Virus record (IMG/VR): IMGVR_UViG_3300048913_000259
Coordinates: 1-58,072 of that record
Reading direction: 5' to 3' (one strand)
Length of the DNA stretch: 58,072 bases
DNA from: a virus
The stretch's first letter is position 1. Each line of letters opens with the position of its first letter. This document shows positions 1-58,072 of the stretch, piece by piece. The notes below the pieces were generated by a model that saw nothing but the letters and a program-made list of their open reading frames with translations, was not told where the DNA came from and made no database searches. A program made the position numbers and the translations under genes.

Positions 1-127
1 TGGGCGGCCGTGAACTCGCACCAGGCGCGCCAGCGGCCGGCGTCGGCGTCCAGGCTGGCCAGCTGGCGGCCGGCTTCCTTGCAGGCCCATTCAACAGCGG
101 CCATCCAGATGCCTTGCGCACGCGCGG
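1..127. repeat. Exact 127-bp duplication of the window end (identical to 57946..58072); closure overlap of a circular or circularly permuted genome
   Basis: Read directly: tgggcggccgtgaactcgcacc...ttgcgcacgcgcgg occurs at both ends of the window. Confidence 0.95.
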
Positions 128-281
128 CGCCCTCGTTCAGGAAGGCGCCGTCATGGCGCTGGGTGGTGGGCAGGCCCTGGCCGGTAATCACGCGCTGAAG
201 CTCGGCCAGCTCGGGCGCGCGGATCACGCGCGGCGCGTAGATCGTGCGCAGCAGCTGCGCCAGGTTGGCGGGCGCGGTCAC
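1..281 (-). CDS. Hypothetical protein, 5' portion of a gene split by the window junction (continues at 57945..57819; about 135 aa in total)
   Basis: GTG at 281 overlaps the upstream stop as GTGA, with GGAGG 6 nt upstream. Third codon positions are high-GC. The frame reads VTAPANLAQLLRTIYAPRVIRAPELAELQ...GIWMAAVEWACKEAG and continues into the ORF seen at 57819..58049. Confidence 0.6.
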   Translation of the reverse strand, partial: MTAPANLAQLLRTIYAPRVIRAPELAELQRVITGQGLPTTQRHDGAFLNEGAARAQGIWMAAVEWACKEAGRQLASLDADAGRWRAWCEFTAA

Positions 282-568
282 TGGCCGCCTCCGTTCTCGG
301 TGGCGATCAGTGCGTCAGCCATGATCCAGCAATCGCGCGCGATCGCGCGGGCGTACTCGGTCGGCTCGATCGGGCCATGCTCGGGGCAGGCCTGCATGCT
401 GGCCAGGTAGCCCTGCATCGCCTGGCCGGCGTACAGCTGGCGGATCGTCAGGCCCGGCACCAGGGCCATGTGGCCGGGCGCCAGGACCTGGCCATCAGGC
501 GCCAGGATGTTAAGGTCGCTGTCGTTCGTGAACTCGGTGGGGAAAACGGGGCGGTTGTCGGTCTTCAT
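278..568 (-). CDS. Hypothetical protein (96 aa)
   Basis: Track ORF 278..625 trimmed to MKTDNRPVFPTEF. Its ATG overlaps the stop of the upstream gene as ATGA. Confidence 0.7.
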   Translation of the reverse strand: MKTDNRPVFPTEFTNDSDLNILAPDGQVLAPGHMALVPGLTIRQLYAGQAMQGYLASMQACPEHGPIEPTEYARAIARDCWIMADALIATENGGGQ

Positions 569-1200
569 GCTGCGGCCTCGGCGCCAGCCAGGTGCTTCTT
601 GATGCCGTAGTAGACAGCTTTGCATGCGCGGACGTCGACCATTGCATCATGGGCGCCGTCCAGGGTCTTGCCGGTGAAGTGGGCGTAGGCCTCGGCCAGG
701 CTGGCCGTCTTCTTCTTGTCGCCGGCCGGCCTCGAGGCGTTGACGATCTTGGTGCTGCCGCCTTGGGTGCAGTAGGACGGCGCCGCCTTCCAGTGGTCTT
801 CAAAGGCCACGCCGTTGTGCAGCTGGTTCGCGAACGTGGGGCTGCGCACCAGCTCGATGCGCACCAGGCGCGCGTCGAATTTCTCATTGTGGGCCGCGCG
901 CAGGCCGGCGCGCTTCCACAGCTCGATGAACTCGGGAATAACCAGGTCGGCGGCCACGCCTTTGACAAGCGCCAGCTCGGTCGTGGTGCCGGTCAGCTTG
1001 GCCACTTCCTCGGGGATGGTCCAGCCGCACGGCAGGATGAAGTGATTCAGCTCGGCGATCGTTTCGCCGGTCGCTTCAATGCACAGCTCGGCGGCCAGCT
1101 GGAACACGCGCGGCTGGCGCTCGTCGGTGCTGCGCTCGCCGTACAGCGGGATGCCGGTACATTCGACGTCGTAGAACAGGATGGTAGTTGCTGCGGTCAT
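565..1200 (-). CDS. DnaQ-like DEDDh 3'-5' exonuclease
   Basis: 211 aa carrying the three Exo motifs: FYDVECTG (ExoI), AHNEKFD (ExoII) and HDAMVD (ExoIII). Confidence 0.8.
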   Translation of the reverse strand: MTAATTILFYDVECTGIPLYGERSTDERQPRVFQLAAELCIEATGETIAELNHFILPCGWTIPEEVAKLTGTTTELALVKGVAADLVIPEFIELWKRAGLRAAHNEKFDARLVRIELVRSPTFANQLHNGVAFEDHWKAAPSYCTQGGSTKIVNASRPAGDKKKTASLAEAYAHFTGKTLDGAHDAMVDVRACKAVYYGIKKHLAGAEAAA

Positions 1201-1212
1201 ATCGGGGCTCTC

Positions 1213-1455
1213 TTAGTGTGGAAGGGCGGAGGCGTCCGCCCGGCGTGCGCGCTCGAGCGCGTCGTTGTAAAGCTCGGGGTCCATTTCGATGCCGACCAGG
1301 CGCAGGGCTTCAACCTGAAGCTCAAGGCGGTTCACCCAGCAGCTGGTCGCCCATACCAGGGCGGCCTGGTAGTCGTCGGTGCCGGGCAGGCCGGCGCGCT
1401 GCATGCAGTTGCGCAGCGCCAGGATATTCGTCTGGAAGGGTTGGAAGGGATGCAT
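1213..1455 (-). CDS. Hypothetical protein (80 aa)
   Basis: Balanced amino-acid composition, tightly packed in the operon. Confidence 0.6.
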   Translation of the reverse strand: MHPFQPFQTNILALRNCMQRAGLPGTDDYQAALVWATSCWVNRLELQVEALRLVGIEMDPELYNDALERARRADASALPH

Positions 1456-1457
1456 GG

Positions 1458-1664
1458 TCAGCCTCTCGGCCGCCGGCTGGCCAGCTCACAGGTGCAGTTG
1501 TCGCCCTGGCTGCAATTCTGCGTGCATGGCGATTCGGGCAAGCTGGCCACCAGGTCGCCGACCAGCAGCACGATCGCCACCACGATCAGGCCGCCGGCGG
1601 CCAGATCGAGGCCGAACAGCAGCGCCAGCGCCGCGGCCAGCAGGATGCACAGGATGGTCTTCAT
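1458..1664 (-). CDS. Small membrane protein with Cys-rich tail (68 aa)
   Basis: Hydrophobic N-terminus MKTILCILLAAALALLFGLDLAAGGLIVVAIVLLVG followed by CTQNCSQGDNCTC. ATGA overlap with the upstream gene. Confidence 0.6.
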   Translation of the reverse strand: MKTILCILLAAALALLFGLDLAAGGLIVVAIVLLVGDLVASLPESPCTQNCSQGDNCTCELASRRPRG

Positions 1665-2080
1665 GCGGGCACCAGGCCCAGCAGCTGCTGCGCTCGAGCG
1701 CGCAGGCCTGGAATGTTCGGCTCGGCGCCGTTCGGCAGCTCGGCGATCGCGCGCGCGAACTCGCGCCAGGCGTCCGGAACATCCGGCTCATCGAAGTCCG
1801 CCACCAGGTGCGCCTGGCGGCCGGCCTCGAGGCGATCGGACTGGCGGCGGCGCTGCTCGCCCAGCTGGCGGGTGAAGACTTCGCGCGGCGCGCGCTCGCT
1901 CGGCACGCCGATCGCGCTGGCGAACATGGCCACGTCGGACGGCTCCATGATGACGACTTCGACCTGGTGCTCTGCCTGGGTGCCAGGGATGCGGAAGGGC
2001 AGCGTGTCGCGGCGGCCGAACGTCGCGGCCAGGTTGAACAGCTCGAGCTCGGTGCGCGGCTTGGCGGGCGTGGTTTGCAT
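1661..2080 (-). CDS. Hypothetical protein (139 aa)
   Basis: Track ORF 1661..2242 trimmed to MQTTPAKPRTELELF. GAGAGAGG SD lies upstream of the ATG at 2080. Confidence 0.65.
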   Translation of the reverse strand: MQTTPAKPRTELELFNLAATFGRRDTLPFRIPGTQAEHQVEVVIMEPSDVAMFASAIGVPSERAPREVFTRQLGEQRRRQSDRLEAGRQAHLVADFDEPDVPDAWREFARAIAELPNGAEPNIPGLRARAQQLLGLVPA

Positions 2081-2126
2081 GATTGCCTCTCTCAGGTTGG
2101 CGCCCGCCGGCGGCGGGCTTTGTGCG

Positions 2127-2327
2127 TTAGATGGTACCCATGAGTGCGCGGGTGTTGCGCACTTGCTCGACAGTTTCGTAGGTGACGGCGCCCATGCGCT
2201 CGATGTCCAGGTCGACGGCGCGCATGGCCGCGGCCATCGCACGGAACAGGGACGGCATCGGCGACACGGTGCGGATACGCAGGCTCGGGAACGGCAGGGC
2301 CGGGGCGGTGGTGCGGGCGTAGATCAT
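2127..2327 (-). CDS. Hypothetical protein (66 aa)
   Basis: Track ORF 2127..2336 trimmed to MIYARTT, with an AAGG SD 7 nt upstream. Confidence 0.5.
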   Translation of the reverse strand: MIYARTTAPALPFPSLRIRTVSPMPSLFRAMAAAMRAVDLDIERMGAVTYETVEQVRNTRALMGTI

Positions 2328-2337
2328 GGCGCGCACC

Positions 2338-2472
2338 TTAGAACAGGTTGAAGGGGAAAGCCGGGGCCGCCTCGATGGCGCCCACGGCGATGATGCAGAC
2401 CAGGATGCCGATGAAGTTGACGGCCGGGTAGGTCTTGGAAACGTAGTTCAGGTCTTTCAGCAATTGCAGCAT
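2338..2472 (-). CDS. Small hydrophobic peptide (44 aa), below the ORF-track size cutoff
   Basis: My own translation: MLQLLKDLNYVSKTYPAVNFIGILVCIIAVGAIEAAPAFPFNLF. GAGAGGA SD upstream. It is the first ORF after the promoter at 2510..2538. GC3 is high. Confidence 0.5.
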   Translation of the reverse strand: MLQLLKDLNYVSKTYPAVNFIGILVCIIAVGAIEAAPAFPFNLF

Positions 2473-2509
2473 GGTGTCCTCTCGCTTGTTATTGATTTGC
2501 AACAAGGAG

Positions 2510-2538
2510 AGTATATTGCAGGGCTTAGGTCATTGCAA
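2510..2538 (-). promoter_or_regulatory. Sigma70-like promoter: TTGCAA, 17-nt spacer, TATACT
   Basis: On the minus strand, TTGCAA is at 2538..2533, then a 17-nt spacer, then TATACT at 2515..2510. It sits in an AT-richer 80-bp gap between genes. Confidence 0.55.
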
Positions 2539-2541
2539 TAT
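2513..2541. promoter_or_regulatory. Inverted repeat ATATTGCA-N13-TGCAATAT overlapping the promoter (candidate operator)
   Basis: 8-bp arms at 2513..2520 and 2534..2541. The same TATTGCA half-site recurs at 56629..56663 and at 10005..10011. Confidence 0.5.
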
Positions 2542-2553
2542 CTTTCTGTACGA

Positions 2554-3120
2554 TCATGCAGGCACTTCGCCAATCATATCCTCGAGCGCGGCGCCGGCGG
2601 CCGTGATCGCGGTCTTGTCCAGGTCGACCAGGTGCGGCCAGATTTTGGCCTTCTGTTCGTGGGCGGTGCGCTTGCTCACACCGATGCGCTCGGCGGCCCG
2701 GCCGATCGTCTTGCTGCGCTCGAAATACTCCTGCACGATCGCGTAGCGTAGGCGGTGCTCGGTCCTGGTGCTGGGAACGAATTGCTCGGCCCAGCTGGCC
2801 AGCGTCATGATCGCGCCCTTGTAGGCGTCCAGGGGCTTTTCGCCACCACAGGAACAGCACGGCTCCACGCGCTCGGAGAACCTGGCCACGATGCAGGCGC
2901 GATGCAGCGGAGAGAGCTTGTCGACGCGCGCCAGGATGATGCCGGCCTGCGCGGCGCCGTCCAGCGCCACCAGGCCCTTGCCGCTGCCGATGCCGGCGCC
3001 GCCACCAGCTTCAGCTGCCGCGCGCCGTAGTTGCTTGGCCATCGGCGTCTGCGCGTACTGCTGCGAGCTGAAGCGAATCGCGAACATCAGTGCATCGTGT
3101 GGGTTCCTGAACAATTCCAT
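2554..3120 (-). CDS. Putative transcription regulator with sigma-70 region-4-like HTH (188 aa)
   Basis: The C-terminal segment RLRYAIVQEYFERSKTIGRAAERIGVSKRTAHEQKAKI resembles sigma region 4.2. An upstream segment LSPLHRACIVARFSE and a CCSC cluster are also present. GAGAGA SD. Confidence 0.45.
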   Translation of the reverse strand: MELFRNPHDALMFAIRFSSQQYAQTPMAKQLRRAAAEAGGGAGIGSGKGLVALDGAAQAGIILARVDKLSPLHRACIVARFSERVEPCCSCGGEKPLDAYKGAIMTLASWAEQFVPSTRTEHRLRYAIVQEYFERSKTIGRAAERIGVSKRTAHEQKAKIWPHLVDLDKTAITAAGAALEDMIGEVPA

Positions 3121-3138
3121 CGTTGTATCTCTCTGTTA

Positions 3139-3168
3139 TTATCGGGGCTCGGCCTTTATCGGGGCTCG
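3139..3168. repeat. Direct repeat TTATCGGGGCTCG x2 (17-bp period) in the 5' leader of the regulator gene
   Basis: Copies at 3139..3151 and 3156..3168, just upstream of the start codon at 3120. Confidence 0.6.
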
Positions 3169-3184
3169 AGACTTTCACCTTCTT

Positions 3185-3215
3185 GGGGCCGCCGGCGAAG
3201 CGGCCCCTTTTCTTT
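3185..3215 (+). terminator. GC hairpin plus T-tract oriented for the plus strand (antisense to the local operon)
   Basis: GGGGCCGC-cggcgaa-GCGGCCCC followed by TTTTCTTT. On the minus-strand RNA the hairpin has no U-tract. Confidence 0.45.
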
Positions 3216-3795
3216 ATGCTCGAGCGAAAGCCGGCAGGCGTTCACGGCTGGCATAGTGGCGCACCAGCACGGCCGTCAGGATCACGCCGCCCAGCAGCGC
3301 GGCCACGGCCAGGCCCAGCGCCAGCACGGCCATGTTGTCGCTGTCCTCATCCTTGCCGCTGAACAGCTTGCCCACGTTGGCCAGCGCCTGGCCGATGCCG
3401 TCGCTGGCGCCGTACAAGTTGTGTCCCATCGCGATCGTGTTGTAGCCGGCTGCGGCCGTGCTCGACCAGCTGCGCTCACGGATCGCCACGCGCCAGCTTT
3501 CCACCAGGATCACAAGGCCCGTCGACAGCGCCGGCACGATGATGAACAAGTACCACAACGACACGGCGCCCTGCGCTACGGTAGGCGGCAGCTTGCCGGC
3601 CAGGTGCAGCACGGTACCGAACAGGAACCCGATCACGCTGGAAAAGCCGACCGCGGCCTGGACGGCGCCGCACCAGGTCAGCAGGCGGCCCCAGCCGCCC
3701 AGCGCCTTCGCCTCGTTCCAGGCCCGGCCCACGGACCAGCAATTGGCCCAGCTCACAACAAAATTCAGCAACAGCATCAGCAGTAACATGCCCAT
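3214..3795 (-). CDS. Multi-pass membrane protein (193 aa), function unknown
   Basis: Several hydrophobic segments (LLLMLLLNFVVSWA, VGFSSVIGFLFGTVL, LWYLFIIVPALSTGLVILV, VLALGLAVAALLGGVILTAVL). GGGAGAA SD. Confidence 0.7.
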   Translation of the reverse strand: MGMLLLMLLLNFVVSWANCWSVGRAWNEAKALGGWGRLLTWCGAVQAAVGFSSVIGFLFGTVLHLAGKLPPTVAQGAVSLWYLFIIVPALSTGLVILVESWRVAIRERSWSSTAAAGYNTIAMGHNLYGASDGIGQALANVGKLFSGKDEDSDNMAVLALGLAVAALLGGVILTAVLVRHYASRERLPAFARA

Positions 3796-3878
3796 CGTTT
3801 TATTCTCCCTAGTCTAGTTTGGCCGCCCTCTGGCGGTTGCCGAAAGGATACCCGTAAAGTTTCCTATTCGCATCAGGT

Positions 3879-4484
3879 TTAGACGGCATCTTCCTCGGTG
3901 TAGACGTTTCCTGTTGCAAGGCTGTCGTGCATGCGGTTCAGCGCCTCGAGCACGTCGGCCTTGCTGGCTGCTTGCAGCTGCACCTGGTGGATTTCCAGCA
4001 CCTCGCGAATGGCCGCGGCGGCCTCGCCATCGAATCCCCAGCGGCCGGTCCTGCGCTGGCGCAGCTGGGCGCGCCAGGCGCCGGCCATCGCGTCCTTGAT
4101 GCGCGGGTACCATTCCTCGGCATAGCCCAGCTCGGTGAGGATCATGGCCACGTTCAGGTTCTTGACGATCACGCCCCACGTTTCTTCGTTGCCGTAGCCG
4201 GCCAGCATGGTCGACAGGCAGAGCCAGGCGTCAGTCTCGAGCTCATGGCGCGCGCGCCGGTCCATCGGCAGGCCCATGTTGTCGTTCACGCGCTTGAGCT
4301 CGGCCGCCACCTCGCGCAGCGCCGACGTCGGCCGCGGCCTGGTGGTCGGGTCGAAGCGTTCGCCCATGCGCGGTGTAAGCCGGGCATCGTATTCGTTGGT
4401 CAGCAGCGCGCCCACATGGGCCAGGGCCAGCTGCGTCAGGTCCAGGGTGCTCTTGCCGCATGCGCGCGCCTTCAAAATCTTCAT
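3879..4484 (-). CDS. Hypothetical protein (201 aa)
   Basis: Track ORF 3879..4754 trimmed to MKILKARACGKSTL, with an AAGGAAG SD. The upstream extension is Arg/Gly-rich junk that overlaps the previous gene. Confidence 0.65.
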   Translation of the reverse strand: MKILKARACGKSTLDLTQLALAHVGALLTNEYDARLTPRMGERFDPTTRPRPTSALREVAAELKRVNDNMGLPMDRRARHELETDAWLCLSTMLAGYGNEETWGVIVKNLNVAMILTELGYAEEWYPRIKDAMAGAWRAQLRQRRTGRWGFDGEAAAAIREVLEIHQVQLQAASKADVLEALNRMHDSLATGNVYTEEDAV

Positions 4485-4486
4485 GG

Positions 4487-4900
4487 TCAAACTTCCTTGA
4501 TGTGTATTCCGTGCACCGTCGCCATCAGGTGCTTCTTGTTCCGGTAGCTGGCCAGCTTGCGCGTCGGCTCGCTCTTGGCGTCCTCGACTACCAGCTGGCC
4601 GTTCTCGATGTAGGTGAAGTCGGCGTAGTAGCGCAGCGCGGCCTTCTTCTTGGCCTCGCCGGCCAGGTGCACGGCCGGCGCCAGGATGTAACGCACCTGG
4701 CGTTTCAGGTCCTGGATCACGCCGGCCGCGGCCAGCTGCTCGAGCTCGCGCCACCTGGTGGCTTCCTTGCGGCTGTCGAACAGCTGGCCATCCTGGTCGA
4801 CCTTCACGTTGTTGAATTTCGATCGCTTCGCCGGCGCCGCGGCGCGCTTGGCCTGCGCGGCCAGGTGCGCCTTCAGGATGCGATCGCCCCAGCGGGTCAT
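4487..4900 (-). CDS. DUF1064-like protein (137 aa)
   Basis: Track ORF 4487..5293 trimmed to MTRWGDRILKAHL. The KFNNVKVDQDGQLFDSRKEATRWRELEQLAAAGVIQDLKRQ pattern is typical of DUF1064. ATGA overlap with the upstream gene. Confidence 0.55.
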   Translation of the reverse strand: MTRWGDRILKAHLAAQAKRAAAPAKRSKFNNVKVDQDGQLFDSRKEATRWRELEQLAAAGVIQDLKRQVRYILAPAVHLAGEAKKKAALRYYADFTYIENGQLVVEDAKSEPTRKLASYRNKKHLMATVHGIHIKEV

Positions 4901-5166
4901 TGCCTGGTCGTGTTCGTGGTGCGGGCCTGGTGCGCGGCCAGCTCGCGCGCGCGCTCCATGTTCACGATGCCGACCTCGATGCTTTCCTTGTGGCCGTGCA
5001 TGTACAGGACCGGCGCGCCGTTGAAAGCGGCGATGTAGCGTTCCAGGTCCTGGGCCGTCACCTCGACCACTTTGCCGCCGTTCAGCTTCCACAGCGCGGC
5101 CATCAGGATGCGGTCGCGCATGCCCTCGGTCTGTTCCAGGATCGGGGCTTCGTTCAGTGCTTGCAT
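4897..5166 (-). CDS. Hypothetical protein (89 aa)
   Basis: AAGGAAG SD and balanced composition. Confidence 0.65.
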   Translation of the reverse strand: MQALNEAPILEQTEGMRDRILMAALWKLNGGKVVEVTAQDLERYIAAFNGAPVLYMHGHKESIEVGIVNMERARELAAHQARTTNTTRQ

Positions 5167-5186
5167 GTTCTTCCTTCGATGATGAT

Positions 5187-5211
5187 GCGGGCGCCCAGCT
5201 CGAGCGCCCGC
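5187..5211 (-). other. Intergenic GC stem-loop (8-bp stem) without U-tract
   Basis: GCGGGCGC-N9-GCGCCCGC, between the stop at 5220 and the start at 5166. Confidence 0.35.
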
Positions 5212-5219
5212 GGGTTGAT

Positions 5220-6506
5220 TTAGCCGACCGGGTTATGGCCTGGCGGCTTCGGTGCAGCGGCACCCGGGTCCGGCCGGCGCAGCGGTGCATCAAAAGCGGC
5301 GATGCGCAGGGACAGGATGCTCGAGTAGCTGGACATCAGGGAAAGCTGGTCATCCAGGCGGCGCAATTCTGCACCGTCGATGCGCTTGGCGAACGGCGAA
5401 GCCACGAAGGCGCGCAGCTTCTCGATCTTCTCGTCCAGCTCCCACTTCTCCACGAAGACACGCACCTGGTGCGGCTCGTAGCCGTCCGCCTCGAGCTGCT
5501 TAACGGCGTTGGCGCGCTCGAGCTCGGCGGTCGACACAGTGGGCGCTTCGGCCAGCGTGCGGCCCAGCTGGCTCGCCAGCACGTAGCCCTCGAATTCCCA
5601 CAGCTTTTCACGCGCCAGGCGGGTCGCGGTGGCGATCGCGTACTGGCGGCCCAGCTCGGCGTCGAAGTTCTCGGGGCTGACGGTCGCTTCGTGCCCGATC
5701 GCCACCACGAAGCCACCAGGCAGGCGCGCGGTTGCGACGGTGCTGGTGGTGCCCGGGATGCGCGCGGTTTCGTAGGTCAGGCTGGCCACCAGGATGTTGA
5801 TGCGTTCCTCGGACACGCTCGGGCCCTTGGTCGGCGCCGGCGTGGCCTTGGCCAGCAGCTGGCCCAGCTTGGCCTGTTGCGCCTGGTCGATCGACGTGGC
5901 CGGGATCGACGGCAGCGCCATCGACGGGTGCACCTGGCTGGCGGCGATCGTGTCGGACAGGACCGGCACCTGGTCGCGGTCCAGCACCACGTCGAGCACT
6001 TCCAGGATGATCCAGTCATCGGCCTGTGCGTCGGTTCCACTCGGCGCCCACGTACTCACGCGGCCGTCTGCGCCCTTCAGGGCCATGTAGGCGTTGTACG
6101 GTACCGGCTTGTCGCCGAAGTGGGCCTTGGCCAGCCTGGTCTGTGCCGGGTAGGCGTTGGCCGGCACCAGGTACACGAACATGCCTTTGCCGTTCCAGCC
6201 CTTGCGCGCGATCGCCTTGCCCAGCTTCAGGGCCTCCATCGCCAGGCCGAACGGCACGCCATCGGTGCGGCGGTACGCGGCCTCAAATTGCTCCTTCGGG
6301 CTCCACGACACGTAGCCGGCATAGCCGGGCACGTTGGGCTTGCCGCCGTCCTGGTACTCGACCAGGTAGCCGTCGTCGGCCGGGTTCTCGTCGGCCGGCA
6401 CGGTCCAGCCGCGCAAAGTGTTGTAGTGCAGCCGGGTCATAGGCTGGGCGTGGACGATCTTGGTGCCGATGAATTTCATGGGTATCTTCGCTCCGGTGTA
6501 TTTCAT
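5220..6506 (-). CDS. Three-part fusion protein: N-terminal small phage domain, DUF2829 (Tad2-like) domain, N4-Gp49/Sf6-gp66-like domain, plus a C-terminal helical tail (428 aa)
   Basis: The DUF2829 signature is FGLAMEALKLGKAIARKGWNGKGMFVYL...YMALKGADGRVSTWAPSGTDAQADDWIILE. The later segment TSTVATARLPGGFVVAIGHEATVSPENFDAELGRQYAIATATRLAREKLWEFEGYVL matches the Gp49-family pattern. Confidence 0.65.
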   Translation of the reverse strand: MKYTGAKIPMKFIGTKIVHAQPMTRLHYNTLRGWTVPADENPADDGYLVEYQDGGKPNVPGYAGYVSWSPKEQFEAAYRRTDGVPFGLAMEALKLGKAIARKGWNGKGMFVYLVPANAYPAQTRLAKAHFGDKPVPYNAYMALKGADGRVSTWAPSGTDAQADDWIILEVLDVVLDRDQVPVLSDTIAASQVHPSMALPSIPATSIDQAQQAKLGQLLAKATPAPTKGPSVSEERINILVASLTYETARIPGTTSTVATARLPGGFVVAIGHEATVSPENFDAELGRQYAIATATRLAREKLWEFEGYVLASQLGRTLAEAPTVSTAELERANAVKQLEADGYEPHQVRVFVEKWELDEKIEKLRAFVASPFAKRIDGAELRRLDDQLSLMSSYSSILSLRIAAFDAPLRRPDPGAAAPKPPGHNPVG

Positions 6507-6510
6507 GGGA

Positions 6511-7047
6511 TCAGTTCGGCAGGATGATGCCGGCGGTGGGCGCCTCGAGGCCGTCCGCTTCGGGCGCCTGCTCGGCCGGCTCGGTTTCGATCAGCGATTG
6601 CAGGATGAAGTCAGCGATGCGGTCGTAGTCCTCGCGGGTGCGGGTCGTTTCTTCGCCGGCCAGGCCTTCGGCCAGCTCGAAGGCGTGCATGCCTTCGTTG
6701 ATGCGCTCGAATCGCTCCGGATCGGTGGCGGCCAGGCCGGCGAACTCGGCCAGGGCGCGGTAACGCATGGCGTCGGTCGGCAGGCCGCGCACCTTGCGCA
6801 CCAGGTCGACGTGCTCGCCGTGCAGGGCCTCGGCGTAGGCGTGCGACAGGACGTGTCCAGGGTCGAACAGGCCGCCCGGCAGGATCGTGTGCATGCTCAG
6901 TTCCTGGTCCTTGCTCTCGCTGCTGCCGATCAGGATTACCACGTCGGAAGCGGCCAGGCGCTCGAGGAAGTCCGCCGGCAGCTGGCCAGGGGTGTCGCTC
7001 TTGACGATGCGGCTGTTATCGGGGGTCTTGATTTCATGGTCTTGCAT
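6511..7047 (-). CDS. Acidic hypothetical protein (178 aa)
   Basis: Track ORF 6511..7425 trimmed to MQDHEIKTPDNS, with an AAGGAGA SD. I counted about 34 D+E against about 15 K+R. Confidence 0.65.
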   Translation of the reverse strand: MQDHEIKTPDNSRIVKSDTPGQLPADFLERLAASDVVILIGSSESKDQELSMHTILPGGLFDPGHVLSHAYAEALHGEHVDLVRKVRGLPTDAMRYRALAEFAGLAATDPERFERINEGMHAFELAEGLAGEETTRTREDYDRIADFILQSLIETEPAEQAPEADGLEAPTAGIILPN

Positions 7048-7079
7048 GGTGCTGCTCTCCTTCAGGGTTGAAAAAATCG

Positions 7080-8294
7080 TTATGCGGCTTTGTCGGCCGT
7101 GTTGGCGGCGGCCAGGCCGGCCAGGGCCAGGTTGCCGGTTTGCTTCAGCTTGGCCAGCTGCTCGCGCATTTCCTGCTTGCGGGCGTCCAGCTGCTCGGGC
7201 GTCAGCTGCACGCCTTCGGGCACGGTCGGCGGGATGTACGGGCGCTCGAGCTTCTCGGGGATCGGCGTCATGGTGTAGTCGCGGGCCTGGTCGGTCGGCA
7301 TATCCACCTCGCCCAGCGCGACACGGATGCGCAGCACGAAAGCCTTCTGTCCTTCGCCCTGGCGCGGGGTCAGCGGCGGGTCCAGCATCAGGCCGGCGGC
7401 CTTCATGCTGTCCGGATCGGCCCACCAGTTCGGCGGCAGCTTCGGCGCCGGCGCGGTGTACGGGCGCACCTCATCGAGCCAGCGGCCAGCACGCAACCAG
7501 GTCGCCGGGTGCGGGATGAATTGGCCGTCATCCTTGCGCCAGTCGGCGCCGTCCTTCTGCTTCTCGATCGCGTTCAGGATCAAGGCCTGCAACACGGTGT
7601 CGTTGTCGATCTTCAGCTTGGTCCAGGCCTTGTGTGCGTCGGCCTTACCCTGGCGGCGCGGATAGGCGGCCCAAAACTGGTCGAACGGTTTCACCTTCTC
7701 GGGTTCAGGCTCGCCAGGATCGTCTTCACCGCCCTCGCCGGCAGCGCCAGCTGACGAAGGGGTTAAGGTTTTAGGTTTACTCTCCTTCTCCCTCTCCTTC
7801 TTCTTCTTAGGGTGTTTCGTGGCGTTACCTGGCGTTACATGCGTTTCACCGTTGCCACCTTGACCACCATCGCCACCAGCTGCGCCGGCATCGCCTAAGC
7901 CCTTGTTTTGTTGGGCTTCTTTCTCGGCCTTCTTCCTGGCGCGCATGCGCTGCACGCGCTCGGTGCTCGAGCCAGGTGCTTCATTTCGTTCACGCTTTCC
8001 TTGCCGATCTTCCCACTTCGTTACGTTGCCATCTTCGTCCAGCAGTTTCCGCCGTTTCATGGCGTTACATACCGTTTCAGGGTCCGGCAGCTGCAAGGTA
8101 TAGGCCATCAGCTCGAGGTCCAGGCCTTCCATGCTGCCGCGGGGTTCGTTCTTCGAGGCGTGCTCGAGCACGTAGGCCCAGGCGCCCACGATGCAGGCCA
8201 CAGGCAGCTTGCAATCCTCGGCCACCATGCGGAACTTCATATCTGCCGCGGTGCCGCCCCACCACTTGAACCACGGCATACGATCGCCAGCCAT
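7080..8294 (-). CDS. Putative replication initiation / replisome-organiser protein (404 aa)
   Basis: N-terminal MPWFKWWGGTAADMKFRMVAEDCKLP, a central K/E-rich linker, and C-terminal FDQFWAAYPRRQGKADAHKAWTKL...FIPHPATWLRAGRWLDE. This pattern is common in phage replication organisers. Confidence 0.45.
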   Translation of the reverse strand: MAGDRMPWFKWWGGTAADMKFRMVAEDCKLPVACIVGAWAYVLEHASKNEPRGSMEGLDLELMAYTLQLPDPETVCNAMKRRKLLDEDGNVTKWEDRQGKRERNEAPGSSTERVQRMRARKKAEKEAQQNKGLGDAGAAGGDGGQGGNGETHVTPGNATKHPKKKKEREKESKPKTLTPSSAGAAGEGGEDDPGEPEPEKVKPFDQFWAAYPRRQGKADAHKAWTKLKIDNDTVLQALILNAIEKQKDGADWRKDDGQFIPHPATWLRAGRWLDEVRPYTAPAPKLPPNWWADPDSMKAAGLMLDPPLTPRQGEGQKAFVLRIRVALGEVDMPTDQARDYTMTPIPEKLERPYIPPTVPEGVQLTPEQLDARKQEMREQLAKLKQTGNLALAGLAAANTADKAA

Positions 8295-8295
8295 A

Positions 8296-8643
8296 TCAAG
8301 CCTCGGCTGGGGTCATCAGCTTGCGGGCGCTGGTGCGCGGCTTGCGCACAACTTCGACCTTGGCCGGGCGCGGCTCCTGGCCGGTGATGTAGCGGTACAG
8401 CTGGCGGTCTTCCAGGAACGTCATGAGGCTTTCGGCCGTCAGCGGGTTATCGCTCGGCATCTGCGCGCGCTCGAGGCGACAGGCGTATTCAAACGTGATG
8501 GCCACTTCGCCGGTCTTGAACTTGGAAATGAGAGGCGGGAACAGGCGGTTGTCGACGCGGTGGAAGTAGGCGGCGCGGCCCTTGCCTTCCTCGAGCCAGG
8601 CCACGAAGTGCGCCGGCGGGATATGCGGTGGTGTCTTGGTCAT
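8296..8643 (-). CDS. Hypothetical protein, possibly DNA-binding (115 aa)
   Basis: Track ORF 8296..9132 trimmed to MTKTPPHIPPAHF, with an AAGGAA SD. It is preceded by an AT-rich 97-bp gap. Confidence 0.55.
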   Translation of the reverse strand: MTKTPPHIPPAHFVAWLEEGKGRAAYFHRVDNRLFPPLISKFKTGEVAITFEYACRLERAQMPSDNPLTAESLMTFLEDRQLYRYITGQEPRPAKVEVVRKPRTSARKLMTPAEA

Positions 8644-8740
8644 GCTCGATTCCTTGAGGCAGTTTGTGATTCCGGGTTGCATCTTGCTAGATCGTAACTT
8701 TAAAAGCAATACCTTTGATGCATAACAGTGCAGAAATTTT

Positions 8741-9229
8741 TTACAGTGCCACACTCGGGCAAGCTGGGACAGGTTTGCCCGCGGCCAGCAGCAACGAAAT
8801 ACGGACGGGAAGCCACAGCACGAAGCCGGCGTCCCACAGCGCGAACTTCTCGGCCCGGGTGTAACGCATGCCCTGGTCCAGCTCGTTATGGCAGGCCCGG
8901 CAGGCCGGCAACGTGTAGTAGTCGTAGGCCTTGATGCCCTTCCCCTTGCCGTGCGCGGCCTGGTTGCTGTGCGCGGGGTCGTGCGCCTGGCCGGTGCAGA
9001 TTCCAGGAATGCGGAGATAGCACAGCTGGCCCTTGCAGAGCTTGGCCTCGCCGGTCGCCGGCCGCGGGTTGCTGTTGGTCTTGCTGCGCGATCGGATCGG
9101 CGCGGCCTGGCGGGCCAGCTGAAGCAAGCCACCAGGTTCGGGCAGCTTGCGCTTGAAGCTGGTCCTGGCCAGGTCCTTCGTGCCCGGCTTCAGGCCGGTC
9201 TTGCGTTGTAACGGTGCGTTGCGTTTCAC
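8741..9229 (-). CDS. DUF1364 (YbcO)-like Cys/His protein, putative nuclease (162 aa)
   Basis: CKGQLCYLRIPGICTGQAHDPAHSNQAAHGKGKGIKAYDYYTLPACRACHNELD. The GTG start overlaps the upstream stop as GTGA. Confidence 0.5.
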   Translation of the reverse strand: MKRNAPLQRKTGLKPGTKDLARTSFKRKLPEPGGLLQLARQAAPIRSRSKTNSNPRPATGEAKLCKGQLCYLRIPGICTGQAHDPAHSNQAAHGKGKGIKAYDYYTLPACRACHNELDQGMRYTRAEKFALWDAGFVLWLPVRISLLLAAGKPVPACPSVAL

Positions 9230-9471
9230 GTCGGGGTTTCCTCCGGGGTCGGGTGCTCGGCCATCAGGCGCTTGATCCAGCGCCGGCGGGTGTCCAGGCT
9301 TCGGTCCTCATACCAGTTGCGCACGCGGCTGTAGAGTGGGCCGCAGGCGCGGTCATCCCAGCGCACGCGGCCCTTCCACTCGCATACGGCGCTGCCGTCG
9401 CCCTCGGTCGCCTCCTGGGCCGGGAACGATGTGCAGGTAGCGCACACGTCAGGTTCACGCGGGCCGGCCAT
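9226..9471 (-). CDS. Hypothetical Cys-containing protein (81 aa)
   Basis: Track ORF 9226..9519 trimmed to MAGPREPDVCATC. Confidence 0.5.
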   Translation of the reverse strand: MAGPREPDVCATCTSFPAQEATEGDGSAVCEWKGRVRWDDRACGPLYSRVRNWYEDRSLDTRRRWIKRLMAEHPTPEETPT

Positions 9472-9676
9472 CGCTTCCTTCCGCCAGGCCTCGCTGGTAG
9501 GCCAGCCACAGCGCAGCATCGCGATCGGCCGGCAGGTTCACCAGTGCCCAAGCGTCGAACTTGGCGCGCTGCACGGCGACGTCACAGCGGCCACAGTCCA
9601 GGCTCAAGCCGTCCCAGCTTTTCTCTGTGCTGCCGGTGTCGTGGCAATGGGGGCACTTCGGCGCCGGCGTGCTCAT
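9455..9676 (-). CDS. Small zinc-ribbon-like protein (73 aa)
   Basis: MSTPAPKCPHCHDTG...LDCGRCD. ATGA overlap with the upstream gene. Confidence 0.55.
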   Translation of the reverse strand: MSTPAPKCPHCHDTGSTEKSWDGLSLDCGRCDVAVQRAKFDAWALVNLPADRDAALWLAYQRGLAEGSDGRPA

Positions 9677-9921
9677 TGCTGCGCCGCCTCGGCCTCGGCC
9701 TTCGTCATGCACTCGTACAGCTTTTTCACCTTGCTGTAGCCCGGGTCGACCTTCCCATCACGGATGTTGTACAGCGTGCGCTCCGACACGCCGACCGCGG
9801 CCTGGTAGCGCGCCCAGCTGGTCGGCGGCGTCTTGGCCAGGTGGTCGCGCACGTAGTCGAGTAGGTCGACCGTTACCGGCGGCGTTACATGCGTTACATC
9901 GTTGGCGGTTGCAGTTGCCAT
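9673..9921 (-). CDS. HTH DNA-binding protein, first gene of the leftward early operon (82 aa)
   Basis: Track ORF 9673..10017 trimmed to MATATANDVTHVT, with an AGGGAGG SD. The HTH-like segment is SWARYQAAVGVSERTLYNIRDGK. Confidence 0.6.
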   Translation of the reverse strand: MATATANDVTHVTPPVTVDLLDYVRDHLAKTPPTSWARYQAAVGVSERTLYNIRDGKVDPGYSKVKKLYECMTKAEAEAAQQ

Positions 9922-10006
9922 AGTTAAACCTCCCTTAGTTGTGGATTGAGCCGCGATGGTATCACAGCCGTTGCAAGATCGTGCGGAAAAATAGCGCAGA
10001 AAGTTA

Positions 10007-10036
10007 TTGCAGAACAATCACAGATTCGGATAGCAT
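10007..10036 (+). promoter_or_regulatory. Candidate rightward promoter: TTGCAG, 18-nt spacer, TAGCAT, in the divergent control region
   Basis: TTGCAG at 10007..10012 lies within TTATTGCAG. TAGCAT is at 10031..10036, 31 nt upstream of the erf start. Confidence 0.35.
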
Positions 10037-10067
10037 TACGGCTCAACTCAACGGAAAGGAAGCAACC

Positions 10068-10964
10068 ATGTCGACAGACACGAAGCAGCAAGAGCTGGTG
10101 ATGCAGCCGGCGCCAGCTGCGGCGCCGATCGTGGCCGCGGCCCACCAGGAAAGCGCCGGTATGCAGCTGCTGCAAAAGGCGATCGAGCGCGGCGCCGGCG
10201 TCGATGAGCTGGACAAGCTCATTACCCTGGCCGACCGGCTGCGCGCGATCGCTGCACAACAGGCCTTTACCGCGGCAATGGTCGAGTTCAAGAAAAACCC
10301 GCCGACGATCGAGAAGACCAGGGGCGCGTCGGTGAGCTCGAAGCGCGAAGGTGCCAAGGATGCGAACTACAGCTACAAGTACGCGAACCTGGCCGACGTC
10401 TGCAATGCGATCGTGCGCCAGCTGGCCGCCCTCGGCATCACGCACAAGCACACCTTCAACCAGGACGGCAGCGGCGTCACCATCAAGTGCACGCTGACGC
10501 ACCTGATGGGGCACAGCGAAAGCGCGCAGCTGACGGCCCACGGCGATACCAGCGGCGGCAAGAACGGCCTGCAAGGGATCGGCTCGACCATCACGTTCCT
10601 CGAGCGTTACACGCTGCTGGGCGTGTGCGGCCTGGCGCTGGATGACGAATACGACGACGACGGCGCCAGCGGGATCACGGAGGCCGAGCGCGGCGAGCTG
10701 CAAAAGGAAGCGGCAGCGATGCGTCAGCGCGGCCAGCGCCAGAGCCCAGCACAGACCGCAGGCCGCGATCGCAAGGCGCCGCCGCCCGAGGACCTGCTCG
10801 AGCAAGCGCGCAAGGCGGCCGACCACGGCCATACGCATTTCGGCAAATACTGGCGCGAGCTGACGGAGGCCCAGCGCGGTCAGCTGATGCCGGAAATGAA
10901 TAACCTGACGGAGCGCGCCAGCGCCGCGTCGGCCCAGCTGGCCGCGGAATCGGGCAGCAAATAA
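10068..10964 (+). CDS. erf: ERF-family single-strand annealing protein
   Basis: Track ORF trimmed to MSTDTKQQELV, with an AAAGGAAG SD. The ERF-like core is YSYKYANLADVCNAIVRQLAALGITHKHTF...GIGSTITFLERYTLLGVCGL. Confidence 0.75.
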   Translation: MSTDTKQQELVMQPAPAAAPIVAAAHQESAGMQLLQKAIERGAGVDELDKLITLADRLRAIAAQQAFTAAMVEFKKNPPTIEKTRGASVSSKREGAKDANYSYKYANLADVCNAIVRQLAALGITHKHTFNQDGSGVTIKCTLTHLMGHSESAQLTAHGDTSGGKNGLQGIGSTITFLERYTLLGVCGLALDDEYDDDGASGITEAERGELQKEAAAMRQRGQRQSPAQTAGRDRKAPPPEDLLEQARKAADHGHTHFGKYWRELTEAQRGQLMPEMNNLTERASAASAQLAAESGSK

Positions 10965-11584
10965 TGGCCGTCCGCTTCATCGACTGTGTGCAGGGTTCGC
11001 CCGAATGGTTCAAGGCCAGGGCGGGCCATGCGACGGCCAGCCGGTTCGCCGCGATCATGGGCACCAAGGAAGCGCGGAACCGCTATATGTGGGAGCTGGT
11101 GGCCGAGCGCCTGACAGGCGTGACCAGGCGCGACAGCGGCGGCCAGGCGAAGGAATGGGGCCACGACGCCGAGAAGATCGCGCGCGAGCTCTACATGGAG
11201 CGCACCGGCAACATCGTGCGCCAGGTCGGTTTCGCGCAGATGCTGCGGCCCAAGTGGGTCGGCTGCTCGAGCGACGGCCTGGTGATGGGCCAGCCTATCG
11301 GCATTGAGATCAAATCGCCGTTTGACTCGAGCGTGCACGCCGAAACGCTGGGCCTGGGCATGCCCGACCTGCACCACTGGCAGACACAGGGCAACCTGTG
11401 GGTGCTCGAGCTCGAGGAACTGCACTTCTGTTCGTTCGATCCGAGCTTCCCGGTACCGCATGACCTGTACATCCAGCAAATCAAACGCCGCGAGAGTGAC
11501 ATCAAAGAATTGCAGCACCAGGTAAAGCTGTTCCTGGCTGAAGTGAATACAGCGCAGCAAGACATCCAATGCACCAACAACTAA
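10964..11584 (+). CDS. YqaJ-like (lambda-Exo family) recombination exonuclease
   Basis: QGSPEWFKARAGHATASRF, SSDGLV, and EIKSP (PD-(D/E)XK). TAATG overlap with erf. Confidence 0.75.
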   Translation: MAVRFIDCVQGSPEWFKARAGHATASRFAAIMGTKEARNRYMWELVAERLTGVTRRDSGGQAKEWGHDAEKIARELYMERTGNIVRQVGFAQMLRPKWVGCSSDGLVMGQPIGIEIKSPFDSSVHAETLGLGMPDLHHWQTQGNLWVLELEELHFCSFDPSFPVPHDLYIQQIKRRESDIKELQHQVKLFLAEVNTAQQDIQCTNN

Positions 11585-11600
11585 AACGAGGACCGAAAGT

Positions 11601-12986
11601 ATGAGCACCGATACCACAGCAGCAGCACAGACCGCCGACCAGCTGGACGACGGCAAGACCATCGACGTCGAGGCGCGCGAAGTCAAGGCGCCCGACAATG
11701 CCCTGGTGATCCTGAACCCGGGCCAGTTTGCTACCGAACTGTTCCAGCCCTTCCAGGATCAGCTGACGGCCGCGAAGCGCAAGGCCGGCCGTGAAAAGTA
11801 CGACATCACGACGAAGGAAGGCCTGGCGAAAGCCAAGGAACTGAAGGCCACTTTCGTCACTATCCGCACCAGCGCCGACAAGGCCAAGACGGCCGCGAAG
11901 CGCCCAATTGACGAATCGGGTAAAAAAATCCTCGAGCACTACAAGAAAATCGAGGATGCCGCGAAGGCCGAGGAAGCCAAGCACGCCGAGGCGATCGCCG
12001 CCGAGGAAAAGCGCCAGGCCGATGAGCGCCAGCGCAAGCTGGACGAAGAACGCGAGCGTGTCGAACGCCTCGAGGCCAAGGTTGACGCGCTGCGCCAGCT
12101 GCCGCAAACCTGCGCCGGCCTGAACTCCGACCAGCTGCGCGATGCGATCGACCAGTGGACCAATCACACGATCGCGAAGGCCGACTACGAAGACTACTTC
12201 GAGGATGCCGTGATCGCCCTCGAGGAAGCCATTGTCGAGCTGCGCAAGATGCTGGATAACGCGCTGAAGGCCGAAGCCGCTGCGCGCCAGGCCGAGGCCG
12301 ACCGCCAGGAGCTCGAGCGCCTGCGCGCCGAACAGGCCCAGCGCGAAGCAGAGGAAGCGGAGCGTAAGCGCGTGGCCGATGAAGCCGCGGCCGAACAGCA
12401 GCGCCAGCTGGTGGCCCAGCAGGAGGCGCTGGCCAGGTCGCAGCAGATCATGGCCGGGCTCATGGACATCCAGCAGCGCGGCATGCTCGAGGGCGATGCG
12501 CTGACGCTCCATAAGGCGATCGTGGAATTGCAGCAGCTGGACGTCGGCGCCCGTAACTTCGACAACATGGCCAGCATGGCCGCCGGCGCGCGCGATATGT
12601 CGATCAATGCGCTGACGCAGCGTTACCAGGCCCGCCTGGCGCTCGAGCTCGAGGCCGCGCACGCCGAGGCGCTGGACGTCGACGCCGAGCGCGAAGCGAT
12701 CGCCGGCCAGGCAGCGCGCACGGCCGCCGCGATCGCGGCCGAGCCGCCGGCGGAATACGTTGCGCCGGACGTCGACCAGGAGCTGGCGCCGGCGCCGCGC
12801 CGCGCCTTTGCCGGGTTCGGCTATGGCCTGGCCGCGCGCGTGCCGGCCGACGTGCCGGCGCCGCCGGTGGCCGAGCCGGTCGAGTATGTGCGCCCAAGCG
12901 ATGACGAAATGGTGAAGGTGCTGGCCGCGCACTACGATGAAGATGAAACGATCGTCCGCACCTGGATGCGCGACTTCAAGGGATAA
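11601..12986 (+). CDS. Long coiled-coil protein of the recombination module (461 aa, DUF1351-like?)
   Basis: E/K/A/R-rich heptad-like sequence, GAGGA SD. The family assignment is only a guess based on gene context. Confidence 0.6.
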   Translation: MSTDTTAAAQTADQLDDGKTIDVEAREVKAPDNALVILNPGQFATELFQPFQDQLTAAKRKAGREKYDITTKEGLAKAKELKATFVTIRTSADKAKTAAKRPIDESGKKILEHYKKIEDAAKAEEAKHAEAIAAEEKRQADERQRKLDEERERVERLEAKVDALRQLPQTCAGLNSDQLRDAIDQWTNHTIAKADYEDYFEDAVIALEEAIVELRKMLDNALKAEAAARQAEADRQELERLRAEQAQREAEEAERKRVADEAAAEQQRQLVAQQEALARSQQIMAGLMDIQQRGMLEGDALTLHKAIVELQQLDVGARNFDNMASMAAGARDMSINALTQRYQARLALELEAAHAEALDVDAEREAIAGQAARTAAAIAAEPPAEYVAPDVDQELAPAPRRAFAGFGYGLAARVPADVPAPPVAEPVEYVRPSDDEMVKVLAAHYDEDETIVRTWMRDFKG

Positions 12987-13037
12987 CAACCTGGTGGCCG
13001 GCCGCGGCGCGGCTGGCCTGCATGATGGAGTGGATGG

Positions 13038-13133
13038 ATGAACGGAACAATCGGGCGCCTGGTAGGGCGCGCGCTGGTGGGAATGATCGTGCTGCTGTAC
13101 CTGTTGGCCAAGTGCAGCGAAGGGGGCACCTGA
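13038..13133 (+). CDS. Small hydrophobic peptide (31 aa), below the ORF-track cutoff
   Basis: My own translation: MNGTIGRLVGRALVGMIVLLYLLAKCSEGGT. GGAG lies 7 nt upstream. TGATG overlap with the next gene. GC3 is high. Confidence 0.4.
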   Translation: MNGTIGRLVGRALVGMIVLLYLLAKCSEGGT

Positions 13134-13585
13134 TGCCGCGGCCGAATCGAAGGATGGAAATTCTGAAGCTGCTGCCCGAGGCCGAGGCCGTGACCTGGAC
13201 GAAGGCGAAGCTGGGCAAGCGCGGCACGATCGCGAACCTGATGAAGCTGACGGGAATTCAAACCGGCAGCGCGGTATGCCGATCGCTGAACCAGCTGTAT
13301 GACGAAGGCCTGGCGCACATCGGCCGCTGGAACAGGACCACGAAGGCGCCGGCGGCCGTGTGGGTGCAGGGCAAGGGCGTGCACGCGCCAACACCTGAAC
13401 CCGAGTGCTCGAAGGTCAAGAACCGGCGCTATCGCGCGAACATCGCCAGGGCGATCGCGAACGGCCGGGCCGGGAAACCCTACGACAAGCGGTACAACAA
13501 GCACGTCGCGGTGGCGATCGCGGCCGACACGGTGGCGCGCACGTCGGTGGCGCCCGTCACCTGGCTTTCTGCGCTGGTGGCCTGA
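13133..13585 (+). CDS. Putative winged-helix DNA-binding protein (150 aa)
   Basis: Track ORF 13022..13585 trimmed to MPRPNRRMEILKLL, with an AAGGGGG SD. The wHTH-like segment is TIANLMKLTGIQTGSAVCRSLNQLYDEGL. Confidence 0.5.
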   Translation: MPRPNRRMEILKLLPEAEAVTWTKAKLGKRGTIANLMKLTGIQTGSAVCRSLNQLYDEGLAHIGRWNRTTKAPAAVWVQGKGVHAPTPEPECSKVKNRRYRANIARAIANGRAGKPYDKRYNKHVAVAIAADTVARTSVAPVTWLSALVA

Positions 13586-13866
13586 TGGCGGTGCTGGACC
13601 CGACCAGGATGCGCTTCAGTCAGCACGCGCGGCCGATCGTGGACGATCCGGACGAGCGCGGCCTGAACTGCCGCGGGTGCCTGTTCCACAAACAAAAGGC
13701 GGCCGTGTGCAGGGCGGCCGATGAAGTAGCGAAGCGGCTGGGGCTGCGCGATTGCGATGCGGTCGACGCCTTCGGCGAAGTGGTGATTTACGTGCCGTAC
13801 CGGGAGGTACAGCGCGACATTTTTGGAGAGCAAGAGCATGCCTTGGAAAGCACTGAACCCGTTTGA
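13585..13866 (+). CDS. Hypothetical protein (93 aa)
   Basis: Track ORF trimmed to MAVLDPTRMRF. TGATG overlap with the upstream gene. Confidence 0.55.
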   Translation: MAVLDPTRMRFSQHARPIVDDPDERGLNCRGCLFHKQKAAVCRAADEVAKRLGLRDCDAVDAFGEVVIYVPYREVQRDIFGEQEHALESTEPV

Positions 13867-14113
13867 ATCCCTCGAGCCGGCGGACACGCCTGACGAAATG
13901 CGCGTAGCGATCGAGCGCGCGCAGCTGCATCATCCACTGGTGCGCCAGGTCCTGACGACGGCGCGCCTGCGCGGCCTGAAGGGTGAGGACGTCTATGCGC
14001 TGCTGGCCTACCATGCGCTTCAGGCCCTGACGACTACCCAGCAGCAGCTGGTGGAGCACCTGGCCACGGCGCCGCTGTCGATCCTGGTGCCGGCCGATCG
14101 GGTGCAAGGATGA
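13838..14113 (+). CDS. Hypothetical protein (91 aa)
   Basis: MPWKALNPFE, with GGAGAG 7 nt upstream. Confidence 0.5.
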   Translation: MPWKALNPFESLEPADTPDEMRVAIERAQLHHPLVRQVLTTARLRGLKGEDVYALLAYHALQALTTTQQQLVEHLATAPLSILVPADRVQG

Positions 14114-14490
14114 CGGCGCAGCTGGGGCTGTTCGATGCGCCGGCGCCGGCGGCGCCGCGGGGTGGCGGCATGCCGGCCGGCGTGCGCGCGCGCTTCGAGC
14201 TCGCTTTCTCGGAGCCGGTGAAGCTCGAGCTGGTGGCCAGGCTGGCCGAACGGCCGGGCCAGTGGCTGCGGTGGGCTGACTTCGATGACATCCGGGAGCG
14301 CCATCAAATCGGGTTCTGCCTGGGACACGTCCTGTCCAGCCTGGTGCGCGATCGCCGCGCGCTCGAGCAGGTCATTTACTACGGCGCGAAGGATACGCAA
14401 GTACCAGGCGCCTACCAGGGCTTCGGCCACATTTGGAGCACGGTCGAACACGGCCCGTCGCTGCCCTGGACAAGGAAGCCGCGCCCATGA
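14110..14490 (+). CDS. Hypothetical protein (126 aa)
   Basis: ATGA overlap with the upstream gene; coding-like composition in the C-terminal two thirds. Confidence 0.5.
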   Translation: MTAQLGLFDAPAPAAPRGGGMPAGVRARFELAFSEPVKLELVARLAERPGQWLRWADFDDIRERHQIGFCLGHVLSSLVRDRRALEQVIYYGAKDTQVPGAYQGFGHIWSTVEHGPSLPWTRKPRP

Positions 14491-14681
14491 GTGGAAAGAC
14501 CTGCACGCGCCTGGCGGCCGATCTGTTCCGCCAGCGCACGAACGAAATGACGCCGATTAGCTTGCGCCGGAAGACCTGCGCATGCGGCCGGGTGGTGACG
14601 GCGAAGCAGCTGGTGCAGTACGGCCAGTGTGATCCGTGCGTGCGCGCCGCGGCGGCCGTCGACCAGGATGCCGCGGCATGA
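14487..14681 (+). CDS. Small Cys-containing protein (64 aa)
   Basis: MSGKTCTRL...CACGRVV...CDPC. AAGGAAG SD. ATGA overlap with the upstream gene. Confidence 0.5.
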   Translation: MSGKTCTRLAADLFRQRTNEMTPISLRRKTCACGRVVTAKQLVQYGQCDPCVRAAAAVDQDAAA

Positions 14682-14995
14682 TCCGCACGCTGCCACAGAA
14701 CCGGCTCTTTCATGCCCTGGTGCGCGACGTCGCCCTGGCCCGGCCGCTGTTCCCCTGGCGGCGGCCGTTCGCCCTCGAGGCCTGGAAACGCTACTTCCTG
14801 GGCAAGTACATGCGAGAGGCGCGCCTCGAGGCCTTCATTACCGGCGGGCTCGATCCGTTCCCCGATCGTGTCGCGCGCTCGAGTGGCCTGGACAGCCGGC
14901 AAATGGATGAGCTGATTGAGTGCACCTATGCCATCTGCGCGCAGCAGCTGGGCCTGGTGCTGGACAGGGATGAGCTGCTAAACTCTGAGCCCTAA
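14678..14995 (+). CDS. ninB: NinB/Orf-like recombination mediator (105 aa)
   Basis: MIRTLPQNRLFHALVRDVA...EAWKRYFL resembles the NinB N-terminus. It is the last gene of the recombination module. Confidence 0.5.
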   Translation: MIRTLPQNRLFHALVRDVALARPLFPWRRPFALEAWKRYFLGKYMREARLEAFITGGLDPFPDRVARSSGLDSRQMDELIECTYAICAQQLGLVLDRDELLNSEP

Positions 14996-15044
14996 GTCGT
15001 CGCGTCCTGGTTTGCGGCGTCTGCGAAATAACCAGGAAGACAAA

Positions 15045-15071
15045 GGCCCGCACATGCGGGCCTTTTCTTTT
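15045..15071. terminator. Bidirectional rho-independent terminator at the convergent junction
   Basis: GGCCCGC-acat-GCGGGCC, flanked by AAA upstream and TTTTCTTTTG downstream. It lies between the end of the plus module (14995) and the end of the giant gene (15115). Confidence 0.75.
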
Positions 15072-15078
15072 GTTCGGG

Positions 15079-15109
15079 CCGCCGGCGTGCGATGGAAACA
15101 CGCCGGCGG
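15079..15109. terminator. Second GC hairpin (11-bp stem) at the convergent junction
   Basis: CCGCCGGCGTG-N9-CACGCCGGCGG, immediately after the giant-gene stop. Confidence 0.45.
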
Positions 15110-15114
15110 GGTTC

Positions 15115-18100
15115 TTAGGCTGCTGACTTGGCTTTCACCTCCTGCACCTTCTCGTTGAACCGTTGCATCAGCTTACGCTGTTGGAGCTCGTTCTCCTTGA
15201 TCCGGTCGCGGCTGGCGCCCTTCTCCATGAGCTCGCTTTTGCGCTTGCGCAGCTCGGCGATGTCGCGCTCGACGGCCGCGCCCATTTCGGCAAGGCGCGC
15301 CTCCGGATGTTCCGCCAGGAATTCGCGCGGGTTGGCGTGATCCTTCTGGCGGCCCTTCAGCTCGTCGCCCATGCCGTTCAGCTCCTTCAGGTTCTCGTAG
15401 AACTTGGTCGACGCGGCCGATTTGTCATCGGCCTGGCCGTAGAAGCGGCCGGCCAGCGGCACCTTGTGCGCCGGCAGTTCCTCGCCCGTCACCAGGCTGG
15501 CGCCGGTCTGCCAGGCTTTCAGGGCCTCGCGGCCCACGCCGCCGGTCAGCTGGCCAGCCAGGTAATCCACCTGGTCGGGCGTCGGGCTGAACAGGCCGGC
15601 CTGGTACTTGTTGCCGCCGGTGATCGCGTTCAGGGCATAGGAAACGCCTTTGCCGAGGCCGCTGGCGGTGTCCTTCGTCCTGGTAAAGCCCGGGGTCGGG
15701 TGTAGGCCGCTGCGGTCCTCGCGCGCGATCGGCTTGCCGGTCCAATCCTTGTTGATGGCCAGGTCAACAATCGGGTCGGCCACGGTCGGCGTCATGACCT
15801 GCACCAGGTTGCCGTTGCCGATCGGGTTGAAGGTGTCCAGCAGCGCGCCGGCGACGTTGGCCAGGTGCTTGCCGATCTTCTTGCCGCCACCGATGCCGAA
15901 CTCGGTCACGGTGCGGCCGATGGTCGGCAAGAACGAATAGCCCAGCGGGTACGGGATCGTCAGGAAGTCCTTCTTGCCCGTCACCAGGCCAAGCGGAATG
16001 ACGAAGTTCTTGGCCTTGACGAATTCCGGCGGGTTGTCGTCGTCGTAGCCGGCCGCCAGCAGCATGAAGGCTTGCAGCACGCCCAGCAGCATGCCGCCGG
16101 CGACGATCTTTTTACCGGCCGGGCCGGCCAGGGTTTCGCCCATGCGCGCGATGCCCTGCGTTGCCGCGTTGAAGAAAGCGAACAACGAATTGACCTGGGA
16201 ACCGATCGCGCCCTTACGGTTGAAGTTGACGGTCAGGTTCTTGGCCAGGCTGGCCGCCTGCTGGTTGCTCATGCCGTTGGCCTTGGCGGTCTTGTAGGCC
16301 GCCAGGCGCGTCACGTTCTCGAGTGCTTCGTTGTAGTCGCTCAACCAGTCCAGCACGGCGCGGCCGGCCTTCTCGATCTGCCCGGCCTGCATCTTGCGCA
16401 GCTCCTTCGCCAGCTCGCGCCCGCGGTCTTCGCTGGTGCTGAACATGGCCCGGTAGCCGGTGATGCCGCCCTCGCGCTGGAACTCCGACCACAGGGCCGC
16501 GTCAGCGCCGGCCAGCTGCTCGAGGCGGAAGCCCTGGCGCGCAGCTGCACCGAACAGGCGCCCGGCTTCCTTGGCGAAAGCGGCCTGTTGGCCAGCGATC
16601 GGCGTGGATTCCAGGTTGACGGCGCCCTCTCCGATGTCGCGGGTGAAGTTGACGATGCCGAACACCGGGTTGTATTGCGTGTTCACGCTCGCAAACCAGC
16701 GCGTGGCCATGCCCATGATGTTCAGGAAGCGGTTGAGGCCATCGTTGCCGAGGTTCTTCAGCGACAGGGCCATGCGCATCGCGCGCTCGTTCTTTTCGTT
16801 GAAGAAAATGAAGCGGTCTTCACCGTTGACGCGCACGGCCACCACGTTCGGCGCATTGCGCAGTACCGGGTTCACGCGGCTGATAACCATGCCGGTCTGC
16901 CGGTCGATCTGGCGCTGTTTCGGCTCGTCAATGATCGCCTGCACCAGGGCCGGCGACAGGCCCATGTTGGCCAGCTCGGCCATCAGCGCCTGCGGGTTCT
17001 TCTGCGGGTTGACCGGCTTCCAGAACTCCGGGTTAGGCGCTTGCAGGGCCAGGCCGTACAGCGCCAGGTCCAGGCGGTTCTTCTCGCCGCGCACAATCGC
17101 ACGCTCGCGCGCCATCGCCACGTTCGCCAGGATGTCGACCACGGCGCGCTTCGAGCCCATGCGGGCCTTGCTGGCCGATCCGCGCACGCTGAAGCCGCTG
17201 CCGGTACCGTTGCCCTTCAGCGGGCTATCCATATCCTCACGCATCAGCGGCACATAGTGCTGATAGGTGCGGTTCCAGGTGTCGATCGTGTCCTGTTTTT
17301 CCAGGCCGTAGTCGACCAGGGCGCGCTGGGTGCCGGCAATGATCGCATCGACACGCGCGGCCAGGGCGCCGTAAGCCTGGCGCTGTGCCGGCGACAGGCC
17401 GGCCAGGTAGGCGCGGGCGTCGGCCGTCGACACGCCGGCCAGGCCGTCCGGGTTGCCCTGGTTGATGCTGGCCAGGCGGTCGTTCGCTTCCTCCGCGTGC
17501 CGCATGTGCAAGAATTCCTCGAGCTGTTCCATGCTCACGCCGCGGGCCTGCATATCGGTCAGCAGCGGCCGGAGCTCGTCCTCGAGGAACGATTTGAAGC
17601 CGGTGGCCGCGCGGCCGTGAAACAGTTCTTCCTGCAAGTACGGGTCCCAGCGGTCCGCCAGCTGGCCGTTCTGCTCGCGGATCGCCTGCACCACGCGCTT
17701 CATATCGACGTGCTTATCCTGAAGCGTCTGGATGATGTTGTCCTGCATGGTCATGCCGGGCTCCGTCCAGGTCGGCGCCACGCTCGAGGCGCGGGCATAC
17801 ATTTCGTCCGGTCCTACTTCGAGCTCGCCACCGCGGCGCGCCAGGTTCTTGTAGGCCTCGCTGGCGCGGTCCCAAATTGCCCGGCCCTGCGCCTTGGCCT
17901 GCTCGCTCATGTTGGCCACGCCGAAGCCCATCATCATGTCCAGGCTATCCATCGCCCAGCGCGGCTCGAGGTCCAACAGGTGCGCCGTCTTACCGTTGCT
18001 CTTGAGCCAGTGCTCGGCCTCGGTCATTACCTGGTCGAAGCGGCGGCGCGCGGCCATCGTCAGCGGCGACGTGTTGGCCGCGGCCGTGTCGTCGTTGGCG

Positions 18101-21100
18101 GCGCTGCGCATGGCCTGGCCGCGGCGGCCGTCCTGGTACTGGTTGATGGCGCGCATGCGCGCGAAGTCGGCGCGATCGCCGCCCATCGCCTCGAGCACGT
18201 CGCCCGAAGCGTACAGGGCAGCGTCGAGCCAGCTGGGCGCCGTTCCCGATTCGCGAAGCCCGAATAAGCTGGTGCGAACCCAATCCTTGAACCGCTGCCA
18301 CATGGTTTTGCCTTCGTACCGCTTGCCGGCCAGGTAGGCCTGCAATACCGGATCGGTCAGCGATCGAACGAAGAACTCGTCCGGGTTGCCGCGGGCCTCG
18401 GCGATGGCCAGCTCGAGGTCGCTGTTGGCGAACTTCTCGCCGATCGTCAGCTGGCGGAACTCGTTCCACAGGCCTTCAAACTGCTCGAGCGCCTTGGCCG
18501 CTGCCGGCGCCGACAGGCCCAGCAGGGCGTCGTTCTCGCGCGCCAGGCCGACCGACAGCGAACGGTAGCGCGCCGCGATCGCGACGTGCATGGCTTCGTG
18601 CAGCACGGTTTCGTAGGTCAGGCCGGTGCGGCCCTCGGCTGTGAACAGTTGCATGTGCAGCATCGGCACCAGGCTGACGACGCCGTGCACGTTCATGCGG
18701 CGGGTGTCGTCCACCGTCAGCATCAGCGTGCCCTTGGTCGGCAGCAGGTTCGCCACCTGAAGCGCCAGGTTGCGCACTTCCTTCGGCCCGGTCAGGCTCA
18801 TCGCCTTCAGGGCCTTGCGCAGCGCCTCGAGGCCGTTCAGGCTGGTGGTGCCGCCTGCCTGGCCGTCGCGTAGCAGCTTCTCGATCGCCGGCGCCACGCG
18901 CTGGCCCAGCACGGCGGCCGGCAGCGCCTTCGTCTGCCCCAGCTTGACGTCGGCCTTGGCCGCCGGCGCCATCGCGGCGGCAGCAGCTGCGGCCAGCAGC
19001 TGGCGGCGGCCCGGGTTGAACTTCGAGAACATTTCGTTGCCGCTGTTCTCGATGTACTTGACCACGCTGGACGGCGTGACCAGGGCATCGCGCTGCACCT
19101 CGAGCCAGTTGGCCAGGCCTGCCGCACCTGGTGCGTCCTGGGTGCGTACCCATTCCAGCAGCTTGTCGGCCTGGAACATGCCGCGGTGGTCGGCGATTTC
19201 CTCCATGTGATCCAGCAGCGTCGACGGGATGCCAAGATCGCCGGCCAGCGAATTCTGCTCTGCCAGGCCTGCGCTCACTTCGTCCAGCTTGCCGGCCTCG
19301 GCCATGAAGTCGGCGCGCGCCTCGGCGGTCTTGAACAGGAACCCGCGTTTGGCGTTGCCGCCGGCATAGGTGCTGTACCGGCCGCCGTGCTGCTTGGCGA
19401 TCGCCAGCACGGCCTTGTAGGCGTCGGTGCTGGTGCGGTTCAGCATCGCGGCGCCGAACTGCTTGACGCCGGTTTGCGTGTGGTCGAACTCGAATTGTGC
19501 GAAGTAGCGTTCTGCGCCGGTCGCGCCAGGCTCGGCCGTCCTGGCCGGCTTGGTCGACCTGGTGGGCGTCGGCTTCGCTTCCTCGATCGCGACATCCTCG
19601 CCGGCGCTGGGGTTGGTGCGGCCCGGCAGCGTCACGTTCTCGAGCGCGTCGAACAGGCCTTCAACGTCCTCGATGTGGGTGTAGTCGCGGTGCATCGGTA
19701 CCGGCGCCATTTCCTCATCGGCCAGCTTGTCGAGCACAACGATGCGCGTCATGGCGCCGGTACCGGCGCGGCCGAACGTCGCGGACGGCAGCAGGATGTG
19801 CGCCACCAGGTGCAGGTCCTTCGGGGCGTCGTCGCCATAGAGGAACTTATCGAAGCGCTTGTCAGCGTCCGGCCCGGTCGGCAGCAGCGCCACGATCCGG
19901 CCGCCCTCGTTCAGGTGCTTGTATGCCTTGGCCAGGTGCGGCGTCGACAGCGAGCCACCTTTGCCGAAGGGCGGATTCATCACGATGGCGTCGTACTTGT
20001 TGACCAGGTGCAGGTCCTCGAACTTCGATTGCACGAACTTGCCAGGGCCTTCGATGGCCAGGCGGGTCTTCGTGATAAGCGCGGTTTCCGGCTCAACGAT
20101 CGTCTTGGCCGACTGTGCCGGGAACCAGCGCGCGATCGCGCCATGCCCTGCGCTCGGCTCGAGCACGCTCTCGCCCGTCCGGATGTCCGCCCATTCCACC
20201 ATCTTCAGGCCGACCGGCTCGGGGGTGGCGAAGTAGTCCTTGCCCTCGGCCGCCTTGGTGCTGCTGTTGCGCTTGAGCTGGCCGTAGTAGAACGATTTCG
20301 CGCGGTCCCATTCGGTCAGCAGCTTGGCGTTCTGGCGATCGCGGGCCTTGCCGCCCTTGCCGTCGTCGTCGCTGACAGGGTGCGGGCCGGCGTCCTCGTA
20401 GGCCTCGATGATGGATTCCTTCAGGCCGCGGGCCTGTTCGCCCATCGCCAGCGCCTCGGCGATGTCGGCGCGCTCGGCGATCGTCTGCGCGAAGGTCCAG
20501 CGTTCCCACATGGTGCCGGTCGACACGTAGCGCATCGGGGCGTCCGTCACCTGGCCGGTGCGGTAGCTGCGGCCCTCGAGCTGGATCAGCGCGGTGGGCT
20601 TGGCCGGCATGCCGACGTTGACCTGCACGCGCATGTAGCGGCCGGTGGTGTCGTGCAGGCTGATGCCCTCGCGGCCCTTGTCGGCTTGCAGGATCAACAG
20701 CGGGTTATCGAAGTTGTCGGCGTTGAACAGGCGCTTGTTGTCGGCCAGCTGCTTGTCCGCCACGTCGCCGTTGTGCACCAGGGCGTTCGGGTAGGCGCCG
20801 GTCAGGATCTGAAGCGCGCTCTGCGTCGGGAACTTCAGGTTCACCAGGTCACGGCGCTCGGCCTTGAACTTGTCGGCCAGCTCGGCCAGGTCGATTTCCT
20901 TGTAGGTGTTGCCGTCCCATTCGCCGTGTGTGCCGTTGATGCCCTGCATGGTGAACGGGTTGAAGGCGCCGCCCTTCTTGTAGTCGTGGATGACGATGAC
21001 CTTTCGGCCGCGGTCCAGGTGCTCCTGGATCATCGGCAGCGATTCCTTGGCCTTGATCGCCTCGAGCAAGTAGCGGCGCGCCAGGTAGCTGAATTGCTTC

Positions 21101-24100
21101 ATCAGCGGCTGGTACAGGTGCTTGTATTCCGGGTGCTCGCGGACGTACTCGAGGCCTTCGTCAATCTTGGTACCCAGCGCGGACGGGATCATGACGAATT
21201 TGCGGTCATAGTCCGCTTCGACGTCGAGCATGCGGCCGGACAGGGCGCCCTCCTTCTTCAGCCATTCGTTGAACTGGCGGGCCATCAGGCCCTGGTTCAC
21301 GTTGGCGTCCGGCTCGGTCAGCTTGTGGTAGCGGATACGGTAGCCGAAGTGCTGGACGAAGAAATGCGCGCGGCCGTCCTGGTTGCTGTTGCCGATCCGG
21401 CCGTCTGCCGGGTATTCAAACAGGTAGCCCTCGGCCCAATCCACGGCCTTGATGTAGGCGAACGGGGTGGCCGACAGGAACACGGCTTTGGGGCGCGCCA
21501 GGTTGGAGCTGGCCACGGCAGCGAATTCCTCGCGCTGTGGTTCCTCGCGCTTGCGCAGCTGGTCCCACAGCTTTTTGGCCTGCTCGCTGTCCTTGTTGGG
21601 TACCGCGGCCAGCTGGTCGAAGATGTCGCGGTTGACCATGCGGCTGTAGCGTGCGAAGCCTTCCGGGTGGCGGGTCAGGGCGCGCAGCGTTTGCAGCGCG
21701 TCGGTCATTTTGCCGTCCTTGCTGGCCATGAGGTAGTGCGCCTCATCGGGCAGAACGAAGTCCCAAGTACGATCAGCCAGCGTAGCGTTGTCGCCGAAGT
21801 TGGCGTAGGTGGTGATGACCATGCCCTTGCCGGCGTCGGTGGTGCTGTCGAGCGCGGTGATGTTCAGGCCGAGGTTCTTGCCGCTGTCGATCCAGTCCTG
21901 GGCAATCTCATTGTTCGGCACCACGATGATGCCGTTACCTTTGCCCTGGCGCTCGAAGCGTTTGGCGATGCCGAGGCCGGTGAAGGTCTTGCCGGTGCCG
22001 GTGCCGTTGGTGAAGACCACGCCCGGCTTCTTGTCGGCCTGGGCGAAGCGGGTTTCTGCGAAGTGCACGTCGTCGCGCTGCGGCGGCAGCAGGAACGGTA
22101 ACGTGGCGTCGATGTTGGCGCGGTCGCCCGGCACCACATCGACGGCTTCAGCGGCCAGCTGCTCGAGCCGCTTCTCGTCTAGCGATAGACGCGCTCCAAG
22201 AGCTGTAGCAGGTTCCCCGATTGCGTCGGATTGAGATTTCGCTCCCGCGTTCCCACCGTCGCGGCCTCCTGCGGTGTCTCGAGGTTCGGCAGTACTTGCG
22301 CCAGGTCCGCGCCCTCCGTCGACGCCAGGTAGGTCGCGATCGCCCTGCGCTCCACCAGTAGCGGCATCACGTCCAGGTACGCCAGCGCGGTCGGCCGATC
22401 CAGTCCCTGCTTCATCAGGTCCTGCACCAGGTGCCCGTGTTCTTCCGCCCGATCGTGGTCGGACATCGAAAACATCCGGCTCAGTTTCTCGTTCTTCATC
22501 CGGCCGGTTGCCTGGATCGCGTTCAGTATCGTTGCTGGTACCGCTGTCAGCATTGCTCTCTCCGTTGAGTTTGATTTTTCCTGCTTCAAAGTCGTCAATA
22601 TAGCGCAGTACGTAAGGCTCCATCTTGGCCGTGCCTTCCTTACCGTACAGCTTCAGCAGGTCGCGCACGATCGCGCGCATGACAACCTTGATGTCGTGCG
22701 TGGCTTCGCCGAGGTATTCGATGGCCGCGGTGAAGTAGGGCTTCACGCGCTCGTATTTCGATTCCTCGAAGGGCATCACGCCCTGCTTGACCTGGGGCGC
22801 GATGCCCAGCGCCTCGCCGATGCCGCCCAGCGCCGCGGCGTAGCCGATTGCCGTGTTCTTCACGGCGTCGACGGCGGCCTGGCCGGCGGTGCGGTCATCC
22901 TTCACCCATTCGCCGGCCTTCTTGCGGTAGCCCAGCTCGTCGCGCATGACGGCGTTGACTTCGCCGCGCAGGTCCTTGCGGTGCGCCGCGATGTGCTCGG
23001 CCACCTGGGGCGCGATCGTGCCGGCCTTCTTCAGCGACTGGTAGACATCCGGGATTTTGCCCAGCTTGGCGATCGGCGCCACCAGGGCGCGCTGGATCGG
23101 GTCATCCGATCGCATCCAGTAGGCGTGCGCGTCTTCCTCGCGCTCCTGCTTGGTGGTCTTGATGCCCGTTTCGCGCGGCGTCACTTCCCACTTCAGGCCG
23201 GTGTGCTTGTTCTTCGCGTAGGCCTCGAGCATGGCCAGCTTCTCGCTGGTGCGGCTGTCGCCGTTGGCGTCCTTGAAATAGATTTCGCCGGTCGAGCTCA
23301 CGCGCTCGATGGTCATGGCCTTGCCGCTGGTGAGGTAGCCGACATTGCCGTTGAACGTCATGGTGATGGTGTCGCCCACCTTGGCGCCCAGCACTTCCTG
23401 CATGCGCTGCTGCGCCGCGCGCTGCTTGTTGACCGTCTTGGCGCCCTTGCTCTTGGCCTGCTGCTGCTCGAGGTTGCCCTCTTTGCCGTCCCACAAGATG
23501 CCGAAGTATTCCGGCGACAGCATGGCATCGCCGTCGCGGTTGTAGAAGTCGTAGGCGTAATCGAAGCTCTTGCCGGCCTTCTTCGCGTCGGCGATCTGCT
23601 CGAGCGCGCGGTTTTCCAGCCTGGCCAGCACGGAGTCGGGGCCGTTCAGCAGGCCCTCGATGCTGTTGTTGTTCCGCACCTGAAGGCGAATCGCGTCCAG
23701 GGCGTGCTTCGTGAAGCGGCCGGCCGGCAGGGTGGCCAGGTCCTTCATCGCGGCCAGGCGCTCCTTCTCGATCCGCTTGCGCTCGTCGGCCGTCTTGGCC
23801 GATTTCTTCGCTTTCTTGGCGCGCTCGATGGCCAGCATGGCGTTCAGGCGGCCGGCTTCCTGGTCCGGGGTGGCGAACGTGTTGTTGGCGATCGTCTTGG
23901 CCGGCTTGCGCTGCTGCTTGGCCAGCTGCGCCTTCTCGGCCTCGAGGCCTTCCGGCGCCGGCGCGGCCGGCTCGTCGTTCAGGCCCATCGCGCCGGCTTC
24001 TTCCTCGAGGATGGAATTGAACAGGGCGCTCCGATCGCTGCCCGGCTCGTTCAGGCCCATCGCTTCCGCTTCTTCCTCGATCATGGCGTGGAACATTTCG

Positions 24101-27100
24101 GACAGGTCGCCGACCGGCTTGGCTTCCATTTCCTCGATCGCCAGGGCGGTTTCCTGGCCAGCCAGGTCCGGCAGCTGGTTCGGCAGCTGCTCGGTGCTCG
24201 AGCTCTGCACCTGGGTGTCGTCGGTCGCGTTGGCGCCCAGCTGGCGCAAGTACTCGCCCAGCTGGCCACGCTGCTCGCCGATGCCGCCGCTGACGGCGTT
24301 CACGGCCGCGTTCTGGCCGATAAATCCGGCCTGGCGCAGGCGCTGGATGTAGGTCTGCGCCAGGTCGCGGTACAGCTCGCCGCCGGCGATGAACACCTGG
24401 TTGAAGTCCTTGCCCTTGAAGGCGTCGACGTCCAGGCCCTTGTCGATCAGCTGGCGCTGGCGCGCCTTGTCCATCGGGCGCTCATAGCTGTCCAGCATGG
24501 TGTCGCCGTGCACAAGGCCATGCTCGGCCGAGAGAATCCACACGTCAGGGCGCACGCCCTCGGTCGGCATCCACTTGCGCAGCACGTCGAACATGACGCC
24601 CTTGTACAGGTCGACGGCCTTGTGCCGGCCTTCCAGCTTGGCGCCGGAACAGGCGATCAGCAGCAGCGGGCGCGCGTTGTCCGCGTTGTACTGGTGCACG
24701 CGCGGCTGCACGATCTTGGCCAGCTCATGCGACAGGAAGGCGCTGCGGCCCTCTGCCTCGTTCAGCGGCTCGCCCAGCGAACCGATCGACACGCGCGCCA
24801 GTTTGCCGTCCTGCTTGTGGCCAGGTGTCTCGATGCGCACGGTGACGTTATCGCCGTCGATGGATTCGATGCGGGCATTGGCGCCGATCGTGTACTGCAT
24901 CCACTGTTCGCCCTCGATGCTGGCGACGGCCGGCAGGCTGGCCAGCATGCCCGGCTTCCAGTACTCGCGGGCCTCTTGCAGGCGCTTCGCCTCGGCTTCG
25001 CGCTGGCGGTCCTGCTCGGCGATCGCGTCCTGGAGCTCGCGCTCCTTCCTGGTCAATTTCCCGGTTTCGGTGCCTTTTGTTGCACTTTTTGCCGGTTTCG
25101 TTTCAGGTTCCGGTGCTTTTGATTCACTTTTCAGCTCTTTCAATGCAGCATCGGCCTCGGCCTCGGCGCCGTCGTTGCCCATCGCTTCATCGCGCGCGCG
25201 CTGGTTGCCGATCCGCCAGGCCATCAGTTCTTCGTCGTCCAGGTTGAACGGCGGCGCCATCTTGCCCGCCTTGCCGGCCTGGTAGCCGGCGGTGGCGGCG
25301 CGGTCGATCGCGGCATCATCGACGGGTGCCTGGTTGTCGAAAAGACTGTCCTGGCCGAATACGGCCGACTCGGCCGACTGGCCCAGCTGGAAGTTATCGG
25401 CGCTGTCCTCGATGCGCGCCTTGGTCTGCTTGGCGTCGTCTTCGCGCTTGCGCTGCTGCTCGAGGCGGTCGCGCTCGGCCTGGCGGGCCTTGGCCGCGGT
25501 TTCCTCGGCGTCCTGGCGCGCCACCACGTCGGCGGCGCTGTAGCTGGTCAGGAGCTCGTCTGTTCCTTCGCTCTCAGTTGCAGCTCGGCCAGCACCTTCC
25601 GGCGCATTGCCGGCGGCATTTCCATCAGCTTCGCCTTGATCGCTTCGCGCGCTTCCTGCTTTTTGGCTTCCAAAGATTGCATCGAGTTCTTCCTCAGTAA
25701 GGTCGTTCATGGGGCGGCCACCGTCCAGCTGGATGTCGTCCAGCTGCGCGTCGGCCAGTTCGTCGGCGGTGATGAGGTCAGCGTAGTTCTCGATCAGCGC
25801 CTGGTCTTCAACGGATTCGGCGCCGATCGCCTCGCGGCGGTCCTCGCGCGCCTGGTGTGCTGCTACCACTTCGTCATACAGCTGGCCGTAGTCCTTGCCG
25901 GTGGTGTCGATGCCCAAGCTTTCGGCCTCGGCCGCCAGCTGGCCGTGGGCTGCGGCTTCCATCTGGCTGTCGATCGCGGCCGGCTGGCGAATCACTTCCT
26001 TGTTGGCCAGGGCGCGCTGGATCATGCTGGCCAGCTTGCGCGTGCCGCCGGTGTCTTCGTCGCTGTCGATGTCGTGCTGGGTGATGAAGCCTTCTTCCTC
26101 TGCCAGCAATGCGAGCTCGTCCAGGCGCTTGCCGGTCTTCCGGATGACCGGGCCGTAACCTGGTACCGGCGGATTGCCCTTCTGGCCAGGCTCTACGCCC
26201 AAGTCCGCGCGATCGGCCGGCGAGATTCCATGATTGGCCAGGAAGGCCAGGAACGGGTTGCTCGAGCGCAGGCGCTCGCGCAGGCGCTCGGCCTGGCGGC
26301 GGGCTTCGGCCGCGCGCACGGCCGGGTCGACCACGCCAGTGCCCAGCGTGACCTGGGCGCTGGTGTCCACGCCCGGGTGGCGCTTGGTCTTGATGCCCAG
26401 CGCCAGGGTCGCGGCTTCCTCGTTCCGGTTCAGGTGCTTGCGGTCGATCGGCTTGACCGGCTTGCCCTGGCGCTCGAGCTTCGCATTGCGCTGCTCGGCC
26501 TTGGCCACCTGGTAGCGGCGCGCGGCCAGGCCGTCGAGCGCGTTGACGATCTCCTTCAGCTTGCGCTCGAGCTGCTGCGCTTCGTGCGGCGCGTTGCTGT
26601 GCGCCTCGCCCGGCTTGTAGCCCAGCTCGGCCAGCTTCGGCGCGATTTCGTTCCACTTCTTCACGGCCGCGGCGACGATCGGCGCCGGCAGGGCGGCGGC
26701 GGTGTTCGTCACCTTGGCCATGCCTTCCGGGGTCATGGGCACATGCTCGGCCGGCTGCACCTGGCCGTTTTCGCGCGCATGGTCGGCGATCGCCTGGCGT
26801 GCCTTGTCCTCGCGGAAAGCTACCTTTTCTTCGTCCAGCTGGCCGCGGCGTGCTTCGTCGGCCAGGCCGGTTTCGATCGCCTTGGCCATGCCGTGCACGC
26901 CGGCGGTGCGCAGGTCGCCCAGCAGCTTGTCGATGCGCGGCGCGAACGGGCTGGCGTGCCAGGGGGTGTTATCGCCCTCGATCAGCGCGCGCAGCTGCTT
27001 CAAGCGTGCTTGCTGGTCGCGGTAGCCGTTCGATCCAGGCTTATACCGGGATTCGCCCATCCATTCGACGTGCTTGCGCGCTTCCTTGAGGCTGCTGCTG

Positions 27101-29592
27101 GCCTCGATGACCTTGAACACTTCTTCAGGGCTGTACTTGTTGACGTGCAAGGCGTTGGCGATGTGGCCGCGGTCCATGCCGGTCGCTTGCGCCAGGTCGT
27201 AGTCGATCGCGTTTTCCTTGGCGCGGACCTGCTTGGTGTCTTCGGCCAGCGGGACGGATGCGCGCCAGTCGGGGCTGTACTTGATGCGCGGCGCGCCGGC
27301 TTCGCCTTCGCTGGTGGTGGCGCTCGGGAACTCCTTCACGGTGTCCAGCAGCTGGCGGATCGGCGCGTTCAGGCGGATCGCGCGGGTAGGCGTGCCCTGG
27401 TCGACGTCGCCCAGCCATTGGTGGTGGCCGTCGACTACGTGGCCATCGCTCGAAATGAGAATCGAACGGTTGCCGCCCTGGTAGTCCAGGGCCTTCTGCA
27501 CCTTGGCCAGCGAGAATTCCGCTTGCGTCGGCTTCAGGGTGTGCGGGTGCACTTCCACCTGGTCGTGCGTGATGCCGCGCGCGTTCAGGAAGTTCACCAG
27601 GGCGCCGCGGTGCTCGGCCTTGATCTGCGGCATGCTGCTGCGCGGGATGCCCAGCGTTCCCGTTTCGGCCGGGAAGTGATGCCATTCCTGGCCATCCTGG
27701 TCGCGGCTGCTGAAAACGTCCGTCAGGGTCGGGATGCCGTCGATGCGATCGTTCAGGGTGGGGATGTCGGGGCGCTCGTTCAGCGTCGGGATGCCGTCAG
27801 GGCCGGCCAGGACGTCGTTCAGGGTCGGGATGGTCGGATCATTGGCGCGGCGCCATACGCTCGGCGTAGGGGCTCCTGGCGCGCCTGGCGCTGCTTCTGC
27901 GGCCGGCGCGGCCGGGAGGTGGCCCAGCTGCTCGAGCATCGCGCGCGCGGGGTCGCCGTCCAGGGTGGCGTTCGGTGCGGTGGCGGTGCCCAGCATGCCG
28001 CCCTGCTCGAGCGCGTCGATTTCCGCGGCGATCGCGGCGGCGCTCGAGGTCGCGCCGGCCGGTGGCTGTGCCATGACGGCCTGCGCGGCGGCGATCGCGT
28101 CGTCTACGCTCGAGGCGGCGCCGATGTCGGCGACGGTCGGCGCCGGCGCGGCGGGTGCGGCCGGTGGTGCCGGCGGCGCCTGGTTCGGGCTCAGTCCTTG
28201 GGTGGTCCACTTGGCCAGGGCGGCCTGGCGTGCGGCTTCAGCTGCGGCAGCTGCTGCCGCGGCCGGGTCTTCGGCCTGGTGCCCGGCGCCGCTGACGTGG
28301 GAGCCGGCGCCGAGTACGGCGCCCAGCGCGCCGGCGAAGGCGACACGCTTGGCCAGGTTGTTGCCGCCCGGGGCGTTGCTGGTGGCGACAAACTCGCCGC
28401 CGGCGTTGCCCAATTCCTCGCCCATTTCCTGCATGCCTTCGTTGGCCACGGCCTTGACCATCTTGCCGGCCGCGGTGCCGGCCGACTTCACGCCAGCCAT
28501 GCGGCGCGCAATCTCGCCCTCGGCGCCGCCGTGGAAGATCATGCCGGCCAGGACCGACATACCGGCCGAGAATGCTGCGCCGCGGTAACGGTCGGACAGG
28601 CTCGCGTCCTTCAGCTCGTCGCTGGTGAAAGTGTCGGATGCGTTCTGTGCGGCGACGGTGGCGGTGCTGGCGATCGTCGCGGCGGTGCCGGCGGCGGCGG
28701 CGCTGGCGCCCATGCGGCCGGCGACACTGACAGCGCCCTTGGCCGCGCCGGCCGGCAGGAACATGCTGCCGATCGTCGTGATGCCGTTGTCGATCATGAT
28801 TTCCGGGTTGGCCTTCAGGAAGTTGTACATATCCGTCAGGTCGGCGTTCGGGTCCGCCATCAGCGCCTGGAAGGCTTTGCCCTGCTCGCCCAGCGTCGGG
28901 TCGGCGATCGCGTCATCAATCGCCTTCATGCCCTCGGCCATGCTGGCCGATCCGGCGGCGCCCACCTTGCCGCCGGTGGCCAGCTGCGCGATGTCGAACA
29001 CGCCTTTCAGCGCGGTCGGGCCGATCTTGAGCGTACTGGCCGCGGCGTTGCGGACGTTCTTCTGGAAGTTGCCGGCCAGGTTCTCGGCGCTGTAGGTCCG
29101 GAGCTTCTGCTCATGTTCGGCTTTGTCGCGGGCGGCGTCGATCGCGCCCTGGTCCATGACACGGCGCCACAAATCGTCACTCTTGGCGTGCTGGTGGCTG
29201 GCTGCTACCTGCATCTTGGCCAGGGCGTCGGCCGGCGCGATCGCGGCCAGGCGCGGGTCGAGCGGGTCCTTGTACTCGTCGGCCAGCACCTTCGCATAGG
29301 CCTGGTCGTACATCGGGCCCATGCCGGCCGGTGCCGTTACCTTCGGCTCGGTACCGGGCTTGTAGGAGCCCATCACGCCGAGGTCTTCCTCGCCGGGCGC
29401 CAGGATCGGGACACTGGTGATTGCTTCCTTGATGGCCTGGCCCATCCGGGTCAACATGCCGGGCGGCCCGGCTGGTTCTTTCGGGGCGGCGAACTGTGGG
29501 AAGTTCGATTCGATCGCACCACGCATTTCGTCTTCGCTCATCCCATCGGGGAAATTGAGCTGGGTGCCGTCCGGCAAATTGACTTTTGGCAT
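15115..29592 (-). CDS. Giant polyvalent virion protein (4,825 aa) with ParB-like, SNF2-type helicase, N6-adenine MTase and zincin modules; DarB-like
   Basis: One uninterrupted ORF. Its start overlaps the upstream stop as TAATG. Domain motifs are listed as separate features. Its position after the internal virion protein genes matches the Bcep22-type layout. Confidence 0.85.
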   Translation of the reverse strand: MPKVNLPDGTQLNFPDGMSEDEMRGAIESNFPQFAAPKEPAGPPGMLTRMGQAIKEAITSVPILAPGEEDLGVMGSYKPGTEPKVTAPAGMGPMYDQAYAKVLADEYKDPLDPRLAAIAPADALAKMQVAASHQHAKSDDLWRRVMDQGAIDAARDKAEHEQKLRTYSAENLAGNFQKNVRNAAASTLKIGPTALKGVFDIAQLATGGKVGAAGSASMAEGMKAIDDAIADPTLGEQGKAFQALMADPNADLTDMYNFLKANPEIMIDNGITTIGSMFLPAGAAKGAVSVAGRMGASAAAAGTAATIASTATVAAQNASDTFTSDELKDASLSDRYRGAAFSAGMSVLAGMIFHGGAEGEIARRMAGVKSAGTAAGKMVKAVANEGMQEMGEELGNAGGEFVATSNAPGGNNLAKRVAFAGALGAVLGAGSHVSGAGHQAEDPAAAAAAAAEAARQAALAKWTTQGLSPNQAPPAPPAAPAAPAPTVADIGAASSVDDAIAAAQAVMAQPPAGATSSAAAIAAEIDALEQGGMLGTATAPNATLDGDPARAMLEQLGHLPAAPAAEAAPGAPGAPTPSVWRRANDPTIPTLNDVLAGPDGIPTLNERPDIPTLNDRIDGIPTLTDVFSSRDQDGQEWHHFPAETGTLGIPRSSMPQIKAEHRGALVNFLNARGITHDQVEVHPHTLKPTQAEFSLAKVQKALDYQGGNRSILISSDGHVVDGHHQWLGDVDQGTPTRAIRLNAPIRQLLDTVKEFPSATTSEGEAGAPRIKYSPDWRASVPLAEDTKQVRAKENAIDYDLAQATGMDRGHIANALHVNKYSPEEVFKVIEASSSLKEARKHVEWMGESRYKPGSNGYRDQQARLKQLRALIEGDNTPWHASPFAPRIDKLLGDLRTAGVHGMAKAIETGLADEARRGQLDEEKVAFREDKARQAIADHARENGQVQPAEHVPMTPEGMAKVTNTAAALPAPIVAAAVKKWNEIAPKLAELGYKPGEAHSNAPHEAQQLERKLKEIVNALDGLAARRYQVAKAEQRNAKLERQGKPVKPIDRKHLNRNEEAATLALGIKTKRHPGVDTSAQVTLGTGVVDPAVRAAEARRQAERLRERLRSSNPFLAFLANHGISPADRADLGVEPGQKGNPPVPGYGPVIRKTGKRLDELALLAEEEGFITQHDIDSDEDTGGTRKLASMIQRALANKEVIRQPAAIDSQMEAAAHGQLAAEAESLGIDTTGKDYGQLYDEVVAAHQAREDRREAIGAESVEDQALIENYADLITADELADAQLDDIQLDGGRPMNDLTEEELDAIFGSQKAGSARSDQGEADGNAAGNAPEGAGRAATESEGTDELLTSYSAADVVARQDAEETAAKARQAERDRLEQQRKREDDAKQTKARIEDSADNFQLGQSAESAVFGQDSLFDNQAPVDDAAIDRAATAGYQAGKAGKMAPPFNLDDEELMAWRIGNQRARDEAMGNDGAEAEADAALKELKSESKAPEPETKPAKSATKGTETGKLTRKERELQDAIAEQDRQREAEAKRLQEAREYWKPGMLASLPAVASIEGEQWMQYTIGANARIESIDGDNVTVRIETPGHKQDGKLARVSIGSLGEPLNEAEGRSAFLSHELAKIVQPRVHQYNADNARPLLLIACSGAKLEGRHKAVDLYKGVMFDVLRKWMPTEGVRPDVWILSAEHGLVHGDTMLDSYERPMDKARQRQLIDKGLDVDAFKGKDFNQVFIAGGELYRDLAQTYIQRLRQAGFIGQNAAVNAVSGGIGEQRGQLGEYLRQLGANATDDTQVQSSSTEQLPNQLPDLAGQETALAIEEMEAKPVGDLSEMFHAMIEEEAEAMGLNEPGSDRSALFNSILEEEAGAMGLNDEPAAPAPEGLEAEKAQLAKQQRKPAKTIANNTFATPDQEAGRLNAMLAIERAKKAKKSAKTADERKRIEKERLAAMKDLATLPAGRFTKHALDAIRLQVRNNNSIEGLLNGPDSVLARLENRALEQIADAKKAGKSFDYAYDFYNRDGDAMLSPEYFGILWDGKEGNLEQQQAKSKGAKTVNKQRAAQQRMQEVLGAKVGDTITMTFNGNVGYLTSGKAMTIERVSSTGEIYFKDANGDSRTSEKLAMLEAYAKNKHTGLKWEVTPRETGIKTTKQEREEDAHAYWMRSDDPIQRALVAPIAKLGKIPDVYQSLKKAGTIAPQVAEHIAAHRKDLRGEVNAVMRDELGYRKKAGEWVKDDRTAGQAAVDAVKNTAIGYAAALGGIGEALGIAPQVKQGVMPFEESKYERVKPYFTAAIEYLGEATHDIKVVMRAIVRDLLKLYGKEGTAKMEPYVLRYIDDFEAGKIKLNGESNADSGTSNDTERDPGNRPDEERETEPDVFDVRPRSGGRTRAPGAGPDEAGTGSADRAGVPGRDAATGGAQGDRDLPGVDGGRGPGASTAEPRDTAGGRDGGNAGAKSQSDAIGEPATALGARLSLDEKRLEQLAAEAVDVVPGDRANIDATLPFLLPPQRDDVHFAETRFAQADKKPGVVFTNGTGTGKTFTGLGIAKRFERQGKGNGIIVVPNNEIAQDWIDSGKNLGLNITALDSTTDAGKGMVITTYANFGDNATLADRTWDFVLPDEAHYLMASKDGKMTDALQTLRALTRHPEGFARYSRMVNRDIFDQLAAVPNKDSEQAKKLWDQLRKREEPQREEFAAVASSNLARPKAVFLSATPFAYIKAVDWAEGYLFEYPADGRIGNSNQDGRAHFFVQHFGYRIRYHKLTEPDANVNQGLMARQFNEWLKKEGALSGRMLDVEADYDRKFVMIPSALGTKIDEGLEYVREHPEYKHLYQPLMKQFSYLARRYLLEAIKAKESLPMIQEHLDRGRKVIVIHDYKKGGAFNPFTMQGINGTHGEWDGNTYKEIDLAELADKFKAERRDLVNLKFPTQSALQILTGAYPNALVHNGDVADKQLADNKRLFNADNFDNPLLILQADKGREGISLHDTTGRYMRVQVNVGMPAKPTALIQLEGRSYRTGQVTDAPMRYVSTGTMWERWTFAQTIAERADIAEALAMGEQARGLKESIIEAYEDAGPHPVSDDDGKGGKARDRQNAKLLTEWDRAKSFYYGQLKRNSSTKAAEGKDYFATPEPVGLKMVEWADIRTGESVLEPSAGHGAIARWFPAQSAKTIVEPETALITKTRLAIEGPGKFVQSKFEDLHLVNKYDAIVMNPPFGKGGSLSTPHLAKAYKHLNEGGRIVALLPTGPDADKRFDKFLYGDDAPKDLHLVAHILLPSATFGRAGTGAMTRIVVLDKLADEEMAPVPMHRDYTHIEDVEGLFDALENVTLPGRTNPSAGEDVAIEEAKPTPTRSTKPARTAEPGATGAERYFAQFEFDHTQTGVKQFGAAMLNRTSTDAYKAVLAIAKQHGGRYSTYAGGNAKRGFLFKTAEARADFMAEAGKLDEVSAGLAEQNSLAGDLGIPSTLLDHMEEIADHRGMFQADKLLEWVRTQDAPGAAGLANWLEVQRDALVTPSSVVKYIENSGNEMFSKFNPGRRQLLAAAAAAAMAPAAKADVKLGQTKALPAAVLGQRVAPAIEKLLRDGQAGGTTSLNGLEALRKALKAMSLTGPKEVRNLALQVANLLPTKGTLMLTVDDTRRMNVHGVVSLVPMLHMQLFTAEGRTGLTYETVLHEAMHVAIAARYRSLSVGLARENDALLGLSAPAAAKALEQFEGLWNEFRQLTIGEKFANSDLELAIAEARGNPDEFFVRSLTDPVLQAYLAGKRYEGKTMWQRFKDWVRTSLFGLRESGTAPSWLDAALYASGDVLEAMGGDRADFARMRAINQYQDGRRGQAMRSAANDDTAAANTSPLTMAARRRFDQVMTEAEHWLKSNGKTAHLLDLEPRWAMDSLDMMMGFGVANMSEQAKAQGRAIWDRASEAYKNLARRGGELEVGPDEMYARASSVAPTWTEPGMTMQDNIIQTLQDKHVDMKRVVQAIREQNGQLADRWDPYLQEELFHGRAATGFKSFLEDELRPLLTDMQARGVSMEQLEEFLHMRHAEEANDRLASINQGNPDGLAGVSTADARAYLAGLSPAQRQAYGALAARVDAIIAGTQRALVDYGLEKQDTIDTWNRTYQHYVPLMREDMDSPLKGNGTGSGFSVRGSASKARMGSKRAVVDILANVAMARERAIVRGEKNRLDLALYGLALQAPNPEFWKPVNPQKNPQALMAELANMGLSPALVQAIIDEPKQRQIDRQTGMVISRVNPVLRNAPNVVAVRVNGEDRFIFFNEKNERAMRMALSLKNLGNDGLNRFLNIMGMATRWFASVNTQYNPVFGIVNFTRDIGEGAVNLESTPIAGQQAAFAKEAGRLFGAAARQGFRLEQLAGADAALWSEFQREGGITGYRAMFSTSEDRGRELAKELRKMQAGQIEKAGRAVLDWLSDYNEALENVTRLAAYKTAKANGMSNQQAASLAKNLTVNFNRKGAIGSQVNSLFAFFNAATQGIARMGETLAGPAGKKIVAGGMLLGVLQAFMLLAAGYDDDNPPEFVKAKNFVIPLGLVTGKKDFLTIPYPLGYSFLPTIGRTVTEFGIGGGKKIGKHLANVAGALLDTFNPIGNGNLVQVMTPTVADPIVDLAINKDWTGKPIAREDRSGLHPTPGFTRTKDTASGLGKGVSYALNAITGGNKYQAGLFSPTPDQVDYLAGQLTGGVGREALKAWQTGASLVTGEELPAHKVPLAGRFYGQADDKSAASTKFYENLKELNGMGDELKGRQKDHANPREFLAEHPEARLAEMGAAVERDIAELRKRKSELMEKGASRDRIKENELQQRKLMQRFNEKVQEVKAKSAA
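18586..18603 (-). other. Zincin HExxH motif (LHEAMH) within the giant protein (about aa 3664)
   Basis: The reverse complement reads CTG CAC GAA GCC ATG CAC. Context is TYETVLHEAMHVAIAARY. Confidence 0.6.
19850..20245 (-). other. N6-adenine DNA methyltransferase domain of the giant protein
   Basis: SAM-binding motif VLEPSAGHGAIARWF and catalytic motif IVMNPPFGKGG (NPPF). Confidence 0.8.
20470..22070 (-). other. SNF2/DEAD-like helicase domain of the giant protein
   Basis: Walker A VVFTNGTGTGKTFTG (21961..22020), motif II LPDEAHYLM (21721..21760), and the C-terminal lobe ...ADKGREGISLHD...QLEGRSYRTGQ. Confidence 0.8.
22179..22553 (-). CDS. Nested out-of-frame ORF (124 aa) inside the giant gene; function unknown
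   Basis: ATG at 22553 is preceded by GGAGAGAGCA. Third positions are almost all G/C in this frame, while the giant frame drops to about 45% GC3. Composition is balanced: MLTAVPATILNAIQATGRMKNEKLSRMFSMSDHDRAEEHGHLVQDLMKQGLDRPTALAYLDVMPLLVERRAIATYLASTEGADLAQVLPNLETPQEAATVGTRERNLNPTQSGNLLQLLERVYR. The track lists it as 22179..22598 with a TTG start. Confidence 0.55.
   Translation of the reverse strand: MLTAVPATILNAIQATGRMKNEKLSRMFSMSDHDRAEEHGHLVQDLMKQGLDRPTALAYLDVMPLLVERRAIATYLASTEGADLAQVLPNLETPQEAATVGTRERNLNPTQSGNLLQLLERVYR
27330..27660 (-). other. ParB-like nuclease/NTPase domain of the giant protein (about aa 645-755)
   Basis: IPRSSMPQIKAEHRGALVNFL...LKPTQAEFSLAKV...NRSILISSDGHVVDGHHQW. Confidence 0.65.
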
Positions 29593-30677
29593 TAATTGAA
29601 CTTTCCGGTTTTAGGGTCGTAATTGAGAGTCTTGCCAGTGCTCGAGCTGCTGCTCGAGCTGCTGCCGCCCTTGGCCAGCTTGTCGCGCGCGGCCACCAGC
29701 TGCATCGCGCGTTCCATTGCCGTTTCGGGGGTCAGGTCGCCGAACTTGTCGGCAGACAATAGTTTAGCGGCAATATCTTCCGGAGCCAGGTGTTTCTTTT
29801 CGGTGACGTAATCGCCCAGCTGCTCGGGGGTGAATCCGAGGTTGTCGCGCAACCACTCGAGGTTCTGCACCATCGCCGACTTCTGGCCGGACTTGCCGCT
29901 TTGGCCGGCTTCCAGGCGCTGCATCATGGCCTCGAAGCGGAGCTCTGCGGCGCGGTCGCGCTGCTCGTCGTGGCCAGCTGCACGGCGCTCGGCACTCTCG
30001 CGGTCTTCCTTCGCCTGGCGTTCCTTGCGGTCGGCTTCGGCGGCGGCCAGGCGCTCCTTCAGGTCGGCCGCCTTCGTGGTCGCTTCGTCCTTCAGGACTG
30101 AGCCCAGCATGCCGGTGCCGGCGATGTACGCCAGCGGATCGCTTTGCAGGGTTTCGTCCAGGGCCGCGTGCGCGGCTTCGCTGGTGGTGCGCTTGCGGGT
30201 CTTGCCCTCGACGGCCTTGTTGTTGAGCTCTACCTGTGCGTCGACCTGGCGCGTGATCTGCGCAATGATGCCCTCGGCGTCGGCCTTCTGTTCCGGGGTC
30301 GCGTTCGGGTTGTCGCGCACGGCCTGCCACTGGCGAATCGTGGCGGCGGCCTTGGTCGCGTCCATCTCGAAGCCTGGCCCGGTACCGACCGCGTTGGCGC
30401 TATCGCGCGTGATGCCGGTTTGCGGCACGGTCTGCGCTTCGACCGGCAATTCCTCGCTCGCCTTGGCCTTGACCACGTTCGAGAACCGTTCGGCCGCGCG
30501 CGCGCCCATCGCTTCCTTCATGGCCATGAGGCGCTGCTCGGTGTCCAGGCGGGTGTCGGCCGCGCGCTGCTCGGCGTCGATCCGCTGCTGTTCCTTCATT
30601 TCGTCGCCGATGATGCTGGCGCCGGTGTTGGCCGCGGCGCCGATGCCGGTCATGAGTGCATTTGCCCAATCGCCCAT
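29592..30677 (-). CDS. Internal virion / ejection protein candidate (361 aa)
   Basis: Coiled-coil and charged, with a poly-Ser run near the C-terminus. GGGAGG SD. It sits immediately upstream of the giant gene. Confidence 0.5.
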   Translation of the reverse strand: MGDWANALMTGIGAAANTGASIIGDEMKEQQRIDAEQRAADTRLDTEQRLMAMKEAMGARAAERFSNVVKAKASEELPVEAQTVPQTGITRDSANAVGTGPGFEMDATKAAATIRQWQAVRDNPNATPEQKADAEGIIAQITRQVDAQVELNNKAVEGKTRKRTTSEAAHAALDETLQSDPLAYIAGTGMLGSVLKDEATTKAADLKERLAAAEADRKERQAKEDRESAERRAAGHDEQRDRAAELRFEAMMQRLEAGQSGKSGQKSAMVQNLEWLRDNLGFTPEQLGDYVTEKKHLAPEDIAAKLLSADKFGDLTPETAMERAMQLVAARDKLAKGGSSSSSSSSTGKTLNYDPKTGKFN

Positions 30678-30678
30678 G

Positions 30679-31281
30679 TCAGCCTCCCATCACGCTGTCG
30701 AGCATGCCGCCGCCGGCGGCCGGCGCGGCCGGTGCACCAGGTGCAGCTGCTGGCGCACCAGGTGCGGCGCCGGCGTCCTGGCGCAGGCTGTCGTCCTTGC
30801 CCGGGTCCTTGTTCTTCAGCAGGGCCGGCAGCTTGTCCTGGGTGGCGCCGAACCGGTCCAGGATGCCCTGGACGACGGCGTGCAGGGCATCGCCCAGCAC
30901 TTGCGCGGTGGCTTCCGGGTCCTTCGACTCTTGCAGGAACTCGAAGGCGCGCAGGGTCAGCACGGTGGCCGCCGGCACGATCGTCTGCGGCGGGATCGTG
31001 TGGTTCGATTGCTTCCACATCAGGTACATCAGCTGAATGATGCCGTCGCTCAGTCGCTTGGCCATCGGGCCGGGCTTGTCCAGGCTATCGAGCATCATCT
31101 GATGGCTGCTCTTGTCGAACATGATGCGCATGCCGGACAGCACAACCTTGTCGAACATCGGCTTCAGCTGCGCCGGCACCTTCTTGCTGGCCTCGGCGAT
31201 GATCGGCTCGACGTTGACGGTCTTGCCGGCGCCGGCGGTTGGCTTCTGTGCCCCTGGACCTGGTTTCTTCTTCGTGCTCAT
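30679..31281 (-). CDS. Internal virion protein candidate (200 aa)
   Basis: Balanced composition; the C-terminus ends in AAGGGMLDSVMGG. Confidence 0.5.
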   Translation of the reverse strand: MSTKKKPGPGAQKPTAGAGKTVNVEPIIAEASKKVPAQLKPMFDKVVLSGMRIMFDKSSHQMMLDSLDKPGPMAKRLSDGIIQLMYLMWKQSNHTIPPQTIVPAATVLTLRAFEFLQESKDPEATAQVLGDALHAVVQGILDRFGATQDKLPALLKNKDPGKDDSLRQDAGAAPGAPAAAPGAPAAPAAGGGMLDSVMGG

Positions 31282-31293
31282 GGTTCCCTTTCG

Positions 31294-32337
31294 TTATGCG
31301 ATACGGCCAGAGCCCCACAGGGCGCGGCGCTTCTGTGCTTCGGTCTGTGCTGCCTGGTTGGCGGCCTGCTGGCGGTACGCCTCCATCATTGCCTTGTCCT
31401 TACCGGACGGCACCAGCTGGCCAGCGGCGGCGCCTACGCCGGACAGCGCCATGCGCGCCAGCTCCGGGTTCTGCTTGGCCCATGCCTGGGCGGCCTGCCA
31501 CATGGTCGGATCAGCGGCGCCGGCGCCGGCCGCGGCGTCGATCGCGCCCGGGAAGGCCTCGATGCTGTCCAGCATGCCGCCGGTGCCGGTGCTGAAGGCG
31601 TTGATGTTGTTGGCCTGGCCGACAGCGGTGCCGCTGGCGTTGAACACGTTGGCGGCGCCTGCTTGGCCGGCCGCGGTGTTGGCCGTGTTGAAGGCGGTGG
31701 CGCTCGGGCCGCCGGCGTTCGCCGTCACGACGGAATCGAGCATGCCGCTGGTCGGCGCCGCGCTGGCCGCGGTGGCTGCGCTGTTGGTGCTGGCCGCGGT
31801 GGCCGCGGTCACATCGGCGCCGATCGGCGCGGCAGCTGCTGCCGCCGGTGCGGCGCTTGCCGCGGCAGCTGGTGCCGGCATGGCGCCGATCGCGGCCGGC
31901 GGTGCGGCCGGGGCAGCGGCGCCGGCAACCTGGTCGAGCATGCCGCCGGTGGGCGCGGCGTTGGTGGCGGCGTCCATGCCCATCGTTTCGATGCCGCCAG
32001 GCGCCGCAACGGGTGCTGTGGTGATGGCGCTTTCCGCTGCGCCCTCGGCGGCGCCGGCCGCGGCTTCGCCCATCGTGTCGCCGGCAGCTCCTGCTGCGGC
32101 TTCAGCGCCCGCGGTTGCGGACGACATAAGGGATGTGCCAAGACTTCCGGCGATGCCGAGAACGGCGCCGATCTTTGTCAGTTTCTGATTGCCGGTAACG
32201 GTGCCGGCGATCGTGAGCGCGCTGCCGACGATCGTGGCGCCGGCGGCAACCATGCCGGCTAAGGTGGTGGCCGCGGCGAAGGCGGACACGCCGGCTGCAA
32301 ACGAGCCGGCTGCGAGTGCAACTACTGCGACTGGCAT
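31294..32337 (-). CDS. Ala/Gly-rich membrane-anchored virion protein candidate (347 aa) with repeated GGMLD motifs
   Basis: Track ORF trimmed to MPVAVVALAAGSF, with an AAAGGA SD. Hydrophobic N-terminus. Motifs TGGMLDQV, TSGMLDSV and TGGMLDSI. Confidence 0.55.
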   Translation of the reverse strand: MPVAVVALAAGSFAAGVSAFAAATTLAGMVAAGATIVGSALTIAGTVTGNQKLTKIGAVLGIAGSLGTSLMSSATAGAEAAAGAAGDTMGEAAAGAAEGAAESAITTAPVAAPGGIETMGMDAATNAAPTGGMLDQVAGAAAPAAPPAAIGAMPAPAAAASAAPAAAAAAPIGADVTAATAASTNSAATAASAAPTSGMLDSVVTANAGGPSATAFNTANTAAGQAGAANVFNASGTAVGQANNINAFSTGTGGMLDSIEAFPGAIDAAAGAGAADPTMWQAAQAWAKQNPELARMALSGVGAAAGQLVPSGKDKAMMEAYRQQAANQAAQTEAQKRRALWGSGRIA

Positions 32338-32687
32338 GGTGATCCTTTCTGATAGGGGCGCGTGGTCAGCGCCCAATAGGTGTAGGCCTGGTCCTGCCAG
32401 GTCTGAACGAAGCCCAGCGCCAGGCGCAGGCGGTGGTCGGTTTCGGTGGCCGGCACGCGCGTGGTGGCGTAGCCGTGTTCCTCGAGGATCGGTACCAGGT
32501 GCTCGAGGATGTTACGGCGTGACATCGCGCGCGGGCCGACCAGGGACAGCATGTGTATCTCGCAGCCCCTGGTGATGACGAAGGCGACGTCCTGGCCGGC
32601 GCGCTGCGCGGTGCGCACCGTCCAGCCGTCGAGCGCGTCCGGAGAGGCGCCGAGGCTGGCCAGGTAGTCGATGAGGCGGGCGTCCAT
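32322..32687 (-). CDS. Hypothetical protein (121 aa)
   Basis: Balanced composition. TGATG overlap with the upstream gene. Confidence 0.6.
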   Translation of the reverse strand: MDARLIDYLASLGASPDALDGWTVRTAQRAGQDVAFVITRGCEIHMLSLVGPRAMSRRNILEHLVPILEEHGYATTRVPATETDHRLRLALGFVQTWQDQAYTYWALTTRPYQKGSPCQSQ

Positions 32688-35230
32688 CAGACCTGGTTGT
32701 AGTAGCCGTTGCCGCCGGTACCAGGCTGGCCGCTGAAGTTCAGGTCACTCGAGGTCGAGCCGATCACGTAGACGGCGCCGGCCAGGCCGGTACCGTACTT
32801 AATCGAGCCGTCCGGGTTGCGGCCTGCACTGGTGCCGAGGCCCAGCGACTCGAGCATGGCGGCCTTGCGATCTGGCGACATTTCCATGTTCATGATGATG
32901 TTGTTGGCCAGGCTGTTGCGCTGGCTGTCCATCTGCTGCTTGTAGTTCGTGTCGGTGTTGTAGCGGCTGGTGCTGCTGTTCAGCTCCGACTGGAAGCGGC
33001 TGGTGGCGTCCTGCATCTGCGCAATCGTCATCTGATTGGCCTGGCCGTTCCTGGTGGTGGCATCTTGCAGCTGCGCGATCGCCAGCTGCTGCGCCGCCTG
33101 GGCGCGCGCGGTGGCGTCCTGCATTTGCGCGATCGCCAGGTTTTGGGCCAGCTGGGCGCGCGTGGTCTGGTCCTGAATTTGGGCCATCGCCATCTGCTGG
33201 GCGTACTGTGCGCGCTGGGTGTTGTCCTGCATCTGCGCGATCGCCAGCTGCTGCGCCGTCTTCTGGCGCTCGGTCGCCTCGTTCACCTGTGCCGTGTACA
33301 TCTGCTGCTGGCGGTTCGCGGCGGCGTCCTTCAGCTGGGCCTGCAAGCGTTCGGCCTGCGCGGCCGTGTCGGCGTTCCACATGATCGCCTGGTTGTTGGC
33401 GGTCACGTTGTAGTCCGCGGCCTTGCCGTAGGTGCCGGCGTCCTGGGTGGCGATCGTGGTGGCCGCCCGGGTCATGGCGTCGTCGGCGCCGCTGGCCGCC
33501 AGGGCCGAGTTACCCATGCCGCGATCGGCCGCGGCGCGCATCGCCATCGCGCGCTGCTGCTGCAATACCGGGCTGTTCTCGGCCAGCAGCATCTGCAATT
33601 GGCCGTCGACGGTTTCGTTGGCCTGGACGTTGCGCACGGCCAGGTCTTCCCTCTTGATCTGCGTCGGGTTCAGCTCGGGGATCACTACCGGCGGCAGGTC
33701 CGGCAGCTTGATGTCCGGCGTCATGGTCGACCAGTCCGTAGTCGGGATGGTCGGCAGCTTCGACCAGTCGATTTGCTGCACGGCCAGCTTCGACCAGTCG
33801 ATGGTCGGCGCCTTCATCGCTTCGGCCAGCTTGGCCCAATCGACGGGCGGCGCGCCTGGTGTGGTCGGCAGCACGGAGCCCTTCGGGGTGTAGACGTTCG
33901 CCTGCGCCCACGATACCGGCGTCACGGTTTCGCCGTTGGCCGTGGCCGACTTGGCGAACTCGGCATAGACCGCTTGCGGATCGGCGCCGGCTTCCAGGGC
34001 CTTCTGCCAGTAGGCGGTTTCCGAGGCGGACGGCAGGCGGCCCAGCTCGTTCAGGTACCAGGCCGACACGTTCACGTAGGCCGGTACCGGCTGCTTCGCC
34101 GGCGTGGTCGGCGTGGTGCTGGCCGGGGGAGTACTCGAGGCCGGCGGCGTGCTCGAGGCGGGCGGCGTGGTCGACGGCGCCGGCGTGCTCGAGGCCGGGG
34201 CGCCGGCGATCTGGCTGGCCTGCGCCATCGACAGCTGGCTCTTGACGGCGTTGGCGTTCTCCATCAGGAACTGCGCATAGACCTGCTGCGCGGCGGCCGG
34301 CGTGGCGGCCTTGGCCAGGGCGGCGTCCCACTTGGCCAGCTCGGCCGCGGACAGGTCGCGGCCCAGCACGTTGCGGCCCCAATCGTCGGCGATCGAGTTG
34401 GGATTGCTCGAGGCCGGGCCGGTGTAGGTGTTGGCCGCCTCCCAGCTGGTGGCCTTCGTCTGCTCCTGGTTGGTGGTGGCCGCCTTCACAAAGTCCTGGT
34501 ACAGCTGCTGCGGGTTGGCGCCGGAAGCGTTCACGGCGTCTTGCCAGAACTTGACGCCGGCCGGGTCGCCATCGCGGCCCAGCACGGAGCGATACCAGGT
34601 GTTCACGTCGACCTTCGGCGCGGCCGGCGCTGGCGTAGGTGCCGGGGCTGGGGCGGGCGCCGGCGTGGCCGGTACCGACGTCATGACCGGCGCCGGCATG
34701 GTGACAGGCGCCGGGGTAGGCGCGGGCGTCGGCGTGGTGGTGGCCGGCTTCGGGTTCGATGCCAGGACCGGCGCCGGCTGTGCCGCGGCGGCCGGGGTTG
34801 GCGTGTAGGTCGACGTCGGCGCCGGCGTGTAAAGCGGGTTCGCCGGCAGGCTGGCCTGGGTGACGGGTGCCGGCGTGGCTGGCGCCTGGTTCGCCGTGGC
34901 CCAGCTGGTATTCGTGTTGACCGTCGCTTCGTGGTTGGCGGTCGCAGACTTCACGAAGTCGTTGTACAGGTCCTGCGGGTTGCTGCTGTTGTTGACGGCG
35001 TTCTGCCACCAGTCCAGGCCGGCCTGGTCCGGTTGGCGGCCCAGCACGGTCTGATACCAGTTCGCGACGTTGGTGTTGGTGGTCGGCGCCGGCGCCGGTG
35101 CTGGCGCTGGTGTCGGCTGTGCCGCCGGCGTCGGGTTGTAGTAGCTGGTGGGCGTGGCGCCATAGGTGCGCGAAGCCCAATCATTTACCGTGTCCTCGGC
35201 ATAGGTGTCGTAAGTGTCAATCTGCCGCAT
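32687..35230 (-). CDS. Large repeat protein (847 aa): four DUF4214-like repeats, IDWSKL repeats and five 18-aa Gln-rich tandem repeats
   Basis: The DUF4214-like repeats are WYQTVLGRQPDQAGLDWWQNAV, WYRSVLGRDGDPAGVKFWQDAV, WGRNVLGRDLSAAELAKW and WYLNELGRLPSASETAYWQKAL. The start was set at MRQIDTYDTYAED (ATG 35230); the track start of 35275 is also possible. Confidence 0.65.
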   Translation of the reverse strand: MRQIDTYDTYAEDTVNDWASRTYGATPTSYYNPTPAAQPTPAPAPAPAPTTNTNVANWYQTVLGRQPDQAGLDWWQNAVNNSSNPQDLYNDFVKSATANHEATVNTNTSWATANQAPATPAPVTQASLPANPLYTPAPTSTYTPTPAAAAQPAPVLASNPKPATTTPTPAPTPAPVTMPAPVMTSVPATPAPAPAPAPTPAPAAPKVDVNTWYRSVLGRDGDPAGVKFWQDAVNASGANPQQLYQDFVKAATTNQEQTKATSWEAANTYTGPASSNPNSIADDWGRNVLGRDLSAAELAKWDAALAKAATPAAAQQVYAQFLMENANAVKSQLSMAQASQIAGAPASSTPAPSTTPPASSTPPASSTPPASTTPTTPAKQPVPAYVNVSAWYLNELGRLPSASETAYWQKALEAGADPQAVYAEFAKSATANGETVTPVSWAQANVYTPKGSVLPTTPGAPPVDWAKLAEAMKAPTIDWSKLAVQQIDWSKLPTIPTTDWSTMTPDIKLPDLPPVVIPELNPTQIKREDLAVRNVQANETVDGQLQMLLAENSPVLQQQRAMAMRAAADRGMGNSALAASGADDAMTRAATTIATQDAGTYGKAADYNVTANNQAIMWNADTAAQAERLQAQLKDAAANRQQQMYTAQVNEATERQKTAQQLAIAQMQDNTQRAQYAQQMAMAQIQDQTTRAQLAQNLAIAQMQDATARAQAAQQLAIAQLQDATTRNGQANQMTIAQMQDATSRFQSELNSSTSRYNTDTNYKQQMDSQRNSLANNIIMNMEMSPDRKAAMLESLGLGTSAGRNPDGSIKYGTGLAGAVYVIGSTSSDLNFSGQPGTGGNGYYNQV
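33008..33277. repeat. 54-bp x5 imperfect tandem repeat (coding, 18-aa unit AQQLAIAQMQDxTxRAQx)
   Basis: Unit starts read at 33008, 33062, 33116, 33170 and 33224 (gtcctgcat-like). Confidence 0.8.
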
Positions 35231-35849
35231 GCTGGGCCTCGCTGTCGGTTTTCTGAGAGGAAACCATTCTATCAAGCAATGGTGAGCTTTCGGCCGGCTT
35301 CTGGCCGTAAAAGCCGTTCGCGACGATCCAGGCCTGGCATGCGCGCAACTGCGCGCTTACTTCGTCGGCACGGTCGGCAAGGGCCCAAAGGTCGTTTTCA
35401 ACTGATTCCGGAAGGCGGACGGTGGCGGCGCCGGCGTCATCACGTCCGCCGGCGCCTGGGGCTTCGGCTTGTCCGGCAGGGGGATTACAGACGGCCCGGG
35501 GGATGCGCAGCCCGCCAGCGCGGTCAAAAGCAAGGCGATCAGCAGCGCGATCACGGCGCAGCGCTTCAAGTTCGTTTTCATGGTCAAAGCTCACTTTCAG
35601 GTTGTTGAGGTGGTATTGCTCGGTCAGGGCGGCCACTTCGGCCGCGTGCTTGCGCAGCAGGTCGGCCGTGTCCTTCTGGCGCTGGGTTTCCTTCTTCTCC
35701 CAGCCGGCGCGCTCGAGCATGGCGCCGCGGTGCTCGGCCCATGCCACCAGGACGATGCCGGCGATGATGATGGCCATGACGGCGGCCAGCCAGAGGATGA
35801 GGCGCGTGCGCACGTCGGCGACGGCCTCGAGGTCTTTTTCCAGGTTCAT
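35217..35849 (-). CDS. Rz: Rz-like i-spanin (210 aa)
   Basis: N-terminal TM segment LILWLAAVMAIIIAGIVLVAWA, then a coiled coil. ATGA overlap with the endolysin stop. Confidence 0.75.
   Translation of the reverse strand: MNLEKDLEAVADVRTRLILWLAAVMAIIIAGIVLVAWAEHRGAMLERAGWEKKETQRQKDTADLLRKHAAEVAALTEQYHLNNLKVSFDHENELEALRRDRAADRLAFDRAGGLRIPRAVCNPPAGQAEAPGAGGRDDAGAATVRLPESVENDLWALADRADEVSAQLRACQAWIVANGFYGQKPAESSPLLDRMVSSQKTDSEAQHAAD
35357..35581 (-). CDS. Rz1: Rz1-like o-spanin lipoprotein embedded in the +1 frame of Rz (74 aa)
   Basis: MKTNLKRCAVIALLIALLLTALAGCASP has the lipobox LAGC, followed by a Pro-rich mature part. The track start at 35587 is a TTG. Confidence 0.75.
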   Translation of the reverse strand: MKTNLKRCAVIALLIALLLTALAGCASPGPSVIPLPDKPKPQAPADVMTPAPPPSAFRNQLKTTFGPLPTVPTK

Positions 35850-36553
35850 GCGAGAACTTTCATGTTGTTGTTGGTCCTGGCCAGGCGGTCGGCGTAGCCG
35901 ATCGCATCGCCCACTTCCTTCGTCAGGTGGCCGATGTTCACCAGGTCGGCGATCGCGTCCTGGTTGCCGGCGTCGGCCTTCTCATTGCAGCCGGCGCGCC
36001 ACCAAAACCAGGCCGCCGATCGACACACGCCCTCGGGGGTGCGCAGCCAGTCGGCGATCTTGTCGAAGGGGATACGGAAGTACTCGGCGCACGCGCGCTG
36101 GTTGTCGGTGCCGGTGATCTGGAACCCGCCAGCGCCGCGCCGGCGCCAGCCGTCACCAGTCTCGGGGCCGCCGTTGCCCATCCGGTTCGCGTAGACCGTG
36201 TTCGCGATCTTCTCGGGCTGGCGGTGCAGCTCGAGCGCCAGCGCGTTCGGCACCTTGCGCGGGCGCTCGAGCGGCGTGGTTGGCGTCGTCAGCAGGTAGG
36301 CGCCGTCCGGCCCTTTCTTGGCGAAGCGCGACGGCCAGGTGTTGGCCAGGCCATCGGCCGAGTAGTTCAGGTTCTCGACCACGGTGTTGAGGTCGCCGGT
36401 TTCGTGCGCCAGCTGGGCCAGGAATGGGCCCTGGCGCTGCTTGGTGTCGATCTTGAATTCCGCCATCGCCTGGTTCAGCCAGGGCAGGTATGCGATCGCC
36501 AGCACGCCGATTTTCGGCATGGCGCACTTCAGCTGCGTCAGGGTGATGTTCAC
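35846..36553 (-). CDS. Glycoside hydrolase family 19 (chitinase-like) endolysin
   Basis: FLAQLAHETGDL...ANRMGNGGPETGDGWRRRGAGGFQITGTDNQ. The GTG start overlaps the upstream stop as GTGA. Confidence 0.8.
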   Translation of the reverse strand: MNITLTQLKCAMPKIGVLAIAYLPWLNQAMAEFKIDTKQRQGPFLAQLAHETGDLNTVVENLNYSADGLANTWPSRFAKKGPDGAYLLTTPTTPLERPRKVPNALALELHRQPEKIANTVYANRMGNGGPETGDGWRRRGAGGFQITGTDNQRACAEYFRIPFDKIADWLRTPEGVCRSAAWFWWRAGCNEKADAGNQDAIADLVNIGHLTKEVGDAIGYADRLARTNNNMKVLA

Positions 36554-36969
36554 GCGCGGGCCTCCGGAAGGAACTTATCTTGGGCGAACTGAAGCGCTCG
36601 CTGGATGGTCACAGCGCCACCGAAGGCGGCCAGCATGATCGCGCCGGCCTTGTAGCCGGTCGGGATGTCCCACGACTCGAGCACGGCAAACGTCACCAGG
36701 CCGGCCGCGTTGGACGACAGCATGCGGCTGGCCACTTGCAGGCCGAGGCGCGGGATTTTCTCGGCCTTGTCGTACTGGTCGATCATCCAGTGCAGGAGCG
36801 CGGTGGCGCCCAGCACCGTCGACAGGATCACGGTGGCCAGCACCGACAGCATCGGAATCTTGGCCAGGTCCTCGCCGAAGGCGATGCTGGCGGCCCATGC
36901 AGACGCCGGCCACAGCAGGGCCAGCGTTGCCTTGAGCGCCAGCGCGAGCTGCTTCAGTTCTTTTTTCAT
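36550..36969 (-). CDS. Holin-like membrane protein (139 aa)
   Basis: Multiple TM segments; immediately upstream of the endolysin. Confidence 0.55.
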   Translation of the reverse strand: MKKELKQLALALKATLALLWPASAWAASIAFGEDLAKIPMLSVLATVILSTVLGATALLHWMIDQYDKAEKIPRLGLQVASRMLSSNAAGLVTFAVLESWDIPTGYKAGAIMLAAFGGAVTIQRALQFAQDKFLPEARA

Positions 36970-37379
36970 GTGTTCGCCTTTTTCTTGTAGCGTTTGCGGA
37001 CGTCGGAGAAGGCCGACAGGGGAATAAACAGGATGTGGACGACGTAGAACGGGATCACGGCCGCGGAGAGCTCATAGCGCACGGACGTCCACAGCTGCAC
37101 GGCGAAGCACATGGCCATTGCCATGTTCACCAGGTGGCGATCGTGCAGGGCTCGAGCGATCACGAAGCGATCCGGCATCAGGTCGTTCACGAACAGGTCG
37201 ACCGTGCCCAGCACCGTGAAGGCCACCAGGCCGGCCATCGTCATGTGCGTGAAGCGATCGGCGTGCGCCACCTGGTAGACCAGGGTTTCCTGGTGCACCA
37301 GGGCCGTGAAGGCGAACAGCCCGGCCTGCACCAGGATGTAGATGCGCAGCAGCACGTTGCAATCGAAGATGCGCCTCAT
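36966..37379 (-). CDS. Membrane protein of the lysis cassette (137 aa; holin/antiholin candidate)
   Basis: Track ORF trimmed to MRRIFDCNVLLRIYILVQAGLFAF. ATGA overlap with the upstream gene. 3-4 TM segments. Confidence 0.5.
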   Translation of the reverse strand: MRRIFDCNVLLRIYILVQAGLFAFTALVHQETLVYQVAHADRFTHMTMAGLVAFTVLGTVDLFVNDLMPDRFVIARALHDRHLVNMAMAMCFAVQLWTSVRYELSAAVIPFYVVHILFIPLSAFSDVRKRYKKKANT

Positions 37380-37681
37380 GCGATGCCACCCTTGGCGAGC
37401 TGCTTTTGCAGCTGCTGCCAGTTGTGCCACAGCACCCACGCATACACGGTCATCACGCCCAGCAGCGCCGGCACCAGGTCGACCAGGTACAGGCCTGTCA
37501 GCAGCGCCAGGGCGCCCTTCGCGATCGCCAGGCCCGGCACCAGGCCGAAGCGCTCGATCAGGAAGCGCACCACTGGATTGAGCTCACGGCCGCCGCCGCG
37601 CAGGATTCGCCAGGTCAGGTAGGCATCGCCGGCCTGCATGGCCAGCACGATCAGGAACAGCACCAGGTTCAGGACATTCAT
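37376..37681 (-). CDS. Membrane protein (101 aa, DUF5658-like?)
   Basis: MNVLNLVLFLIVLAMQAGDAYLTW...NPVVRFLIERFG, with three TM segments. GAGGAAA SD. Confidence 0.5.
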   Translation of the reverse strand: MNVLNLVLFLIVLAMQAGDAYLTWRILRGGGRELNPVVRFLIERFGLVPGLAIAKGALALLTGLYLVDLVPALLGVMTVYAWVLWHNWQQLQKQLAKGGIA

Positions 37682-37695
37682 AGTTGTTTTCCTCG

Positions 37696-39117
37696 TTACA
37701 CAGGTTTAACGCGCACGTTGGCGCGGCCATCCGGAAGGATGTTCTGGACCACGCCCACGGCGCGGCGGTACTGGTCGAAGGTCACGGCCGCGGCGTCGAC
37801 CAGCTGGCCGGCGATGCCGTCGCCGGCGGCGATCGGCACCACGTATTGGCCAGGCTTGCCGCCCTGGACGTTGACCGGCACCTGGCCGCAGTACGCCATG
37901 CGGTCGACGCGCTGGCGCGCCTGCTCGAGCAAGGCCTCAAAGCGGGCCTTCTCGACCTGGTAGGGCGGCATGGTCACGGTATCGAACTCAGTGCGCAGGG
38001 CCTGGATGGTGGCCTCATGTTCGGCCTGGCCCTGTGCGTAGGCCGCCAGGCGCGCCGCGTGCAGCTGCTGCGCCTCCTGGTAGTCCTCGAGCGCAGCGGC
38101 ATAGGCGGCGATCGCCTCGGGCTCGGCATCATCGGCCGGGGCGATCGGCGCGGCCGGCTCGTCGCCAGGTTCTGCCGGCCCATCGTAGGCCGGCAGCTCG
38201 AGCACAGGCTCGACGGGCCTGGCCATGCCCAGCGCGGCCTCGCTGCCCCACACGTCGCCACCGACATAGGACGGGTCCGTGCTCTTGATGAGGAATGAAA
38301 CGGCCGCGGCCCACTTGTCGGTAAGGCGGCCGTCGACGTCGATGCCGACGATGGCGCCCTTGGCCAGCTGGCCACAGGCTTCGGCCTTGGTCATGTATTC
38401 GGCATAGTCGGCGCCGCTGGCATTGACCGTGCCGGCCGCATTGATCGAGCGGCTCGTAGTCGAATGCTTGTTGAGAATTAACGCTGTGTTTGCCGCGTTG
38501 CCGCCGCCACTAGCAGCACCGAAGAAATAGGCAAAGGCGCCGGCCGTAGCCTGAACCGCGAAGACTAAGGAACCTTCGCCGACAGCCTTTGCAATAGTGT
38601 TGCAGCTGCCGCTGGTCACGCCCACCAGCAGGTTGCCGTTCACGTCCACGGTCATCGCCTGAGTCCAGGCAATCGCAGCGTCCGCACTACCGACCGGGGC
38701 GATGTGCCACGAATGGCCGCCGCCGTCCTGCACGTACAGGAAAGCGTTGTTGCCGCTGGTCTTGTACTTGTAGGTGCCGGTGTAGTACCAGTTCTTGCCG
38801 TAGTAGATCGAGCCAGAATTGTCCTGCACCATCACGGTGGATGCCGAAACTTCCAGGAAGCGGAACCCGCCGGAGCTGCCCTTGGGAGTGGTGCCGAGGC
38901 CGGCATTGCCGTTTGAATCCACCTTCAGGGCTTGTGTGCCGGTGCCGACATACAACGTGATGGCGCCGCCCGACCTGTTGACCAGCTCGAGGTCGGTGCC
39001 ACGATAGTTGTTGATCTGCGCGAGCGTGTTGCCGGTGAAATTCAGCGCGCCGCTGCCAGGCAGCGACAGGCCATCAGTCATGTTGGTCTGTTCGCCGTAG
39101 ATTTGAGTTTTAGCCAT
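37696..39117 (-). CDS. Tail fibre protein with a C-terminal peptidase-G2 / intramolecular-chaperone-like region (473 aa)
   Basis: Gly/Thr/Ser-rich beta-type N-terminal half. GADYAEYM motif followed by G..VGIDVDGRL. Confidence 0.65.
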   Translation of the reverse strand: MAKTQIYGEQTNMTDGLSLPGSGALNFTGNTLAQINNYRGTDLELVNRSGGAITLYVGTGTQALKVDSNGNAGLGTTPKGSSGGFRFLEVSASTVMVQDNSGSIYYGKNWYYTGTYKYKTSGNNAFLYVQDGGGHSWHIAPVGSADAAIAWTQAMTVDVNGNLLVGVTSGSCNTIAKAVGEGSLVFAVQATAGAFAYFFGAASGGGNAANTALILNKHSTTSRSINAAGTVNASGADYAEYMTKAEACGQLAKGAIVGIDVDGRLTDKWAAAVSFLIKSTDPSYVGGDVWGSEAALGMARPVEPVLELPAYDGPAEPGDEPAAPIAPADDAEPEAIAAYAAALEDYQEAQQLHAARLAAYAQGQAEHEATIQALRTEFDTVTMPPYQVEKARFEALLEQARQRVDRMAYCGQVPVNVQGGKPGQYVVPIAAGDGIAGQLVDAAAVTFDQYRRAVGVVQNILPDGRANVRVKPV

Positions 39118-42100
39118 TGCGCACCCCCATGATGCAAATGTTGAAGTTGGCCGGCGGCGCGCTGGTGAAGGTCACAGTCCAGCGGTAGCCGTCGAAAGCG
39201 GTGGTGTAGTCGTTGCTCGAGCCTTCGCGCACCAGCAGGCCCTGGCGGTAGACCGCATAGACATCGAAGCCAATGGGTACCGTGAAAGTGGTGGCCGTGC
39301 CGTCGCCGGTGAACCAGTGCGGTGCCGGGATGCGGCCCAGCGCGCGGCGCGCGTCGTCCTTGCGGCGCAGCTCGTCGCGCAGCGTGATAGCTGGCTGGGT
39401 GTAGCGCGCGCCAGTGGTGCCGCCGGTGATGTGCGCGCCATTCGTGCCGGCCAGCGCCTTGACGGCGCCGACACTGGTGGCGCTGCTCTCGACGCGCTGC
39501 AAGCCCTTGAAGGTGCTGCGGCCCCAGCTGGTACCGACGTGCAGCAGGTCGGCCACGTCGTCATAGGCAGCAACCGCCACCCCGAGGGCCGTGCCGTCGA
39601 ACGCGCATTGCGCACCTGGCTGGAACAGCGCCAGCTCATCGCGGTAAATCTGCGCAACCTGGTCATCAGTCGGTGCGGTTGCGCTGGCGCGTACCAGCGC
39701 GATCTGGCCGACGAATGCATTGGTGCCTGGAACATTGGCGCCAACACGGAAAACAGCGCCGGCCGAGGTCAACGAAGAAGCGGCCCCGGTGTCGACGTTC
39801 TGCACCACGCCATTCACGGTGAAATAGCCCTTGCCACTACGGCGGAAATAACCCACCAGCGACGGGATATTCAGCGGGATACCGAGTGTCGAATTGACTG
39901 CTGCGACGTTCTGATAGATGCAGCCGAGGTTGTTGTTAATGTCGGTTGTAAGCGAGAAGTCGCCGGCCACGTTGACGGTGTGCCCACGCTCCAAGATGAA
40001 CATTGCGCCGGATGCCGCCTTGATAACCCATGCCAGGAAACAGAAGTCGCCGGTACCGAAGTCCAGGTCCGTGTTGTTCGTCTGCTCGAGGTAGTTGGCG
40101 GCCGAGAAGCCCGAGTAGCTAACCAGCTGCGCACCAGTGGCCACAGGCGCCTTGGTGAGGCTTCCGTTCACCATCAACGGCTTGCTTTTCACGCTGCGAT
40201 CGAGGTCCACCGGCTTCAGGCTGATGTTGTCCATCAAAGGCACGATGCCGGCGGCCGTCCTGGTGAAGCTAATCCAGACGGACGACTGTGGCGCGATGAA
40301 CGTGTAGGTGTAGCTGCCAGCTGCTTGAGGCGTTGGCGCCCAAACATTCCCGTTCGAGATCGTGGTGCCGATCACAGGCAGCACAGGATCGCCGGCCACC
40401 GTGAAGCCCAGCATATAGGCGCGCCCTGGTACCAGCCCGGTGATCTGCTGGCCGATCAATGCCGAGTTGGTGCCGTCCGGTGCGATCCTGGCCTGGCCTG
40501 CCGACCAGGTGACGGTCGACGCGCCAGCGGCTTGAACCGTCCAGCCGTTCAGGTTGCTATCGAAATTGCCGTTCGTTACCAGGGTCTGCTTGACGCTGAC
40601 GTTATCGAAGGTGGTGCCGCTGCCCGAGGCGCCGCCCTTTTGCAGGTAGACCGTCGATGTCGGGGTGGTCGCGGTGAACTGTACCGTCAGCTTGTTGGCC
40701 ACCGTGCCGATGTAGCCGGTTCCGTTCAGGTTGTTGCCTACGTTGTCCTGGGCGCCGACGATGTAGTTGCCCGAGGTCGCGGTAACGTCCCACTGGATTT
40801 GATACGTCTTGCCCGGCGTGGTGTTGATCGTCTGCGCCAGGGTCACGTCGGTGCCGGTCGGCTTGGTGACGGTGACGCCCGAGGCCGACACGGCCAGGGT
40901 TGGCGAGTTGGTGCCGTACCAGCCAGTGGTGTCCGTGTTGAACGTGCCGTTGGTGACGAGCTCCGGGAACTCTGCCAGGGTTTCGGCCACAATGTCGGCC
41001 AGCCAGGCGCCACGCGAATCGCCCACCTGGTAGCCGCTGTTGAAGGCATTGGTAATTGCTGCAACCATGCCCTTGACTGGCGTTGCCGGGTTGCGCTTCA
41101 GGCGGAACAGGCCAGCGCCAAGCGAATACATATCATCGCCGATCGTGAAACAGGCGCCGCCGGTAGTAATCGCGATCGACGCTACACCAGCGCCGTACTG
41201 TTCCTTCTGCTGGTCGAGCGTGATGGTGGCCGCTGGGATGTCGTACACGCGAACCTGGTCCTGGTACTGGCCAGTGGTAGCCAGGCGTCGATCCTTGGTA
41301 AAGCCCACCGAATTATTCGCCTGAAGCTGGCCGGTGATATTGACGATCGTGCCGTCATGCTTGAGCACGCTGACGCCGCCATTGGTGGCGATGGCAATGG
41401 TTGGCATCGGCAAGCCAGTCGCTGGTTCAGCAGGAGCATCGGCCAGCACGATCGCCGCCACGTCATTGACGGTGTTGTGCACGATCGAGGGCACGCCCGC
41501 GGCGCTGGTGCCCGAGGCAAAGGTATGCCCCGTCGTGTTGCGCAGCGACAGGCCGGCGTTGTCCACGCCGCCATAGGTCGACGTCGACGTGTAGGAAACG
41601 GCATTGTCGGCGACGAAGTTAATAACCATCACGCCCTGCGAGTTGCTGCTTTCGCCAACGATCAGCTTGCCATTCAGGGCGGTAATGCAGCTGATGGTGC
41701 TGCCGATCAGCAGCGAGTCGTTCCATGCTGCCTTGTTCGTGAATACCATCCACATCGGCAGGGTTGGCTGGGTCGCGTCGTAGATGATGATGCGGCCGGT
41801 TTCGGCCACGATCAGCGCCAGGGCCGGGAATTCGCGCGTGTTGCCGCGGTAGATATTCGGTACTGCGGTTGCAGGGCTTGTCTGCGTGATCTGATAGAAA
41901 GCGTTGTCGCCGGTGTATTGGAAATAATCGCCCACCAGGCCGCCAGCTGCGACAGCTGCCGCGGTGCTTCCGAATTGCCCCAGCCACTTGCCCGGCACCA
42001 GGGCCTCGTTCTCCCAAGTGGTCGCCTTGCAGCGTTTGCGCCAGGCGCCGCCATCGCTGTCCTTTGCGGTGTCGTAGAGGAACATATCAACGACATAGCC

Positions 42101-43075
42101 CGTATGGAACTGCTGCGCGATCGCGGCCAGGCCTTCCTTCGCGAGTAGGGCATTGGCTGCTGCCTGGCCGGCGCTGGTCAAGGCGCTCGAGGCGCTGCTC
42201 GCTGCGGCCGTCGCGCTGGCGCTGGCGTTGCTGGCCGAGGTCGCGGCCTGGCTGGCGCTGGTTGCGGCATTGCCGGCCGAGGTGTTAGCGGCCGTCGCGC
42301 TGCCGGCTGCGGCGCCGGCGCTGGTGTTGGCTGCGGTCGCGCTGCCGGCTGCTGCCTGCGCGCTGGTATTGGCCGCGGTGGCGCTGCCGCTGGCGTTGGT
42401 CACAGCGGTGGCCAGGTTGGCGGCCGACGTCGCGGCGGACTGTGCGCTGCCCGAGGCCTGGCCGGCGCTGGTGCTGGCATTGCTGGCCGATTGCGCGGCG
42501 GCGCCGGCGGACTGGCCCGCGTTGTAGGCGGCCGTGTTGGCGTCGTTCCTTGCTTGCAGGGCGGTGCCGGCATAGCCCGAGGCGTTGCCGGACGAAGCGG
42601 CAGCAGCTGCGGCCGAGTTGGCCGCGGAGACAGCACTAGCCGCGGCGGCCGTTACCTGGGCGTTGGCCAGCGGCGGCAGGCGGAAGGTGTTGGAGGCGGC
42701 GACGTAGACCAGGGTGATAGGCGAAGCGCCCACCAGGTCGCCGGCCTGCGCGGCCGTGCCGTCCTGGCGCTTGATCGCGATGGCGCCCAGCGCGTTGACG
42801 TTCAGGGTGCAGGCGCCGGTGTTGTCGGCGCCCGGCAGCATCTTCACCTCGAGGCCGTCCGCATAGGCCGTGATGGCCGCGGCCAGGTCGACCGCGTAGG
42901 CATTGGCCGGGCCTTTGTTCACGGCGTAGTTGACGGTGCCGGACTTCAGCGCCAGCTCGGACGGCAGCTTGTCGAAGGCGGCGTCAACGGACTGGTCGAT
43001 GGTGTTGATGTCGCCGGCGCGCGCCTTCGTGCCCGGCGCCAGGTCGACCGGCGAGGCATAGTATTGATTCGTCAT
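39110..43075 (-). CDS. Large tail fibre / tailspike protein (1,321 aa)
   Basis: N-terminal fibre-anchor-like region, Ala/Ser-rich 14-aa repeats, and three CBM-like modules ending in FDNVSVK / DNISLKP-type strands. Confidence 0.7.
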   Translation of the reverse strand: MTNQYYASPVDLAPGTKARAGDINTIDQSVDAAFDKLPSELALKSGTVNYAVNKGPANAYAVDLAAAITAYADGLEVKMLPGADNTGACTLNVNALGAIAIKRQDGTAAQAGDLVGASPITLVYVAASNTFRLPPLANAQVTAAAASAVSAANSAAAAAASSGNASGYAGTALQARNDANTAAYNAGQSAGAAAQSASNASTSAGQASGSAQSAATSAANLATAVTNASGSATAANTSAQAAAGSATAANTSAGAAAGSATAANTSAGNAATSASQAATSASNASASATAAASSASSALTSAGQAAANALLAKEGLAAIAQQFHTGYVVDMFLYDTAKDSDGGAWRKRCKATTWENEALVPGKWLGQFGSTAAAVAAGGLVGDYFQYTGDNAFYQITQTSPATAVPNIYRGNTREFPALALIVAETGRIIIYDATQPTLPMWMVFTNKAAWNDSLLIGSTISCITALNGKLIVGESSNSQGVMVINFVADNAVSYTSTSTYGGVDNAGLSLRNTTGHTFASGTSAAGVPSIVHNTVNDVAAIVLADAPAEPATGLPMPTIAIATNGGVSVLKHDGTIVNITGQLQANNSVGFTKDRRLATTGQYQDQVRVYDIPAATITLDQQKEQYGAGVASIAITTGGACFTIGDDMYSLGAGLFRLKRNPATPVKGMVAAITNAFNSGYQVGDSRGAWLADIVAETLAEFPELVTNGTFNTDTTGWYGTNSPTLAVSASGVTVTKPTGTDVTLAQTINTTPGKTYQIQWDVTATSGNYIVGAQDNVGNNLNGTGYIGTVANKLTVQFTATTPTSTVYLQKGGASGSGTTFDNVSVKQTLVTNGNFDSNLNGWTVQAAGASTVTWSAGQARIAPDGTNSALIGQQITGLVPGRAYMLGFTVAGDPVLPVIGTTISNGNVWAPTPQAAGSYTYTFIAPQSSVWISFTRTAAGIVPLMDNISLKPVDLDRSVKSKPLMVNGSLTKAPVATGAQLVSYSGFSAANYLEQTNNTDLDFGTGDFCFLAWVIKAASGAMFILERGHTVNVAGDFSLTTDINNNLGCIYQNVAAVNSTLGIPLNIPSLVGYFRRSGKGYFTVNGVVQNVDTGAASSLTSAGAVFRVGANVPGTNAFVGQIALVRASATAPTDDQVAQIYRDELALFQPGAQCAFDGTALGVAVAAYDDVADLLHVGTSWGRSTFKGLQRVESSATSVGAVKALAGTNGAHITGGTTGARYTQPAITLRDELRRKDDARRALGRIPAPHWFTGDGTATTFTVPIGFDVYAVYRQGLLVREGSSNDYTTAFDGYRWTVTFTSAPPANFNICIMGVRNG
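42281..42406. repeat. 42-bp x3 tandem repeat (coding, GSATAANTSAxAAA)
   Basis: Units read at 42281, 42323 and 42365. Confidence 0.7.
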
Positions 43076-45354
43076 CGGGAAAGCCTTCTGTTGGAAAAGT
43101 GAATGAGCATCCCTTGCAGGGTGTGCCCAAGGTCGATCGCGCTGCTGCTGTAGAAGATCAGCGCCATGTTCAGGCCGGTGCCTTCAATGCTGAATTCCGG
43201 CGTCGTCACCAGGCGGGAGTCGTAGAAGAACCCGTCCCAATTGTCGACATCCCAATAGCCGCCGCTGCCGGTGGTTTCGCCGGTTTGCAGGCGATGGGTG
43301 CCCACGTCCGGATCGCCGTAGGAGAACTCCGGTTGGAAGCGAATCGAGGCGTAGGCCGTCGCGCTCATTTCCATGATCGCCTTGCGGAACCGCTTGCGCA
43401 GGCGCGGCGAACTGATGTTGTTGAAGGGCATGCGCAAGTAGGCCTCGATGGCCTGGCCGTCGAAGCTCGAGCCGACGTCAGCCTGGTACACATAGCCGGT
43501 GTCGGCGCCGAACAGCACCACGTCGTTGCCGGCCGCGTCTTCGCAGCTGGCGAAGCAAACCGGCTTGACCGGATAGGCCAGCTTGGTAATGCCGATCAGG
43601 CCCTGGTCGCCGAACGTCGCCACGATGCCGCTGCCGTCGCTCGAGTACAGGCGGTACTGGTTGCGGTTGCGGTAGACCACGGAGCCGATCGCGGTGGCGC
43701 GCAGCTTCGCGATCAGCGGCTGGATGGACAGGCTAATCGTGCCCTGGACGAAGTTGCCGTATGCCTGGGTGCGATCGGTGGCCACCAGGCCGCGATCGTC
43801 CAGGCCCAGCGTCTTGCTGACGGTCTGCACGGTGTACGGCAGCGCGCCCACGTCGCTCGCGATCGGCAGCAGCTGGAACGTGTCATTGGTCGAGCCGTTC
43901 AACTGGCTCGAGGCGCCGCGGGTGAAGATGGCCAGGGTGTCGCCCGGCTGCACTTCCATGCCGGTCACGTCGTCGCCCATGCCCAGCTCGTCGGCGCCGG
44001 CCAGGATCGTCCAGGCGTAGGGCGAACCGTCGCCCGAGTGCTGCACGCTGCCCTTGTAGGCCAGCCAGAGCTTTTGCTTGTGCGCCTTGATGAACTTCGG
44101 GTTGTCCGGATTCATGCCGGTGTAGATCGGCAGGAACACGGTGCCGTCGAACTCGAAAGCCGGGTTCACGCCGTCGCACGCATACATGCGCCTGGTGTCG
44201 GTGGCGCCGGTGAAGTTGTAGGTGACGAACTCGAAGCGGCCACCAGGTTGCAGGACGTTTGCCTTGTCGGCCGTCAGGACGTTGGCCACAGGCGCGCCGT
44301 TCACCTTCAGCAGCTCGCCCACCTGGAACACGCTGCCGGTGACGCCGGCGGTGGCGATCGTCACGGTACCGGCGAAGCTGTCCCATGCGCCGACGTTGAC
44401 GGCCGCCCGGGACACGACAGCGGTGGCGCCGGACGTCGCGCCGGTGATGGTGTCGCCTTCGTTGATCCGCTTTAGCTGCGGCAGGATCGTAAGGCCCGCT
44501 GCCACGTCGCCCAGCGCCAGGGCGGTGCCGCCGGCGTTCAGCGACAGCTGGAAGCTGTTGGCGGTCGGGTTGACCACGTAATAGTTCGTGTTGGCCTGCG
44601 CGGTGGCCGGGATCGTGCCGGACAGGCGCACCAGGGCGCCGGCGGCGATGCCGTGCCCGACCCACTGGACGGCGCCGCCGGACGTCGTTGCGGCCTTGCT
44701 TGGCTGCTGGATTTGCAGCGATCGGCCCAGCGGCACCAGGACCCAGCCGGCCGCGGTTGATTTGTACATGCCACAGGTGGCGCCGCCCACAGCATCGCGG
44801 AAGGCGTAGACCGTGCCCTTGTACATCCAGGCGCCGCGCACTGGCCCCTGGCCAGGTACCGGCTGGATGTCGGCGCGGTAGTTGTCGGCCGCGGCGGCCA
44901 GCGCGATCGCGTCATCCTTCACGGTGCGGTAGCCGCGCACCAGGGGATCGACGGCCAGCTGGCCCACCACGACGGCGCCGACCTTGATGCTCTCGCCACG
45001 CACGAAGGCGCCCGTTACCTTGGTGACGCACACGGCGCCCAGCGCCTGGTCGACCTTGACGGCGCGGCCGGTGGCGCCCGAGGTGGCGCCGGTGACGGTG
45101 GCGCCCAGCGCGATCACGCCGGTAATGCTGCCCTCGAGGTAGGTGTAGGTCGCGGCCGAAGGCTTCGGCCGGCCGTCCAGGCGCTCGAAGCCGTCGATGC
45201 GCTGGTAGCCGCCCATCAGGCCGGGCTCGTAGTTCACGGCCTCGAGCGCGTTGCCGGGCTTCAGGGACAGGACCGGGGAAGCCAGGTCAAGGCCGCCGTA
45301 GAACTTCACGTACTGCGTCTTGATGTCGGTCTGCGGGATCGCTACTTTTCTCAT
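43072..45354 (-). CDS. Tail structural protein (760 aa)
   Basis: Track ORF trimmed to MRKVAIPQTDIKTQYVKFYGGLDL. ATGA overlap with the upstream gene. Position lies between the adaptor and the fibres. Confidence 0.6.
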   Translation of the reverse strand: MRKVAIPQTDIKTQYVKFYGGLDLASPVLSLKPGNALEAVNYEPGLMGGYQRIDGFERLDGRPKPSAATYTYLEGSITGVIALGATVTGATSGATGRAVKVDQALGAVCVTKVTGAFVRGESIKVGAVVVGQLAVDPLVRGYRTVKDDAIALAAAADNYRADIQPVPGQGPVRGAWMYKGTVYAFRDAVGGATCGMYKSTAAGWVLVPLGRSLQIQQPSKAATTSGGAVQWVGHGIAAGALVRLSGTIPATAQANTNYYVVNPTANSFQLSLNAGGTALALGDVAAGLTILPQLKRINEGDTITGATSGATAVVSRAAVNVGAWDSFAGTVTIATAGVTGSVFQVGELLKVNGAPVANVLTADKANVLQPGGRFEFVTYNFTGATDTRRMYACDGVNPAFEFDGTVFLPIYTGMNPDNPKFIKAHKQKLWLAYKGSVQHSGDGSPYAWTILAGADELGMGDDVTGMEVQPGDTLAIFTRGASSQLNGSTNDTFQLLPIASDVGALPYTVQTVSKTLGLDDRGLVATDRTQAYGNFVQGTISLSIQPLIAKLRATAIGSVVYRNRNQYRLYSSDGSGIVATFGDQGLIGITKLAYPVKPVCFASCEDAAGNDVVLFGADTGYVYQADVGSSFDGQAIEAYLRMPFNNISSPRLRKRFRKAIMEMSATAYASIRFQPEFSYGDPDVGTHRLQTGETTGSGGYWDVDNWDGFFYDSRLVTTPEFSIEGTGLNMALIFYSSSAIDLGHTLQGMLIHFSNRRLSR

Positions 45355-46031
45355 GCCATAGGCTCCGGGGTGTCCCATTCGGGCAGATACACGCCTTCCA
45401 TCTGCGCCAGCAGGCGCTGGAATTCGGTCTGTGCTGCGGCAAACACGCCGGCGTCGCCCTCGAATCCGCCGTAGAACATCAGGGCGCGCTGCACGATCGC
45501 GTCATGGAACTTGGCCGCGAAGATCGGCACGTCGTTGGCCGCGGCCAGGGTGATCGGCGCGCGGTACTGCTCGCCGACGATGGTGTAGATGGCGTCCGGG
45601 ATCGGCCACACTTGCAGCGACTGGTCCGGGCGCTCGGTGATGATCGTGGGGCGGCCGGTGACGGTGCGGTTCTGGCCCATGACATAGACGCGCTTGAAGT
45701 CGTCGTAGGGCATGTAGCGCAGCTCCATTTCGTCGGCCACGCCGATCGCCTTGCTGTAGGCGCGCCAGTCGTCGCCGGCGAAATTCCATTCCCCGAACCC
45801 TGCCACGCCAGCCGCGGCGGCGGTGTAGATCGCGCTCGAGGTGTTGGTGTCGAAAGCCACGTCGGCGCGCAAGAATTTCCAGTCGACGTGCTTGTTCTGG
45901 ATGTAGCGATACGCCTTGATGATCCAGTTGACCAGGCGCTGTGCTTCGCCGGTCTGATTGGTGACGGAAACGACAGCGCCGGAAATGCCGGCTTCGCGCG
46001 CCAGGTCCTGGCAGAGCTCGAGGAAGTTCAT
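45351..46031 (-). CDS. Putative head-tail adaptor protein (226 aa)
   Basis: Assigned by position and size in the morphogenesis operon. No motif-level call. Confidence 0.4.
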   Translation of the reverse strand: MNFLELCQDLAREAGISGAVVSVTNQTGEAQRLVNWIIKAYRYIQNKHVDWKFLRADVAFDTNTSSAIYTAAAAGVAGFGEWNFAGDDWRAYSKAIGVADEMELRYMPYDDFKRVYVMGQNRTVTGRPTIITERPDQSLQVWPIPDAIYTIVGEQYRAPITLAAANDVPIFAAKFHDAIVQRALMFYGGFEGDAGVFAAAQTEFQRLLAQMEGVYLPEWDTPEPMA

Positions 46032-46034
46032 GCG

Positions 46035-46571
46035 TTACGCCTCCGACAGGATGCGAGCCAGCCAGGCCTGGCCGATCGGGTTGCGGTCGCGCATTTCAAA
46101 CGGGTACATATTGCCGTTGTGGGTGTCGATGCGGGTGGTGCGGTCGCCGTTCGCGTCGATGATTTCCGGGGTGGTCACGCCGAACGGCTTGGCGCGGGCC
46201 AGCACTTCGACAAACTTGCGGCGGACGATTACCCACTCGCCGCGGATCAGGCGCTGCGGGCGGCCGTCGTTCCAGACTTCCACGATCTTCGGATCATCCA
46301 GGTTCGAGGATGCGGCCACGCGCACCAGGACCTGTTCTTCCATGAAGCCGGCGTCAGCCATGTATTTCTTCAGGTGCGGATCGTCGATCGAGTGCGACAC
46401 GACGGCGTTCAGGGAATCGCGCAGTTCCTCGAGGCTGGTTTCCATGCCGAGGCCGATGCTCTTGTCCAGGTGGCCCTGGTCGATGTTCTCGCTTTCGCCG
46501 AGGCTGGTGCCGGTCAGTGCGTCGGCCGGGACGGTGGAGGCGGCGGGAGTGCGGTTGCTGCGATTGCTCAT
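46035..46571 (-). CDS. Virion-associated hypothetical protein (178 aa)
   Basis: Track ORF trimmed to MSNRSNRTPAAS, with a GGAGA SD. The longer track ORF would run through the terminator hairpin. Confidence 0.55.
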   Translation of the reverse strand: MSNRSNRTPAASTVPADALTGTSLGESENIDQGHLDKSIGLGMETSLEELRDSLNAVVSHSIDDPHLKKYMADAGFMEEQVLVRVAASSNLDDPKIVEVWNDGRPQRLIRGEWVIVRRKFVEVLARAKPFGVTTPEIIDANGDRTTRIDTHNGNMYPFEMRDRNPIGQAWLARILSEA

Positions 46572-46582
46572 GCTGTGAATCT

Positions 46583-46614
46583 CCAAAAGGAAGGGGCCGT
46601 CCGAAGACAGCCCC
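46583..46614 (-). terminator. Intrinsic terminator / stabiliser hairpin after the capsid gene block
   Basis: The minus-strand RNA reads GGGGCUGUC-UUCG-GACGGCCCC (9-bp stem, UUCG loop) followed by UUCCUUUUGG. Confidence 0.65.
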
Positions 46615-46668
46615 AAGGGGTGTTACCAGGTGTTCCCGCTTGCGCGGGATCGGTTCAGGGTCGCCGGC

Positions 46669-47172
46669 TTACGAGGCCTGCGGGCGGTTCGGCAGGGCGA
46701 TCAGGTCGGCCACCGTGTGCACGGTGCCGGCGACGTTCCAGTTGCTCACGCCGAAGGTCCAGGTGCCGCCGGCGAACGGGGTGACGTGGTTCGCCGGGTT
46801 CGCCTTGTGGACGGAGTAGGCGAAGGCGGTCAGGGTGTCCGGGATCGCCGGGAACTGCGGCGGCGCGAACTGGAAGTTGCCGTCCTGTGCGACGGTTTCG
46901 ACGGAGCCCTGGACGGCCTTGACGTTGCCGGCCGCGTCCAGGCACCACACGACGACGGTGCCCTTGCCGGCGGTCAGGGTGATCGCGTTGCCGGTCACGG
47001 CGTCGGTGGTCGGGGTGGCGCCGCCGGCCACGGTGGCCTTCGAGAGCGCCTTGCCGTAGATCGCGTACAGGATCGCGCTGGCGATGGTGAAGGTGGTGGC
47101 TGCGCCGGACAGGCCGGTGAGGCCAGCCTTGGCCAGGCAGAAGTTACCGCCGATGAGTTGTTGAGCTTGCAT
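46669..47172 (-). CDS. Head decoration / minor capsid protein candidate (167 aa)
   Basis: Position downstream of the major capsid gene; beta-rich composition. Confidence 0.4.
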   Translation of the reverse strand: MQAQQLIGGNFCLAKAGLTGLSGAATTFTIASAILYAIYGKALSKATVAGGATPTTDAVTGNAITLTAGKGTVVVWCLDAAGNVKAVQGSVETVAQDGNFQFAPPQFPAIPDTLTAFAYSVHKANPANHVTPFAGGTWTFGVSNWNVAGTVHTVADLIALPNRPQAS

Positions 47173-47201
47173 GTTGATGCGTCCTTTTCAGAGAGAGAGG
47201 A

Positions 47202-47435
47202 TTACTTGCCGACCTTCAGCTTGGTCTGAGCCACGCCGACAGTCGAATTGAAGTTGGTGCCGAGGCCGGCCACGGTGCCGCCGGCGGTGTCGAGCTTCTG
47301 GCACAGCGCGACGTTCGCCTGGCGCAGGGTTTCGATGTCCGCTTGCAGGCCGCCGATGATGTTGGCCAGCGCCAGCTTGTCGGCGTTGCCCAGCTTCAGC
47401 TTGCTGAGGGACTGAGCGAGATTGATGTCTGCCAT
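47202..47435 (-). CDS. Small virion-module protein (77 aa)
   Basis: Balanced composition; lies between the capsid gene and the decoration-like gene. Confidence 0.5.
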   Translation of the reverse strand: MADINLAQSLSKLKLGNADKLALANIIGGLQADIETLRQANVALCQKLDTAGGTVAGLGTNFNSTVGVAQTKLKVGK

Positions 47436-47489
47436 GTTGTTCCTTCCTGGAAGGCGCCGGCCTGGCTAGACCGGCACCTGGTTGCGGGA

Positions 47490-48524
47490 TTACAGGGCGG
47501 TGATGCCGACTTCAGCGACGGCCATCCAGCCCTGGTTCATGACGCCGGCGGCAAAGTAGTTCTTCGCGCCGATGTAACCACGCTGGCCCAGCGGGTCGTT
47601 CTTGTCCTTCTGGCCCGGCATGATCGCGGTGACGTCGATCGACTCTTTGCCGCGCAGCGCCACCTGTGCCCATGCGTCTTCAGCGGTGACGATGACCGGG
47701 TACACGTCGATCTGTGCGCCGGTGGTCGACACCAGGCCGGTCGCGCCGACAGCGGCGCCGGCGTCCGGGATGCCGGCCAGTTCCGGCGACAGGATGAAGC
47801 GGAACGACTCGCAGCTGCCCAGCTCCTGTTCGTGCACCAGCTTGCGCTGGCCGTAGATCGCGGTTTCCTTGAAGCCCGGCAGGTCACGGATGTCCTGCTC
47901 GACGTCGGTGCTGGCGAAGACCAGGTAGGACTGTTCGACCGAAGTGGTGCCGTACATCGGGCTTGCCGACAGCACGCCGGTGATGAACTTGCCGTGGTTG
48001 GCCTTCAGGCTGCGGGTGATCTTGCGCAGCAGCGGCAGGGTCAGCTTGGCGCTGACGGTGCTGCGGCTGGTGCCGCCGGCGTAGAACTTGTTCGTGCAGC
48101 CCTTGAAGGTGCCGTAGCGGACCATTTCGCGCACCAGGCCGAGGCGCTGGCCGGTCTGCTTCTTCATGGTGTCCACGAACACATGGCCGTCTTCGTGCAT
48201 TTCCACCATCTTGTCGGTGACGGCATACAGCACGGCGTACTGCTGCATGGTCACGTCGATGTCCTGCGGCACCAGGGTGTCAGCGGCCGGGGTGACGCCT
48301 TCCTGCACGATGTGCTTCACGGCGTCGACGGTCCACTGGTTCGGGTTCAGCTGGGTTGCGCCGTAGGGCAGCATGCGGCGGAACGACACGGTGGTGCCGC
48401 TGTTCTGCGGCATCTTCTCCTGCTGGCCGGTGATGCCCAGCACTTCGACAGGGATGGCGTAGCCGAGGATTTGGCCCTTCAGTTTATTGATACGGGCGGG
48501 GGTGTTGTAACCTTGAATTGCCAT
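47490..48524 (-). CDS. Major capsid protein (344 aa)
   Basis: Size, position after the scaffold gene, AAGGA SD, and a downstream hairpin. The sequence resembles podoviral HK97-fold capsid proteins (recall only). Confidence 0.7.
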   Translation of the reverse strand: MAIQGYNTPARINKLKGQILGYAIPVEVLGITGQQEKMPQNSGTTVSFRRMLPYGATQLNPNQWTVDAVKHIVQEGVTPAADTLVPQDIDVTMQQYAVLYAVTDKMVEMHEDGHVFVDTMKKQTGQRLGLVREMVRYGTFKGCTNKFYAGGTSRSTVSAKLTLPLLRKITRSLKANHGKFITGVLSASPMYGTTSVEQSYLVFASTDVEQDIRDLPGFKETAIYGQRKLVHEQELGSCESFRFILSPELAGIPDAGAAVGATGLVSTTGAQIDVYPVIVTAEDAWAQVALRGKESIDVTAIMPGQKDKNDPLGQRGYIGAKNYFAAGVMNQGWMAVAEVGITAL

Positions 48525-48562
48525 GATTTGGCGTCCTTAAAAAAAGAGAGAGGGGTTGCCGA

Positions 48563-49582
48563 TCACTTCCGGGTGTCTTGGAAACCGGAGAGGAAAGCGG
48601 CGTCTTCATCGACTGCGTTGGCGCCGGTAGCGCGGCCGGACGTGGCCGGCATCGCGTGTTCCAGCCGCTTGTCGCGTTGCTTGTTGGCGTCGGCCTGGGC
48701 TTGCGCCTGTGCCTGCGCCTGCGTTGCCCGGTTGGCCTTCCACGCTTTGAAGTCGTTGAAGGCCGGCACCAGCACGTCAGCTCGCCAGCTGGTGGCCAGC
48801 AGCTGCTGGGCCTGGGGCGGCAAGTTGGTGCGCCACTCCCTGAACTCATCGGAGCGCGCCAGGTCCTTCCAGTCGGGGTGCATCGTGTCGACTACCTGCT
48901 GGGATTGCTGGCGCAGCTCATGCTGAACTCGAGGGTCAGACAGCGGATCGGCCGGCGGCGTGTTGGCGGGCGCTGCTCCCGGTTCTCCGCTTGCAGCGCG
49001 ATCGCCTGACGGATCGCCATGCGCACCAGGTGCGCCGGCGCCGCCGAATTCCTCGGCCAGGTCTTCCTTCAGCAGCTGGGCGAGCTCGGGGAACTCCGCT
49101 TCGAGTCGCTTCAGCTGTTTGACGGTCGGGGCCCGGCCTTGGGCCGCTGCGGCCTGTACGGCGTCCAGGGTCTGCTTCAGTGAGCCGATCTTGCCCGCGG
49201 TGGTGTCGCGGGTGCGGGCGAGCTCCTGTTGCAGCTGGGGCACCAGGGCGGCGGCGGCCAGTAGTGCGTCCGCCTGTGCCTTGGTGATCTGCGCCGGCGC
49301 GTTGGCCTCGGCTTCTGCCGCCGCGCGCGCTTCCGCTTCGGCCGCCTGGCGGGCAGCTTCTTCAGCTGCTGCCTTGGCGGCCGGGTCTTCTTCGCCGTTG
49401 TCGTCGTCGCCGTCCAGCTTGTCGTTCACCAGCTGCTTGCCGTCTGCATCGTGTTCCAGGGTGTTGCTACTGGCAGCGGGCGTGCCCGTCGTCGTGGCAA
49501 ACCCTGCCTCGAAGTCAGCGTCAGCAGCGGCGTTCTCCGCGGCGGACAGTTCAACTACATCGTCTTGGCCATCAACTTGCAT
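48563..49582 (-). CDS. Scaffolding protein (339 aa)
   Basis: Acidic, Ala/Glu-rich and helical. GGAGAAACACA precedes the ATG at 49582. Lies between the portal and capsid genes. Confidence 0.6.
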   Translation of the reverse strand: MQVDGQDDVVELSAAENAAADADFEAGFATTTGTPAASSNTLEHDADGKQLVNDKLDGDDDNGEEDPAAKAAAEEAARQAAEAEARAAAEAEANAPAQITKAQADALLAAAALVPQLQQELARTRDTTAGKIGSLKQTLDAVQAAAAQGRAPTVKQLKRLEAEFPELAQLLKEDLAEEFGGAGAPGAHGDPSGDRAASGEPGAAPANTPPADPLSDPRVQHELRQQSQQVVDTMHPDWKDLARSDEFREWRTNLPPQAQQLLATSWRADVLVPAFNDFKAWKANRATQAQAQAQAQADANKQRDKRLEHAMPATSGRATGANAVDEDAAFLSGFQDTRK

Positions 49583-49593
49583 TGTGTTTCTCC

Positions 49594-49620
49594 ACAAACA
49601 AAAGCCGCCTCGAGGGCGGC
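49594..49620 (-). terminator. Intrinsic terminator upstream of the scaffold gene
   Basis: The minus-strand RNA reads GCCGCC-CUCGA-GGCGGC followed by UUUUGUUUGU. Confidence 0.6.
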
Positions 49621-49661
49621 AGGTACGACAAGGGGCCGGTGCTGGTCCCTGTCACTTAGTG

Positions 49662-49886
49662 CTAGTCCTGGCTTTCGCCAGCGGCCAGCAAATTCTGTAG
49701 CTGCTTGAGCTCGGCAATCCGGCCGCGCAGGCTGGCGGTCTGAACCTGGTCAAGGTTCTCGCCGTCGTTCTTGCGCCGGTGTGACTCGAGGCGCGCCGCC
49801 AGGTGGCGCACCAGCTTGGCCATCAGCACGCTATTGCGGTCGGCGTGCGTGAGCTCGAGCTCGAGAGGGTCGGTGTTCGTCGTCAT
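49662..49886 (-). CDS. Hypothetical protein (74 aa)
   Basis: ATGA overlap with the portal stop; helical composition. Confidence 0.55.
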   Translation of the reverse strand: MTTNTDPLELELTHADRNSVLMAKLVRHLAARLESHRRKNDGENLDQVQTASLRGRIAELKQLQNLLAAGESQD

Positions 49887-52294
49887 GCCTGGTACGCCTG
49901 TCCGTTATGGGCGCGGCCTGGCGGTTCGGTCGGCGGCGTCGTGACCTCGGGGCCGTGCGCGTTCGCCGCGGCCAGGCGCTCCTGGGTTTGCAGCTTCATC
50001 GTGGTGGCGGCCAGGTCGGCCTTCACCTGCTCGAGCGAGATTTGCCGGGTGTTGGCGTAGTCCAGCATGGCCAGGCGCTCCTTCAGCTGAAGCTCCTGCA
50101 TGCGCGCCTGGTGCTCGAGCTGGGTGCGCTCGTTCTCGGCCTGGGCGAATACGCCATCGCGGTCCATATCGGTCTTGATGCGCTCCTTCTGCACCTCGGC
50201 CGCGATCTGCGCGGTTTGCACGCGGGCCTGGGCGCCGATCTTGGCCGCCTCGAGGCGCGGGTCGACCGGCGGGCCGGCTTCCTGCATCTGCTTCTGCTTG
50301 AGCTGCCACTCGGTGTCGCTGTACTGGAAGCGATCGGGGTCCAGGCGCTGGGCGCGCAGGTATTCCTTGAACCACTTCTCCGGGTTGATCCGGAAGTCCG
50401 GGTCCTTCACGAACTGCGCCATTTGCAGGATTGCCTGGTTCTGTGCATCGCGCTCAAACAGGGCGCTCGAGCCACGCGCGGCAACAATGTACTCGCCCTT
50501 CTCGTCTTCCTCGGGGCCGTACATCAGCAACCACTCGTAGTAGCGCAACAGGTGCGGCACCGTGATCCGATCATCGAACAGCTTGGCGATCGCGCGCAGC
50601 GGCGTGTTGCTGTTGTTGGTCAGGATGTTCATGCCGCCGACCGTCGTGGTGGCGCTGCCTTGCTGGCCTTGCAGCAGCATGCTCATGCCGGTGACGTCCT
50701 CGGCCATCTTCAGGCCGAAGTTGATGATGCTGAGTAGTTCCTCGGCCAGCATATCCAGCTTGATCGCGGCGAAGGCCTTGCGCACGTCGTCAATGCTGCT
50801 GTCCGGGTCCAGCTCCCACATCTTGCGCGGGCTGATGCCGTACTTGGCGCCGCGGCCCAGCGGCTTCAGGGCGCCCTTCATCATCACGAACTGCGGGCCA
50901 GCTGCCAGGCCGGCGTTGTCCATCAAGTTGCGCACGCCGGCGTTGACGATCCGCTGCGGGCTGCGCACCTGGCGCGCCACGCCGATGCCGGCCCAATGGT
51001 TCTCTCGCTCCTGCCACACCATCACGTCATACGGGAAGCTGCCGCTGTCCAGGGTAGTCAGGGCGGCCTTGATGACGCGATCGTTCACCATCGTCACCAT
51101 GACCGGCAGCACCTCGCCGTCGTCGGCGTCGATGCCGGCCGCGCGCAGGTCTTCCGCGGTGGCCACGCCGTTGTAGTACCAAATCTCGTACTGCTCGCCG
51201 TCCGGCGCCTGGTAGGTGTCGTCCTCGGCAAAGCGGCGCTGCGGGCCTTCCTCGAGGCACCTGGTGATCGTGTCTTCCAGGTACATCGGCATGCCGTCGC
51301 TGTCCTTCGTGCCCTTCAGGTCGCGCAGCTGGCGCGCCGTGATCCGGTCCTTCTCCCACACGAAGCTGCCGCGGTGGATGTCCTCGCCACAGGCTGGGTC
51401 CGGGTAGAAGTTCCAGTAGCTGATGCAGCGCGATTCGGGCGCGGTCTTGTTCTGCACCTTCATGGTGTAGGTGCCGGTCCTCTCGTCGCGCACCAGGGCG
51501 CGAGACATACGCTTCGAGGGGAACGGGCCTTTCAGGATGCCGACACCCACCTTGGCCGCGTCACGGATGACCTTGCGCTGTTCGGCGCTGAACTGGCCTT
51601 CCTCGAGCCAGTCCTCGATGCGGGTCTTGGCCTTGGCCACCTTGGCGCGGGCTTCGTTGACCATCTGCGTTGCGGCCTCGCCGATCGTGCCAGGCGCGCC
51701 AGGCTTCAGCGCCACGCCAGGCGGCGGCGTCAGCGGCTTGTCGCTGCCCATGAGGGCGATCACGTCCGGCATCGGAGTCGGGCGCAGGTCCCAATTCGCT
51801 TCATCGGTCGGCAGCAGCATGTCGCACGCGCGGCCGGCGCTGAAGTCGACGTAGGCCCGGGTGATGTTCATGAAGACATTCGAGCCGGCCGCTTCGTCGG
51901 TGCCCGTCACGGCCGTACCGCCCACGCCATTCGGGTCGCGCGGCTTCAGGGTGACAGTCTCGTTCCGGTTGGCGTTGTCGATGCCTTCGTAGTGTTCCTC
52001 ATCCTGGCGCCACAGGTCTTCGATGCCGGATGCACGGCGGGCCTCGATCGCGCTGTTCTTCTTCGTGGCCAGGGCGGCGCCGAAGGTGTCCAGGCGGGCC
52101 TGGCGATCGGCCTCCTGCTCGGCCTGGCGCGCGGCGCGTTCCTCCGCGGTGAATACGTCTTCCTCATCCTCGACGGCCAGCGCCAGGCCGGTCGGCGTCT
52201 TGTCCAGCTGGGCGCCGGGCAGCTGGTCGACGGCGCCAGGCTGGCCAGGTGCTCGCATTGCAGCGCGCCGGCGTGCGTCTTGTTTAGTGCTCAT
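49883..52294 (-). CDS. Portal protein (803 aa)
   Basis: Size and position directly downstream of TerL. The C-terminal region is charged and helical. Confidence 0.7.
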   Translation of the reverse strand: MSTKQDARRRAAMRAPGQPGAVDQLPGAQLDKTPTGLALAVEDEEDVFTAEERAARQAEQEADRQARLDTFGAALATKKNSAIEARRASGIEDLWRQDEEHYEGIDNANRNETVTLKPRDPNGVGGTAVTGTDEAAGSNVFMNITRAYVDFSAGRACDMLLPTDEANWDLRPTPMPDVIALMGSDKPLTPPPGVALKPGAPGTIGEAATQMVNEARAKVAKAKTRIEDWLEEGQFSAEQRKVIRDAAKVGVGILKGPFPSKRMSRALVRDERTGTYTMKVQNKTAPESRCISYWNFYPDPACGEDIHRGSFVWEKDRITARQLRDLKGTKDSDGMPMYLEDTITRCLEEGPQRRFAEDDTYQAPDGEQYEIWYYNGVATAEDLRAAGIDADDGEVLPVMVTMVNDRVIKAALTTLDSGSFPYDVMVWQERENHWAGIGVARQVRSPQRIVNAGVRNLMDNAGLAAGPQFVMMKGALKPLGRGAKYGISPRKMWELDPDSSIDDVRKAFAAIKLDMLAEELLSIINFGLKMAEDVTGMSMLLQGQQGSATTTVGGMNILTNNSNTPLRAIAKLFDDRITVPHLLRYYEWLLMYGPEEDEKGEYIVAARGSSALFERDAQNQAILQMAQFVKDPDFRINPEKWFKEYLRAQRLDPDRFQYSDTEWQLKQKQMQEAGPPVDPRLEAAKIGAQARVQTAQIAAEVQKERIKTDMDRDGVFAQAENERTQLEHQARMQELQLKERLAMLDYANTRQISLEQVKADLAATTMKLQTQERLAAANAHGPEVTTPPTEPPGRAHNGQAYQA

Positions 52295-52307
52295 GGGTGT
52301 TTCCTTA

Positions 52308-53855
52308 TCAGTAGCCTACGCCAGGGTCATGCGGGCGGCGGACTTCAACTTCGGGCTCGGGCTCGCGATCGCGGGGCTTCACGTTCTCGGCGAAGGTCAG
52401 GGAAAGCGCGTCAGCGATGTCAGGCGACAGGCCGCCGCGCTTCTTGATGTCTTCCTTCTTCTCGATCTTGATGCGGCTCTTGCTGTCGTAGGTGTAGCCG
52501 GGCTCCACCAGGTCGGCCTGCATCTCGTCGCTGTCCGGGATGCGCACCGGCTTGGAGTTGAACCAGTCGCGCATGCGGGTCCAGCACTCGGCCCGCTTGT
52601 TGTAGTACTTGTCGTCTTCGTCGGCGCTCTCGCTGGCCTGCACGCCAACAACGACGTCGCCGTAGCCCAGCTCCTCGAGGCGGTCATAGATGCCCACGCC
52701 GAGGCCCACGATGTCGATGAAGACCTTTTCAGGCTTGTCCTTCTCGATGATCGCGGCCAGGATGCCGGCAACCTGCATCGTGTTCTTCTGCGCCAGCAGC
52801 CGGACGTTGTAGACCACACGGCCGCGGCGCCACACGATCGCGGTGCGGTCATCGCCGTAGCGGGCCGGGTCGCAGCCCACCAGCAGCGGCACAGCGATGC
52901 TCGGCGCGATCGTGCGTTCCTTGCGCGCCGCCAGGATGGCCGGGATGCTGATGAGGCTGTCACGCTTGGCCGCTACGAAGGCTTCGGCCGCGGTGTTCGG
53001 ATACTCCTGCTGGAAGCGGGTTTCGTCGCCCTTGAAGTCGTCGGCGATCTTCCGCCGGCGGAAATACAGCTGGCCATCCGTCAGGCCGAACAGGTGGCGT
53101 AGGTTTTCTTCCTCATCCGTCGCCATGAAGTCGCGCGGCGGTGTCTCGGTGTACTCGTCCTGCCAGAACCAGGGCACGAAGATGGCTTCGTACTCGGACT
53201 CTCCGCGCTCGGCCATGCGCCAGCGGGTATGGAAGTCGCCGCCGACGCCGTTGGCGGTCGATTCCAGGATGATTTCGGTGTCGTTCATCTTCGAGATTGC
53301 CTGTCCTAAGCCGGGCCAGATGGTGTCGGGGTTCGGCCAGAAAGCCACCTCCGAACCGTGGAACAGCTGGATTGCCTTGCCGCGGCCGACCTGCTTGCTG
53401 CCGGCGGTGGCCACGCTGTAGCGGGATTTGAGCCGGCTGAAGACCAGTTCCTTGTCGTTCGACGTGCCGACGACGGGCTTGACGAACTCGGGCAGCGCCT
53501 CATGCATCATCTTCGTCATGTTGAAAAGCGTGTCCGTCGAGTCGGCCAGGTGCGTCAGCACGTAGGCGGTGCGGCCCTTCCGGAAGCTCTGCTTGTGCAT
53601 GAACCGGGCTTGCACGTAGGTGCTGATGCCCTGCTGCCGGCCCTTCAGGACCAGCACGCGAACCCTGCCCTTCTCCTTCAGCTGCTTCTCGATCCGGTAG
53701 TGCACGTACAGCTGGGCCTTGTTCAGGGCCAGCGGCACCAGGTCGCCGGACTTGTCGATGATCTGAAGGCAGCGCGGCGCGTAATAAACGAAGTCGTCCT
53801 TCAGGCGTAGGCGCTTGGCGTTGCGCGCCGCCTCGAGGGCCGCCGGGCTAGTCAA
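52308..53855 (-). CDS. terL: Terminase large subunit (515 aa)
   Basis: Walker-A-like VLVLKGRQQGIST, and a C-terminal nuclease-like half (LLVGCDPARYGDDRTAIV, FIDIVGLGVGIYD). The start is a TTG and is uncertain. Confidence 0.75.
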   Translation of the reverse strand: MTSPAALEAARNAKRLRLKDDFVYYAPRCLQIIDKSGDLVPLALNKAQLYVHYRIEKQLKEKGRVRVLVLKGRQQGISTYVQARFMHKQSFRKGRTAYVLTHLADSTDTLFNMTKMMHEALPEFVKPVVGTSNDKELVFSRLKSRYSVATAGSKQVGRGKAIQLFHGSEVAFWPNPDTIWPGLGQAISKMNDTEIILESTANGVGGDFHTRWRMAERGESEYEAIFVPWFWQDEYTETPPRDFMATDEEENLRHLFGLTDGQLYFRRRKIADDFKGDETRFQQEYPNTAAEAFVAAKRDSLISIPAILAARKERTIAPSIAVPLLVGCDPARYGDDRTAIVWRRGRVVYNVRLLAQKNTMQVAGILAAIIEKDKPEKVFIDIVGLGVGIYDRLEELGYGDVVVGVQASESADEDDKYYNKRAECWTRMRDWFNSKPVRIPDSDEMQADLVEPGYTYDSKSRIKIEKKEDIKKRGGLSPDIADALSLTFAENVKPRDREPEPEVEVRRPHDPGVGY

Positions 53856-54555
53856 GGCTGTCGAGCCAGTCCTCGAGGGTTCCGGCCCCCTTCGGCTTGC
53901 TCGGGTCGTCTGACAGGCCGTAGGCTTCGCGCTCGAGCGCCACCAGGGTCTTCAGGGTGTCGGCCAGCTTCTTCATGCTGTCGATCCTCGAGCCGGTCGA
54001 CATCGCGCGGTCGAAGGCTTCCAGCAGGCGCTGGCGCCGGGCTTCGTCCGCCTTGCTGGCGGGATCGCTGCCGACGATCGGCGGCCCGGCCACCAGCTCG
54101 GCCAGCTGGTCGAACAGCTCGCGGCTGAAGGTTTGGTCCTCGAGCTCGTACAGCATCGACATCGCCAGGTGGCGCGATCGCTGAATGTCTTTCCGCTGAG
54201 ACAACATCACGCCGGCCACCAGGTCAGCGTTCGCCTCGATGATCGCGGCGTCGTTCGGGGTGGTTTCAGTTGAAACTAGCGTTGAAACTACCGCGGCTGA
54301 AACCTTGGCCTGGGCGCTGGCCTTGACCTTCTCGCGCAGGTCGCGCGGTATCTTCAGGTCCTTGAAATGCTTGTTGATCGCCGTGTGGCTCACCTTGTCG
54401 CCGGTGGCGGCCTCGTAGTCAGCGGCCAGCTGTAGCACGCTCTTAACGTTGGCGCGCCAGCCTGGTTCGATCCGCGCCCAATCAATGGTCTTGCGCTTGC
54501 TCTTGCCAGCTGCCGGCGCGTCGACCTGTTTCTGATTGGTAACGGATTTCGGCAT
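53848..54555 (-). CDS. terS: Terminase small subunit candidate (235 aa)
   Basis: Lies immediately upstream of terL. N-terminal HTH-like segment SVLQLAADYEAATGDKVSHTAINKHF. Confidence 0.5.
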   Translation of the reverse strand: MPKSVTNQKQVDAPAAGKSKRKTIDWARIEPGWRANVKSVLQLAADYEAATGDKVSHTAINKHFKDLKIPRDLREKVKASAQAKVSAAVVSTLVSTETTPNDAAIIEANADLVAGVMLSQRKDIQRSRHLAMSMLYELEDQTFSRELFDQLAELVAGPPIVGSDPASKADEARRQRLLEAFDRAMSTGSRIDSMKKLADTLKTLVALEREAYGLSDDPSKPKGAGTLEDWLDSLD

Positions 54556-54557
54556 GG

Positions 54558-54788
54558 TTAGAACTTCCTGGGTGGTTTCAGGTATGCGTGGTAGCCGGCG
54601 TCCTTGATGCTGGCGTTCAGCGCGGTGCGGCGATCGGGGTGGACTGTCACCAGCTTCACGAACAGCGGCAGGGGCATGTATGCGCAGGCCTCGGCCGTCG
54701 TGGCGTTGAACACCTTCGTGAGGATCGCCGGGCGATCGCCACCTTGCTCGACTATCAGGACGGTATCGCCCAGCTCGATGACGGGCAT
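54558..54788 (-). CDS. Hypothetical protein (76 aa)
   Basis: Balanced composition, tight spacing. Confidence 0.55.
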   Translation of the reverse strand: MPVIELGDTVLIVEQGGDRPAILTKVFNATTAEACAYMPLPLFVKLVTVHPDRRTALNASIKDAGYHAYLKPPRKF

Positions 54789-54791
54789 GGT

Positions 54792-55100
54792 TCAGGCTCC
54801 GCGGTTGAGAGGGCTGCGCACCTGGTTGAAGCCGGCCATCAGGTCGGCCGCGTCCTTCTCGGTGCTCGAGGTGCCGGCGCCATCGCCGTCGTCAGCCTGG
54901 CCGGTGAGCATCTGCTCGGCCAGCTCGAGGGCGCCGTCGACGTCCTTGGCGGGCTGGCCAGCGTCGTCCTGGCCTTCCGGGTAGACCATGAAGGAACCGT
55001 CAGGCTGCGATGCGATGCAGACGACAGGGCCAGCTGCGGCCGGGGCGGCGCCAGGTGCGCCAGGTGCGCCCATCGGGGCGGCTTGAGTCGGGTCCATCAT
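54792..55100 (-). CDS. Acidic hypothetical protein (102 aa)
   Basis: AAGGAAG SD. D/E/G/A-rich. Confidence 0.5.
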   Translation of the reverse strand: MMDPTQAAPMGAPGAPGAAPAAAGPVVCIASQPDGSFMVYPEGQDDAGQPAKDVDGALELAEQMLTGQADDGDGAGTSSTEKDAADLMAGFNQVRSPLNRGA

Positions 55101-55115
55101 GGTCTTGCTTCCTTG

Positions 55116-55604
55116 TTACTGTGCTGCCGGATCGGCGGCGGGTTGCTCGGTGGCGGTGTCGATCGGCGCGGCCGGTTCGGTGCTGGTGCCGGTGACGGTG
55201 ATCGCGTCGGCCGGCTCGACGCCAGCGGCCACCTGGTCAAGCGCCAGGTTGACGATGAGGCCTTCGGTGGTCGGCTGCGGGGCCGGCTCGGTCGGCGCCG
55301 GGCTCGGGGGCTCGAGCGCGCTGCCCGGCTCGGTTGCCGGCGGTTCGGTGGCGGGCGGCTCCGTGGCCGGCGGTTCGGTCGGCAGCGGTGCGGCGCCGAG
55401 GCGTTGCCAGTTCTGCGGGTCCGGGATCGCGGCCAGGAAGGCCTGAACCTGTTCCTCGTAGTCGAAAATGCATTGCTGCTCGGTGGTGGCGTTGACCAGG
55501 GTAATCACGCCATCAACGGCCGCGTCGGGAGTGGCGAAGCCACCAGCAGACGCCAGGCCGGCGGCCATCATCAGCGCCAGGGAGCGACGATATTTAAAGA
55601 TCAT
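55116..55604 (-). CDS. Secreted Pro-rich protein with signal peptide and (TEPPA)x3 repeat (162 aa)
   Basis: Track ORF trimmed to MIFKYRRSLALMMAAGLASAGGFATP. The SD is weak. It is the first ORF after the leader terminators. Confidence 0.5.
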   Translation of the reverse strand: MIFKYRRSLALMMAAGLASAGGFATPDAAVDGVITLVNATTEQQCIFDYEEQVQAFLAAIPDPQNWQRLGAAPLPTEPPATEPPATEPPATEPGSALEPPSPAPTEPAPQPTTEGLIVNLALDQVAAGVEPADAITVTGTSTEPAAPIDTATEQPAADPAAQ

Positions 55605-55761
55605 GGGAATCTCGGGTTGAAGTTGAGGGGAGTGCGGCCGTGCCCGTTCTGCGCGCAGGTAGAGCTCTACGTCAGGTTCCACATCGTCACGGCCGCGTGC
55701 GGCGCTTATTTCCAGCGTGACCGGCGCCAGAGCTGCATGGGAGTCGTCCGCTGCCCATACC

Positions 55762-55790
55762 GAAGAAAAGAGCCAGGCCCGAAGGCCCGG
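55762..55790 (-). terminator. Second intrinsic terminator in the late-operon leader
   Basis: The minus-strand RNA reads CCGGGCC-UUCG-GGCCUGG (one G-U pair) followed by CUCUUUUCUUC. Confidence 0.55.
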
Positions 55791-55891
55791 CGAAGTCGCG
55801 CGCCTGAGCTAGGTGCTGCGCGAGAGAGACAAGGGAATCGCCGTTACCAGGTTGCTTGATGCGGGCGGATAATTCTGTGCGTCGATGGTCG

Positions 55892-55920
55892 AAAAAAAAG
55901 CCCCGGTGAAGGGGCTTTTT
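55892..55920 (-). terminator. Strong (bidirectional) intrinsic terminator after the early-left operon / in the late leader
   Basis: AAAAAAAA-GCCCC-ggtgaa-GGGGC-TTTTT. On the minus strand the hairpin is followed by U8. Confidence 0.8.
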
Positions 55921-55955
55921 GCTTGGGGACAATTGTTGACTGTATCGAAGTTCTG

Positions 55956-55985
55956 ATTCTGCCGCACACTATTGTGCGGAGTCAA
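55956..55985 (-). promoter_or_regulatory. Candidate late promoter: TTGACT, 18-nt spacer, CAGAAT, with the inverted repeat CCGCACA-N4-TGTGCGG filling the spacer
   Basis: On the minus strand, TTGACT is at 55985..55980, the IR at 55979..55962 and CAGAAT at 55961..55956. The terminator begins about 30 nt downstream of the predicted start site. Confidence 0.4.
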
Positions 55986-56021
55986 TTGATTTCCTGTGCA
56001 CAATCTCGATTTTATCCACAG

Positions 56022-56336
56022 TCAGGCCGGCAAGGCGATGCCAAGTTCCTCGACGCTGGCCTCATAGTTGGCGTGCGCAGCATCGCAGGCCTCGCGGCGA
56101 TCCTGGGGCGTTTCCAGCTCGCAGGCGATGCGCAGGTCTGCCATGTAGGTGTCATAGATGCTTTGCAGCGCGTCGGCCAGCTTGATCGCCTCATCGCGCG
56201 GCAGGGCCGGGCCGGACAGCATCTTGGCGTAGGGCGCCATGTGGCCGCTGTTGGTGCGGTGCCCGTCGATCACGTTGAACAGTGGGTTGCAGTTGCCGGC
56301 CGCCTGGATGATGTTGAAACGCGGGTTGATGTGCAT
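56022..56336 (-). CDS. Hypothetical protein (104 aa), last gene of the early-left operon
   Basis: GGAG SD, balanced composition. Confidence 0.6.
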   Translation of the reverse strand: MHINPRFNIIQAAGNCNPLFNVIDGHRTNSGHMAPYAKMLSGPALPRDEAIKLADALQSIYDTYMADLRIACELETPQDRREACDAAHANYEASVEELGIALPA

Positions 56337-56348
56337 GACGGGCTCCGA

Positions 56349-56564
56349 TTAGAAAAGCTGCTTCGATTGGGCTGCGGCCAGGCGCAGGTCGTTGTAATCC
56401 ATGCGCTGAATCTTCACCAGGCTCTCGACGTAGATGGCCCAGCCGGCTTCGTCGTGCTCGGCCGGCTTCGGCAGGTCGCGGCGCAGCTGCTGGCGCAGGG
56501 TGGCGCAGTAGTTCAGCAGGGCCTGGCCAGCTGCATCGGGGGCGTGTTGGGTGGTGGTGCGCAT
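56349..56564 (-). CDS. Hypothetical protein (71 aa)
   Basis: AGGAGA SD. Confidence 0.6.
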   Translation of the reverse strand: MRTTTQHAPDAAGQALLNYCATLRQQLRRDLPKPAEHDEAGWAIYVESLVKIQRMDYNDLRLAAAQSKQLF

Positions 56565-56608
56565 GGGTCTGTCTCCTGTTTCGGCCGCACGGCGCGGCCA
56601 CAGGTGAG

Positions 56609-56637
56609 ACTATGCCAGGATTCGGCTAACTCTGCAA
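56609..56637 (-). promoter_or_regulatory. Sigma70-like promoter: TTGCAG, 17-nt spacer, CATAGT
   Basis: On the minus strand, TTGCAG is at 56637..56632 and CATAGT at 56614..56609, in the gap upstream of the gene starting at 56564. Confidence 0.45.
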
Positions 56638-56663
56638 TATGTTGCAGTAACTTATTGCAGAGT
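56629..56663. promoter_or_regulatory. Perfect 11-bp inverted repeat ACTCTGCAATA-N13-TATTGCAGAGT (candidate operator)
   Basis: Arms at 56629..56639 and 56653..56663. The left arm covers the -35 element. Confidence 0.55.
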
Positions 56664-56671
56664 GGCCCGGT

Positions 56672-57151
56672 TCAGTAGGTCGACAGGGTGCCGATCGCGC
56701 CGGCCTTGGCCAGCTGGCGCAGCTTGTCGGCGCGGCGCCCGCGCTTGAGCTCGGCCTTGGTGATGCGTTGCAGGTCCAGCAGCGTCAGGGCCGGCCGCGG
56801 CAGCTCGACGGGCACCAGGTCGGGCCAGGAAACGATCGTGGTCCAGTCCTGGCCAGCTGGGTCTATGCCGAGGATCACGGCGCCGGTACCGGTTCGCACG
56901 GCGGACTGGTAGCTGGCCATGAGGGCGGCCGGCGTCGGCGGCGACGTGATGAACCTGAAGCTCTCGACGTGGCCCAGCTCGCCGGTGAAGTGCGGTTCCG
57001 TACCTGGTGCGTAGGCGTCCGGCCGGCGGTGGTACCTGGCGCGGCTCTGCTCGACCAGGTACCGGCCGCGCGCGGAGAACTCGGCGAACGTGCCGCCCCT
57101 CAATGCCCGGCGCGGCATCGACCACAGGCGTTTGAAGCCGGCGGCCGTCAT
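56672..57151 (-). CDS. Hypothetical protein (159 aa)
   Basis: Track ORF 56672..57772 trimmed to MTAAGFKRLWSMP. ATGA overlap with the upstream gene. Confidence 0.55.
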   Translation of the reverse strand: MTAAGFKRLWSMPRRALRGGTFAEFSARGRYLVEQSRARYHRRPDAYAPGTEPHFTGELGHVESFRFITSPPTPAALMASYQSAVRTGTGAVILGIDPAGQDWTTIVSWPDLVPVELPRPALTLLDLQRITKAELKRGRRADKLRQLAKAGAIGTLSTY

Positions 57152-57822
57152 CGTTCGCGCCAGTTGCCGCACCTGGCCTGAATCGCCGGCAGGTCGCCAC
57201 CACACACACAGCGGCCGCCTTCGGTGCAGTAGCCGGCCGCCCGGCCGCCGCGCTGCTCGTAGCTGCTCATGGCCAGCTTGATCTGCTGCGCCAGGTACGT
57301 GCGGCCCACTCGCCGGCCCTGGATCGTCACCAGCTGGCGATCGTCCGGCCGGCTGGCCAGCACCACAATCGACAGGCAGGCGCCACAGCCCATGAAGCGC
57401 AGGCCCTGGCCTTGTGCGGTATCGCTCAACGTGTGGTTGAGGCATCGCGGACACACGCCGGCGCGCGCCTCGCGGTCCTGCTTGTCGGTCAGCAGCGGCA
57501 CCTGGTCGACGTTCAGGAAGTTGCCGCGGTGCGAATGGGCGATCTGATAACGCTCGAAAGACTGGCGGCCCGGGGCGGTCGACATTTCGGCCTCGATGCG
57601 CATGGCGATGTTGCCGCTGGCCGCGTTCTCGCCCTCCCATCGGCCTTGAATCAGCGGCGCGGCCTTCCCTTCCGGGATGCGGCCCTTGGTGTAGTCCCTG
57701 GCGATCTTGGCGGCCAGCGCCAGCGTTTCGTCGCGCTCGGCCAGCTGCTTCGTCACGTACTGCATGCCGCAAACCTGCACGCCTTCAACGAAGCAATCGA
57801 CGGTGTGAACGTGTTCAGTCAT
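57148..57822 (-). CDS. Cys-rich hypothetical protein (224 aa), possible zinc-binding
   Basis: Track ORF 57148..58035 trimmed to MTEHVHTVDCFVEG. ATGA overlap with the upstream gene. CPRC...GCGAC and CTEGGRCVCGG clusters. Confidence 0.55.
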   Translation of the reverse strand: MTEHVHTVDCFVEGVQVCGMQYVTKQLAERDETLALAAKIARDYTKGRIPEGKAAPLIQGRWEGENAASGNIAMRIEAEMSTAPGRQSFERYQIAHSHRGNFLNVDQVPLLTDKQDREARAGVCPRCLNHTLSDTAQGQGLRFMGCGACLSIVVLASRPDDRQLVTIQGRRVGRTYLAQQIKLAMSSYEQRGGRAAGYCTEGGRCVCGGDLPAIQARCGNWRER

Positions 57823-58072
57823 GTTGGGCTCCGGGTTGCTATGGCCGCGTCCATCGCGCGGTCCAGGTCTTCCTTCGTGGGGGAATGGCAGGCGTCCAGG
57901 ATCGGGCCTATCACGTCTTCCATCGCCTTGCGGGCCGGCTCGTCCTGGGCGGCCGTGAACTCGCACCAGGCGCGCCAGCGGCCGGCGTCGGCGTCCAGGC
58001 TGGCCAGCTGGCGGCCGGCTTCCTTGCAGGCCCATTCAACAGCGGCCATCCAGATGCCTTGCGCACGCGCGG
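57819..58072 (-). CDS. 3' portion of the junction-spanning gene (same gene as 1..281)
   Basis: The frame is open to the window end. The track Met at 58049 is internal once the circular sequence is joined. Confidence 0.6.
   Translation of the reverse strand, partial: ARAQGIWMAAVEWACKEAGRQLASLDADAGRWRAWCEFTAAQDEPARKAMEDVIGPILDACHSPTKEDLDRAMDAAIATRSPT
57946..58072. repeat. Second copy of the 127-bp terminal duplication
   Basis: Identical to 1..127. Confidence 0.95.

What the first reader, a model, noticed from the sequence alone, without database searches (positions are those of the whole stretch)
1..58072. Extreme hexamer skew driven by context-dependent codon choice: CTGCAG and CTGGAG essentially absent, CTCGAG about 8-fold over-represented
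All counts below are manual and approximate.

CTCGAG over-representation:
- I counted 42 CTCGAG sites in 1..15000. From base composition I expect about 5.

CTGCAG avoidance:
- Scanning the whole window for 'tgcag', I found no CTGCAG.
- The same scan gave about 35 TTGCAG, about 14 GTGCAG and about 6 ATGCAG.

CTGGAG avoidance:
- I found one CTGGAG (25030..25035) and no CTCCAG. The expectation is about 20 for each orientation.

How coding achieves this:
- Leu-Gln is written CTG-CAA (for example 10153..10158, and ALQTL in the giant gene), TTG-CAG (11519.., 12528..) or CTT-CAG (SALQIL near 20810). It is never CTG-CAG, although CTG and CAG are the preferred codons elsewhere.
- Leu-Glu is almost always CTC-GAG (FLERY, LLEQA, VLELEE, LALELE and others), occasionally CTT-GAG, and never CTG-GAG.
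- CTGAAG is not avoided.

This looks like selection against PstI-type (CTGCAG) and GsuI/BpmI-type (CTGGAG) restriction sites. The CTCGAG palindrome accumulates either as a by-product or as a selected site, for example as a target of the phage methyltransferase.
Basis: seen in the sequence. Interest (0 to 1): 0.65.

Follow-up and report, generated by a model that had tools for sequence, protein, structure and literature searches.

The report
Restriction-site avoidance in a phage genome
This complete 58-kb phage genome has been recoded with synonymous codons so that about thirty restriction-enzyme target words are absent, and the surplus of CTCGAG is largely what is left when Leu-Glu can no longer be written CTG-GAG; it is an extreme example of a known phage counter-defence, not a new mechanism.

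Summary
The counts are correct. CTCGAG occurs 127 times (42 in 1..15000), CTGCAG 0 times, CTGGAG once (25030) and CTCCAG 0 times.

Against a null that keeps every protein sequence and the overall codon usage, the expected counts are 19.6, 41.1 and 66.9 (CTGGAG and CTCCAG together).
- Leu-Glu is CTC-GAG 92 times and CTG-GAG 0 times (52 expected).
- Leu-Gln is never CTG-CAG (37 expected).

The depletion affects both strands. It is part of a wider pattern:
- 26 of 64 palindromic hexamers are absent.
- 22 of the 32 most depleted hexamers are known Type II sites (odds ratio 9, p=4e-9).
- Relatives with similar GC lack the pattern, or have a different one.

So restriction-site avoidance is the best explanation. 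The host and its enzymes remain unidentified.

CTCGAG is mainly the escape product of CTGGAG avoidance. The two words trade off across relatives (rho -0.56). However, CTCGAG still exceeds a null that forbids 81 depleted hexamers, in all three reading frames (92/5/27 against 37/0.2/6). That residue is unexplained.

The "phage methyltransferase" is a domain of a 4825-aa DarB-like giant protein. Its specificity is unknown.

The phenomenon is a known kind; this is an extreme new example.

The parts
1..58072 (.). Complete phage genome carrying the hexamer skew. CTCGAG 127; CTGCAG 0; CTGGAG/CTCCAG 1; 26 of 64 palindromic hexamers absent.
   Evidence: CTCGAG is spread roughly evenly (5-12 per 4 kb, spacing CV 1.15).
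25030..25035 (+). The only CTGGAG in the window. On the sense (-) strand of the giant gene it reads CTC-CAG (Leu-Gln).
   Evidence: sense-strand CTCCAG, frame 0, count 1.
1..127 (+). Exact 127-bp direct repeat of 57946..58072. This is an assembly overlap, so the genome is closed (circular or circularly permuted) and 57,945 bp long.
   Evidence: The same contig is found in Logan assembly SRR35925505.
57946..58072 (+). Second copy of the terminal overlap.
15115..29592 (-). Giant ORF of 4825 aa: a polyvalent, DarB-like (anti-restriction type) protein. It holds 32 of the CTCGAG sites.
   Evidence: Pfam LPD38 (5e-41), DUF6884, ResIII helicase and a weak MTS match. PHROG 10691 at 1e-116 to 1e-183. 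43-47% identity over about 900 aa to proteins annotated 'DarB-like antirestriction' in phages Parlo and Skulduggery.
19603..20295 (-). Amino-methyltransferase domain inside the giant ORF. Motif I is VLEPSAGHG. Motif IV is NPPF at aa 3206-3209 (DNA 19966..19977). This is the only methyltransferase found in the window.
   Evidence: DNA methyltransferase PHROGs 15406, 6263 and 799, E 1e-12 to 1e-24. No stand-alone methyltransferase was found among the other 59 complete proteins scanned.
21718..22035 (-). ResIII/SF2 helicase domain of the giant ORF.
47490..48524 (-). Major capsid protein gene, used to collect relatives for the comparative test.
49883..52294 (-). Portal gene (SU10-type). It places the phage among podophage-like viruses that have the Skulduggery genome plan.

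Best explanation
The window is the complete genome of an uncultured phage of a Gram-negative host. The genome has been purged of restriction-enzyme recognition words by synonymous recoding.

Selection acts on double-stranded DNA words. Each occurrence of a word cut by a restriction system met in the host population lowers plating efficiency, so synonymous variants lacking the word are fixed.
- CTGCAG (PstI-type) and CTGGAG/CTCCAG (BpmI/GsuI-type) show the largest deficits because CTG, CAG and GAG are the preferred codons. They would otherwise occur about 41 and 67 times.
- Leu-Gln is rewritten CTG-CAA, CTT-CAG or TTG-CAG. CTC-CAG is itself forbidden.
- Leu-Glu is rewritten mostly CTC-GAG. That is why the palindrome CTCGAG, one substitution from both orientations of CTGGAG, accumulates.

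Shown here: the counts, the codon mechanism, the symmetry between strands, the match to known sites and the specificity to this lineage.

Inferred: that restriction enzymes are the selective agent, and which enzymes they are.

Not explained: why the CTC-GAG route is preferred over the open CTG-GAA route about 10-fold beyond codon weights, and why CTCGAG is also in excess in the other two reading frames.
For: (1) Codon-aware null: CTGGAG 1 against 66.9, CTGCAG 0 against 41.1, CTCGAG 127 against 19.6.

(2) Both orientations are depleted on the sense strand: CTGGAG 0/56.6 and CTCCAG 1/11.0. The same holds for GGTCTC/GAGACC, CTCTTC/GAAGAG, CACGAG/CTCGTG, ACTGGG/CCCAGT and GCAGTG/CACTGC, all 0.

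(3) Breadth:
- 26 of 64 palindromic hexamers are absent, with a summed expectation of 187.
- 26 hexamer classes with expectation >=8 occur at most once, against 0.2 expected by Poisson.
- 22 of the 32 most depleted hexamers match known 6-bp Type II sites, against 284 of 1442 others (odds ratio 9.0, p=4e-9). They include PstI, BpmI, BsaI, BsmBI, EarI, BtsI, BseRI, BmrI, BssSI, BsrBI, NcoI, MluI, BsiWI, ClaI, BstBI, PmlI, BclI, BamHI and BstYI.
- Other dipeptides follow the same rule: Glu-Glu is GAG-GAA 44, GAA-GAG 0 and GAG-GAG 1; His-Glu is CAC-GAA 8 and CAC-GAG 0; Phe-Glu is TTC-GAG 19 and TTC-GAA 0.

(4) Lineage specificity:
- Pooled relatives with GC >=0.62 have CTGCAG at 1.25, CTGGAG at 0.87 and CTCGAG at 1.06 of expectation.
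- At conserved Leu-Gln positions relatives mostly have CTG-CAG (35 of 63 relative sequences at 10 positions; all 7 in the closest relative, L071), where the window has CTG-CAA, CTT-CAG or CTA-CAG.
- The closest relative, L071, shares the CTGGAG and Type IIS-type avoidances but has CTGCAG 52/28.6.

(5) By-product:
- 92 of 127 CTCGAG sites are in-frame CTC-GAG.
- The Leu-Gln escape routes fit simple codon weights: 55/22/18.5/4% observed against 56/17/21/5% predicted (my arithmetic).
- CTGGAG and CTCGAG ratios are anticorrelated across 21 relatives (Spearman -0.56, p=0.008).

(6) Skulduggery, a cultured phage with the same genome plan, shows the same kind of extreme avoidance with a different word list.
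Against: - The host, and therefore the cognate restriction-modification systems, were not identified. The selective agent is inferred, not shown.
- A published survey found no avoidance of Type IIG sites in phages (PMC6286503). From my own knowledge the CTGGAG prototypes BpmI and GsuI are Type IIG, so either this case is an exception or the real enzyme is of another type.
- Ten of the 32 most depleted hexamers match no known 6-bp site, for example TCTGGG, CACGGG, ACCAGA and GAGATG.
- GGAG/CTCC is depleted in every flanking context (0.40), which a few discrete 6-bp sites do not fully explain.
- The pure by-product model predicts only 35-46 CTCGAG.
Confidence: 0.78

Rival explanations
1. CTCGAG is itself favoured at the DNA level, alone or together with CGATCG, GTCGAC, GGTACC, GAGCTC and TGGCCA. 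It could be a functional or 'safe' palindrome, for example a site always methylated by a host enzyme or by the DarB-like methyltransferase domain. This would act in addition to the by-product effect.
For: - A constrained MCMC null that forbids 81 depleted hexamers and keeps codon usage gives CTCGAG by frame 36.9/0.2/6.2. The observed counts are 92/5/27 (27 forbidden words gave a total of 34.8).
- Recoding to CTG-GAA would create a depleted word (obs/exp <=0.5) at only 12 of the 92 CTC-GAG sites; the cut-offs <=0.1 and <=0.3 give 1 and 5.
- Ser-Ser is TCG-AGY (TCG-AGC or TCG-AGT) in 25 of 45 cases after a C-ending codon, but in 3 of 25 otherwise.
- Five GCT/CCT-CGA-G sites use two rare codons in tandem, against 0.2 expected.
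- The other enriched palindromes are not enriched in pooled relatives.
Against: - The excess (+107) is about the size of the deficits of its one-substitution neighbours (121).
- The same CTC-GAG preference appears in other genomes that deplete CTGGAG: L071 15:8 and L023 20:1.
- My forbidden list is incomplete. It has no 5-mers, 7-mers or bipartite sites, so the null underestimates the by-product.
- Only 3 CTCGAG sites lie in non-coding DNA.
- Skulduggery has a homologous methyltransferase-bearing giant protein and 0 CTCGAG.
- No function is known for such a motif.
Confidence: 0.25
2. The skew is an inherited compositional signature of the host or the phage lineage (codon-pair bias, oligonucleotide signature), not selection against restriction.
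For: - GGAG is mildly depleted (0.80) in pooled relatives, and CTC-GAG outnumbers CTG-GAG in several prophage relatives.
- Bacterial genomes also avoid sites of their own restriction-modification systems (established knowledge).
- The host genome could not be examined.
Against: - Relatives of the same GC and family have opposite patterns. Many have 0 CTCGAG, and CTGCAG at 2-7 times the base-composition expectation.
- L071, which has the same Leu codon usage, keeps CTGCAG.
- Relatives with low CTC usage and no CTGGAG avoidance almost never use CTC-GAG (L015, L113 and L147: 0).
- The depleted words are enriched 9-fold for known restriction sites.
Confidence: 0.08
3. The loss of CTGGAG and the depletion of GGAG reflect avoidance of Shine-Dalgarno-like sequences inside genes (an mRNA-level effect), not a DNA-level effect.
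For: - GGAG, GGAGG and AGGAG are depleted on the sense strand (0.40, 0.26, 0.54).
- Pooled relatives show a mild GGAG deficit (0.80).
Against: - The reverse complements are depleted as much or more on the sense strand: CTCC 0.34, CCTCC 0.09, CTCCT 0.24 and CTCCAG 1/11.
- CTGGAG (0.01) and GAGGAG (0.04) are far below other NNGGAG words (0.2-0.9).
- This model cannot explain CTGCAG or the palindromes.
Confidence: 0.04

Closest known systems
Restriction-site (palindrome) avoidance in phage genomes, as surveyed by Rusinov et al. 2018 (PMC6286503). Earlier work by Sharp, by Karlin and by Rocha is cited from my own knowledge.
   Same: - Near-complete elimination of short recognition words.
- Achieved without changing the proteins.
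- Strongest for 6-bp palindromes.
- Specific to each phage lineage.
- Seen in a virulent-looking dsDNA phage.
   Different: - The extent is at the extreme end: 26 of 64 palindromic hexamers are absent.
- About ten asymmetric Type IIS/IIG-type words are lost in both orientations. One is a word whose prototypes are Type IIG, a class for which that survey found no avoidance.
- A small set of palindromes is strongly enriched.
Pseudomonas phage Skulduggery (NC_070827), Serratia phage Parlo and other roughly 60-kb podophages with a DarB-like giant protein
   Same: - Same gene order: small and large terminase, portal, capsid, tail, giant protein, lysis cassette with Rz, NinB.
- The helicase and methyltransferase region of the giant protein is 43-47% identical.
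- Skulduggery also lacks CTGCAG, GGTCTC, CTCTTC, ACGCGT, ATCGAT, CACGTG and GGATCC, and has a few enriched palindromes: GGTACC 47/15.5 and GATATC 23/7.8.
   Different: - No nucleotide similarity. TerL identity to known phages is at most about 46%, and capsid identity to cultured phages is about 33% or less (58% to an uncultured viral genome).
- Skulduggery has no CTCGAG and no CGATCG, whereas the window is rich in both.
Phage P1 DarB, a virion-packaged methyltransferase-helicase that protects incoming DNA from Type I restriction (own knowledge)
   Same: A giant protein encoded among the virion genes, with an SF2 helicase and an NPPF-type amino-methyltransferase domain. Cultured homologues are annotated as DarB-like.
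   Different: - Twice the size, with extra domains (LPD38, DUF6884).
- No direct comparison with P1 DarB was run.
- Packaging, activity and specificity were not tested.
Highly iterated palindromes such as cyanobacterial HIP1 (GCGATCGC), which is linked to a CGATCG methyltransferase (own knowledge)
   Same: Short palindromes (CTCGAG, CGATCG) occur far above codon-aware expectation in all three reading frames.
   Different: - The enrichment is 2.6- to 6.5-fold, not orders of magnitude.
- No extended 8-bp consensus: GCGATCGC 39 and GCTCGAGC 43, near maximal-order expectation.
- No cognate methyltransferase is known.
- Most of the excess is explained as an escape product.

Membership tests
Restriction-site avoidance in phage genomes | Recognition words are significantly under-represented against a null that keeps protein sequence and codon usage. 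| tested here: met
   CTGGAG 1/66.9, CTGCAG 0/41.1; 26 hexamer classes with expectation >=8 occur at most once, against 0.2 expected.
Restriction-site avoidance in phage genomes | The depletion acts on double-stranded DNA: both orientations of asymmetric words are lost, in any reading frame. | tested here: met
   all tested asymmetric words are at 0-1 (CCGCTC 3 of 18.6 expected) in both orientations relative to the sense strand.
Restriction-site avoidance in phage genomes | The depleted words coincide with known restriction enzyme specificities. | tested here: met
   22 of 32 against 284 of 1442, odds ratio 9.0, p=4e-9 (enzyme list from Biopython/REBASE).
Restriction-site avoidance in phage genomes | The pattern is specific to the phage lineage and is not shared by relatives of like composition. 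| tested here: met
   Codon comparison at conserved Leu-Gln and Leu-Glu positions.
Restriction-site avoidance in phage genomes | Cognate restriction-modification systems are present in the host population. | not testable with these tools
   The host is unknown. Capsid relatives lie in Beta- and Gammaproteobacterial genomes and MAGs. No tRNA genes. No close cultured relative.
Avoidance of Shine-Dalgarno-like sequences inside genes | The depletion is confined to the sense (mRNA) strand. | tested here: not met
   on the sense strand CTCC is 0.34 and CCTCC 0.09, as low as or lower than GGAG 0.40 and GGAGG 0.26.
Selected iterated palindrome (HIP1-like) | Enrichment beyond codon and amino-acid constraints in all reading frames. 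| tested here: inconclusive
   92/5/27 against 36.9/0.2/6.2 under a constrained null. However, the null is incomplete, and the excess matches the deficits of neighbouring words.
Selected iterated palindrome (HIP1-like) | A cognate methyltransferase that modifies the palindrome. | not testable with these tools
   The only methyltransferase is the NPPF domain of the giant ORF. Its specificity cannot be read from the sequence.
DarB-like polyvalent anti-restriction proteins | A giant ORF among the virion genes with helicase and amino-methyltransferase domains, homologous to annotated members. | tested here: met
DarB-like polyvalent anti-restriction proteins | The protein is packaged in the virion and protects incoming DNA from restriction. 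| not testable with these tools
   This needs virion proteomics and genetics.

The most novel reading that the evidence does not exclude
CTCGAG, and to a lesser degree CGATCG, GTCGAC, GGTACC, GAGCTC and TGGCCA, are positively selected 'safe' or functional palindromes in this phage. They could be sites kept methylated by the DarB-like methyltransferase domain or by a ubiquitous host enzyme. On this reading the genome shows a two-sided code: most palindromes are forbidden and a few are actively accumulated. The graded loss of NNGGAG words would record pressure from a diversifying family of Type IIG enzymes, a class for which avoidance has been reported not to occur.
Probability: 0.2. Interest if true: 0.6.

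Novelty: new member of a known kind. Interest (0 to 1): 0.35.

Why it matters
- The list of forbidden words is a fingerprint of the restriction enzymes this uncultured phage has met. It could be matched against candidate host genomes to assign a host, and it predicts which restriction systems the phage escapes.
- The case shows cleanly how avoiding one asymmetric word inflates its palindromic neighbour. That effect could be mistaken for a selected motif in k-mer scans.
- The unexplained residue of CTCGAG, and the complete loss of a word whose prototype enzymes are Type IIG, are modest open points for people who study restriction avoidance.

Tried and rejected
- Nucleotide search of 20 kb against 50,697 phage records found no match.
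- Host inference failed by every route tried:
  - No tRNA genes.
  - tblastn of TerL, capsid, a PHROG-37671 protein, ERF, the tail fibre and the DUF4214 protein gave only distant hits across many hosts, or none.
  - The genome-contig scan with a capsid alignment gave 61 loci, with at most 62% identity, in diverse Beta- and Gammaproteobacteria and mis-binned MAG contigs.
- I looked for a stand-alone DNA methyltransferase among 59 complete proteins with Pfam and found none.
- A PDB sequence search of the helicase and methyltransferase region gave no hit. NCBIfam gave nothing useful.
- HIP1-like extension of CGATCG or CTCGAG to 8-mers: not above maximal-order expectation.
- Synthetic 'domesticated' sequence: rejected. 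GAAGAC (BbsI), GAATTC, GCATGC and CTCGAG are kept, and the contig occurs in two environmental runs.
- VSP-type repair creating CTCGAG from CTTGAG: no depletion of CTTGAG/CTCAAG (15 against 16.1).
- CTGGAA as a hidden avoided word: rejected. It is at expectation outside frame 0.
- Two literature searches found no earlier description of this CTCGAG/CTGGAG trade-off.

Full report
**1. The observation**

Exact counting confirms every number that matters.
- The window is 58,072 bp with 66.1% GC.
- CTCGAG occurs 127 times, and exactly 42 times in 1..15000.
- CTGCAG occurs 0 times.
- CTGGAG occurs once, at 25030..25035.
- CTCCAG occurs 0 times.
- CTGAAG/CTTCAG occurs 89 times.

Markov models of order 0 to 4 rank CTCGAG as the most over-represented hexamer. 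They place CTGCAG and CTGGAG among the most depleted.

I called 61 genes with a codon-usage model; they cover 96.6% of the window, mostly on the minus strand. I then shuffled synonymous codons 300 times, keeping every protein sequence and the overall codon usage. The expectations are:
- CTGGAG/CTCCAG 66.9, observed 1.
- CTGCAG 41.1, observed 0.
- CTCGAG 19.6, observed 127 (z +28).

- Leu-Glu is CTC-GAG 92 times (10.3 expected), CTG-GAG 0 times (51.7 expected) and CTG-GAA 20 times.
- Leu-Gln is CTG-CAG 0 times (36.7 expected), CTG-CAA 30, CTT-CAG 12 and TTG-CAG 10.
- Leu-Lys and Leu-Asp are normal.

**2. What the sequence is**

The first 127 bases repeat exactly at the end. The window is therefore a closed genome of 57,945 bp. 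The same contig is present in the Logan assembly of run SRR35925505, and a fragment of it in SRR35925514.

It encodes the following:
- small and large terminase;
- an SU10-type portal and adaptor;
- a capsid protein and tail proteins;
- an Rz-type spanin;
- NinB, ERF and YqaJ recombination genes;
- a protein with a Tad2-like anti-Thoeris domain.

There is no nucleotide match to any of 50,697 phage records.

The 4825-aa ORF at 15115..29592 (minus strand) is a polyvalent protein.
- It carries LPD38, DUF6884, a ResIII helicase and an amino-methyltransferase domain.
- The methyltransferase domain has motif I VLEPSAGHG and motif IV NPPF at residue 3206.
- The helicase and methyltransferase region is 43-47% identical over about 900 residues to proteins annotated "DarB-like antirestriction" in Serratia phage Parlo and Pseudomonas phage Skulduggery.
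- Skulduggery has the same genome plan.
- This domain is the only methyltransferase in the window.

**3. DNA-level or mRNA-level?**

GGAG as a tetramer is at 0.40 of expectation. That raised the possibility of avoidance of Shine-Dalgarno-like sequences. Counting relative to the sense strand rules this out as the main cause.
- CTGGAG is 0 of 56.6 and its complement CTCCAG is 1 of 11.0.
- GGAG is at 0.40 and CTCC at 0.34.
- GGAGG is at 0.26 and CCTCC at 0.09.
- Every asymmetric word tested is at 0-1 in both orientations, apart from CCGCTC at 3 of 18.6 expected. The words are GGTCTC, CGTCTC, CTCTTC, CACGAG, ACTGGG, GCAGTG, CCGCTC, GAGGAG, TCTGGG and CACGGG.

The constraint therefore acts on double-stranded DNA.

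**4. CTGCAG and CTGGAG are the top of a long list**

- 26 of the 64 palindromic hexamers are absent, with a summed expectation of 187. They include CCATGG (20.6 expected), CGTACG (17.0), ACGCGT (14.4), TTCGAA, ATCGAT, CACGTG, TGATCA and GGATCC.
- 26 hexamer classes with expectation >=8 occur at most once. Poisson sampling predicts 0.2.
- Of the 32 hexamers at <=0.12 of expectation, 22 match a known 6-bp Type II specificity in the Biopython/REBASE list. Among the remaining 1442 hexamers, 284 do (odds ratio 9.0, p=4e-9).
- The sites of BbsI, EcoRI, SphI and XhoI are retained, so this is not an engineered "domesticated" sequence.

Other dipeptides obey the same rule with single-word precision:
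- Glu-Glu is GAG-GAA 44, GAA-GAG 0 and GAG-GAG 1 (EarI and BseRI words).
- His-Glu is CAC-GAA 8 and CAC-GAG 0 (BssSI word).
- Phe-Glu is TTC-GAG 19 and TTC-GAA 0 (BstBI word).

**5. Relatives**

Capsid-based scans returned 5 viral, 61 genomic and 80 metagenomic loci. The genomic hits lie mostly in Beta- and Gammaproteobacterial genomes or MAGs, at 62% identity or less. The host is probably a high-GC proteobacterium but remains unknown.

Each relative has its own pattern.
- Many have no CTCGAG at all, with CTGCAG at 2-7 times the base-composition expectation.
- A few lack CTGCAG.
- A few lack CTGGAG.

For 21 loci with GC >=0.62, pooled and compared with the codon-aware null, CTCGAG is at 1.06, CTGCAG at 1.25 and CTGGAG at 0.87.

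The closest relative is L071, with 73% capsid identity and the same Leu codon usage.
- It shares the loss of ACTGGG, GCAGTG, GAGGAG, CGTACG, TTCGAA, CCGCTC, CACGAG, CTCTTC and GGTCTC.
- It shares most of the CTGGAG loss (4/17.3).
- It has CTGCAG at 52/28.6.

At conserved Leu-Gln positions, L071 has CTG-CAG in 7 of 7 cases, where the window has CTG-CAA (6) or CTA-CAG (1). Over all 74 loci compared, relatives mostly have CTG-CAG or CTG-GAG where the window has the escape pairs.

So the Type IIS-type avoidances are older and are shared by the sublineage. The PstI-type avoidance is specific to this phage.

Phage Skulduggery also lacks CTGCAG, GGTCTC, CTCTTC, CGCGCG, CGATCG, ACGCGT and CTCGAG. It is enriched in GGTACC (47/15.5) and GATATC (23/7.8). 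Extreme avoidance with a few enriched palindromes therefore recurs in this kind of phage, with different words in each genome.

**6. Why CTCGAG is abundant**

*The by-product part is clear.*
- 92 of the 127 sites are in-frame CTC-GAG.
- Its excess (+107) is about the size of the deficits of its one-substitution neighbours (121).
- Across 21 relatives the CTGGAG and CTCGAG ratios are anticorrelated (Spearman -0.56, p=0.008; -0.62 with the window included).
- Other genomes that deplete CTGGAG (L071, L023) are also enriched in CTCGAG.

*It is not the whole story.*
- For Leu-Gln, the escape routes match simple codon weights: 55/22/18.5/4% observed against 56/17/21/5% predicted (my arithmetic).
- For Leu-Glu they do not. 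CTG-GAA should be the main route, yet CTC-GAG wins 92 to 20.
- Recoding to CTG-GAA would create a depleted word (obs/exp <=0.5) at only 12 of the 92 sites; stricter cut-offs of 0.1 and 0.3 give 1 and 5.
- Codon-swap MCMC that forbids 27 depleted hexamers predicts 34.8 CTCGAG in total.
- With 81 forbidden hexamers it predicts 36.9/0.2/6.2 by frame plus 3 non-coding. The observed counts are 92/5/27/3.
- In frame 2, Ser-Ser is TCG-AGC or TCG-AGT in 25 of 45 cases after a C-ending codon, but in 3 of 25 otherwise.
- In frame 1, five GCT/CCT-CGA-G sites use two rare codons together.
- CGATCG (149/57), GTCGAC (65/29), GGTACC (29/12), GAGCTC (34/17) and TGGCCA (117/61) are also enriched, in several frames. 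They are not enriched in pooled relatives.

I cannot tell whether this residue reflects an incomplete forbidden list or real positive selection. My list has no 5-mers, 7-mers or bipartite sites. I put the probability of positive selection at about 0.2-0.25.

**7. Comparison with what is known**

Restriction-site avoidance by phages is long established. A survey of phage genomes found complete or near-complete elimination of sites in about one-tenth of viral genomes. Nearly all cases involved orthodox Type II sites, and none was seen for Type I or Type IIG sites (PMC6286503).

The present genome belongs to that kind, at the extreme end. Three features are less usual:
- The number of asymmetric words lost in both orientations.
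- The total loss of CTGGAG. Its prototype enzymes are Type IIG (my own knowledge; the real enzyme is unknown), and NNGGAG words show a graded depletion from 0.01 to 0.9.
- The enriched palindromes.

The combination with a DarB-like giant protein and a Tad2-like domain fits a phage that invests heavily in counter-defence.

**8. Verdict**

It was too narrow in scope: it named two words out of about thirty. On the methyltransferase idea it remains untested.

This is a new and extreme example of a known phenomenon. It leaves one modest unexplained residue, so interest is moderate to low.

Noticed in passing
window 15115..29592 (-): A 4825-aa ORF takes up a quarter of the genome. It is a polyvalent protein with LPD38, DUF6884, a ResIII helicase and an NPPF amino-methyltransferase domain. 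It is homologous to the 'DarB-like antirestriction' giant proteins of phages Parlo and Skulduggery.
   Followed up: partly
window 5220..6506 (-): A 428-aa protein combines a Tad2-like (Thoeris anti-defence 2) domain with N4 gp49/Sf6 gp66 and crAss001_48 domains. It is a possible multi-domain counter-defence protein.
   Followed up: no
window 1..127 and 57946..58072: An exact 127-bp terminal direct repeat. The contig closes on itself, giving a genome of 57,945 bp.
   Followed up: yes
whole window: GGAG/CTCC is at 0.40 of expectation on both strands, in every flanking context. NNGGAG words show a graded series: CTGGAG 0.01, GAGGAG 0.04, GGGGAG 0.21, GTGGAG 0.28, GCGGAG 0.30, up to TAGGAG 0.88. 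This might record several related specificities.
   Followed up: partly
whole window: Near-absent words with no known 6-bp enzyme in the list used: TCTGGG/CCCAGA (0/36), CACGGG (1/34), ACCAGA (1/22) and GAGATG (2/20). CACGAG and CACGGG together suggest CACGRG. The 5-mer CCAGA is at 0.31.
   Followed up: no
whole window: GATC is found almost only as CGATCG (149 of 376). AGATCT, GGATCC and TGATCA are absent, and AGATCC occurs once against 21 expected. TCGA behaves likewise: ATCGAT and TTCGAA are absent, while CTCGAG and GTCGAC are enriched.
   Followed up: partly
L150 (Pseudomonas phage Skulduggery, NC_070827, 1..50000): This cultured phage has equally extreme avoidance: CGCGCG 0/32, CTCTTC 0/29, CTGCAG 0/27, GGTCTC 0/25 and CCGCGG 2/42. 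GGTACC and GATATC are enriched 3-fold.
   Followed up: partly
L008 (MW202426, Manatee Spring phage, 49.5 kb, 52% GC): 22 palindromic hexamers are wholly absent. 38 palindromes with expectation >=4 are at <=0.25 of expectation, and none is enriched. Unlike the window, this phage encodes a stand-alone adenine methyltransferase and a protein annotated as Type I restriction-modification.
   Followed up: no
L071 (Ga0265780_10000526, 21 kb of 59 kb): The closest relative (capsid 73% identical) shares the Type IIS-type avoidances and the CTCGAG excess, but is enriched in CTGCAG (52/28.6). This dates the PstI-type avoidance to after the split of the two phages.
   Followed up: partly
window 55605..56021: The largest stretch without a called gene (417 bp). 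It was not examined for promoters, origin or packaging signals.
   Followed up: no

Follow-up and report, generated by a model that had tools for sequence, protein, structure and literature searches.

How many nucleotide-signaling defense systems can one phage polypeptide disarm? The question is raised by an open reading frame (ORF) on the minus strand (5220..6506, 428 codons plus stop) of the window, i.e., the whole 58,072-nucleotide stretch of viral DNA that we analyzed (IMG/VR record IMGVR_UViG_3300048913_000259). A preliminary description, made from the sequence alone, had read its product as a 428-aa protein in which a small N-terminal phage domain, a DUF2829 (Tad2-like) domain, a Gp49-like domain and a C-terminal helical tail follow one another, and had guessed that it might combine several signaling-nucleotide-binding activities. 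In the 2024-2026 literature, the Tad2, Acb4 and Sequestin families are nucleotide sponges directed against Thoeris and CBASS. We found all three families in this protein, together with a fourth module that has no family name.

Reading frame, start codon and gene fusion

The ORF is a real gene: its GC3 is 0.88, as for real genes of this 65% GC genome. The length given in the preliminary description is right for the ORF, but the protein probably starts at the second ATG, at 6479 (MKFIGTK..., 419 aa), because the gene caller begins the protein there (P0002, 419 aa), the N termini of homologues read 'M..YIGTK', and a GGAG lies 11 nt upstream of ATG 6479, ATG 6506 having no such site. A sibling contig with 82% identity exists. 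No match was obtained when the region was compared by Megablast with 50,697 phage records, and a scan of genome contigs for the host revealed no close prophage; the best matches there were to Burkholderiales (Undibacterium [72%], Roseateles and Xenophilus), each covering only part of the protein. The gene belongs to the leftward replication-gene block of the phage.

The structure model comprises four confidently folded modules and disordered linkers (per-domain pLDDT mostly 85 to 98). The N-domain and Tad2 domain (N-Tad2 half) are separated from the Acb4-Sequestin half by a disordered linker (5823..5999, minus strand; residues 170 to 228), in which pLDDT falls below 50 at residues 175 to 206 and 217 to 228, and which is conserved among the fused homologues P0003 to P0006. 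A Pro/Ala-rich, disordered tail (5223..5291, minus strand; residues 406 to 428) closes the protein; block-mean pLDDT drops to 58 and 52 across residues 411 to 428, and the tail is limited to the closest homologues.

To judge from sequence comparison, the gene is a fusion of an N4-gp49-like (N-Tad2) gene and an Ab09-gp59-like (Acb4-Sequestin) gene. In the 80 related viral loci that were compared, separate neighboring genes for the modules prevail; N-Tad2 is the commonest form, and it adjoins Acb4 in 19 of the 80. More specifically, in one related contig (L012) the N-Tad2 gene is followed by the Acb4-Sequestin gene in the same order as in the fusion, with 4 nt between them. The fusion of two neighboring genes is documented in this way, and both the split and the fused states survive in related viruses. 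The split contig could also be cited in favor of an assembly or frameshift artifact that merged two adjacent genes into one long ORF. Against such an error, which we consider hardly credible, the fused frame is present in independent contigs from different sources (P0003 to P0007 and P0025), the linker is homologous in P0003 to P0006, and GC3 is uniformly high along the ORF.

The all-in-one form is rare, with about six further clusters among the 120 matches listed from 5.8 billion proteins, and the four-module form was not found in 50,697 isolate phage records. Rarity would fit a recent gene fusion in which only one or two modules are active and the rest are decaying passengers, as would the fact that many assayed sponges are inactive. 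We regard this as improbable, given that (i) all four modules match their family profiles strongly (E between 1e-27 and 1e-42); (ii) family-invariant residues are kept and the modules fold with high confidence; and (iii) the fusion, which recurs in the independent clusters P0003 to P0007 and P0025, is retained in homologues as low as 41 to 47% identity (P0007, P0025). The fusion had been called unusual, which holds for this rare combination but not for its kind, the theme being common and already published. Nor is Tad2 normally a stand-alone protein in the present lineage, as had been assumed: N-Tad2 is the commonest form here, and Tad2-Acb4 and Tad2-Sequestin fusions have been published.

The three sponge domains

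The Tad2 (DUF2829) domain (6000..6263, minus strand; residues 82 to 169) was recognized by profile, by sequence and by predicted fold. Checks proposed in the preliminary description, namely, HMM searches against Pfam DUF2829 and the Gp49 family and a comparison of the predicted structure with Tad2, bore it out on each count, both families being matched above their cut-offs. Pfam PF11195 (Tad2-like) matched residues 86 to 167 (E = 5.8e-21, 75.3 bits against a gathering cut-off of 25, profile positions 3 to 72 of 73; 78.3 bits in the whole-window scan). Solved Tad2 proteins were matched by sequence, i.e., ModTad2 (9eib/8v3e, E about 7e-24), HgmTad2 (E = 1.3e-14) and SPO1 Tad2 (E = 1.6e-13). The model of the domain (block-mean pLDDT 85 to 94) was matched by Foldseek to ModTad2 with His-ADPR (9eib; E = 3.5e-9, 51% identity, TM 0.80) and further to 8kbi, 8wjd, 8sme and related entries; as judged by these matches, the predicted fold is that of Tad2, in which an antiparallel beta sheet comes after an N-terminal helix.

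The residues of HgmTad2 that contact gcADPR, W21/N22/G23 and W87/S90/T92/D93 (bioRxiv 10.1101/2023.11.15.567273), align with W104/N105/G106 and W153/S156/T158/D159 of the present domain, and R31 and N85 of the HgmTad2 cyclic-dinucleotide pocket are replaced by V114 and T152. The proposal of a gcADPR sponge stands as far as the Tad2 family is concerned, but the ligand is not necessarily gcADPR: among solved Tad2 structures ModTad2 comes closest, and it takes up His-ADPR (type II Thoeris) and cUMP/cCMP but leaves the type I signal unbound. An identity to ModTad2 of 51% does not by itself place the domain in the His-ADPR-binding clade.

DUF2829 also brings up anti-CRISPR activity of the AcrIIA7 type, since AcrIIA7 is itself a DUF2829 protein (it is HgmTad2 [8kbi/9kzr], matched as given above), and homologues of N-Tad2 are labeled 'anti-CRISPR protein' in phages Huey, Louie and phi1_146050. 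According to the literature, however, Cas9 binding was never demonstrated and DUF2829 proteins sequester Thoeris and CBASS signals; both partner domains, moreover, are nucleotide sponges. We give an anti-CRISPR role a very slim chance.

The 'Gp49-like' domain proved to be PF13876 ('N4 Gp49/Sf6 gp66'), i.e., Acb4, an anti-CBASS sponge (bioRxiv 10.1101/2024.12.30.630793). It occupies residues 229 to 320 (5547..5822, minus strand), of which residues 232 to 313 match PF13876 (Phage_gp49_66) with E = 4.7e-12 and 46.7 bits (cut-off 27; profile positions 2 to 81 of 82). The domain matches N4 gp48 at E = 4e-12. Its model consists of a helix (residues 233 to 241), three strands (244 to 249, 255 to 261 and 267 to 274) and a long helix (283 to 320), and shares with SPO1 Acb4 the helical N terminus, the three antiparallel strands and the long C-terminal helices. 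Foldseek likewise matched it to SPO1 Acb4 with cGAMP (9e4w; E = 8e-3, probability 1.0, TM 0.54 to 0.59), in which cGAMP is contacted by K36, F48, E49, Y57, N63, T70 and K81. A phmmer search of the Acb4-Sequestin half against PDB sequences returned noise only and did not reach 9e4w.

What had been described as a helical tail turned out to be a named family, the helical sponge Sequestin (PF21825, crAss001_48; 5292..5531, minus strand; residues 326 to 405). PF21825 matched residues 344 to 403 with E = 2.5e-14 and 53.4 bits (cut-off 24.8; profile positions 1 to 60 of 61), and the domain is modeled entirely as helices (pLDDT above 90). Sequestin is a sponge for 3'cADPR that was discovered through its fusion to Tad2 and Acb4; Thoeris I was inhibited by 10 of the 13 Sequestins assayed, and binding of 3'cADPR was shown for SequestinA (bioRxiv 10.1101/2025.07.12.664507). 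E353, Q387 and R401 are family-invariant residues of the domain. Their spacing (34 and 14) is close to that of E12, Q47 and R61 in SequestinA (35 and 14), with which they were paired by spacing and family consensus only.

The conserved N-terminal domain

The small N-terminal phage domain of the preliminary description is real. It is a strongly conserved beta/alpha module of about 70 aa without a family name (6264..6479, minus strand; residues 10 to 81), here called the N-domain. PHROG 872 spans residues 10 to 169 (E = 1.6e-57), PHROG 9467 also matches, and residues 10 to 84 alone retrieved 1,563 protein clusters in a search of representatives. The N-domain had no Pfam match at E <= 1 and no NCBIfam match. 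In a PDB copy without the gp68 crystal structure (see below), its profile found no sequence even at E <= 10, and Foldseek found no structure at E <= 0.001. The monomer model (pLDDT 94) has three to four strands and two helices; a wide VIA-align search gave weak small-barrel matches only, below a meaningful level (best, DUF1653 [3be3] at Z 3.9; Tudor, chromo and CarD-like at about Z 3). The 6E3C filter of bioRxiv 10.1101/2025.08.24.671296 suggests a likeness to the Dec-like OB-fold; the phage L Dec protein was absent from the best 50 structural matches of the N-domain. That the N-domain is a degenerate copy of Tad2, Acb4 or Sequestin was rejected, with profile-profile probabilities below 1%.

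A relative was found in RyR Tad (gp68 of Pectobacterium phage vB_PatP_CB1). An HMM built from 61 N-domains matched CB1 gp68 at residues 5 to 68 (26 bits, E = 3e-10), BLASTP gave E = 7e-4 at 33% identity, and the two share K.V.A.PMT, EGYLV.Y and SWSP..VF. These likenesses support homology of the N-domain to the N-terminal domain of RyR Tad (residues 1 to 70). The gp68 copy differs in being shorter and divergent, lacks the RGW and DGG..N segments, and is fused to an RyR-repeat sponge, not to Tad2, Acb4 or Sequestin. In the crystal, the N-terminal domain of RyR Tad is a domain-swapped dimer with a five-stranded sheet, and it is the C-terminal domain that holds the ligand; the gp68_N fragment alone has no anti-Thoeris-I activity.

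We lean slightly toward the N-domain being a dimerizing or assembly module. Its conservation, however, exceeds what is expected of a mere dimerizer. Within the same proteins, median identity is 69% for the N-domain as compared with 60% for Tad2, 47% for Sequestin and 36% for Acb4, and with N4 gp49 the N-domain is 57% identical versus 34% for Tad2. Roughly 28 of the 70 positions are conserved at 90% or more, and aromatic and charged residues make up many of these; K16, R32, W34, E50, W68 and K71 are invariant. The Pfam families that accompany it in the best 144 N-domain clusters are sponges only (Tad2, 42; Sequestin, 40; Acb4, 21; Acb2/Tad1, 2), relative to which it is placed at every position, and it also occurs alone in proteins of about 67 to 78 aa. 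All of these features could be expected of a domain that itself binds a ligand, be it a sponge for some further signal or a module that attaches to a conserved component of the host or of a defense, which would give the protein four activities; the reasoning from fusion partners is the same that revealed Sequestin. The inactivity of the homologous gp68_N against Thoeris I, its dimerization and the location of the ligand in the C-terminal domain speak against it, as does the search for fold relatives, in which none with a known ligand emerged. Ligand binding by the N-domain is in our view possible but on the doubtful side, and we hold the same tentative view of an active counter-defense role more generally, whether as a new sponge for a further immune signal or as a shield for sponge-carrying phages, e.g., against Panoptes and other systems that work with decoys. 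Segments beyond the known domains in N-domain proteins, when clustered, were mostly Acb4 N-terminal helices and singletons and yielded no clear new family.

Proposed action and relation to known sponges

The protein stands at the rare, extreme end of a known counter-defense strategy and unites three published sponge families. It probably acts as one multivalent sponge polypeptide that disarms several nucleotide-signaling defense systems. The earlier guess of several signaling-nucleotide-binding activities is supported, in that it fits the roles of PF13876 and PF21825 that were published after Pfam had named these two. Whereas the domains, their folds, the conserved motifs and the history of the fusion are shown by the analysis, oligomeric state, ligands and anti-defense activity are inferred as follows. 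The four modules would fold independently, as beads on a string, and each would self-assemble across chains: Tad2 and Acb4 into tetramers, Sequestin into an antiparallel dimer, and the N-domain, probably, into a domain-swapped dimer. The whole would most likely be a closed homotetramer with inter-subunit pockets that take up immune signals; several fused oligomerizing domains might instead give open networks. The predicted target of Sequestin is 3'cADPR, the type I Thoeris signal, and those of Acb4 are CBASS cyclic dinucleotides, e.g., 3'3'-cGAMP or cUA. Tad2 is predicted to take up an ADPR-derived signal, the best guess being His-ADPR of type II Thoeris, because ModTad2 is the nearest characterized relative and Sequestin covers 3'cADPR. 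These ligand assignments are guesses, since specificity varies inside sponge families; about one-quarter of 84 sponges inhibited none of seven systems.

Phage sponges reveal naturally relevant immune signals and are tools for signal discovery, as when ModTad2 led to His-ADPR. A natural chain of three sponge families marks the reach of the fusion strategy, and the protein would be a compact reagent for joint neutralization of Thoeris I, Thoeris II and CBASS. The larger value lies in the N-domain, which is among the most conserved and widespread sponge-attached modules, is present in the model phage N4, and has an assigned function limited to dimerization in one crystal structure. If active, it would be a beacon for new sponge partners among about 40 N-domain proteins with unassigned extra regions.

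Each part of the protein has a counterpart among known systems. ModTad2/MoTad2 of a Myroides odoratus prophage (PDB 8V3E, 9EIB) shares with residues 82 to 169, besides about half of its residues and its fold, a short beta2-beta5 insertion and the WNG and W..S.TD motifs. It stands alone and measures about 88 aa, whereas the present Tad2 domain sits between the N-domain and a 59-residue linker. Phage N4 gp49 is an N-Tad2 unit of the same order and boundaries; in N4, however, Acb4 is a separate upstream gene, gp48, adjoining gp49, and there is no Sequestin. The C-terminal half corresponds in domain order to gp59 of Pseudomonas phage Ab09 and to the YH6 fusion, in which Acb4 is followed by Sequestin with a short junction, as in residues 229 to 405. 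Ab09 gp59, at 147 aa and without Tad2 or N-domain, forms a tetramer with tight binding of gcADPR and weak binding of cGAMP; it also binds 2'3'-cAA (bioRxiv 10.64898/2026.06.04.730250). Acb4-Sequestin fusions of isolate phages that cover most of the C-terminal half are 26 to 33% identical to it. Tad2 is fused to Acb4 in Pasteurella phage Pm86, where the fusion blocks Thoeris I and CBASS I, and to Sequestin in Comamonas sp. 26 (bioRxiv 10.1101/2025.07.12.664507); the accounts of sponge fusions consulted here do not mention a three-sponge form. Whereas the Pm86 and Comamonas sp. 26 fusions each join two sponges, the present protein joins three sponge families and the N-domain.

Genomic setting of the candidate sponge gene

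The 58,072-bp viral record is complete, with direct terminal repeats (exact repeat, 127 bp). Its minus-strand ORF at 5220-6506, which encodes the candidate sponge (i.e., a phage protein sequestering nucleotide immune signals), is a real gene, with 428 open codons and a third-position GC of 0.88, similar to that of other genes in this 65% GC genome. Translation more probably begins at the second ATG (6479), for a product of 419 aa, because the public gene call (cluster P0002) and the "M..YIGTK" N-termini of homologues agree with it and a GGAG lies 11 nt upstream; none was found for the ATG at 6506. Residues are numbered here on the 428-aa ORF.

Around it on the minus strand is a long block devoted to replication and recombination, comprising an RNase T-like exonuclease (565-1200), a DUF1064 Holliday-junction-resolvase-like gene (4487-4900), a replication initiator (7080-8294) and a YbcO-like nuclease (8741-9229). 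Elsewhere on this strand are an SU10-like adaptor (45351-46031) and portal (49883-52294) within 43072-53855; an ERF and YqaJ recombination pair (9939-11584) is on the opposite strand. About one-quarter of the genome is a single 4,825-aa ORF (15115-29592, minus strand) in which LPD38, DUF6884 and ResIII helicase domains occur; it is a DarB-like "large polyvalent protein". Immediately upstream of the sponge gene, a strongly acidic 178-aa protein (6511-7047, minus strand), whose stop codon precedes the ATG at 6506 by 4 nt, had no match in Pfam or PHROG; the pair may constitute a small anti-defence cluster. Among partial protein relatives, the closest came from Burkholderiales genomes, which suggests a betaproteobacterial host.

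Three sponge families in one chain

The preliminary description had proposed a fusion of a Tad2-like (DUF2829) domain, a Gp49-like domain and a helical tail as a candidate anti-Thoeris sponge, perhaps with several counter-defence or signalling-nucleotide-binding activities. The fusion was confirmed by Pfam matches, all exceeding curated cutoffs, to Tad2-like PF11195 (residues 86-167, E = 5.8e-21), Phage_gp49_66 PF13876 (232-313, E = 4.7e-12) and crAss001_48 PF21825 (344-403, E = 2.5e-14), together with a real, unnamed N-terminal module (N-domain, ~70 aa). Residues 10-169 form one unit in PHROG 872 (E = 1.6e-57), and PHROG 3934 covers residues 224-406. An AlphaFold2 model built with 42 homologues as input contained four confident modules (residues 10-81, 82-170, 229-320 and 326-405; 10-residue pLDDT means mostly 85-98), a disordered linker (175-228) and a low-confidence tail at the end; because the overall pTM was low (0.42), the model indicates modules arranged as beads on a string.

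The DUF2829 call was likewise borne out. Among solved Tad2 proteins, the best sequence match was ModTad2 (9EIB/8V3E; E~7e-24, about 51% identity), followed by HgmTad2/AcrIIA7 (E = 1.3e-14), SPO1 Tad2 (E = 1.6e-13) and SptTad2 (E = 5.6e-13), and the top Foldseek match was His-ADPR-bound ModTad2 (E = 3.5e-9, TM 0.80). More specifically, the gcADPR contacts of HgmTad2, W21/N22/G23 and W87/S90/T92/D93 (bioRxiv 10.1101/2023.11.15.567273), align with W104/N105/G106 and W153/S156/T158/D159. The residues of its cyclic-dinucleotide pocket are not kept: R31 and N85 are replaced by V114 and T152, and the insertion building that pocket is short, as it is in ModTad2. The ligands of ModTad2 are His-ADPR and, in a second pocket, cUMP/cCMP. 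Our best guess for the Tad2 domain is therefore His-ADPR, partly because the same chain already holds Sequestin, a family of 3'cADPR sponges, although sequence cannot tell the ligand of this particular copy.

The remaining two families were identified in publications postdating their Pfam names. PF13876 is Acb4, whose SPO1 member, a tetramer, sequesters 3'3'-cGAMP and related CBASS signals (bioRxiv 10.1101/2024.12.30.630793), and PF21825 is Sequestin, an antiparallel-dimer sponge discovered as the most frequent fusion partner of Tad2 (60 cases) and Acb4 (91 cases) (bioRxiv 10.1101/2025.07.12.664507). Our modeled Acb4 module has the helix, three strands and long helix expected for its family and matched SPO1 Acb4 (9E4W) with probability 1.0 in a fold search. 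The Sequestin module carries the family-invariant residues E353, Q387 and R401, which correspond, by spacing only (34 + 14 versus 35 + 14), to the SequestinA contacts E12, Q47 and R61. That both families are published sponges supports the reading as a multi-activity nucleotide sponge, for which we infer activity, ligands and oligomeric state.

A conserved N-terminal domain in the company of sponges

Residues 10-84 alone retrieved 1,563 clusters at E≤1e-3, 852 of them at E≤1e-10 (HMMER, 1.84 billion representatives). The N-domain (model of the domain only, pLDDT 94) had no match in Pfam or NCBIfam, no PDB sequence match by profile search, no PDB fold match by Foldseek or VIA-align (best Z, 3.9), and no relation to the Tad2, Acb4 or Sequestin modules by profile-profile comparison. 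The N-domain occurs in 138 isolate phage records, N4 included, and in prophages of many phyla; it stands on either side of sponge domains or alone, and the protein atlas returned viral clusters of 67-78 aa. Nine proteins (P0109, P0238, P0144, P0152, P0065, P0085, P0031, P0058 and P0063) join it to C-terminal regions of 70-190 aa with no match to any of the four modules; these recur as small clusters, those from the representatives search have no Pfam family, and they could be undescribed sponge partners.

By profile (E = 3e-10) and BLASTP (33% identity), the N-domain shares a family with the N-terminal domain of RyR Tad (Pectobacterium phage CB1 gp68), which is a domain-swapped dimer in the crystal and which, as an isolated fragment, has no anti-Thoeris-I activity (bioRxiv 10.64898/2026.06.04.730250). 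On the strength of that dimer and that inactivity, a role in assembly or dimerisation is favoured. The N-domain may instead bind a ligand or partner, since the fragment was assayed against a single defence system, Pfam partners in the best 144 of the 1,563 clusters were exclusively sponges (Tad2, 42; Sequestin, 40; Acb4, 21; Acb2/Tad1, 2), and conservation is unusually high: within the same proteins, median identity to the window protein was 69% for the N-domain versus 60% (Tad2), 47% (Sequestin) and 36% (Acb4), and N4 gp49 shares 57% (N-domain) and 34% (Tad2).

Split and fused gene states

Across 80 related IMG/VR loci, the modules were usually adjoining separate genes: N-Tad2 stood alone in 45 and adjoined Acb4 in 19. 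One locus (L012, 3908-5005) has N-Tad2 followed 4 nt on by Acb4-Sequestin, ordered as in the sponge gene, and another (L009, 3812-5069) the reverse order; these two-gene arrangements of all four modules are unfused states of the sponge gene. A third (L015) encodes N-Tad2-Acb4 in a single frame. In phage N4 (NC_008720, 1103-1956), gp48, a stand-alone Acb4 homologue, lies directly upstream of gp49 (N-domain plus Tad2). The Acb4-like gene of N4 (Pfam family "N4 Gp49") is gp48 in NC_008720 numbering, and RefSeq labels gp49 only "DUF2829 domain-containing protein".

From these neighbouring-gene arrangements, the sponge gene is therefore a fusion of N4-gp49-like and Ab09-gp59-like genes via a 59-residue disordered linker, and the separate-gene state from which it arose survives in related viral contigs. 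An artefactual ORF was rejected, as independent clusters of other origin share the fused frame (P0003, 82% identity; P0004, 77%; P0005, 67%; P0007, 47%; P0025, 41%), with a homologous linker in P0003-P0006. The four-module fusion is rare (about six other clusters among the 120 matches listed, from 5.8 billion proteins searched), and at least 80% of the protein was covered by none of the isolate phage records and none of the best 80 loci from a species-representative genome collection. Separately, P0046, P0057 and P0093 join N-domain and Tad2 to AP2 and HNH_3, a homing-endonuclease-like architecture that suggests mobile-element insertion into sponge genes.

The publications consulted on these sponges cover two-sponge fusions only, with no mention of a three-sponge form. 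The Tad2-Acb4 fusion of phage Pm86 inhibits Thoeris I and CBASS I (bioRxiv 10.1101/2025.07.12.664507), and the tetrameric Ab09 gp59 (Acb4-Sequestin) has high affinity for gcADPR and lower affinity for cGAMP and 2'3'-cAA, and triggers the decoy-based Panoptes system (bioRxiv 10.64898/2026.06.04.730250). All modules of the sponge gene come from families already described, and fusing several sponges is a published strategy, of which this gene is the fullest module combination among those seen here.

Follow-up and report, generated by a model that had tools for sequence, protein, structure and literature searches.

A small-protein gene very probably embedded in the +1 frame of a giant DarB-like polyvalent protein gene of a tailed phage

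Background

Can a giant phage gene carry a second, much smaller gene written in another of its reading frames? The question is raised by a viral sequence of 58,072 nucleotides (IMG/VR record IMGVR_UViG_3300048913_000259; this whole stretch is hereafter the window), in which a minus-strand open reading frame (ORF) at 22179..22598, listed as 139 aa from a TTG, lies inside a gene for a 4,825-aa protein and is offset by +1 relative to the giant frame. Out-of-frame genes that are both long and deeply conserved are a rarity in tailed dsDNA phages and difficult to prove. A sequence-only reading of the window had noted that the coding signature appears to change frame over this segment, and had offered three explanations: a gene overprinted on or inserted into a linker of the giant protein, a compensated double frameshift of recent date, and translational recoding. 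Here we followed up this locus by compositional, comparative, selection and structural analyses, and we conclude that 22179..22553 (-) is very probably a protein-coding gene contained entirely in the +1 frame of a giant DarB-like polyvalent gene (Table 1).

Table 1. Coordinates of the putative embedded gene and of neighbouring features in the window
Feature	Position	Strand	Remarks
Host gene, DarB-like polyvalent protein, 4,825 aa	15115..29592	-	ORF; Pfam and PHROG matches
Upstream domain of the giant protein	22582..22770	-	FEESKYERVKPYF...MRAIVRDLL...MEPYVLRYIDDFEA; from translation
Upstream extension, TTG to ATG, in frame with the nested ORF	22554..22598	-	Outside the gene; family profile begins at the ATG
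Shine-Dalgarno-like GGAG	22560..22563	-	6 nt 5' of the nested ATG; from sequence
Putative embedded +1-frame gene	22179..22553	-	ATG 22553..22551, TAG 22181..22179; 124-aa product, predicted all-alpha
Giant-frame linker, codons ~2347-2471	22179..22552	-	Gly/Ala/Asp/Arg/Pro-rich, hydrophobic-poor
Start of the helicase module	21718..22178	-	TLPFLLPPQRDDV motif, Walker A, ResIII aa 2520-2625; directly after the nested stop

Results

The host gene and the switch of coding frame

The giant protein carries DUF6884, a ResIII helicase, a weak N6-adenine methyltransferase match, and LPD38. The ResIII and LPD38 (aa 4518-4713) matches were above Pfam thresholds, and the methyltransferase matches (aa 3142-3234) were below the Pfam cut-off (MTS, 20.2 bits vs 23), with PHROG DNA-methyltransferase families also matching. 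Portal, tail-fibre, and amidase genes are present in the window, and tblastn with the helicase segment retrieved genes annotated as "DarB-like antirestriction" or "PLxRFG protein". By its helicase, its methyltransferase match below the Pfam cut-off, its LPD38 domain, and its structural-gene surroundings, the host gene thus belongs with the DarB-like polyvalent genes.

The GC content of the giant gene at codon positions 1, 2, and 3 was 0.67, 0.45, and 0.87 overall in the frame plot. Over giant codons ~2320-2465, GC3 dropped to 0.30-0.57 and giant position 1, which is position 3 of the nested frame, climbed to 0.80-0.93; normal giant-frame GC3 was back at ~22182, exactly at the nested stop. The frame plot therefore confirmed what had been read from the codons, namely that the signature moves to the +1-frame ORF, that the giant frame loses it, and that the nested TAG (22181..22179) falls where giant GC3 recovers. 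The dismissal of the other same-strand alternative-frame ORFs of the giant gene as junk also held: none of those with at least 110 codons had coding-like GC1/2/3, and their GC2 of ~0.85-0.89 or GC1 of ~0.82-0.94 marks them as shadows of the giant frame. Two other low-GC3 spots (~25740-25630 and ~25200-25130) were considered as further nested genes and rejected, being plain charged linkers with stop-broken other frames. An open second frame is unremarkable on its own in this GC-rich genome (simulated P of 0.40-0.47), and it is the frame switch in composition together with the comparative evidence that carries the nested ORF far beyond chance.

What the giant frame encodes over the segment had been taken for a disordered linker, in agreement with its shortage of hydrophobic residues (6% in the window, vs 31% for the product of the nested frame and 28% for the giant-protein sequence that follows; means over 18 loci were 9%, 33%, and 28%, respectively). 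The helicase Walker A motif (GTGTGKT, 22005..21985 (-)) does lie downstream of the nested segment as described earlier, but 58 codons past the nested stop instead of the ~50 given there.

The same arrangement recurs in distant genomes

Homologues of the nested product are found in the +1 frame of giant genes elsewhere. By tblastn, the product matched Ruegeria phage 45A6, Vibrio phages D274 and 1.232.O, Klebsiella phage ZX1, Serratia phage Parlo, and Pseudomonas phage Skulduggery. In all six genomes the match reads in the +1 frame of the giant CDS, and the annotation at that position consists of this CDS alone. Three nested-family queries returned no phage records beyond the six by tblastn. These six, all carrying the nested gene together with the helicase subtype, are also the only isolated phages that share this subtype at E <= 1e-10.

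In a first set of 21 loci, 18 had the nested ORF (123-161 codons between stops) at +1 within an ORF that runs unbroken through all of the retrieved locus, and one more (L007) had it in the +1 frame of a 1,616-codon ORF. The same-strand embedded architecture, of the Rz/Rz1 type, was thus found in the window, the six phages, 19 of the 21 loci, and two bacterial contigs (L033 and L034). The embedded loci span a GC range of 0.30-0.67 and include more than 12 metagenomic contigs, each homologue starts at its own ATG, and homology of the nested protein reaches down to ~25% identity at the protein level. No phage locus encoded the nested domain in the giant frame; the offset was +1 in every one. The helicase type follows the nested gene on its 3' side in 16 of 19 loci, and the upstream domain is not universal, the Vibrio-phage loci and the L012/L016 group differing before or after the nested gene.

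Searches nearer to the window found less. With blastn, the 1-kb region matched isolated phages in its helicase part only, and therefore that collection holds no close relative. No close relatives were found in bacterial genomes, a scan of which with a narrower alignment gave five loci, and a viral-contig scan with the single window protein gave one marginal match. Family members without an overlapping long ORF occur at L037, whose genomic context offered no functional clue, and at L035. The L020/L021 copy was considered as a further free-standing gene and rejected, since a 328-aa ORF with the upstream domain but without the helicase contains it at +1.

Family and predicted fold of the nested product

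The exhaustive family search recovered at least 567 cluster representatives, 442 of them at E <= 1e-10 and mostly 115-140 aa long; another family search gave 176 matches, of which the best 120 listed were 105-196 aa and all began with M. Most family members begin at residue 1, and no in-frame segment of a giant protein was among the matches listed from the two family searches (the best 120 and the best 150). The family is moderately acidic (median pI 4.8), and in some members the nested domain is N-terminal with variable C-terminal extensions. Members also occur in integrase/AlpA-type islands beside restriction-modification-like genes.

With the family alignment, AlphaFold predicted eight helices for the nested product (pLDDT 91.5, pTM 0.85), a confident all-alpha fold that matches the earlier impression of a structured protein. 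It had not been possible to assign the 124-aa product to any family from the letters, and the searches led to the same point: Pfam gave only sub-threshold HTH_24 and HTH_AsnC similarities (E ~0.06), PHROGs and PADLOC gave no match, NCBIfam had no match for the window protein (and a sub-threshold sigma70-ECF similarity for the family member P0077, E = 0.004), a PDB sequence profile search returned nothing below E = 0.1, and Foldseek of the predicted fold against PDB and BFVD found no match at E < 1. We placed no weight on the HTH_24 and sigma-70 region 4 similarities, which fall short of the curated thresholds; in addition, no HTH protein was matched by Foldseek, and family members are acidic. 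To judge from alignment and predicted structure, the product is one of a large family, not named before, whose members are acidic, all-alpha and ~120-130 aa long.

Some relatives connect this family to the helical domain that lies before the linker in the giant protein. The upstream domain matched P0156 by BLASTP (E = 4e-5), and the upstream-region profile matched P0156, P0137, P0211 (E ~1e-8), and P0214 (E = 4e-6). In the integrative-element proteins P0137, P0156, and P0211, the upstream and nested domains stand in one frame; P0214 also has both in frame, in reversed order. The AlphaFold model of the natural fusion P0156 (pLDDT 73, pTM 0.55) has a confident nested domain, and because its scores are moderate and it comes without inter-domain error estimates, it shows no interface between the two.

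The start site and its bearing on recoding

The nested ORF as first described, from 22598 to 22179, stands in its ATG-started part and loses its TTG extension, because homologues begin at the ATG. Translation from ATG 22553 gives MLTAVPATILNAIQ...NLLQLLERVYR, the whole of whose 124 aa is covered by positions 1-122 of the family HMM. An ATG is at or near position 1 of the family profile in 27 of 27 scored loci; the conserved N-terminus is M-x-Q-V-P-x-x-I-W-N.

The putative gene also has initiation signals of its own, as far as sequence signals tell. The Shine-Dalgarno-like GGAG that had been pointed out is at 22563..22560 with a spacing of 6 nt, and the patch holding it (~22554..22600) is locally AT-richer and weakly structured, with a GC content of 0.42 over positions -40 to -1 of the ATG (vs 0.65 locally) and a minimum free energy of -4.7 kcal/mol over -30 to +20 (vs a mean of -14.0, with 1% of local windows equally weak). 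Across loci, the start-region minimum free energy averaged -6.8, vs -12.2 for background, and by eye most loci have an SD-like purine run 5' of the ATG (absent in L010). Scans of 21900..23100 for promoters, terminators, and Rfam elements found nothing. We propose that ribosomes would initiate independently at the internal GGAG-N6-ATG within this weakly structured, AT-richer mRNA patch, releasing a free 124-aa protein, and that those started at 29592 would read on in frame 0, giving the complete polyvalent protein.

Recoding had been offered instead, and could act through programmed ribosomal frameshifting, in which ribosomes slip to +1 near 22553 and end at the nested TAG, so that the nested domain becomes the C-terminus of a truncated giant protein. 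Proteins with the upstream and nested domains as one chain do exist, and in the window no stop interrupts the +1 frame for 33 codons 5' of the nested ATG. However, a +1-frame stop lies only 1-4 codons 5' of the ATG in 11 of the 27 scored loci, and there is therefore almost no room to shift frame while keeping the conserved N-terminus. The start regions share no slippery motif by eye and contain no Rfam frameshift element, whereas the ATG is conserved, the SD-like run is there in most loci, the start site is unstructured, and family members mostly begin at residue 1. We consider frameshifting very unlikely, and independent initiation remains the preferred reading.

Selection on both frames

Variable alignment columns numbered 53, 49, and 79 at nested codon positions 1, 2, and 3. 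Within the overlap, dN/dS was 0.47 in the nested frame and 1.31 in the giant frame, values that are each biased by the other frame under a model that is not overlap-aware; the flanks serve as control, and there the relation is reversed (0.31-0.33 in the giant frame and 1.1-1.6 in the +1 frame). On this per-frame comparison, the nested frame is evidently the one under purifying selection, in line with the earlier view that the +1 frame encodes a protein.

The giant frame is also constrained, in another way. It had been argued that high GC3 in the nested frame automatically keeps the giant frame free of stops, which holds for this genome (P = 0.40) but not for AT-rich relatives, where the probability of an open giant frame, given the nested protein and local codon usage, is below 0.001 and the frame is open all the same; summed over 19 loci, log10 P was -27.6. 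These probabilities argue that the giant frame is kept open by selection despite its hydrophobic-poor linker content, and therefore that both products are maintained. Both the reversal of dN/dS in the flanks and the openness of the giant frame thus indicate that selection maintains the two frames.

The substitution pattern also bears on whether the nested ORF is translated at all. Conservation of the +1 frame could come from a constraint on the nucleic acid itself, be it RNA structure or a DNA site, or be a compositional artefact of GC richness, and a 124-codon open +1 frame is indeed not improbable in this genome (P = 0.47). Yet substitutions are codon-periodic in the nested frame, homology persists in the protein to ~25% identity across GC contents of 0.30-0.67, non-overlapped and domain-fused homologues exist, and the family alignment yields a confident AlphaFold fold, all of which make an untranslated ORF highly improbable. 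Still less credible is a compensated double frameshift (two indels or sequencing errors) that put a domain of the giant polypeptide out of frame here: the nested product does read as a domain between two giant-frame domains, with in-frame fusions to the upstream domain elsewhere, but the +1 arrangement with an open giant frame is present in six independently sequenced isolated phages, more than 12 metagenomic contigs (GC 0.30-0.67), and two bacterial contigs, the matches listed include no in-frame giant-protein copy, the giant frame is actively kept open, and a recent event, as had been suggested, is contradicted by an arrangement common to distant lineages in which no phage locus has the domain in the giant frame.

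Of the explanations first offered, an embedded gene co-encoded with a linker is left, and in its overprinted form: +1-frame conservation, an own ATG, the reversal of selection, the predicted fold, and non-overlapped homologues favour overprinting, whereas an inserted gene is disfavoured by its presence in six of six isolated phages with the helicase subtype and across GC contents of 30-67%.

Discussion

Origin and possible role of the embedded gene

The order in which the two frames arose can be approached from the same evidence. The small-protein frame is likely older than the giant frame, which would have overprinted it as the flanking modules were joined into one polypeptide. A double frameshift in deep time may also have given rise to the arrangement, because some integrative-element proteins carry both domains in one frame. 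If a large gene overprinted a small one, as this case suggests, it would be an unusual route to the fusion of modules.

As to its role, the nested product most likely acts as a partner of the giant protein, without a covalent bond to it, a view that we hold with less confidence. The small protein would serve as a chaperone, regulator, or subunit that docks on the upstream domain and/or the N-terminus of the helicase. Such a role is suggested because the upstream and nested domains are joined in one polypeptide in other mobile elements, and because a gene embedded there is bound to be inherited together with that part of the giant gene, which is highly mosaic. Not every locus has the upstream domain, and therefore it may not be the partner. 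We tentatively take this one step further, to a hypothesis that we think has somewhat less than an even chance of being right: the embedded protein would be an obligate, separately translated subunit or regulator of this subtype of DarB-like antirestriction helicase-methylase, and the giant gene would have been built by read-through of a pre-existing small gene in another frame, which fused two large modules across it and left the small gene functional. If true, polyvalent proteins would thereby be assembled in a way not described before, and a deeply conserved dual-coding region of tailed dsDNA phages would have been systematically missed by annotation pipelines.

Alternatively, the gene may be real and its product may act on the host rather than on the giant protein, as an independent anti-defence or regulatory factor lodged in a permissive linker. 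The moderately acidic character of the family (median pI 4.8), its occurrence in integrase/AlpA-type islands near restriction-modification-like genes, the N-terminal domain with variable C-terminal extensions, the weak sub-threshold HTH and sigma-region-4 similarities, and an upstream domain that is not universal are all consistent with a host-acting factor. However, a specific link to neighbouring parts of the giant protein is suggested both by the position of the gene, almost always directly 5' of one helicase subtype, and by its in-frame fusions with the upstream domain; the predicted fold matches neither known DNA mimics nor known HTH proteins, and we regard a host-acting role as possible and rather unlikely.

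A partner of the giant protein would have practical value, as the assembly, packaging, and control of DarB-like polyvalent proteins are poorly understood and a dedicated small partner would be an experimental handle on them. The nested start codon can be changed from ATG to ACG synonymously in the giant frame (AAT to AAC, both Asn), so a knockout is possible with the giant protein unaltered. The case also exposes an annotation gap: the family has at least 567 clusters, yet six phage genomes annotate the giant gene only, and the family libraries searched offer no model of it. The gene seems to be hidden by gene callers that do not allow one gene inside another.

Comparison with known systems

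The host gene resembles phage P1 DarB and other polyvalent proteins (PMC5512222) in its helicase, weak methyltransferase match, LPD38 domain, and structural-gene neighbours. The text of Iyer et al. 2017 (PMC5512222) contains neither "frameshift" nor "overlapping" and describes no embedded gene. A literature search found neither a description of the nested gene nor proteomic or ribosome-profiling data on it; its coverage was incomplete, and its result is not proof of novelty.

In phage lambda, the spanin gene Rz1 lies entirely within Rz, in its +1 frame, and is served by a ribosome-binding site of its own; the two products are both maintained and work together. The putative gene described here is likewise a same-strand gene inside another, in the +1 frame, with initiation signals of its own and both frames maintained. 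Unlike Rz, of ~150 aa, the host gene here encodes a virion-type polyvalent protein of ~4,800 aa, the embedded product is predicted to be soluble and all-alpha rather than a lipoprotein, and the overprinted segment is a disordered-looking linker. The two pairs have no sequence or functional relationship, and an interaction of the products is something that we only infer here.

Second products are also obtained from one gene by internal starts, as in lambda C/Nu3, and by frameshifting, as in the tail-chaperone genes G/GT; there, the smaller product serves the assembly of the larger one, and the two share sequence, be it in the same frame or with a C-terminus that is shifted. In our case, too, two polypeptides would come from one stretch of late-operon mRNA. 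Unlike Nu3 or G, the small product here has no residues in common with the giant protein, and it has its own start.

In overprinted genes, one frame typically encodes a protein that folds, whereas the other gives a sequence of low complexity that is poor in hydrophobic residues. Examples from small viruses (phiX174 A*/B/K/E; tombusvirus p19/p22) are covered by two reviews (PMC8227390, PMC6195259). The present locus is like them in that a single segment is used in two frames, one folded and one hydrophobic-poor, under asymmetric selection. In contrast to small viruses, it belongs to a dsDNA tailed phage of ~58 kb, for which extreme size pressure is not an obvious driver. And whereas the newcomer in classic overprinting is a small accessory protein, the evidence here suggests that the small folded protein is the older one and that the overprinting frame is a giant-gene linker joining two large modules.

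The nested gene and the frame switch

The giant polyvalent gene of this tailed-phage genome segment (GC ~66%; portal, tail-fibre, amidase, and replication-initiation genes present) encloses an ORF at offset +1 relative to its own frame, and the 124-aa product quoted in the sequence-only reading is the translation from the ATG to the TAG of this nested gene, with GGAG 6 nt 5' of the ATG. A computed frame plot agreed with the frame switch claimed there: GC at codon positions 1/2/3 was 0.67/0.45/0.87 over the giant gene overall, while across giant codons ~2320-2465 giant GC3 went down to 0.30-0.57, giant position 1 (nested position 3) went up to 0.80-0.93, and the usual pattern was restored at the nested stop. 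The nested ORF was also described as unlike all other alternative-frame ORFs, and none of the others of at least 110 codons on the same strand of the giant gene had a coding-like profile. The helicase Walker A motif does lie downstream, but 58 codons past the stop (GTGTGKT, 22005..21985) rather than ~50. Giant-frame GC3 was ~0.35-0.5 in two more patches, 25630-25740 (giant codons ~1285-1320) and 25130-25200 (~1465-1485), which were rejected as extra nested genes: both alternative frames are stop-broken, and the patches are acidic or lysine-rich linkers.

Features of the giant gene and the gene nested within it
Feature	Position	Strand	Remarks
Giant ORF	15115..29592	minus	4,825 aa; ORF listing of window
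Nested ORF	22179..22598	minus	same strand as giant ORF, wholly inside
Nested gene proper	ATG at 22553, TAG 22181..22179	minus	124 aa
Upstream helical domain of giant protein	22582..22770	minus	translation

The giant-frame translation of the overlap contained 6% hydrophobic residues in the window; averaged over 18 loci, the share was 9%, compared with 33% in the nested product and 28% in giant sequence further downstream. The residues that abound in this translation are Gly, Ala, Asp, Arg, Ser, and Pro where the locus is GC-rich, but Ser, Thr, Asn, and Glu in L014, the locus richest in AT. Because it is so poor in hydrophobic residues, the giant-frame overlap looks like a flexible linker from the upstream helical domain to the ResIII-type helicase, much as the disordered linker first proposed.

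Elsewhere in the giant protein, aa 1644-1744 (N-terminal half) gave a significant DUF6884 domain (E = 7e-12) and aa 1427-1468 a weak sub-threshold Pfam match to ribosome modulation factor (RMF; E = 0.004). The giant ATG (29592..29590) shares one base with the TAA of the upstream 361-aa ORF (29592..30677), and this TAATG overlap suggests that the two are translationally coupled.

A widespread family in a recurrent arrangement

Among 5.8 billion proteins, a profile search returned 176 matches to the nested family, the best 120 of which were 105-196 aa and every one Met-initial; an HMM run exhaustively against 1.84 billion cluster representatives returned 567 (442 at E <= 1e-10), and among the matches listed members were mostly 115-140 aa with the domain from residue 1. 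The family is acidic (median pI 4.8), with P64, L65, E68, A71, I72, P89, and A97 (window numbering) invariant. Like the initial reading, which had assigned the product to no family, we obtained no significant match in Pfam, PHROGs, NCBIfam, PADLOC, or a PDB sequence profile. AlphaFold2 (78-sequence alignment) predicted eight helices (pLDDT 91.5, pTM 0.85), for which Foldseek against PDB and BFVD returned nothing at E < 1. Sub-threshold similarities to winged-helix HTH_24 (residues 9-31, E = 0.055) and, in family protein P0077, to sigma-70 ECF region 4 (residues 69-116, E = 0.004) get no Foldseek support and are a lead at most.

Searching 50,697 phage records by tblastn with the nested product plus two family members, we matched six distinct phages (Ruegeria 45A6, Vibrio D274, Vibrio 1.232.O, Klebsiella vB_KpnP_ZX1, Serratia Parlo, and Pseudomonas Skulduggery). 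The match lay at offset +1 of an annotated giant CDS, with frame 0 open across it, in 6/6; this CDS, labelled 'hypothetical', 'PLxRFG protein', 'DarB-like antirestriction', or 'N-6 adenine-specific DNA methylase', was the sole annotated feature there. At E <= 1e-10, the helicase subtype found 3' of the nested gene was confined to the same six phages. A viral-contig scan added 14 more loci. In 18 of the first 21 loci examined, the nested ORF (123-161 codons stop to stop) lay inside a longer ORF that spanned the entire fetched DNA, and was in its +1 frame; in one more, L007, the enclosing ORF had 1,616 codons. Bacterial contigs L033 and L034 likewise carry it in the +1 frame of a long ORF, and embedded loci range from 0.30 to 0.67 in GC. 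At one viral locus (L009; IMGVR_UViG_3300049043_000362, 1986-6158), the giant gene is seemingly broken into several frames and the nested-frame ORF has 264 codons, which could reflect pseudogenization, misassembly, or a different architecture.

An ATG stands at or near family-profile position 1 in all 27 loci scored, preceded in most, as judged by eye, by an SD-like stretch of purines at a distance of 6-12 nt (absent in L010) and in 11 by a +1-frame stop 1-4 codons upstream. Sequence around the start has a higher AT content and folds weakly (mean MFE over -30..+20, -6.8 kcal/mol vs background -12.2; -4.7 vs -14.0 kcal/mol in the window, where only 1% of local windows fold equally weakly). A scan of 21900..23100 found no promoter-like, terminator-like, or Rfam elements. 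We infer that translation initiates independently at the internal ATG.

Family members also occur outside giant genes. An Alphaproteobacteria MAG (L037) has a non-overlapped 121-aa gene (5001..5366) that is preceded by AGGAGG and has neither of the other two frames open, and in Bradyrhizobium (L035) the domain begins a non-overlapped 440-codon ORF. Proteins P0137, P0156, and P0211 have the upstream domain fused in frame ahead of the nested domain, and P0214 has the two in reverse order; further members have variable C-terminal extensions. P0156 (L030 6001-7242) is a separate gene with a further C-terminal domain of ~165 aa, in an integrase/AlpA/AAA_25 island adjoining Dcm-Vsr and an SNF2 helicase with MmeI-type methylase, and P0239 (L032 3562-5262; 566 aa) combines two nested-domain copies with DUF6794 in an AT-rich (GC 0.32) integrase/HTH_17 island. 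In a Thermodesulfobacteriota MAG (JBFMAY010000031; L020 5553-6539/L021), the nested gene occupies the +1 frame of a 328-aa ORF comprising upstream domain and linker without helicase, in an element with AlpA and resolvase; this is either what is left after truncation or the module in a minimal form. Two IMG/VR contigs also have no helicase after the nested gene, and just 3' of it lies an upstream-domain-like segment in L012 (..TPYLEAFLGDLRAGRINLD) and a different one in L016 (..LVLYHGTDADF..). Polyvalent genes being mosaic, the embedded gene may thus be a module that moves among them.

Selection on both frames

Among seven sequences (the window and relatives L019 and L023-L027; nested-protein identity 63-83%), variable columns at nested codon positions 1/2/3 numbered 53/49/79, and thus the least variable is the giant frame's third position. 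Nei-Gojobori dN/dS in the overlap was 0.47 for the nested, 1.31 for the giant, and 0.99 for the third frame, against 0.31-0.33 (giant) and 1.1-1.6 (+1) in the flanks; such estimates are biased where frames overlap, but the reversal relative to the flanks is clear. When synonymous codons of the nested protein were resampled with local codon usage, the probability of an open giant frame was < 0.001 in loci at GC 0.30-0.49 and 0.40 in the window, and log10 P summed over 19 loci was -27.6. On this comparative evidence, the segment is a conserved dual-coding region whose nested frame encodes a protein under purifying selection, with a predicted fold, and whose giant frame is also maintained, held open by selection. 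This supports the first of three explanations originally offered, a gene overprinted with a linker of the polyvalent protein.

Origin and possible function

The small-protein frame is probably the older, as its GC3 is typical of the genome, its product is predicted to fold, and it has homologues without an overlap, while the other frame is low-complexity. This order suggests that modules were fused by reading through the small gene in another frame, which would be easiest in a GC-rich genome, where alternative frames are open by chance (P ~0.4). The nested product probably acts as the giant protein's non-covalent partner, given the in-frame fusions (Rosetta-stone reasoning), its position before one helicase subtype, which directly follows it in 16 of 19 loci, and 6/6 co-occurrence in isolated phages. 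This is the weakest step, since not every locus has the upstream domain, the P0156 fusion was modelled by AlphaFold with moderate confidence, and the searches gave no functional homologue; that the product is instead an independent host-directed effector is a serious alternative. Production of the protein by translational recoding, the third original explanation, is argued against by +1-frame stops adjoining the nested ATG and by start regions that, by eye, share no common slippery motif. It is very unlikely that the nested ORF is untranslated, with codon-periodic substitutions, non-overlapped homologues, and a confident predicted fold. A recent compensated double frameshift (the second explanation) or assembly error is excluded by conservation of the same arrangement in six phages, viral contigs, and bacterial contigs.

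No description of this embedded gene turned up in the literature searched, and the text of the main polyvalent-protein paper (PMC5512222) contains neither 'frameshift' nor 'overlapping'. What appears to be new is the deep conservation of a gene embedded in giant polyvalent genes, with the larger gene probably the one that overprinted the smaller. Phages are known to have genes embedded in the +1 frame of others, the classic case being Rz/Rz1; the gene described here is likewise embedded in the +1 frame, but its host is a giant polyvalent gene.
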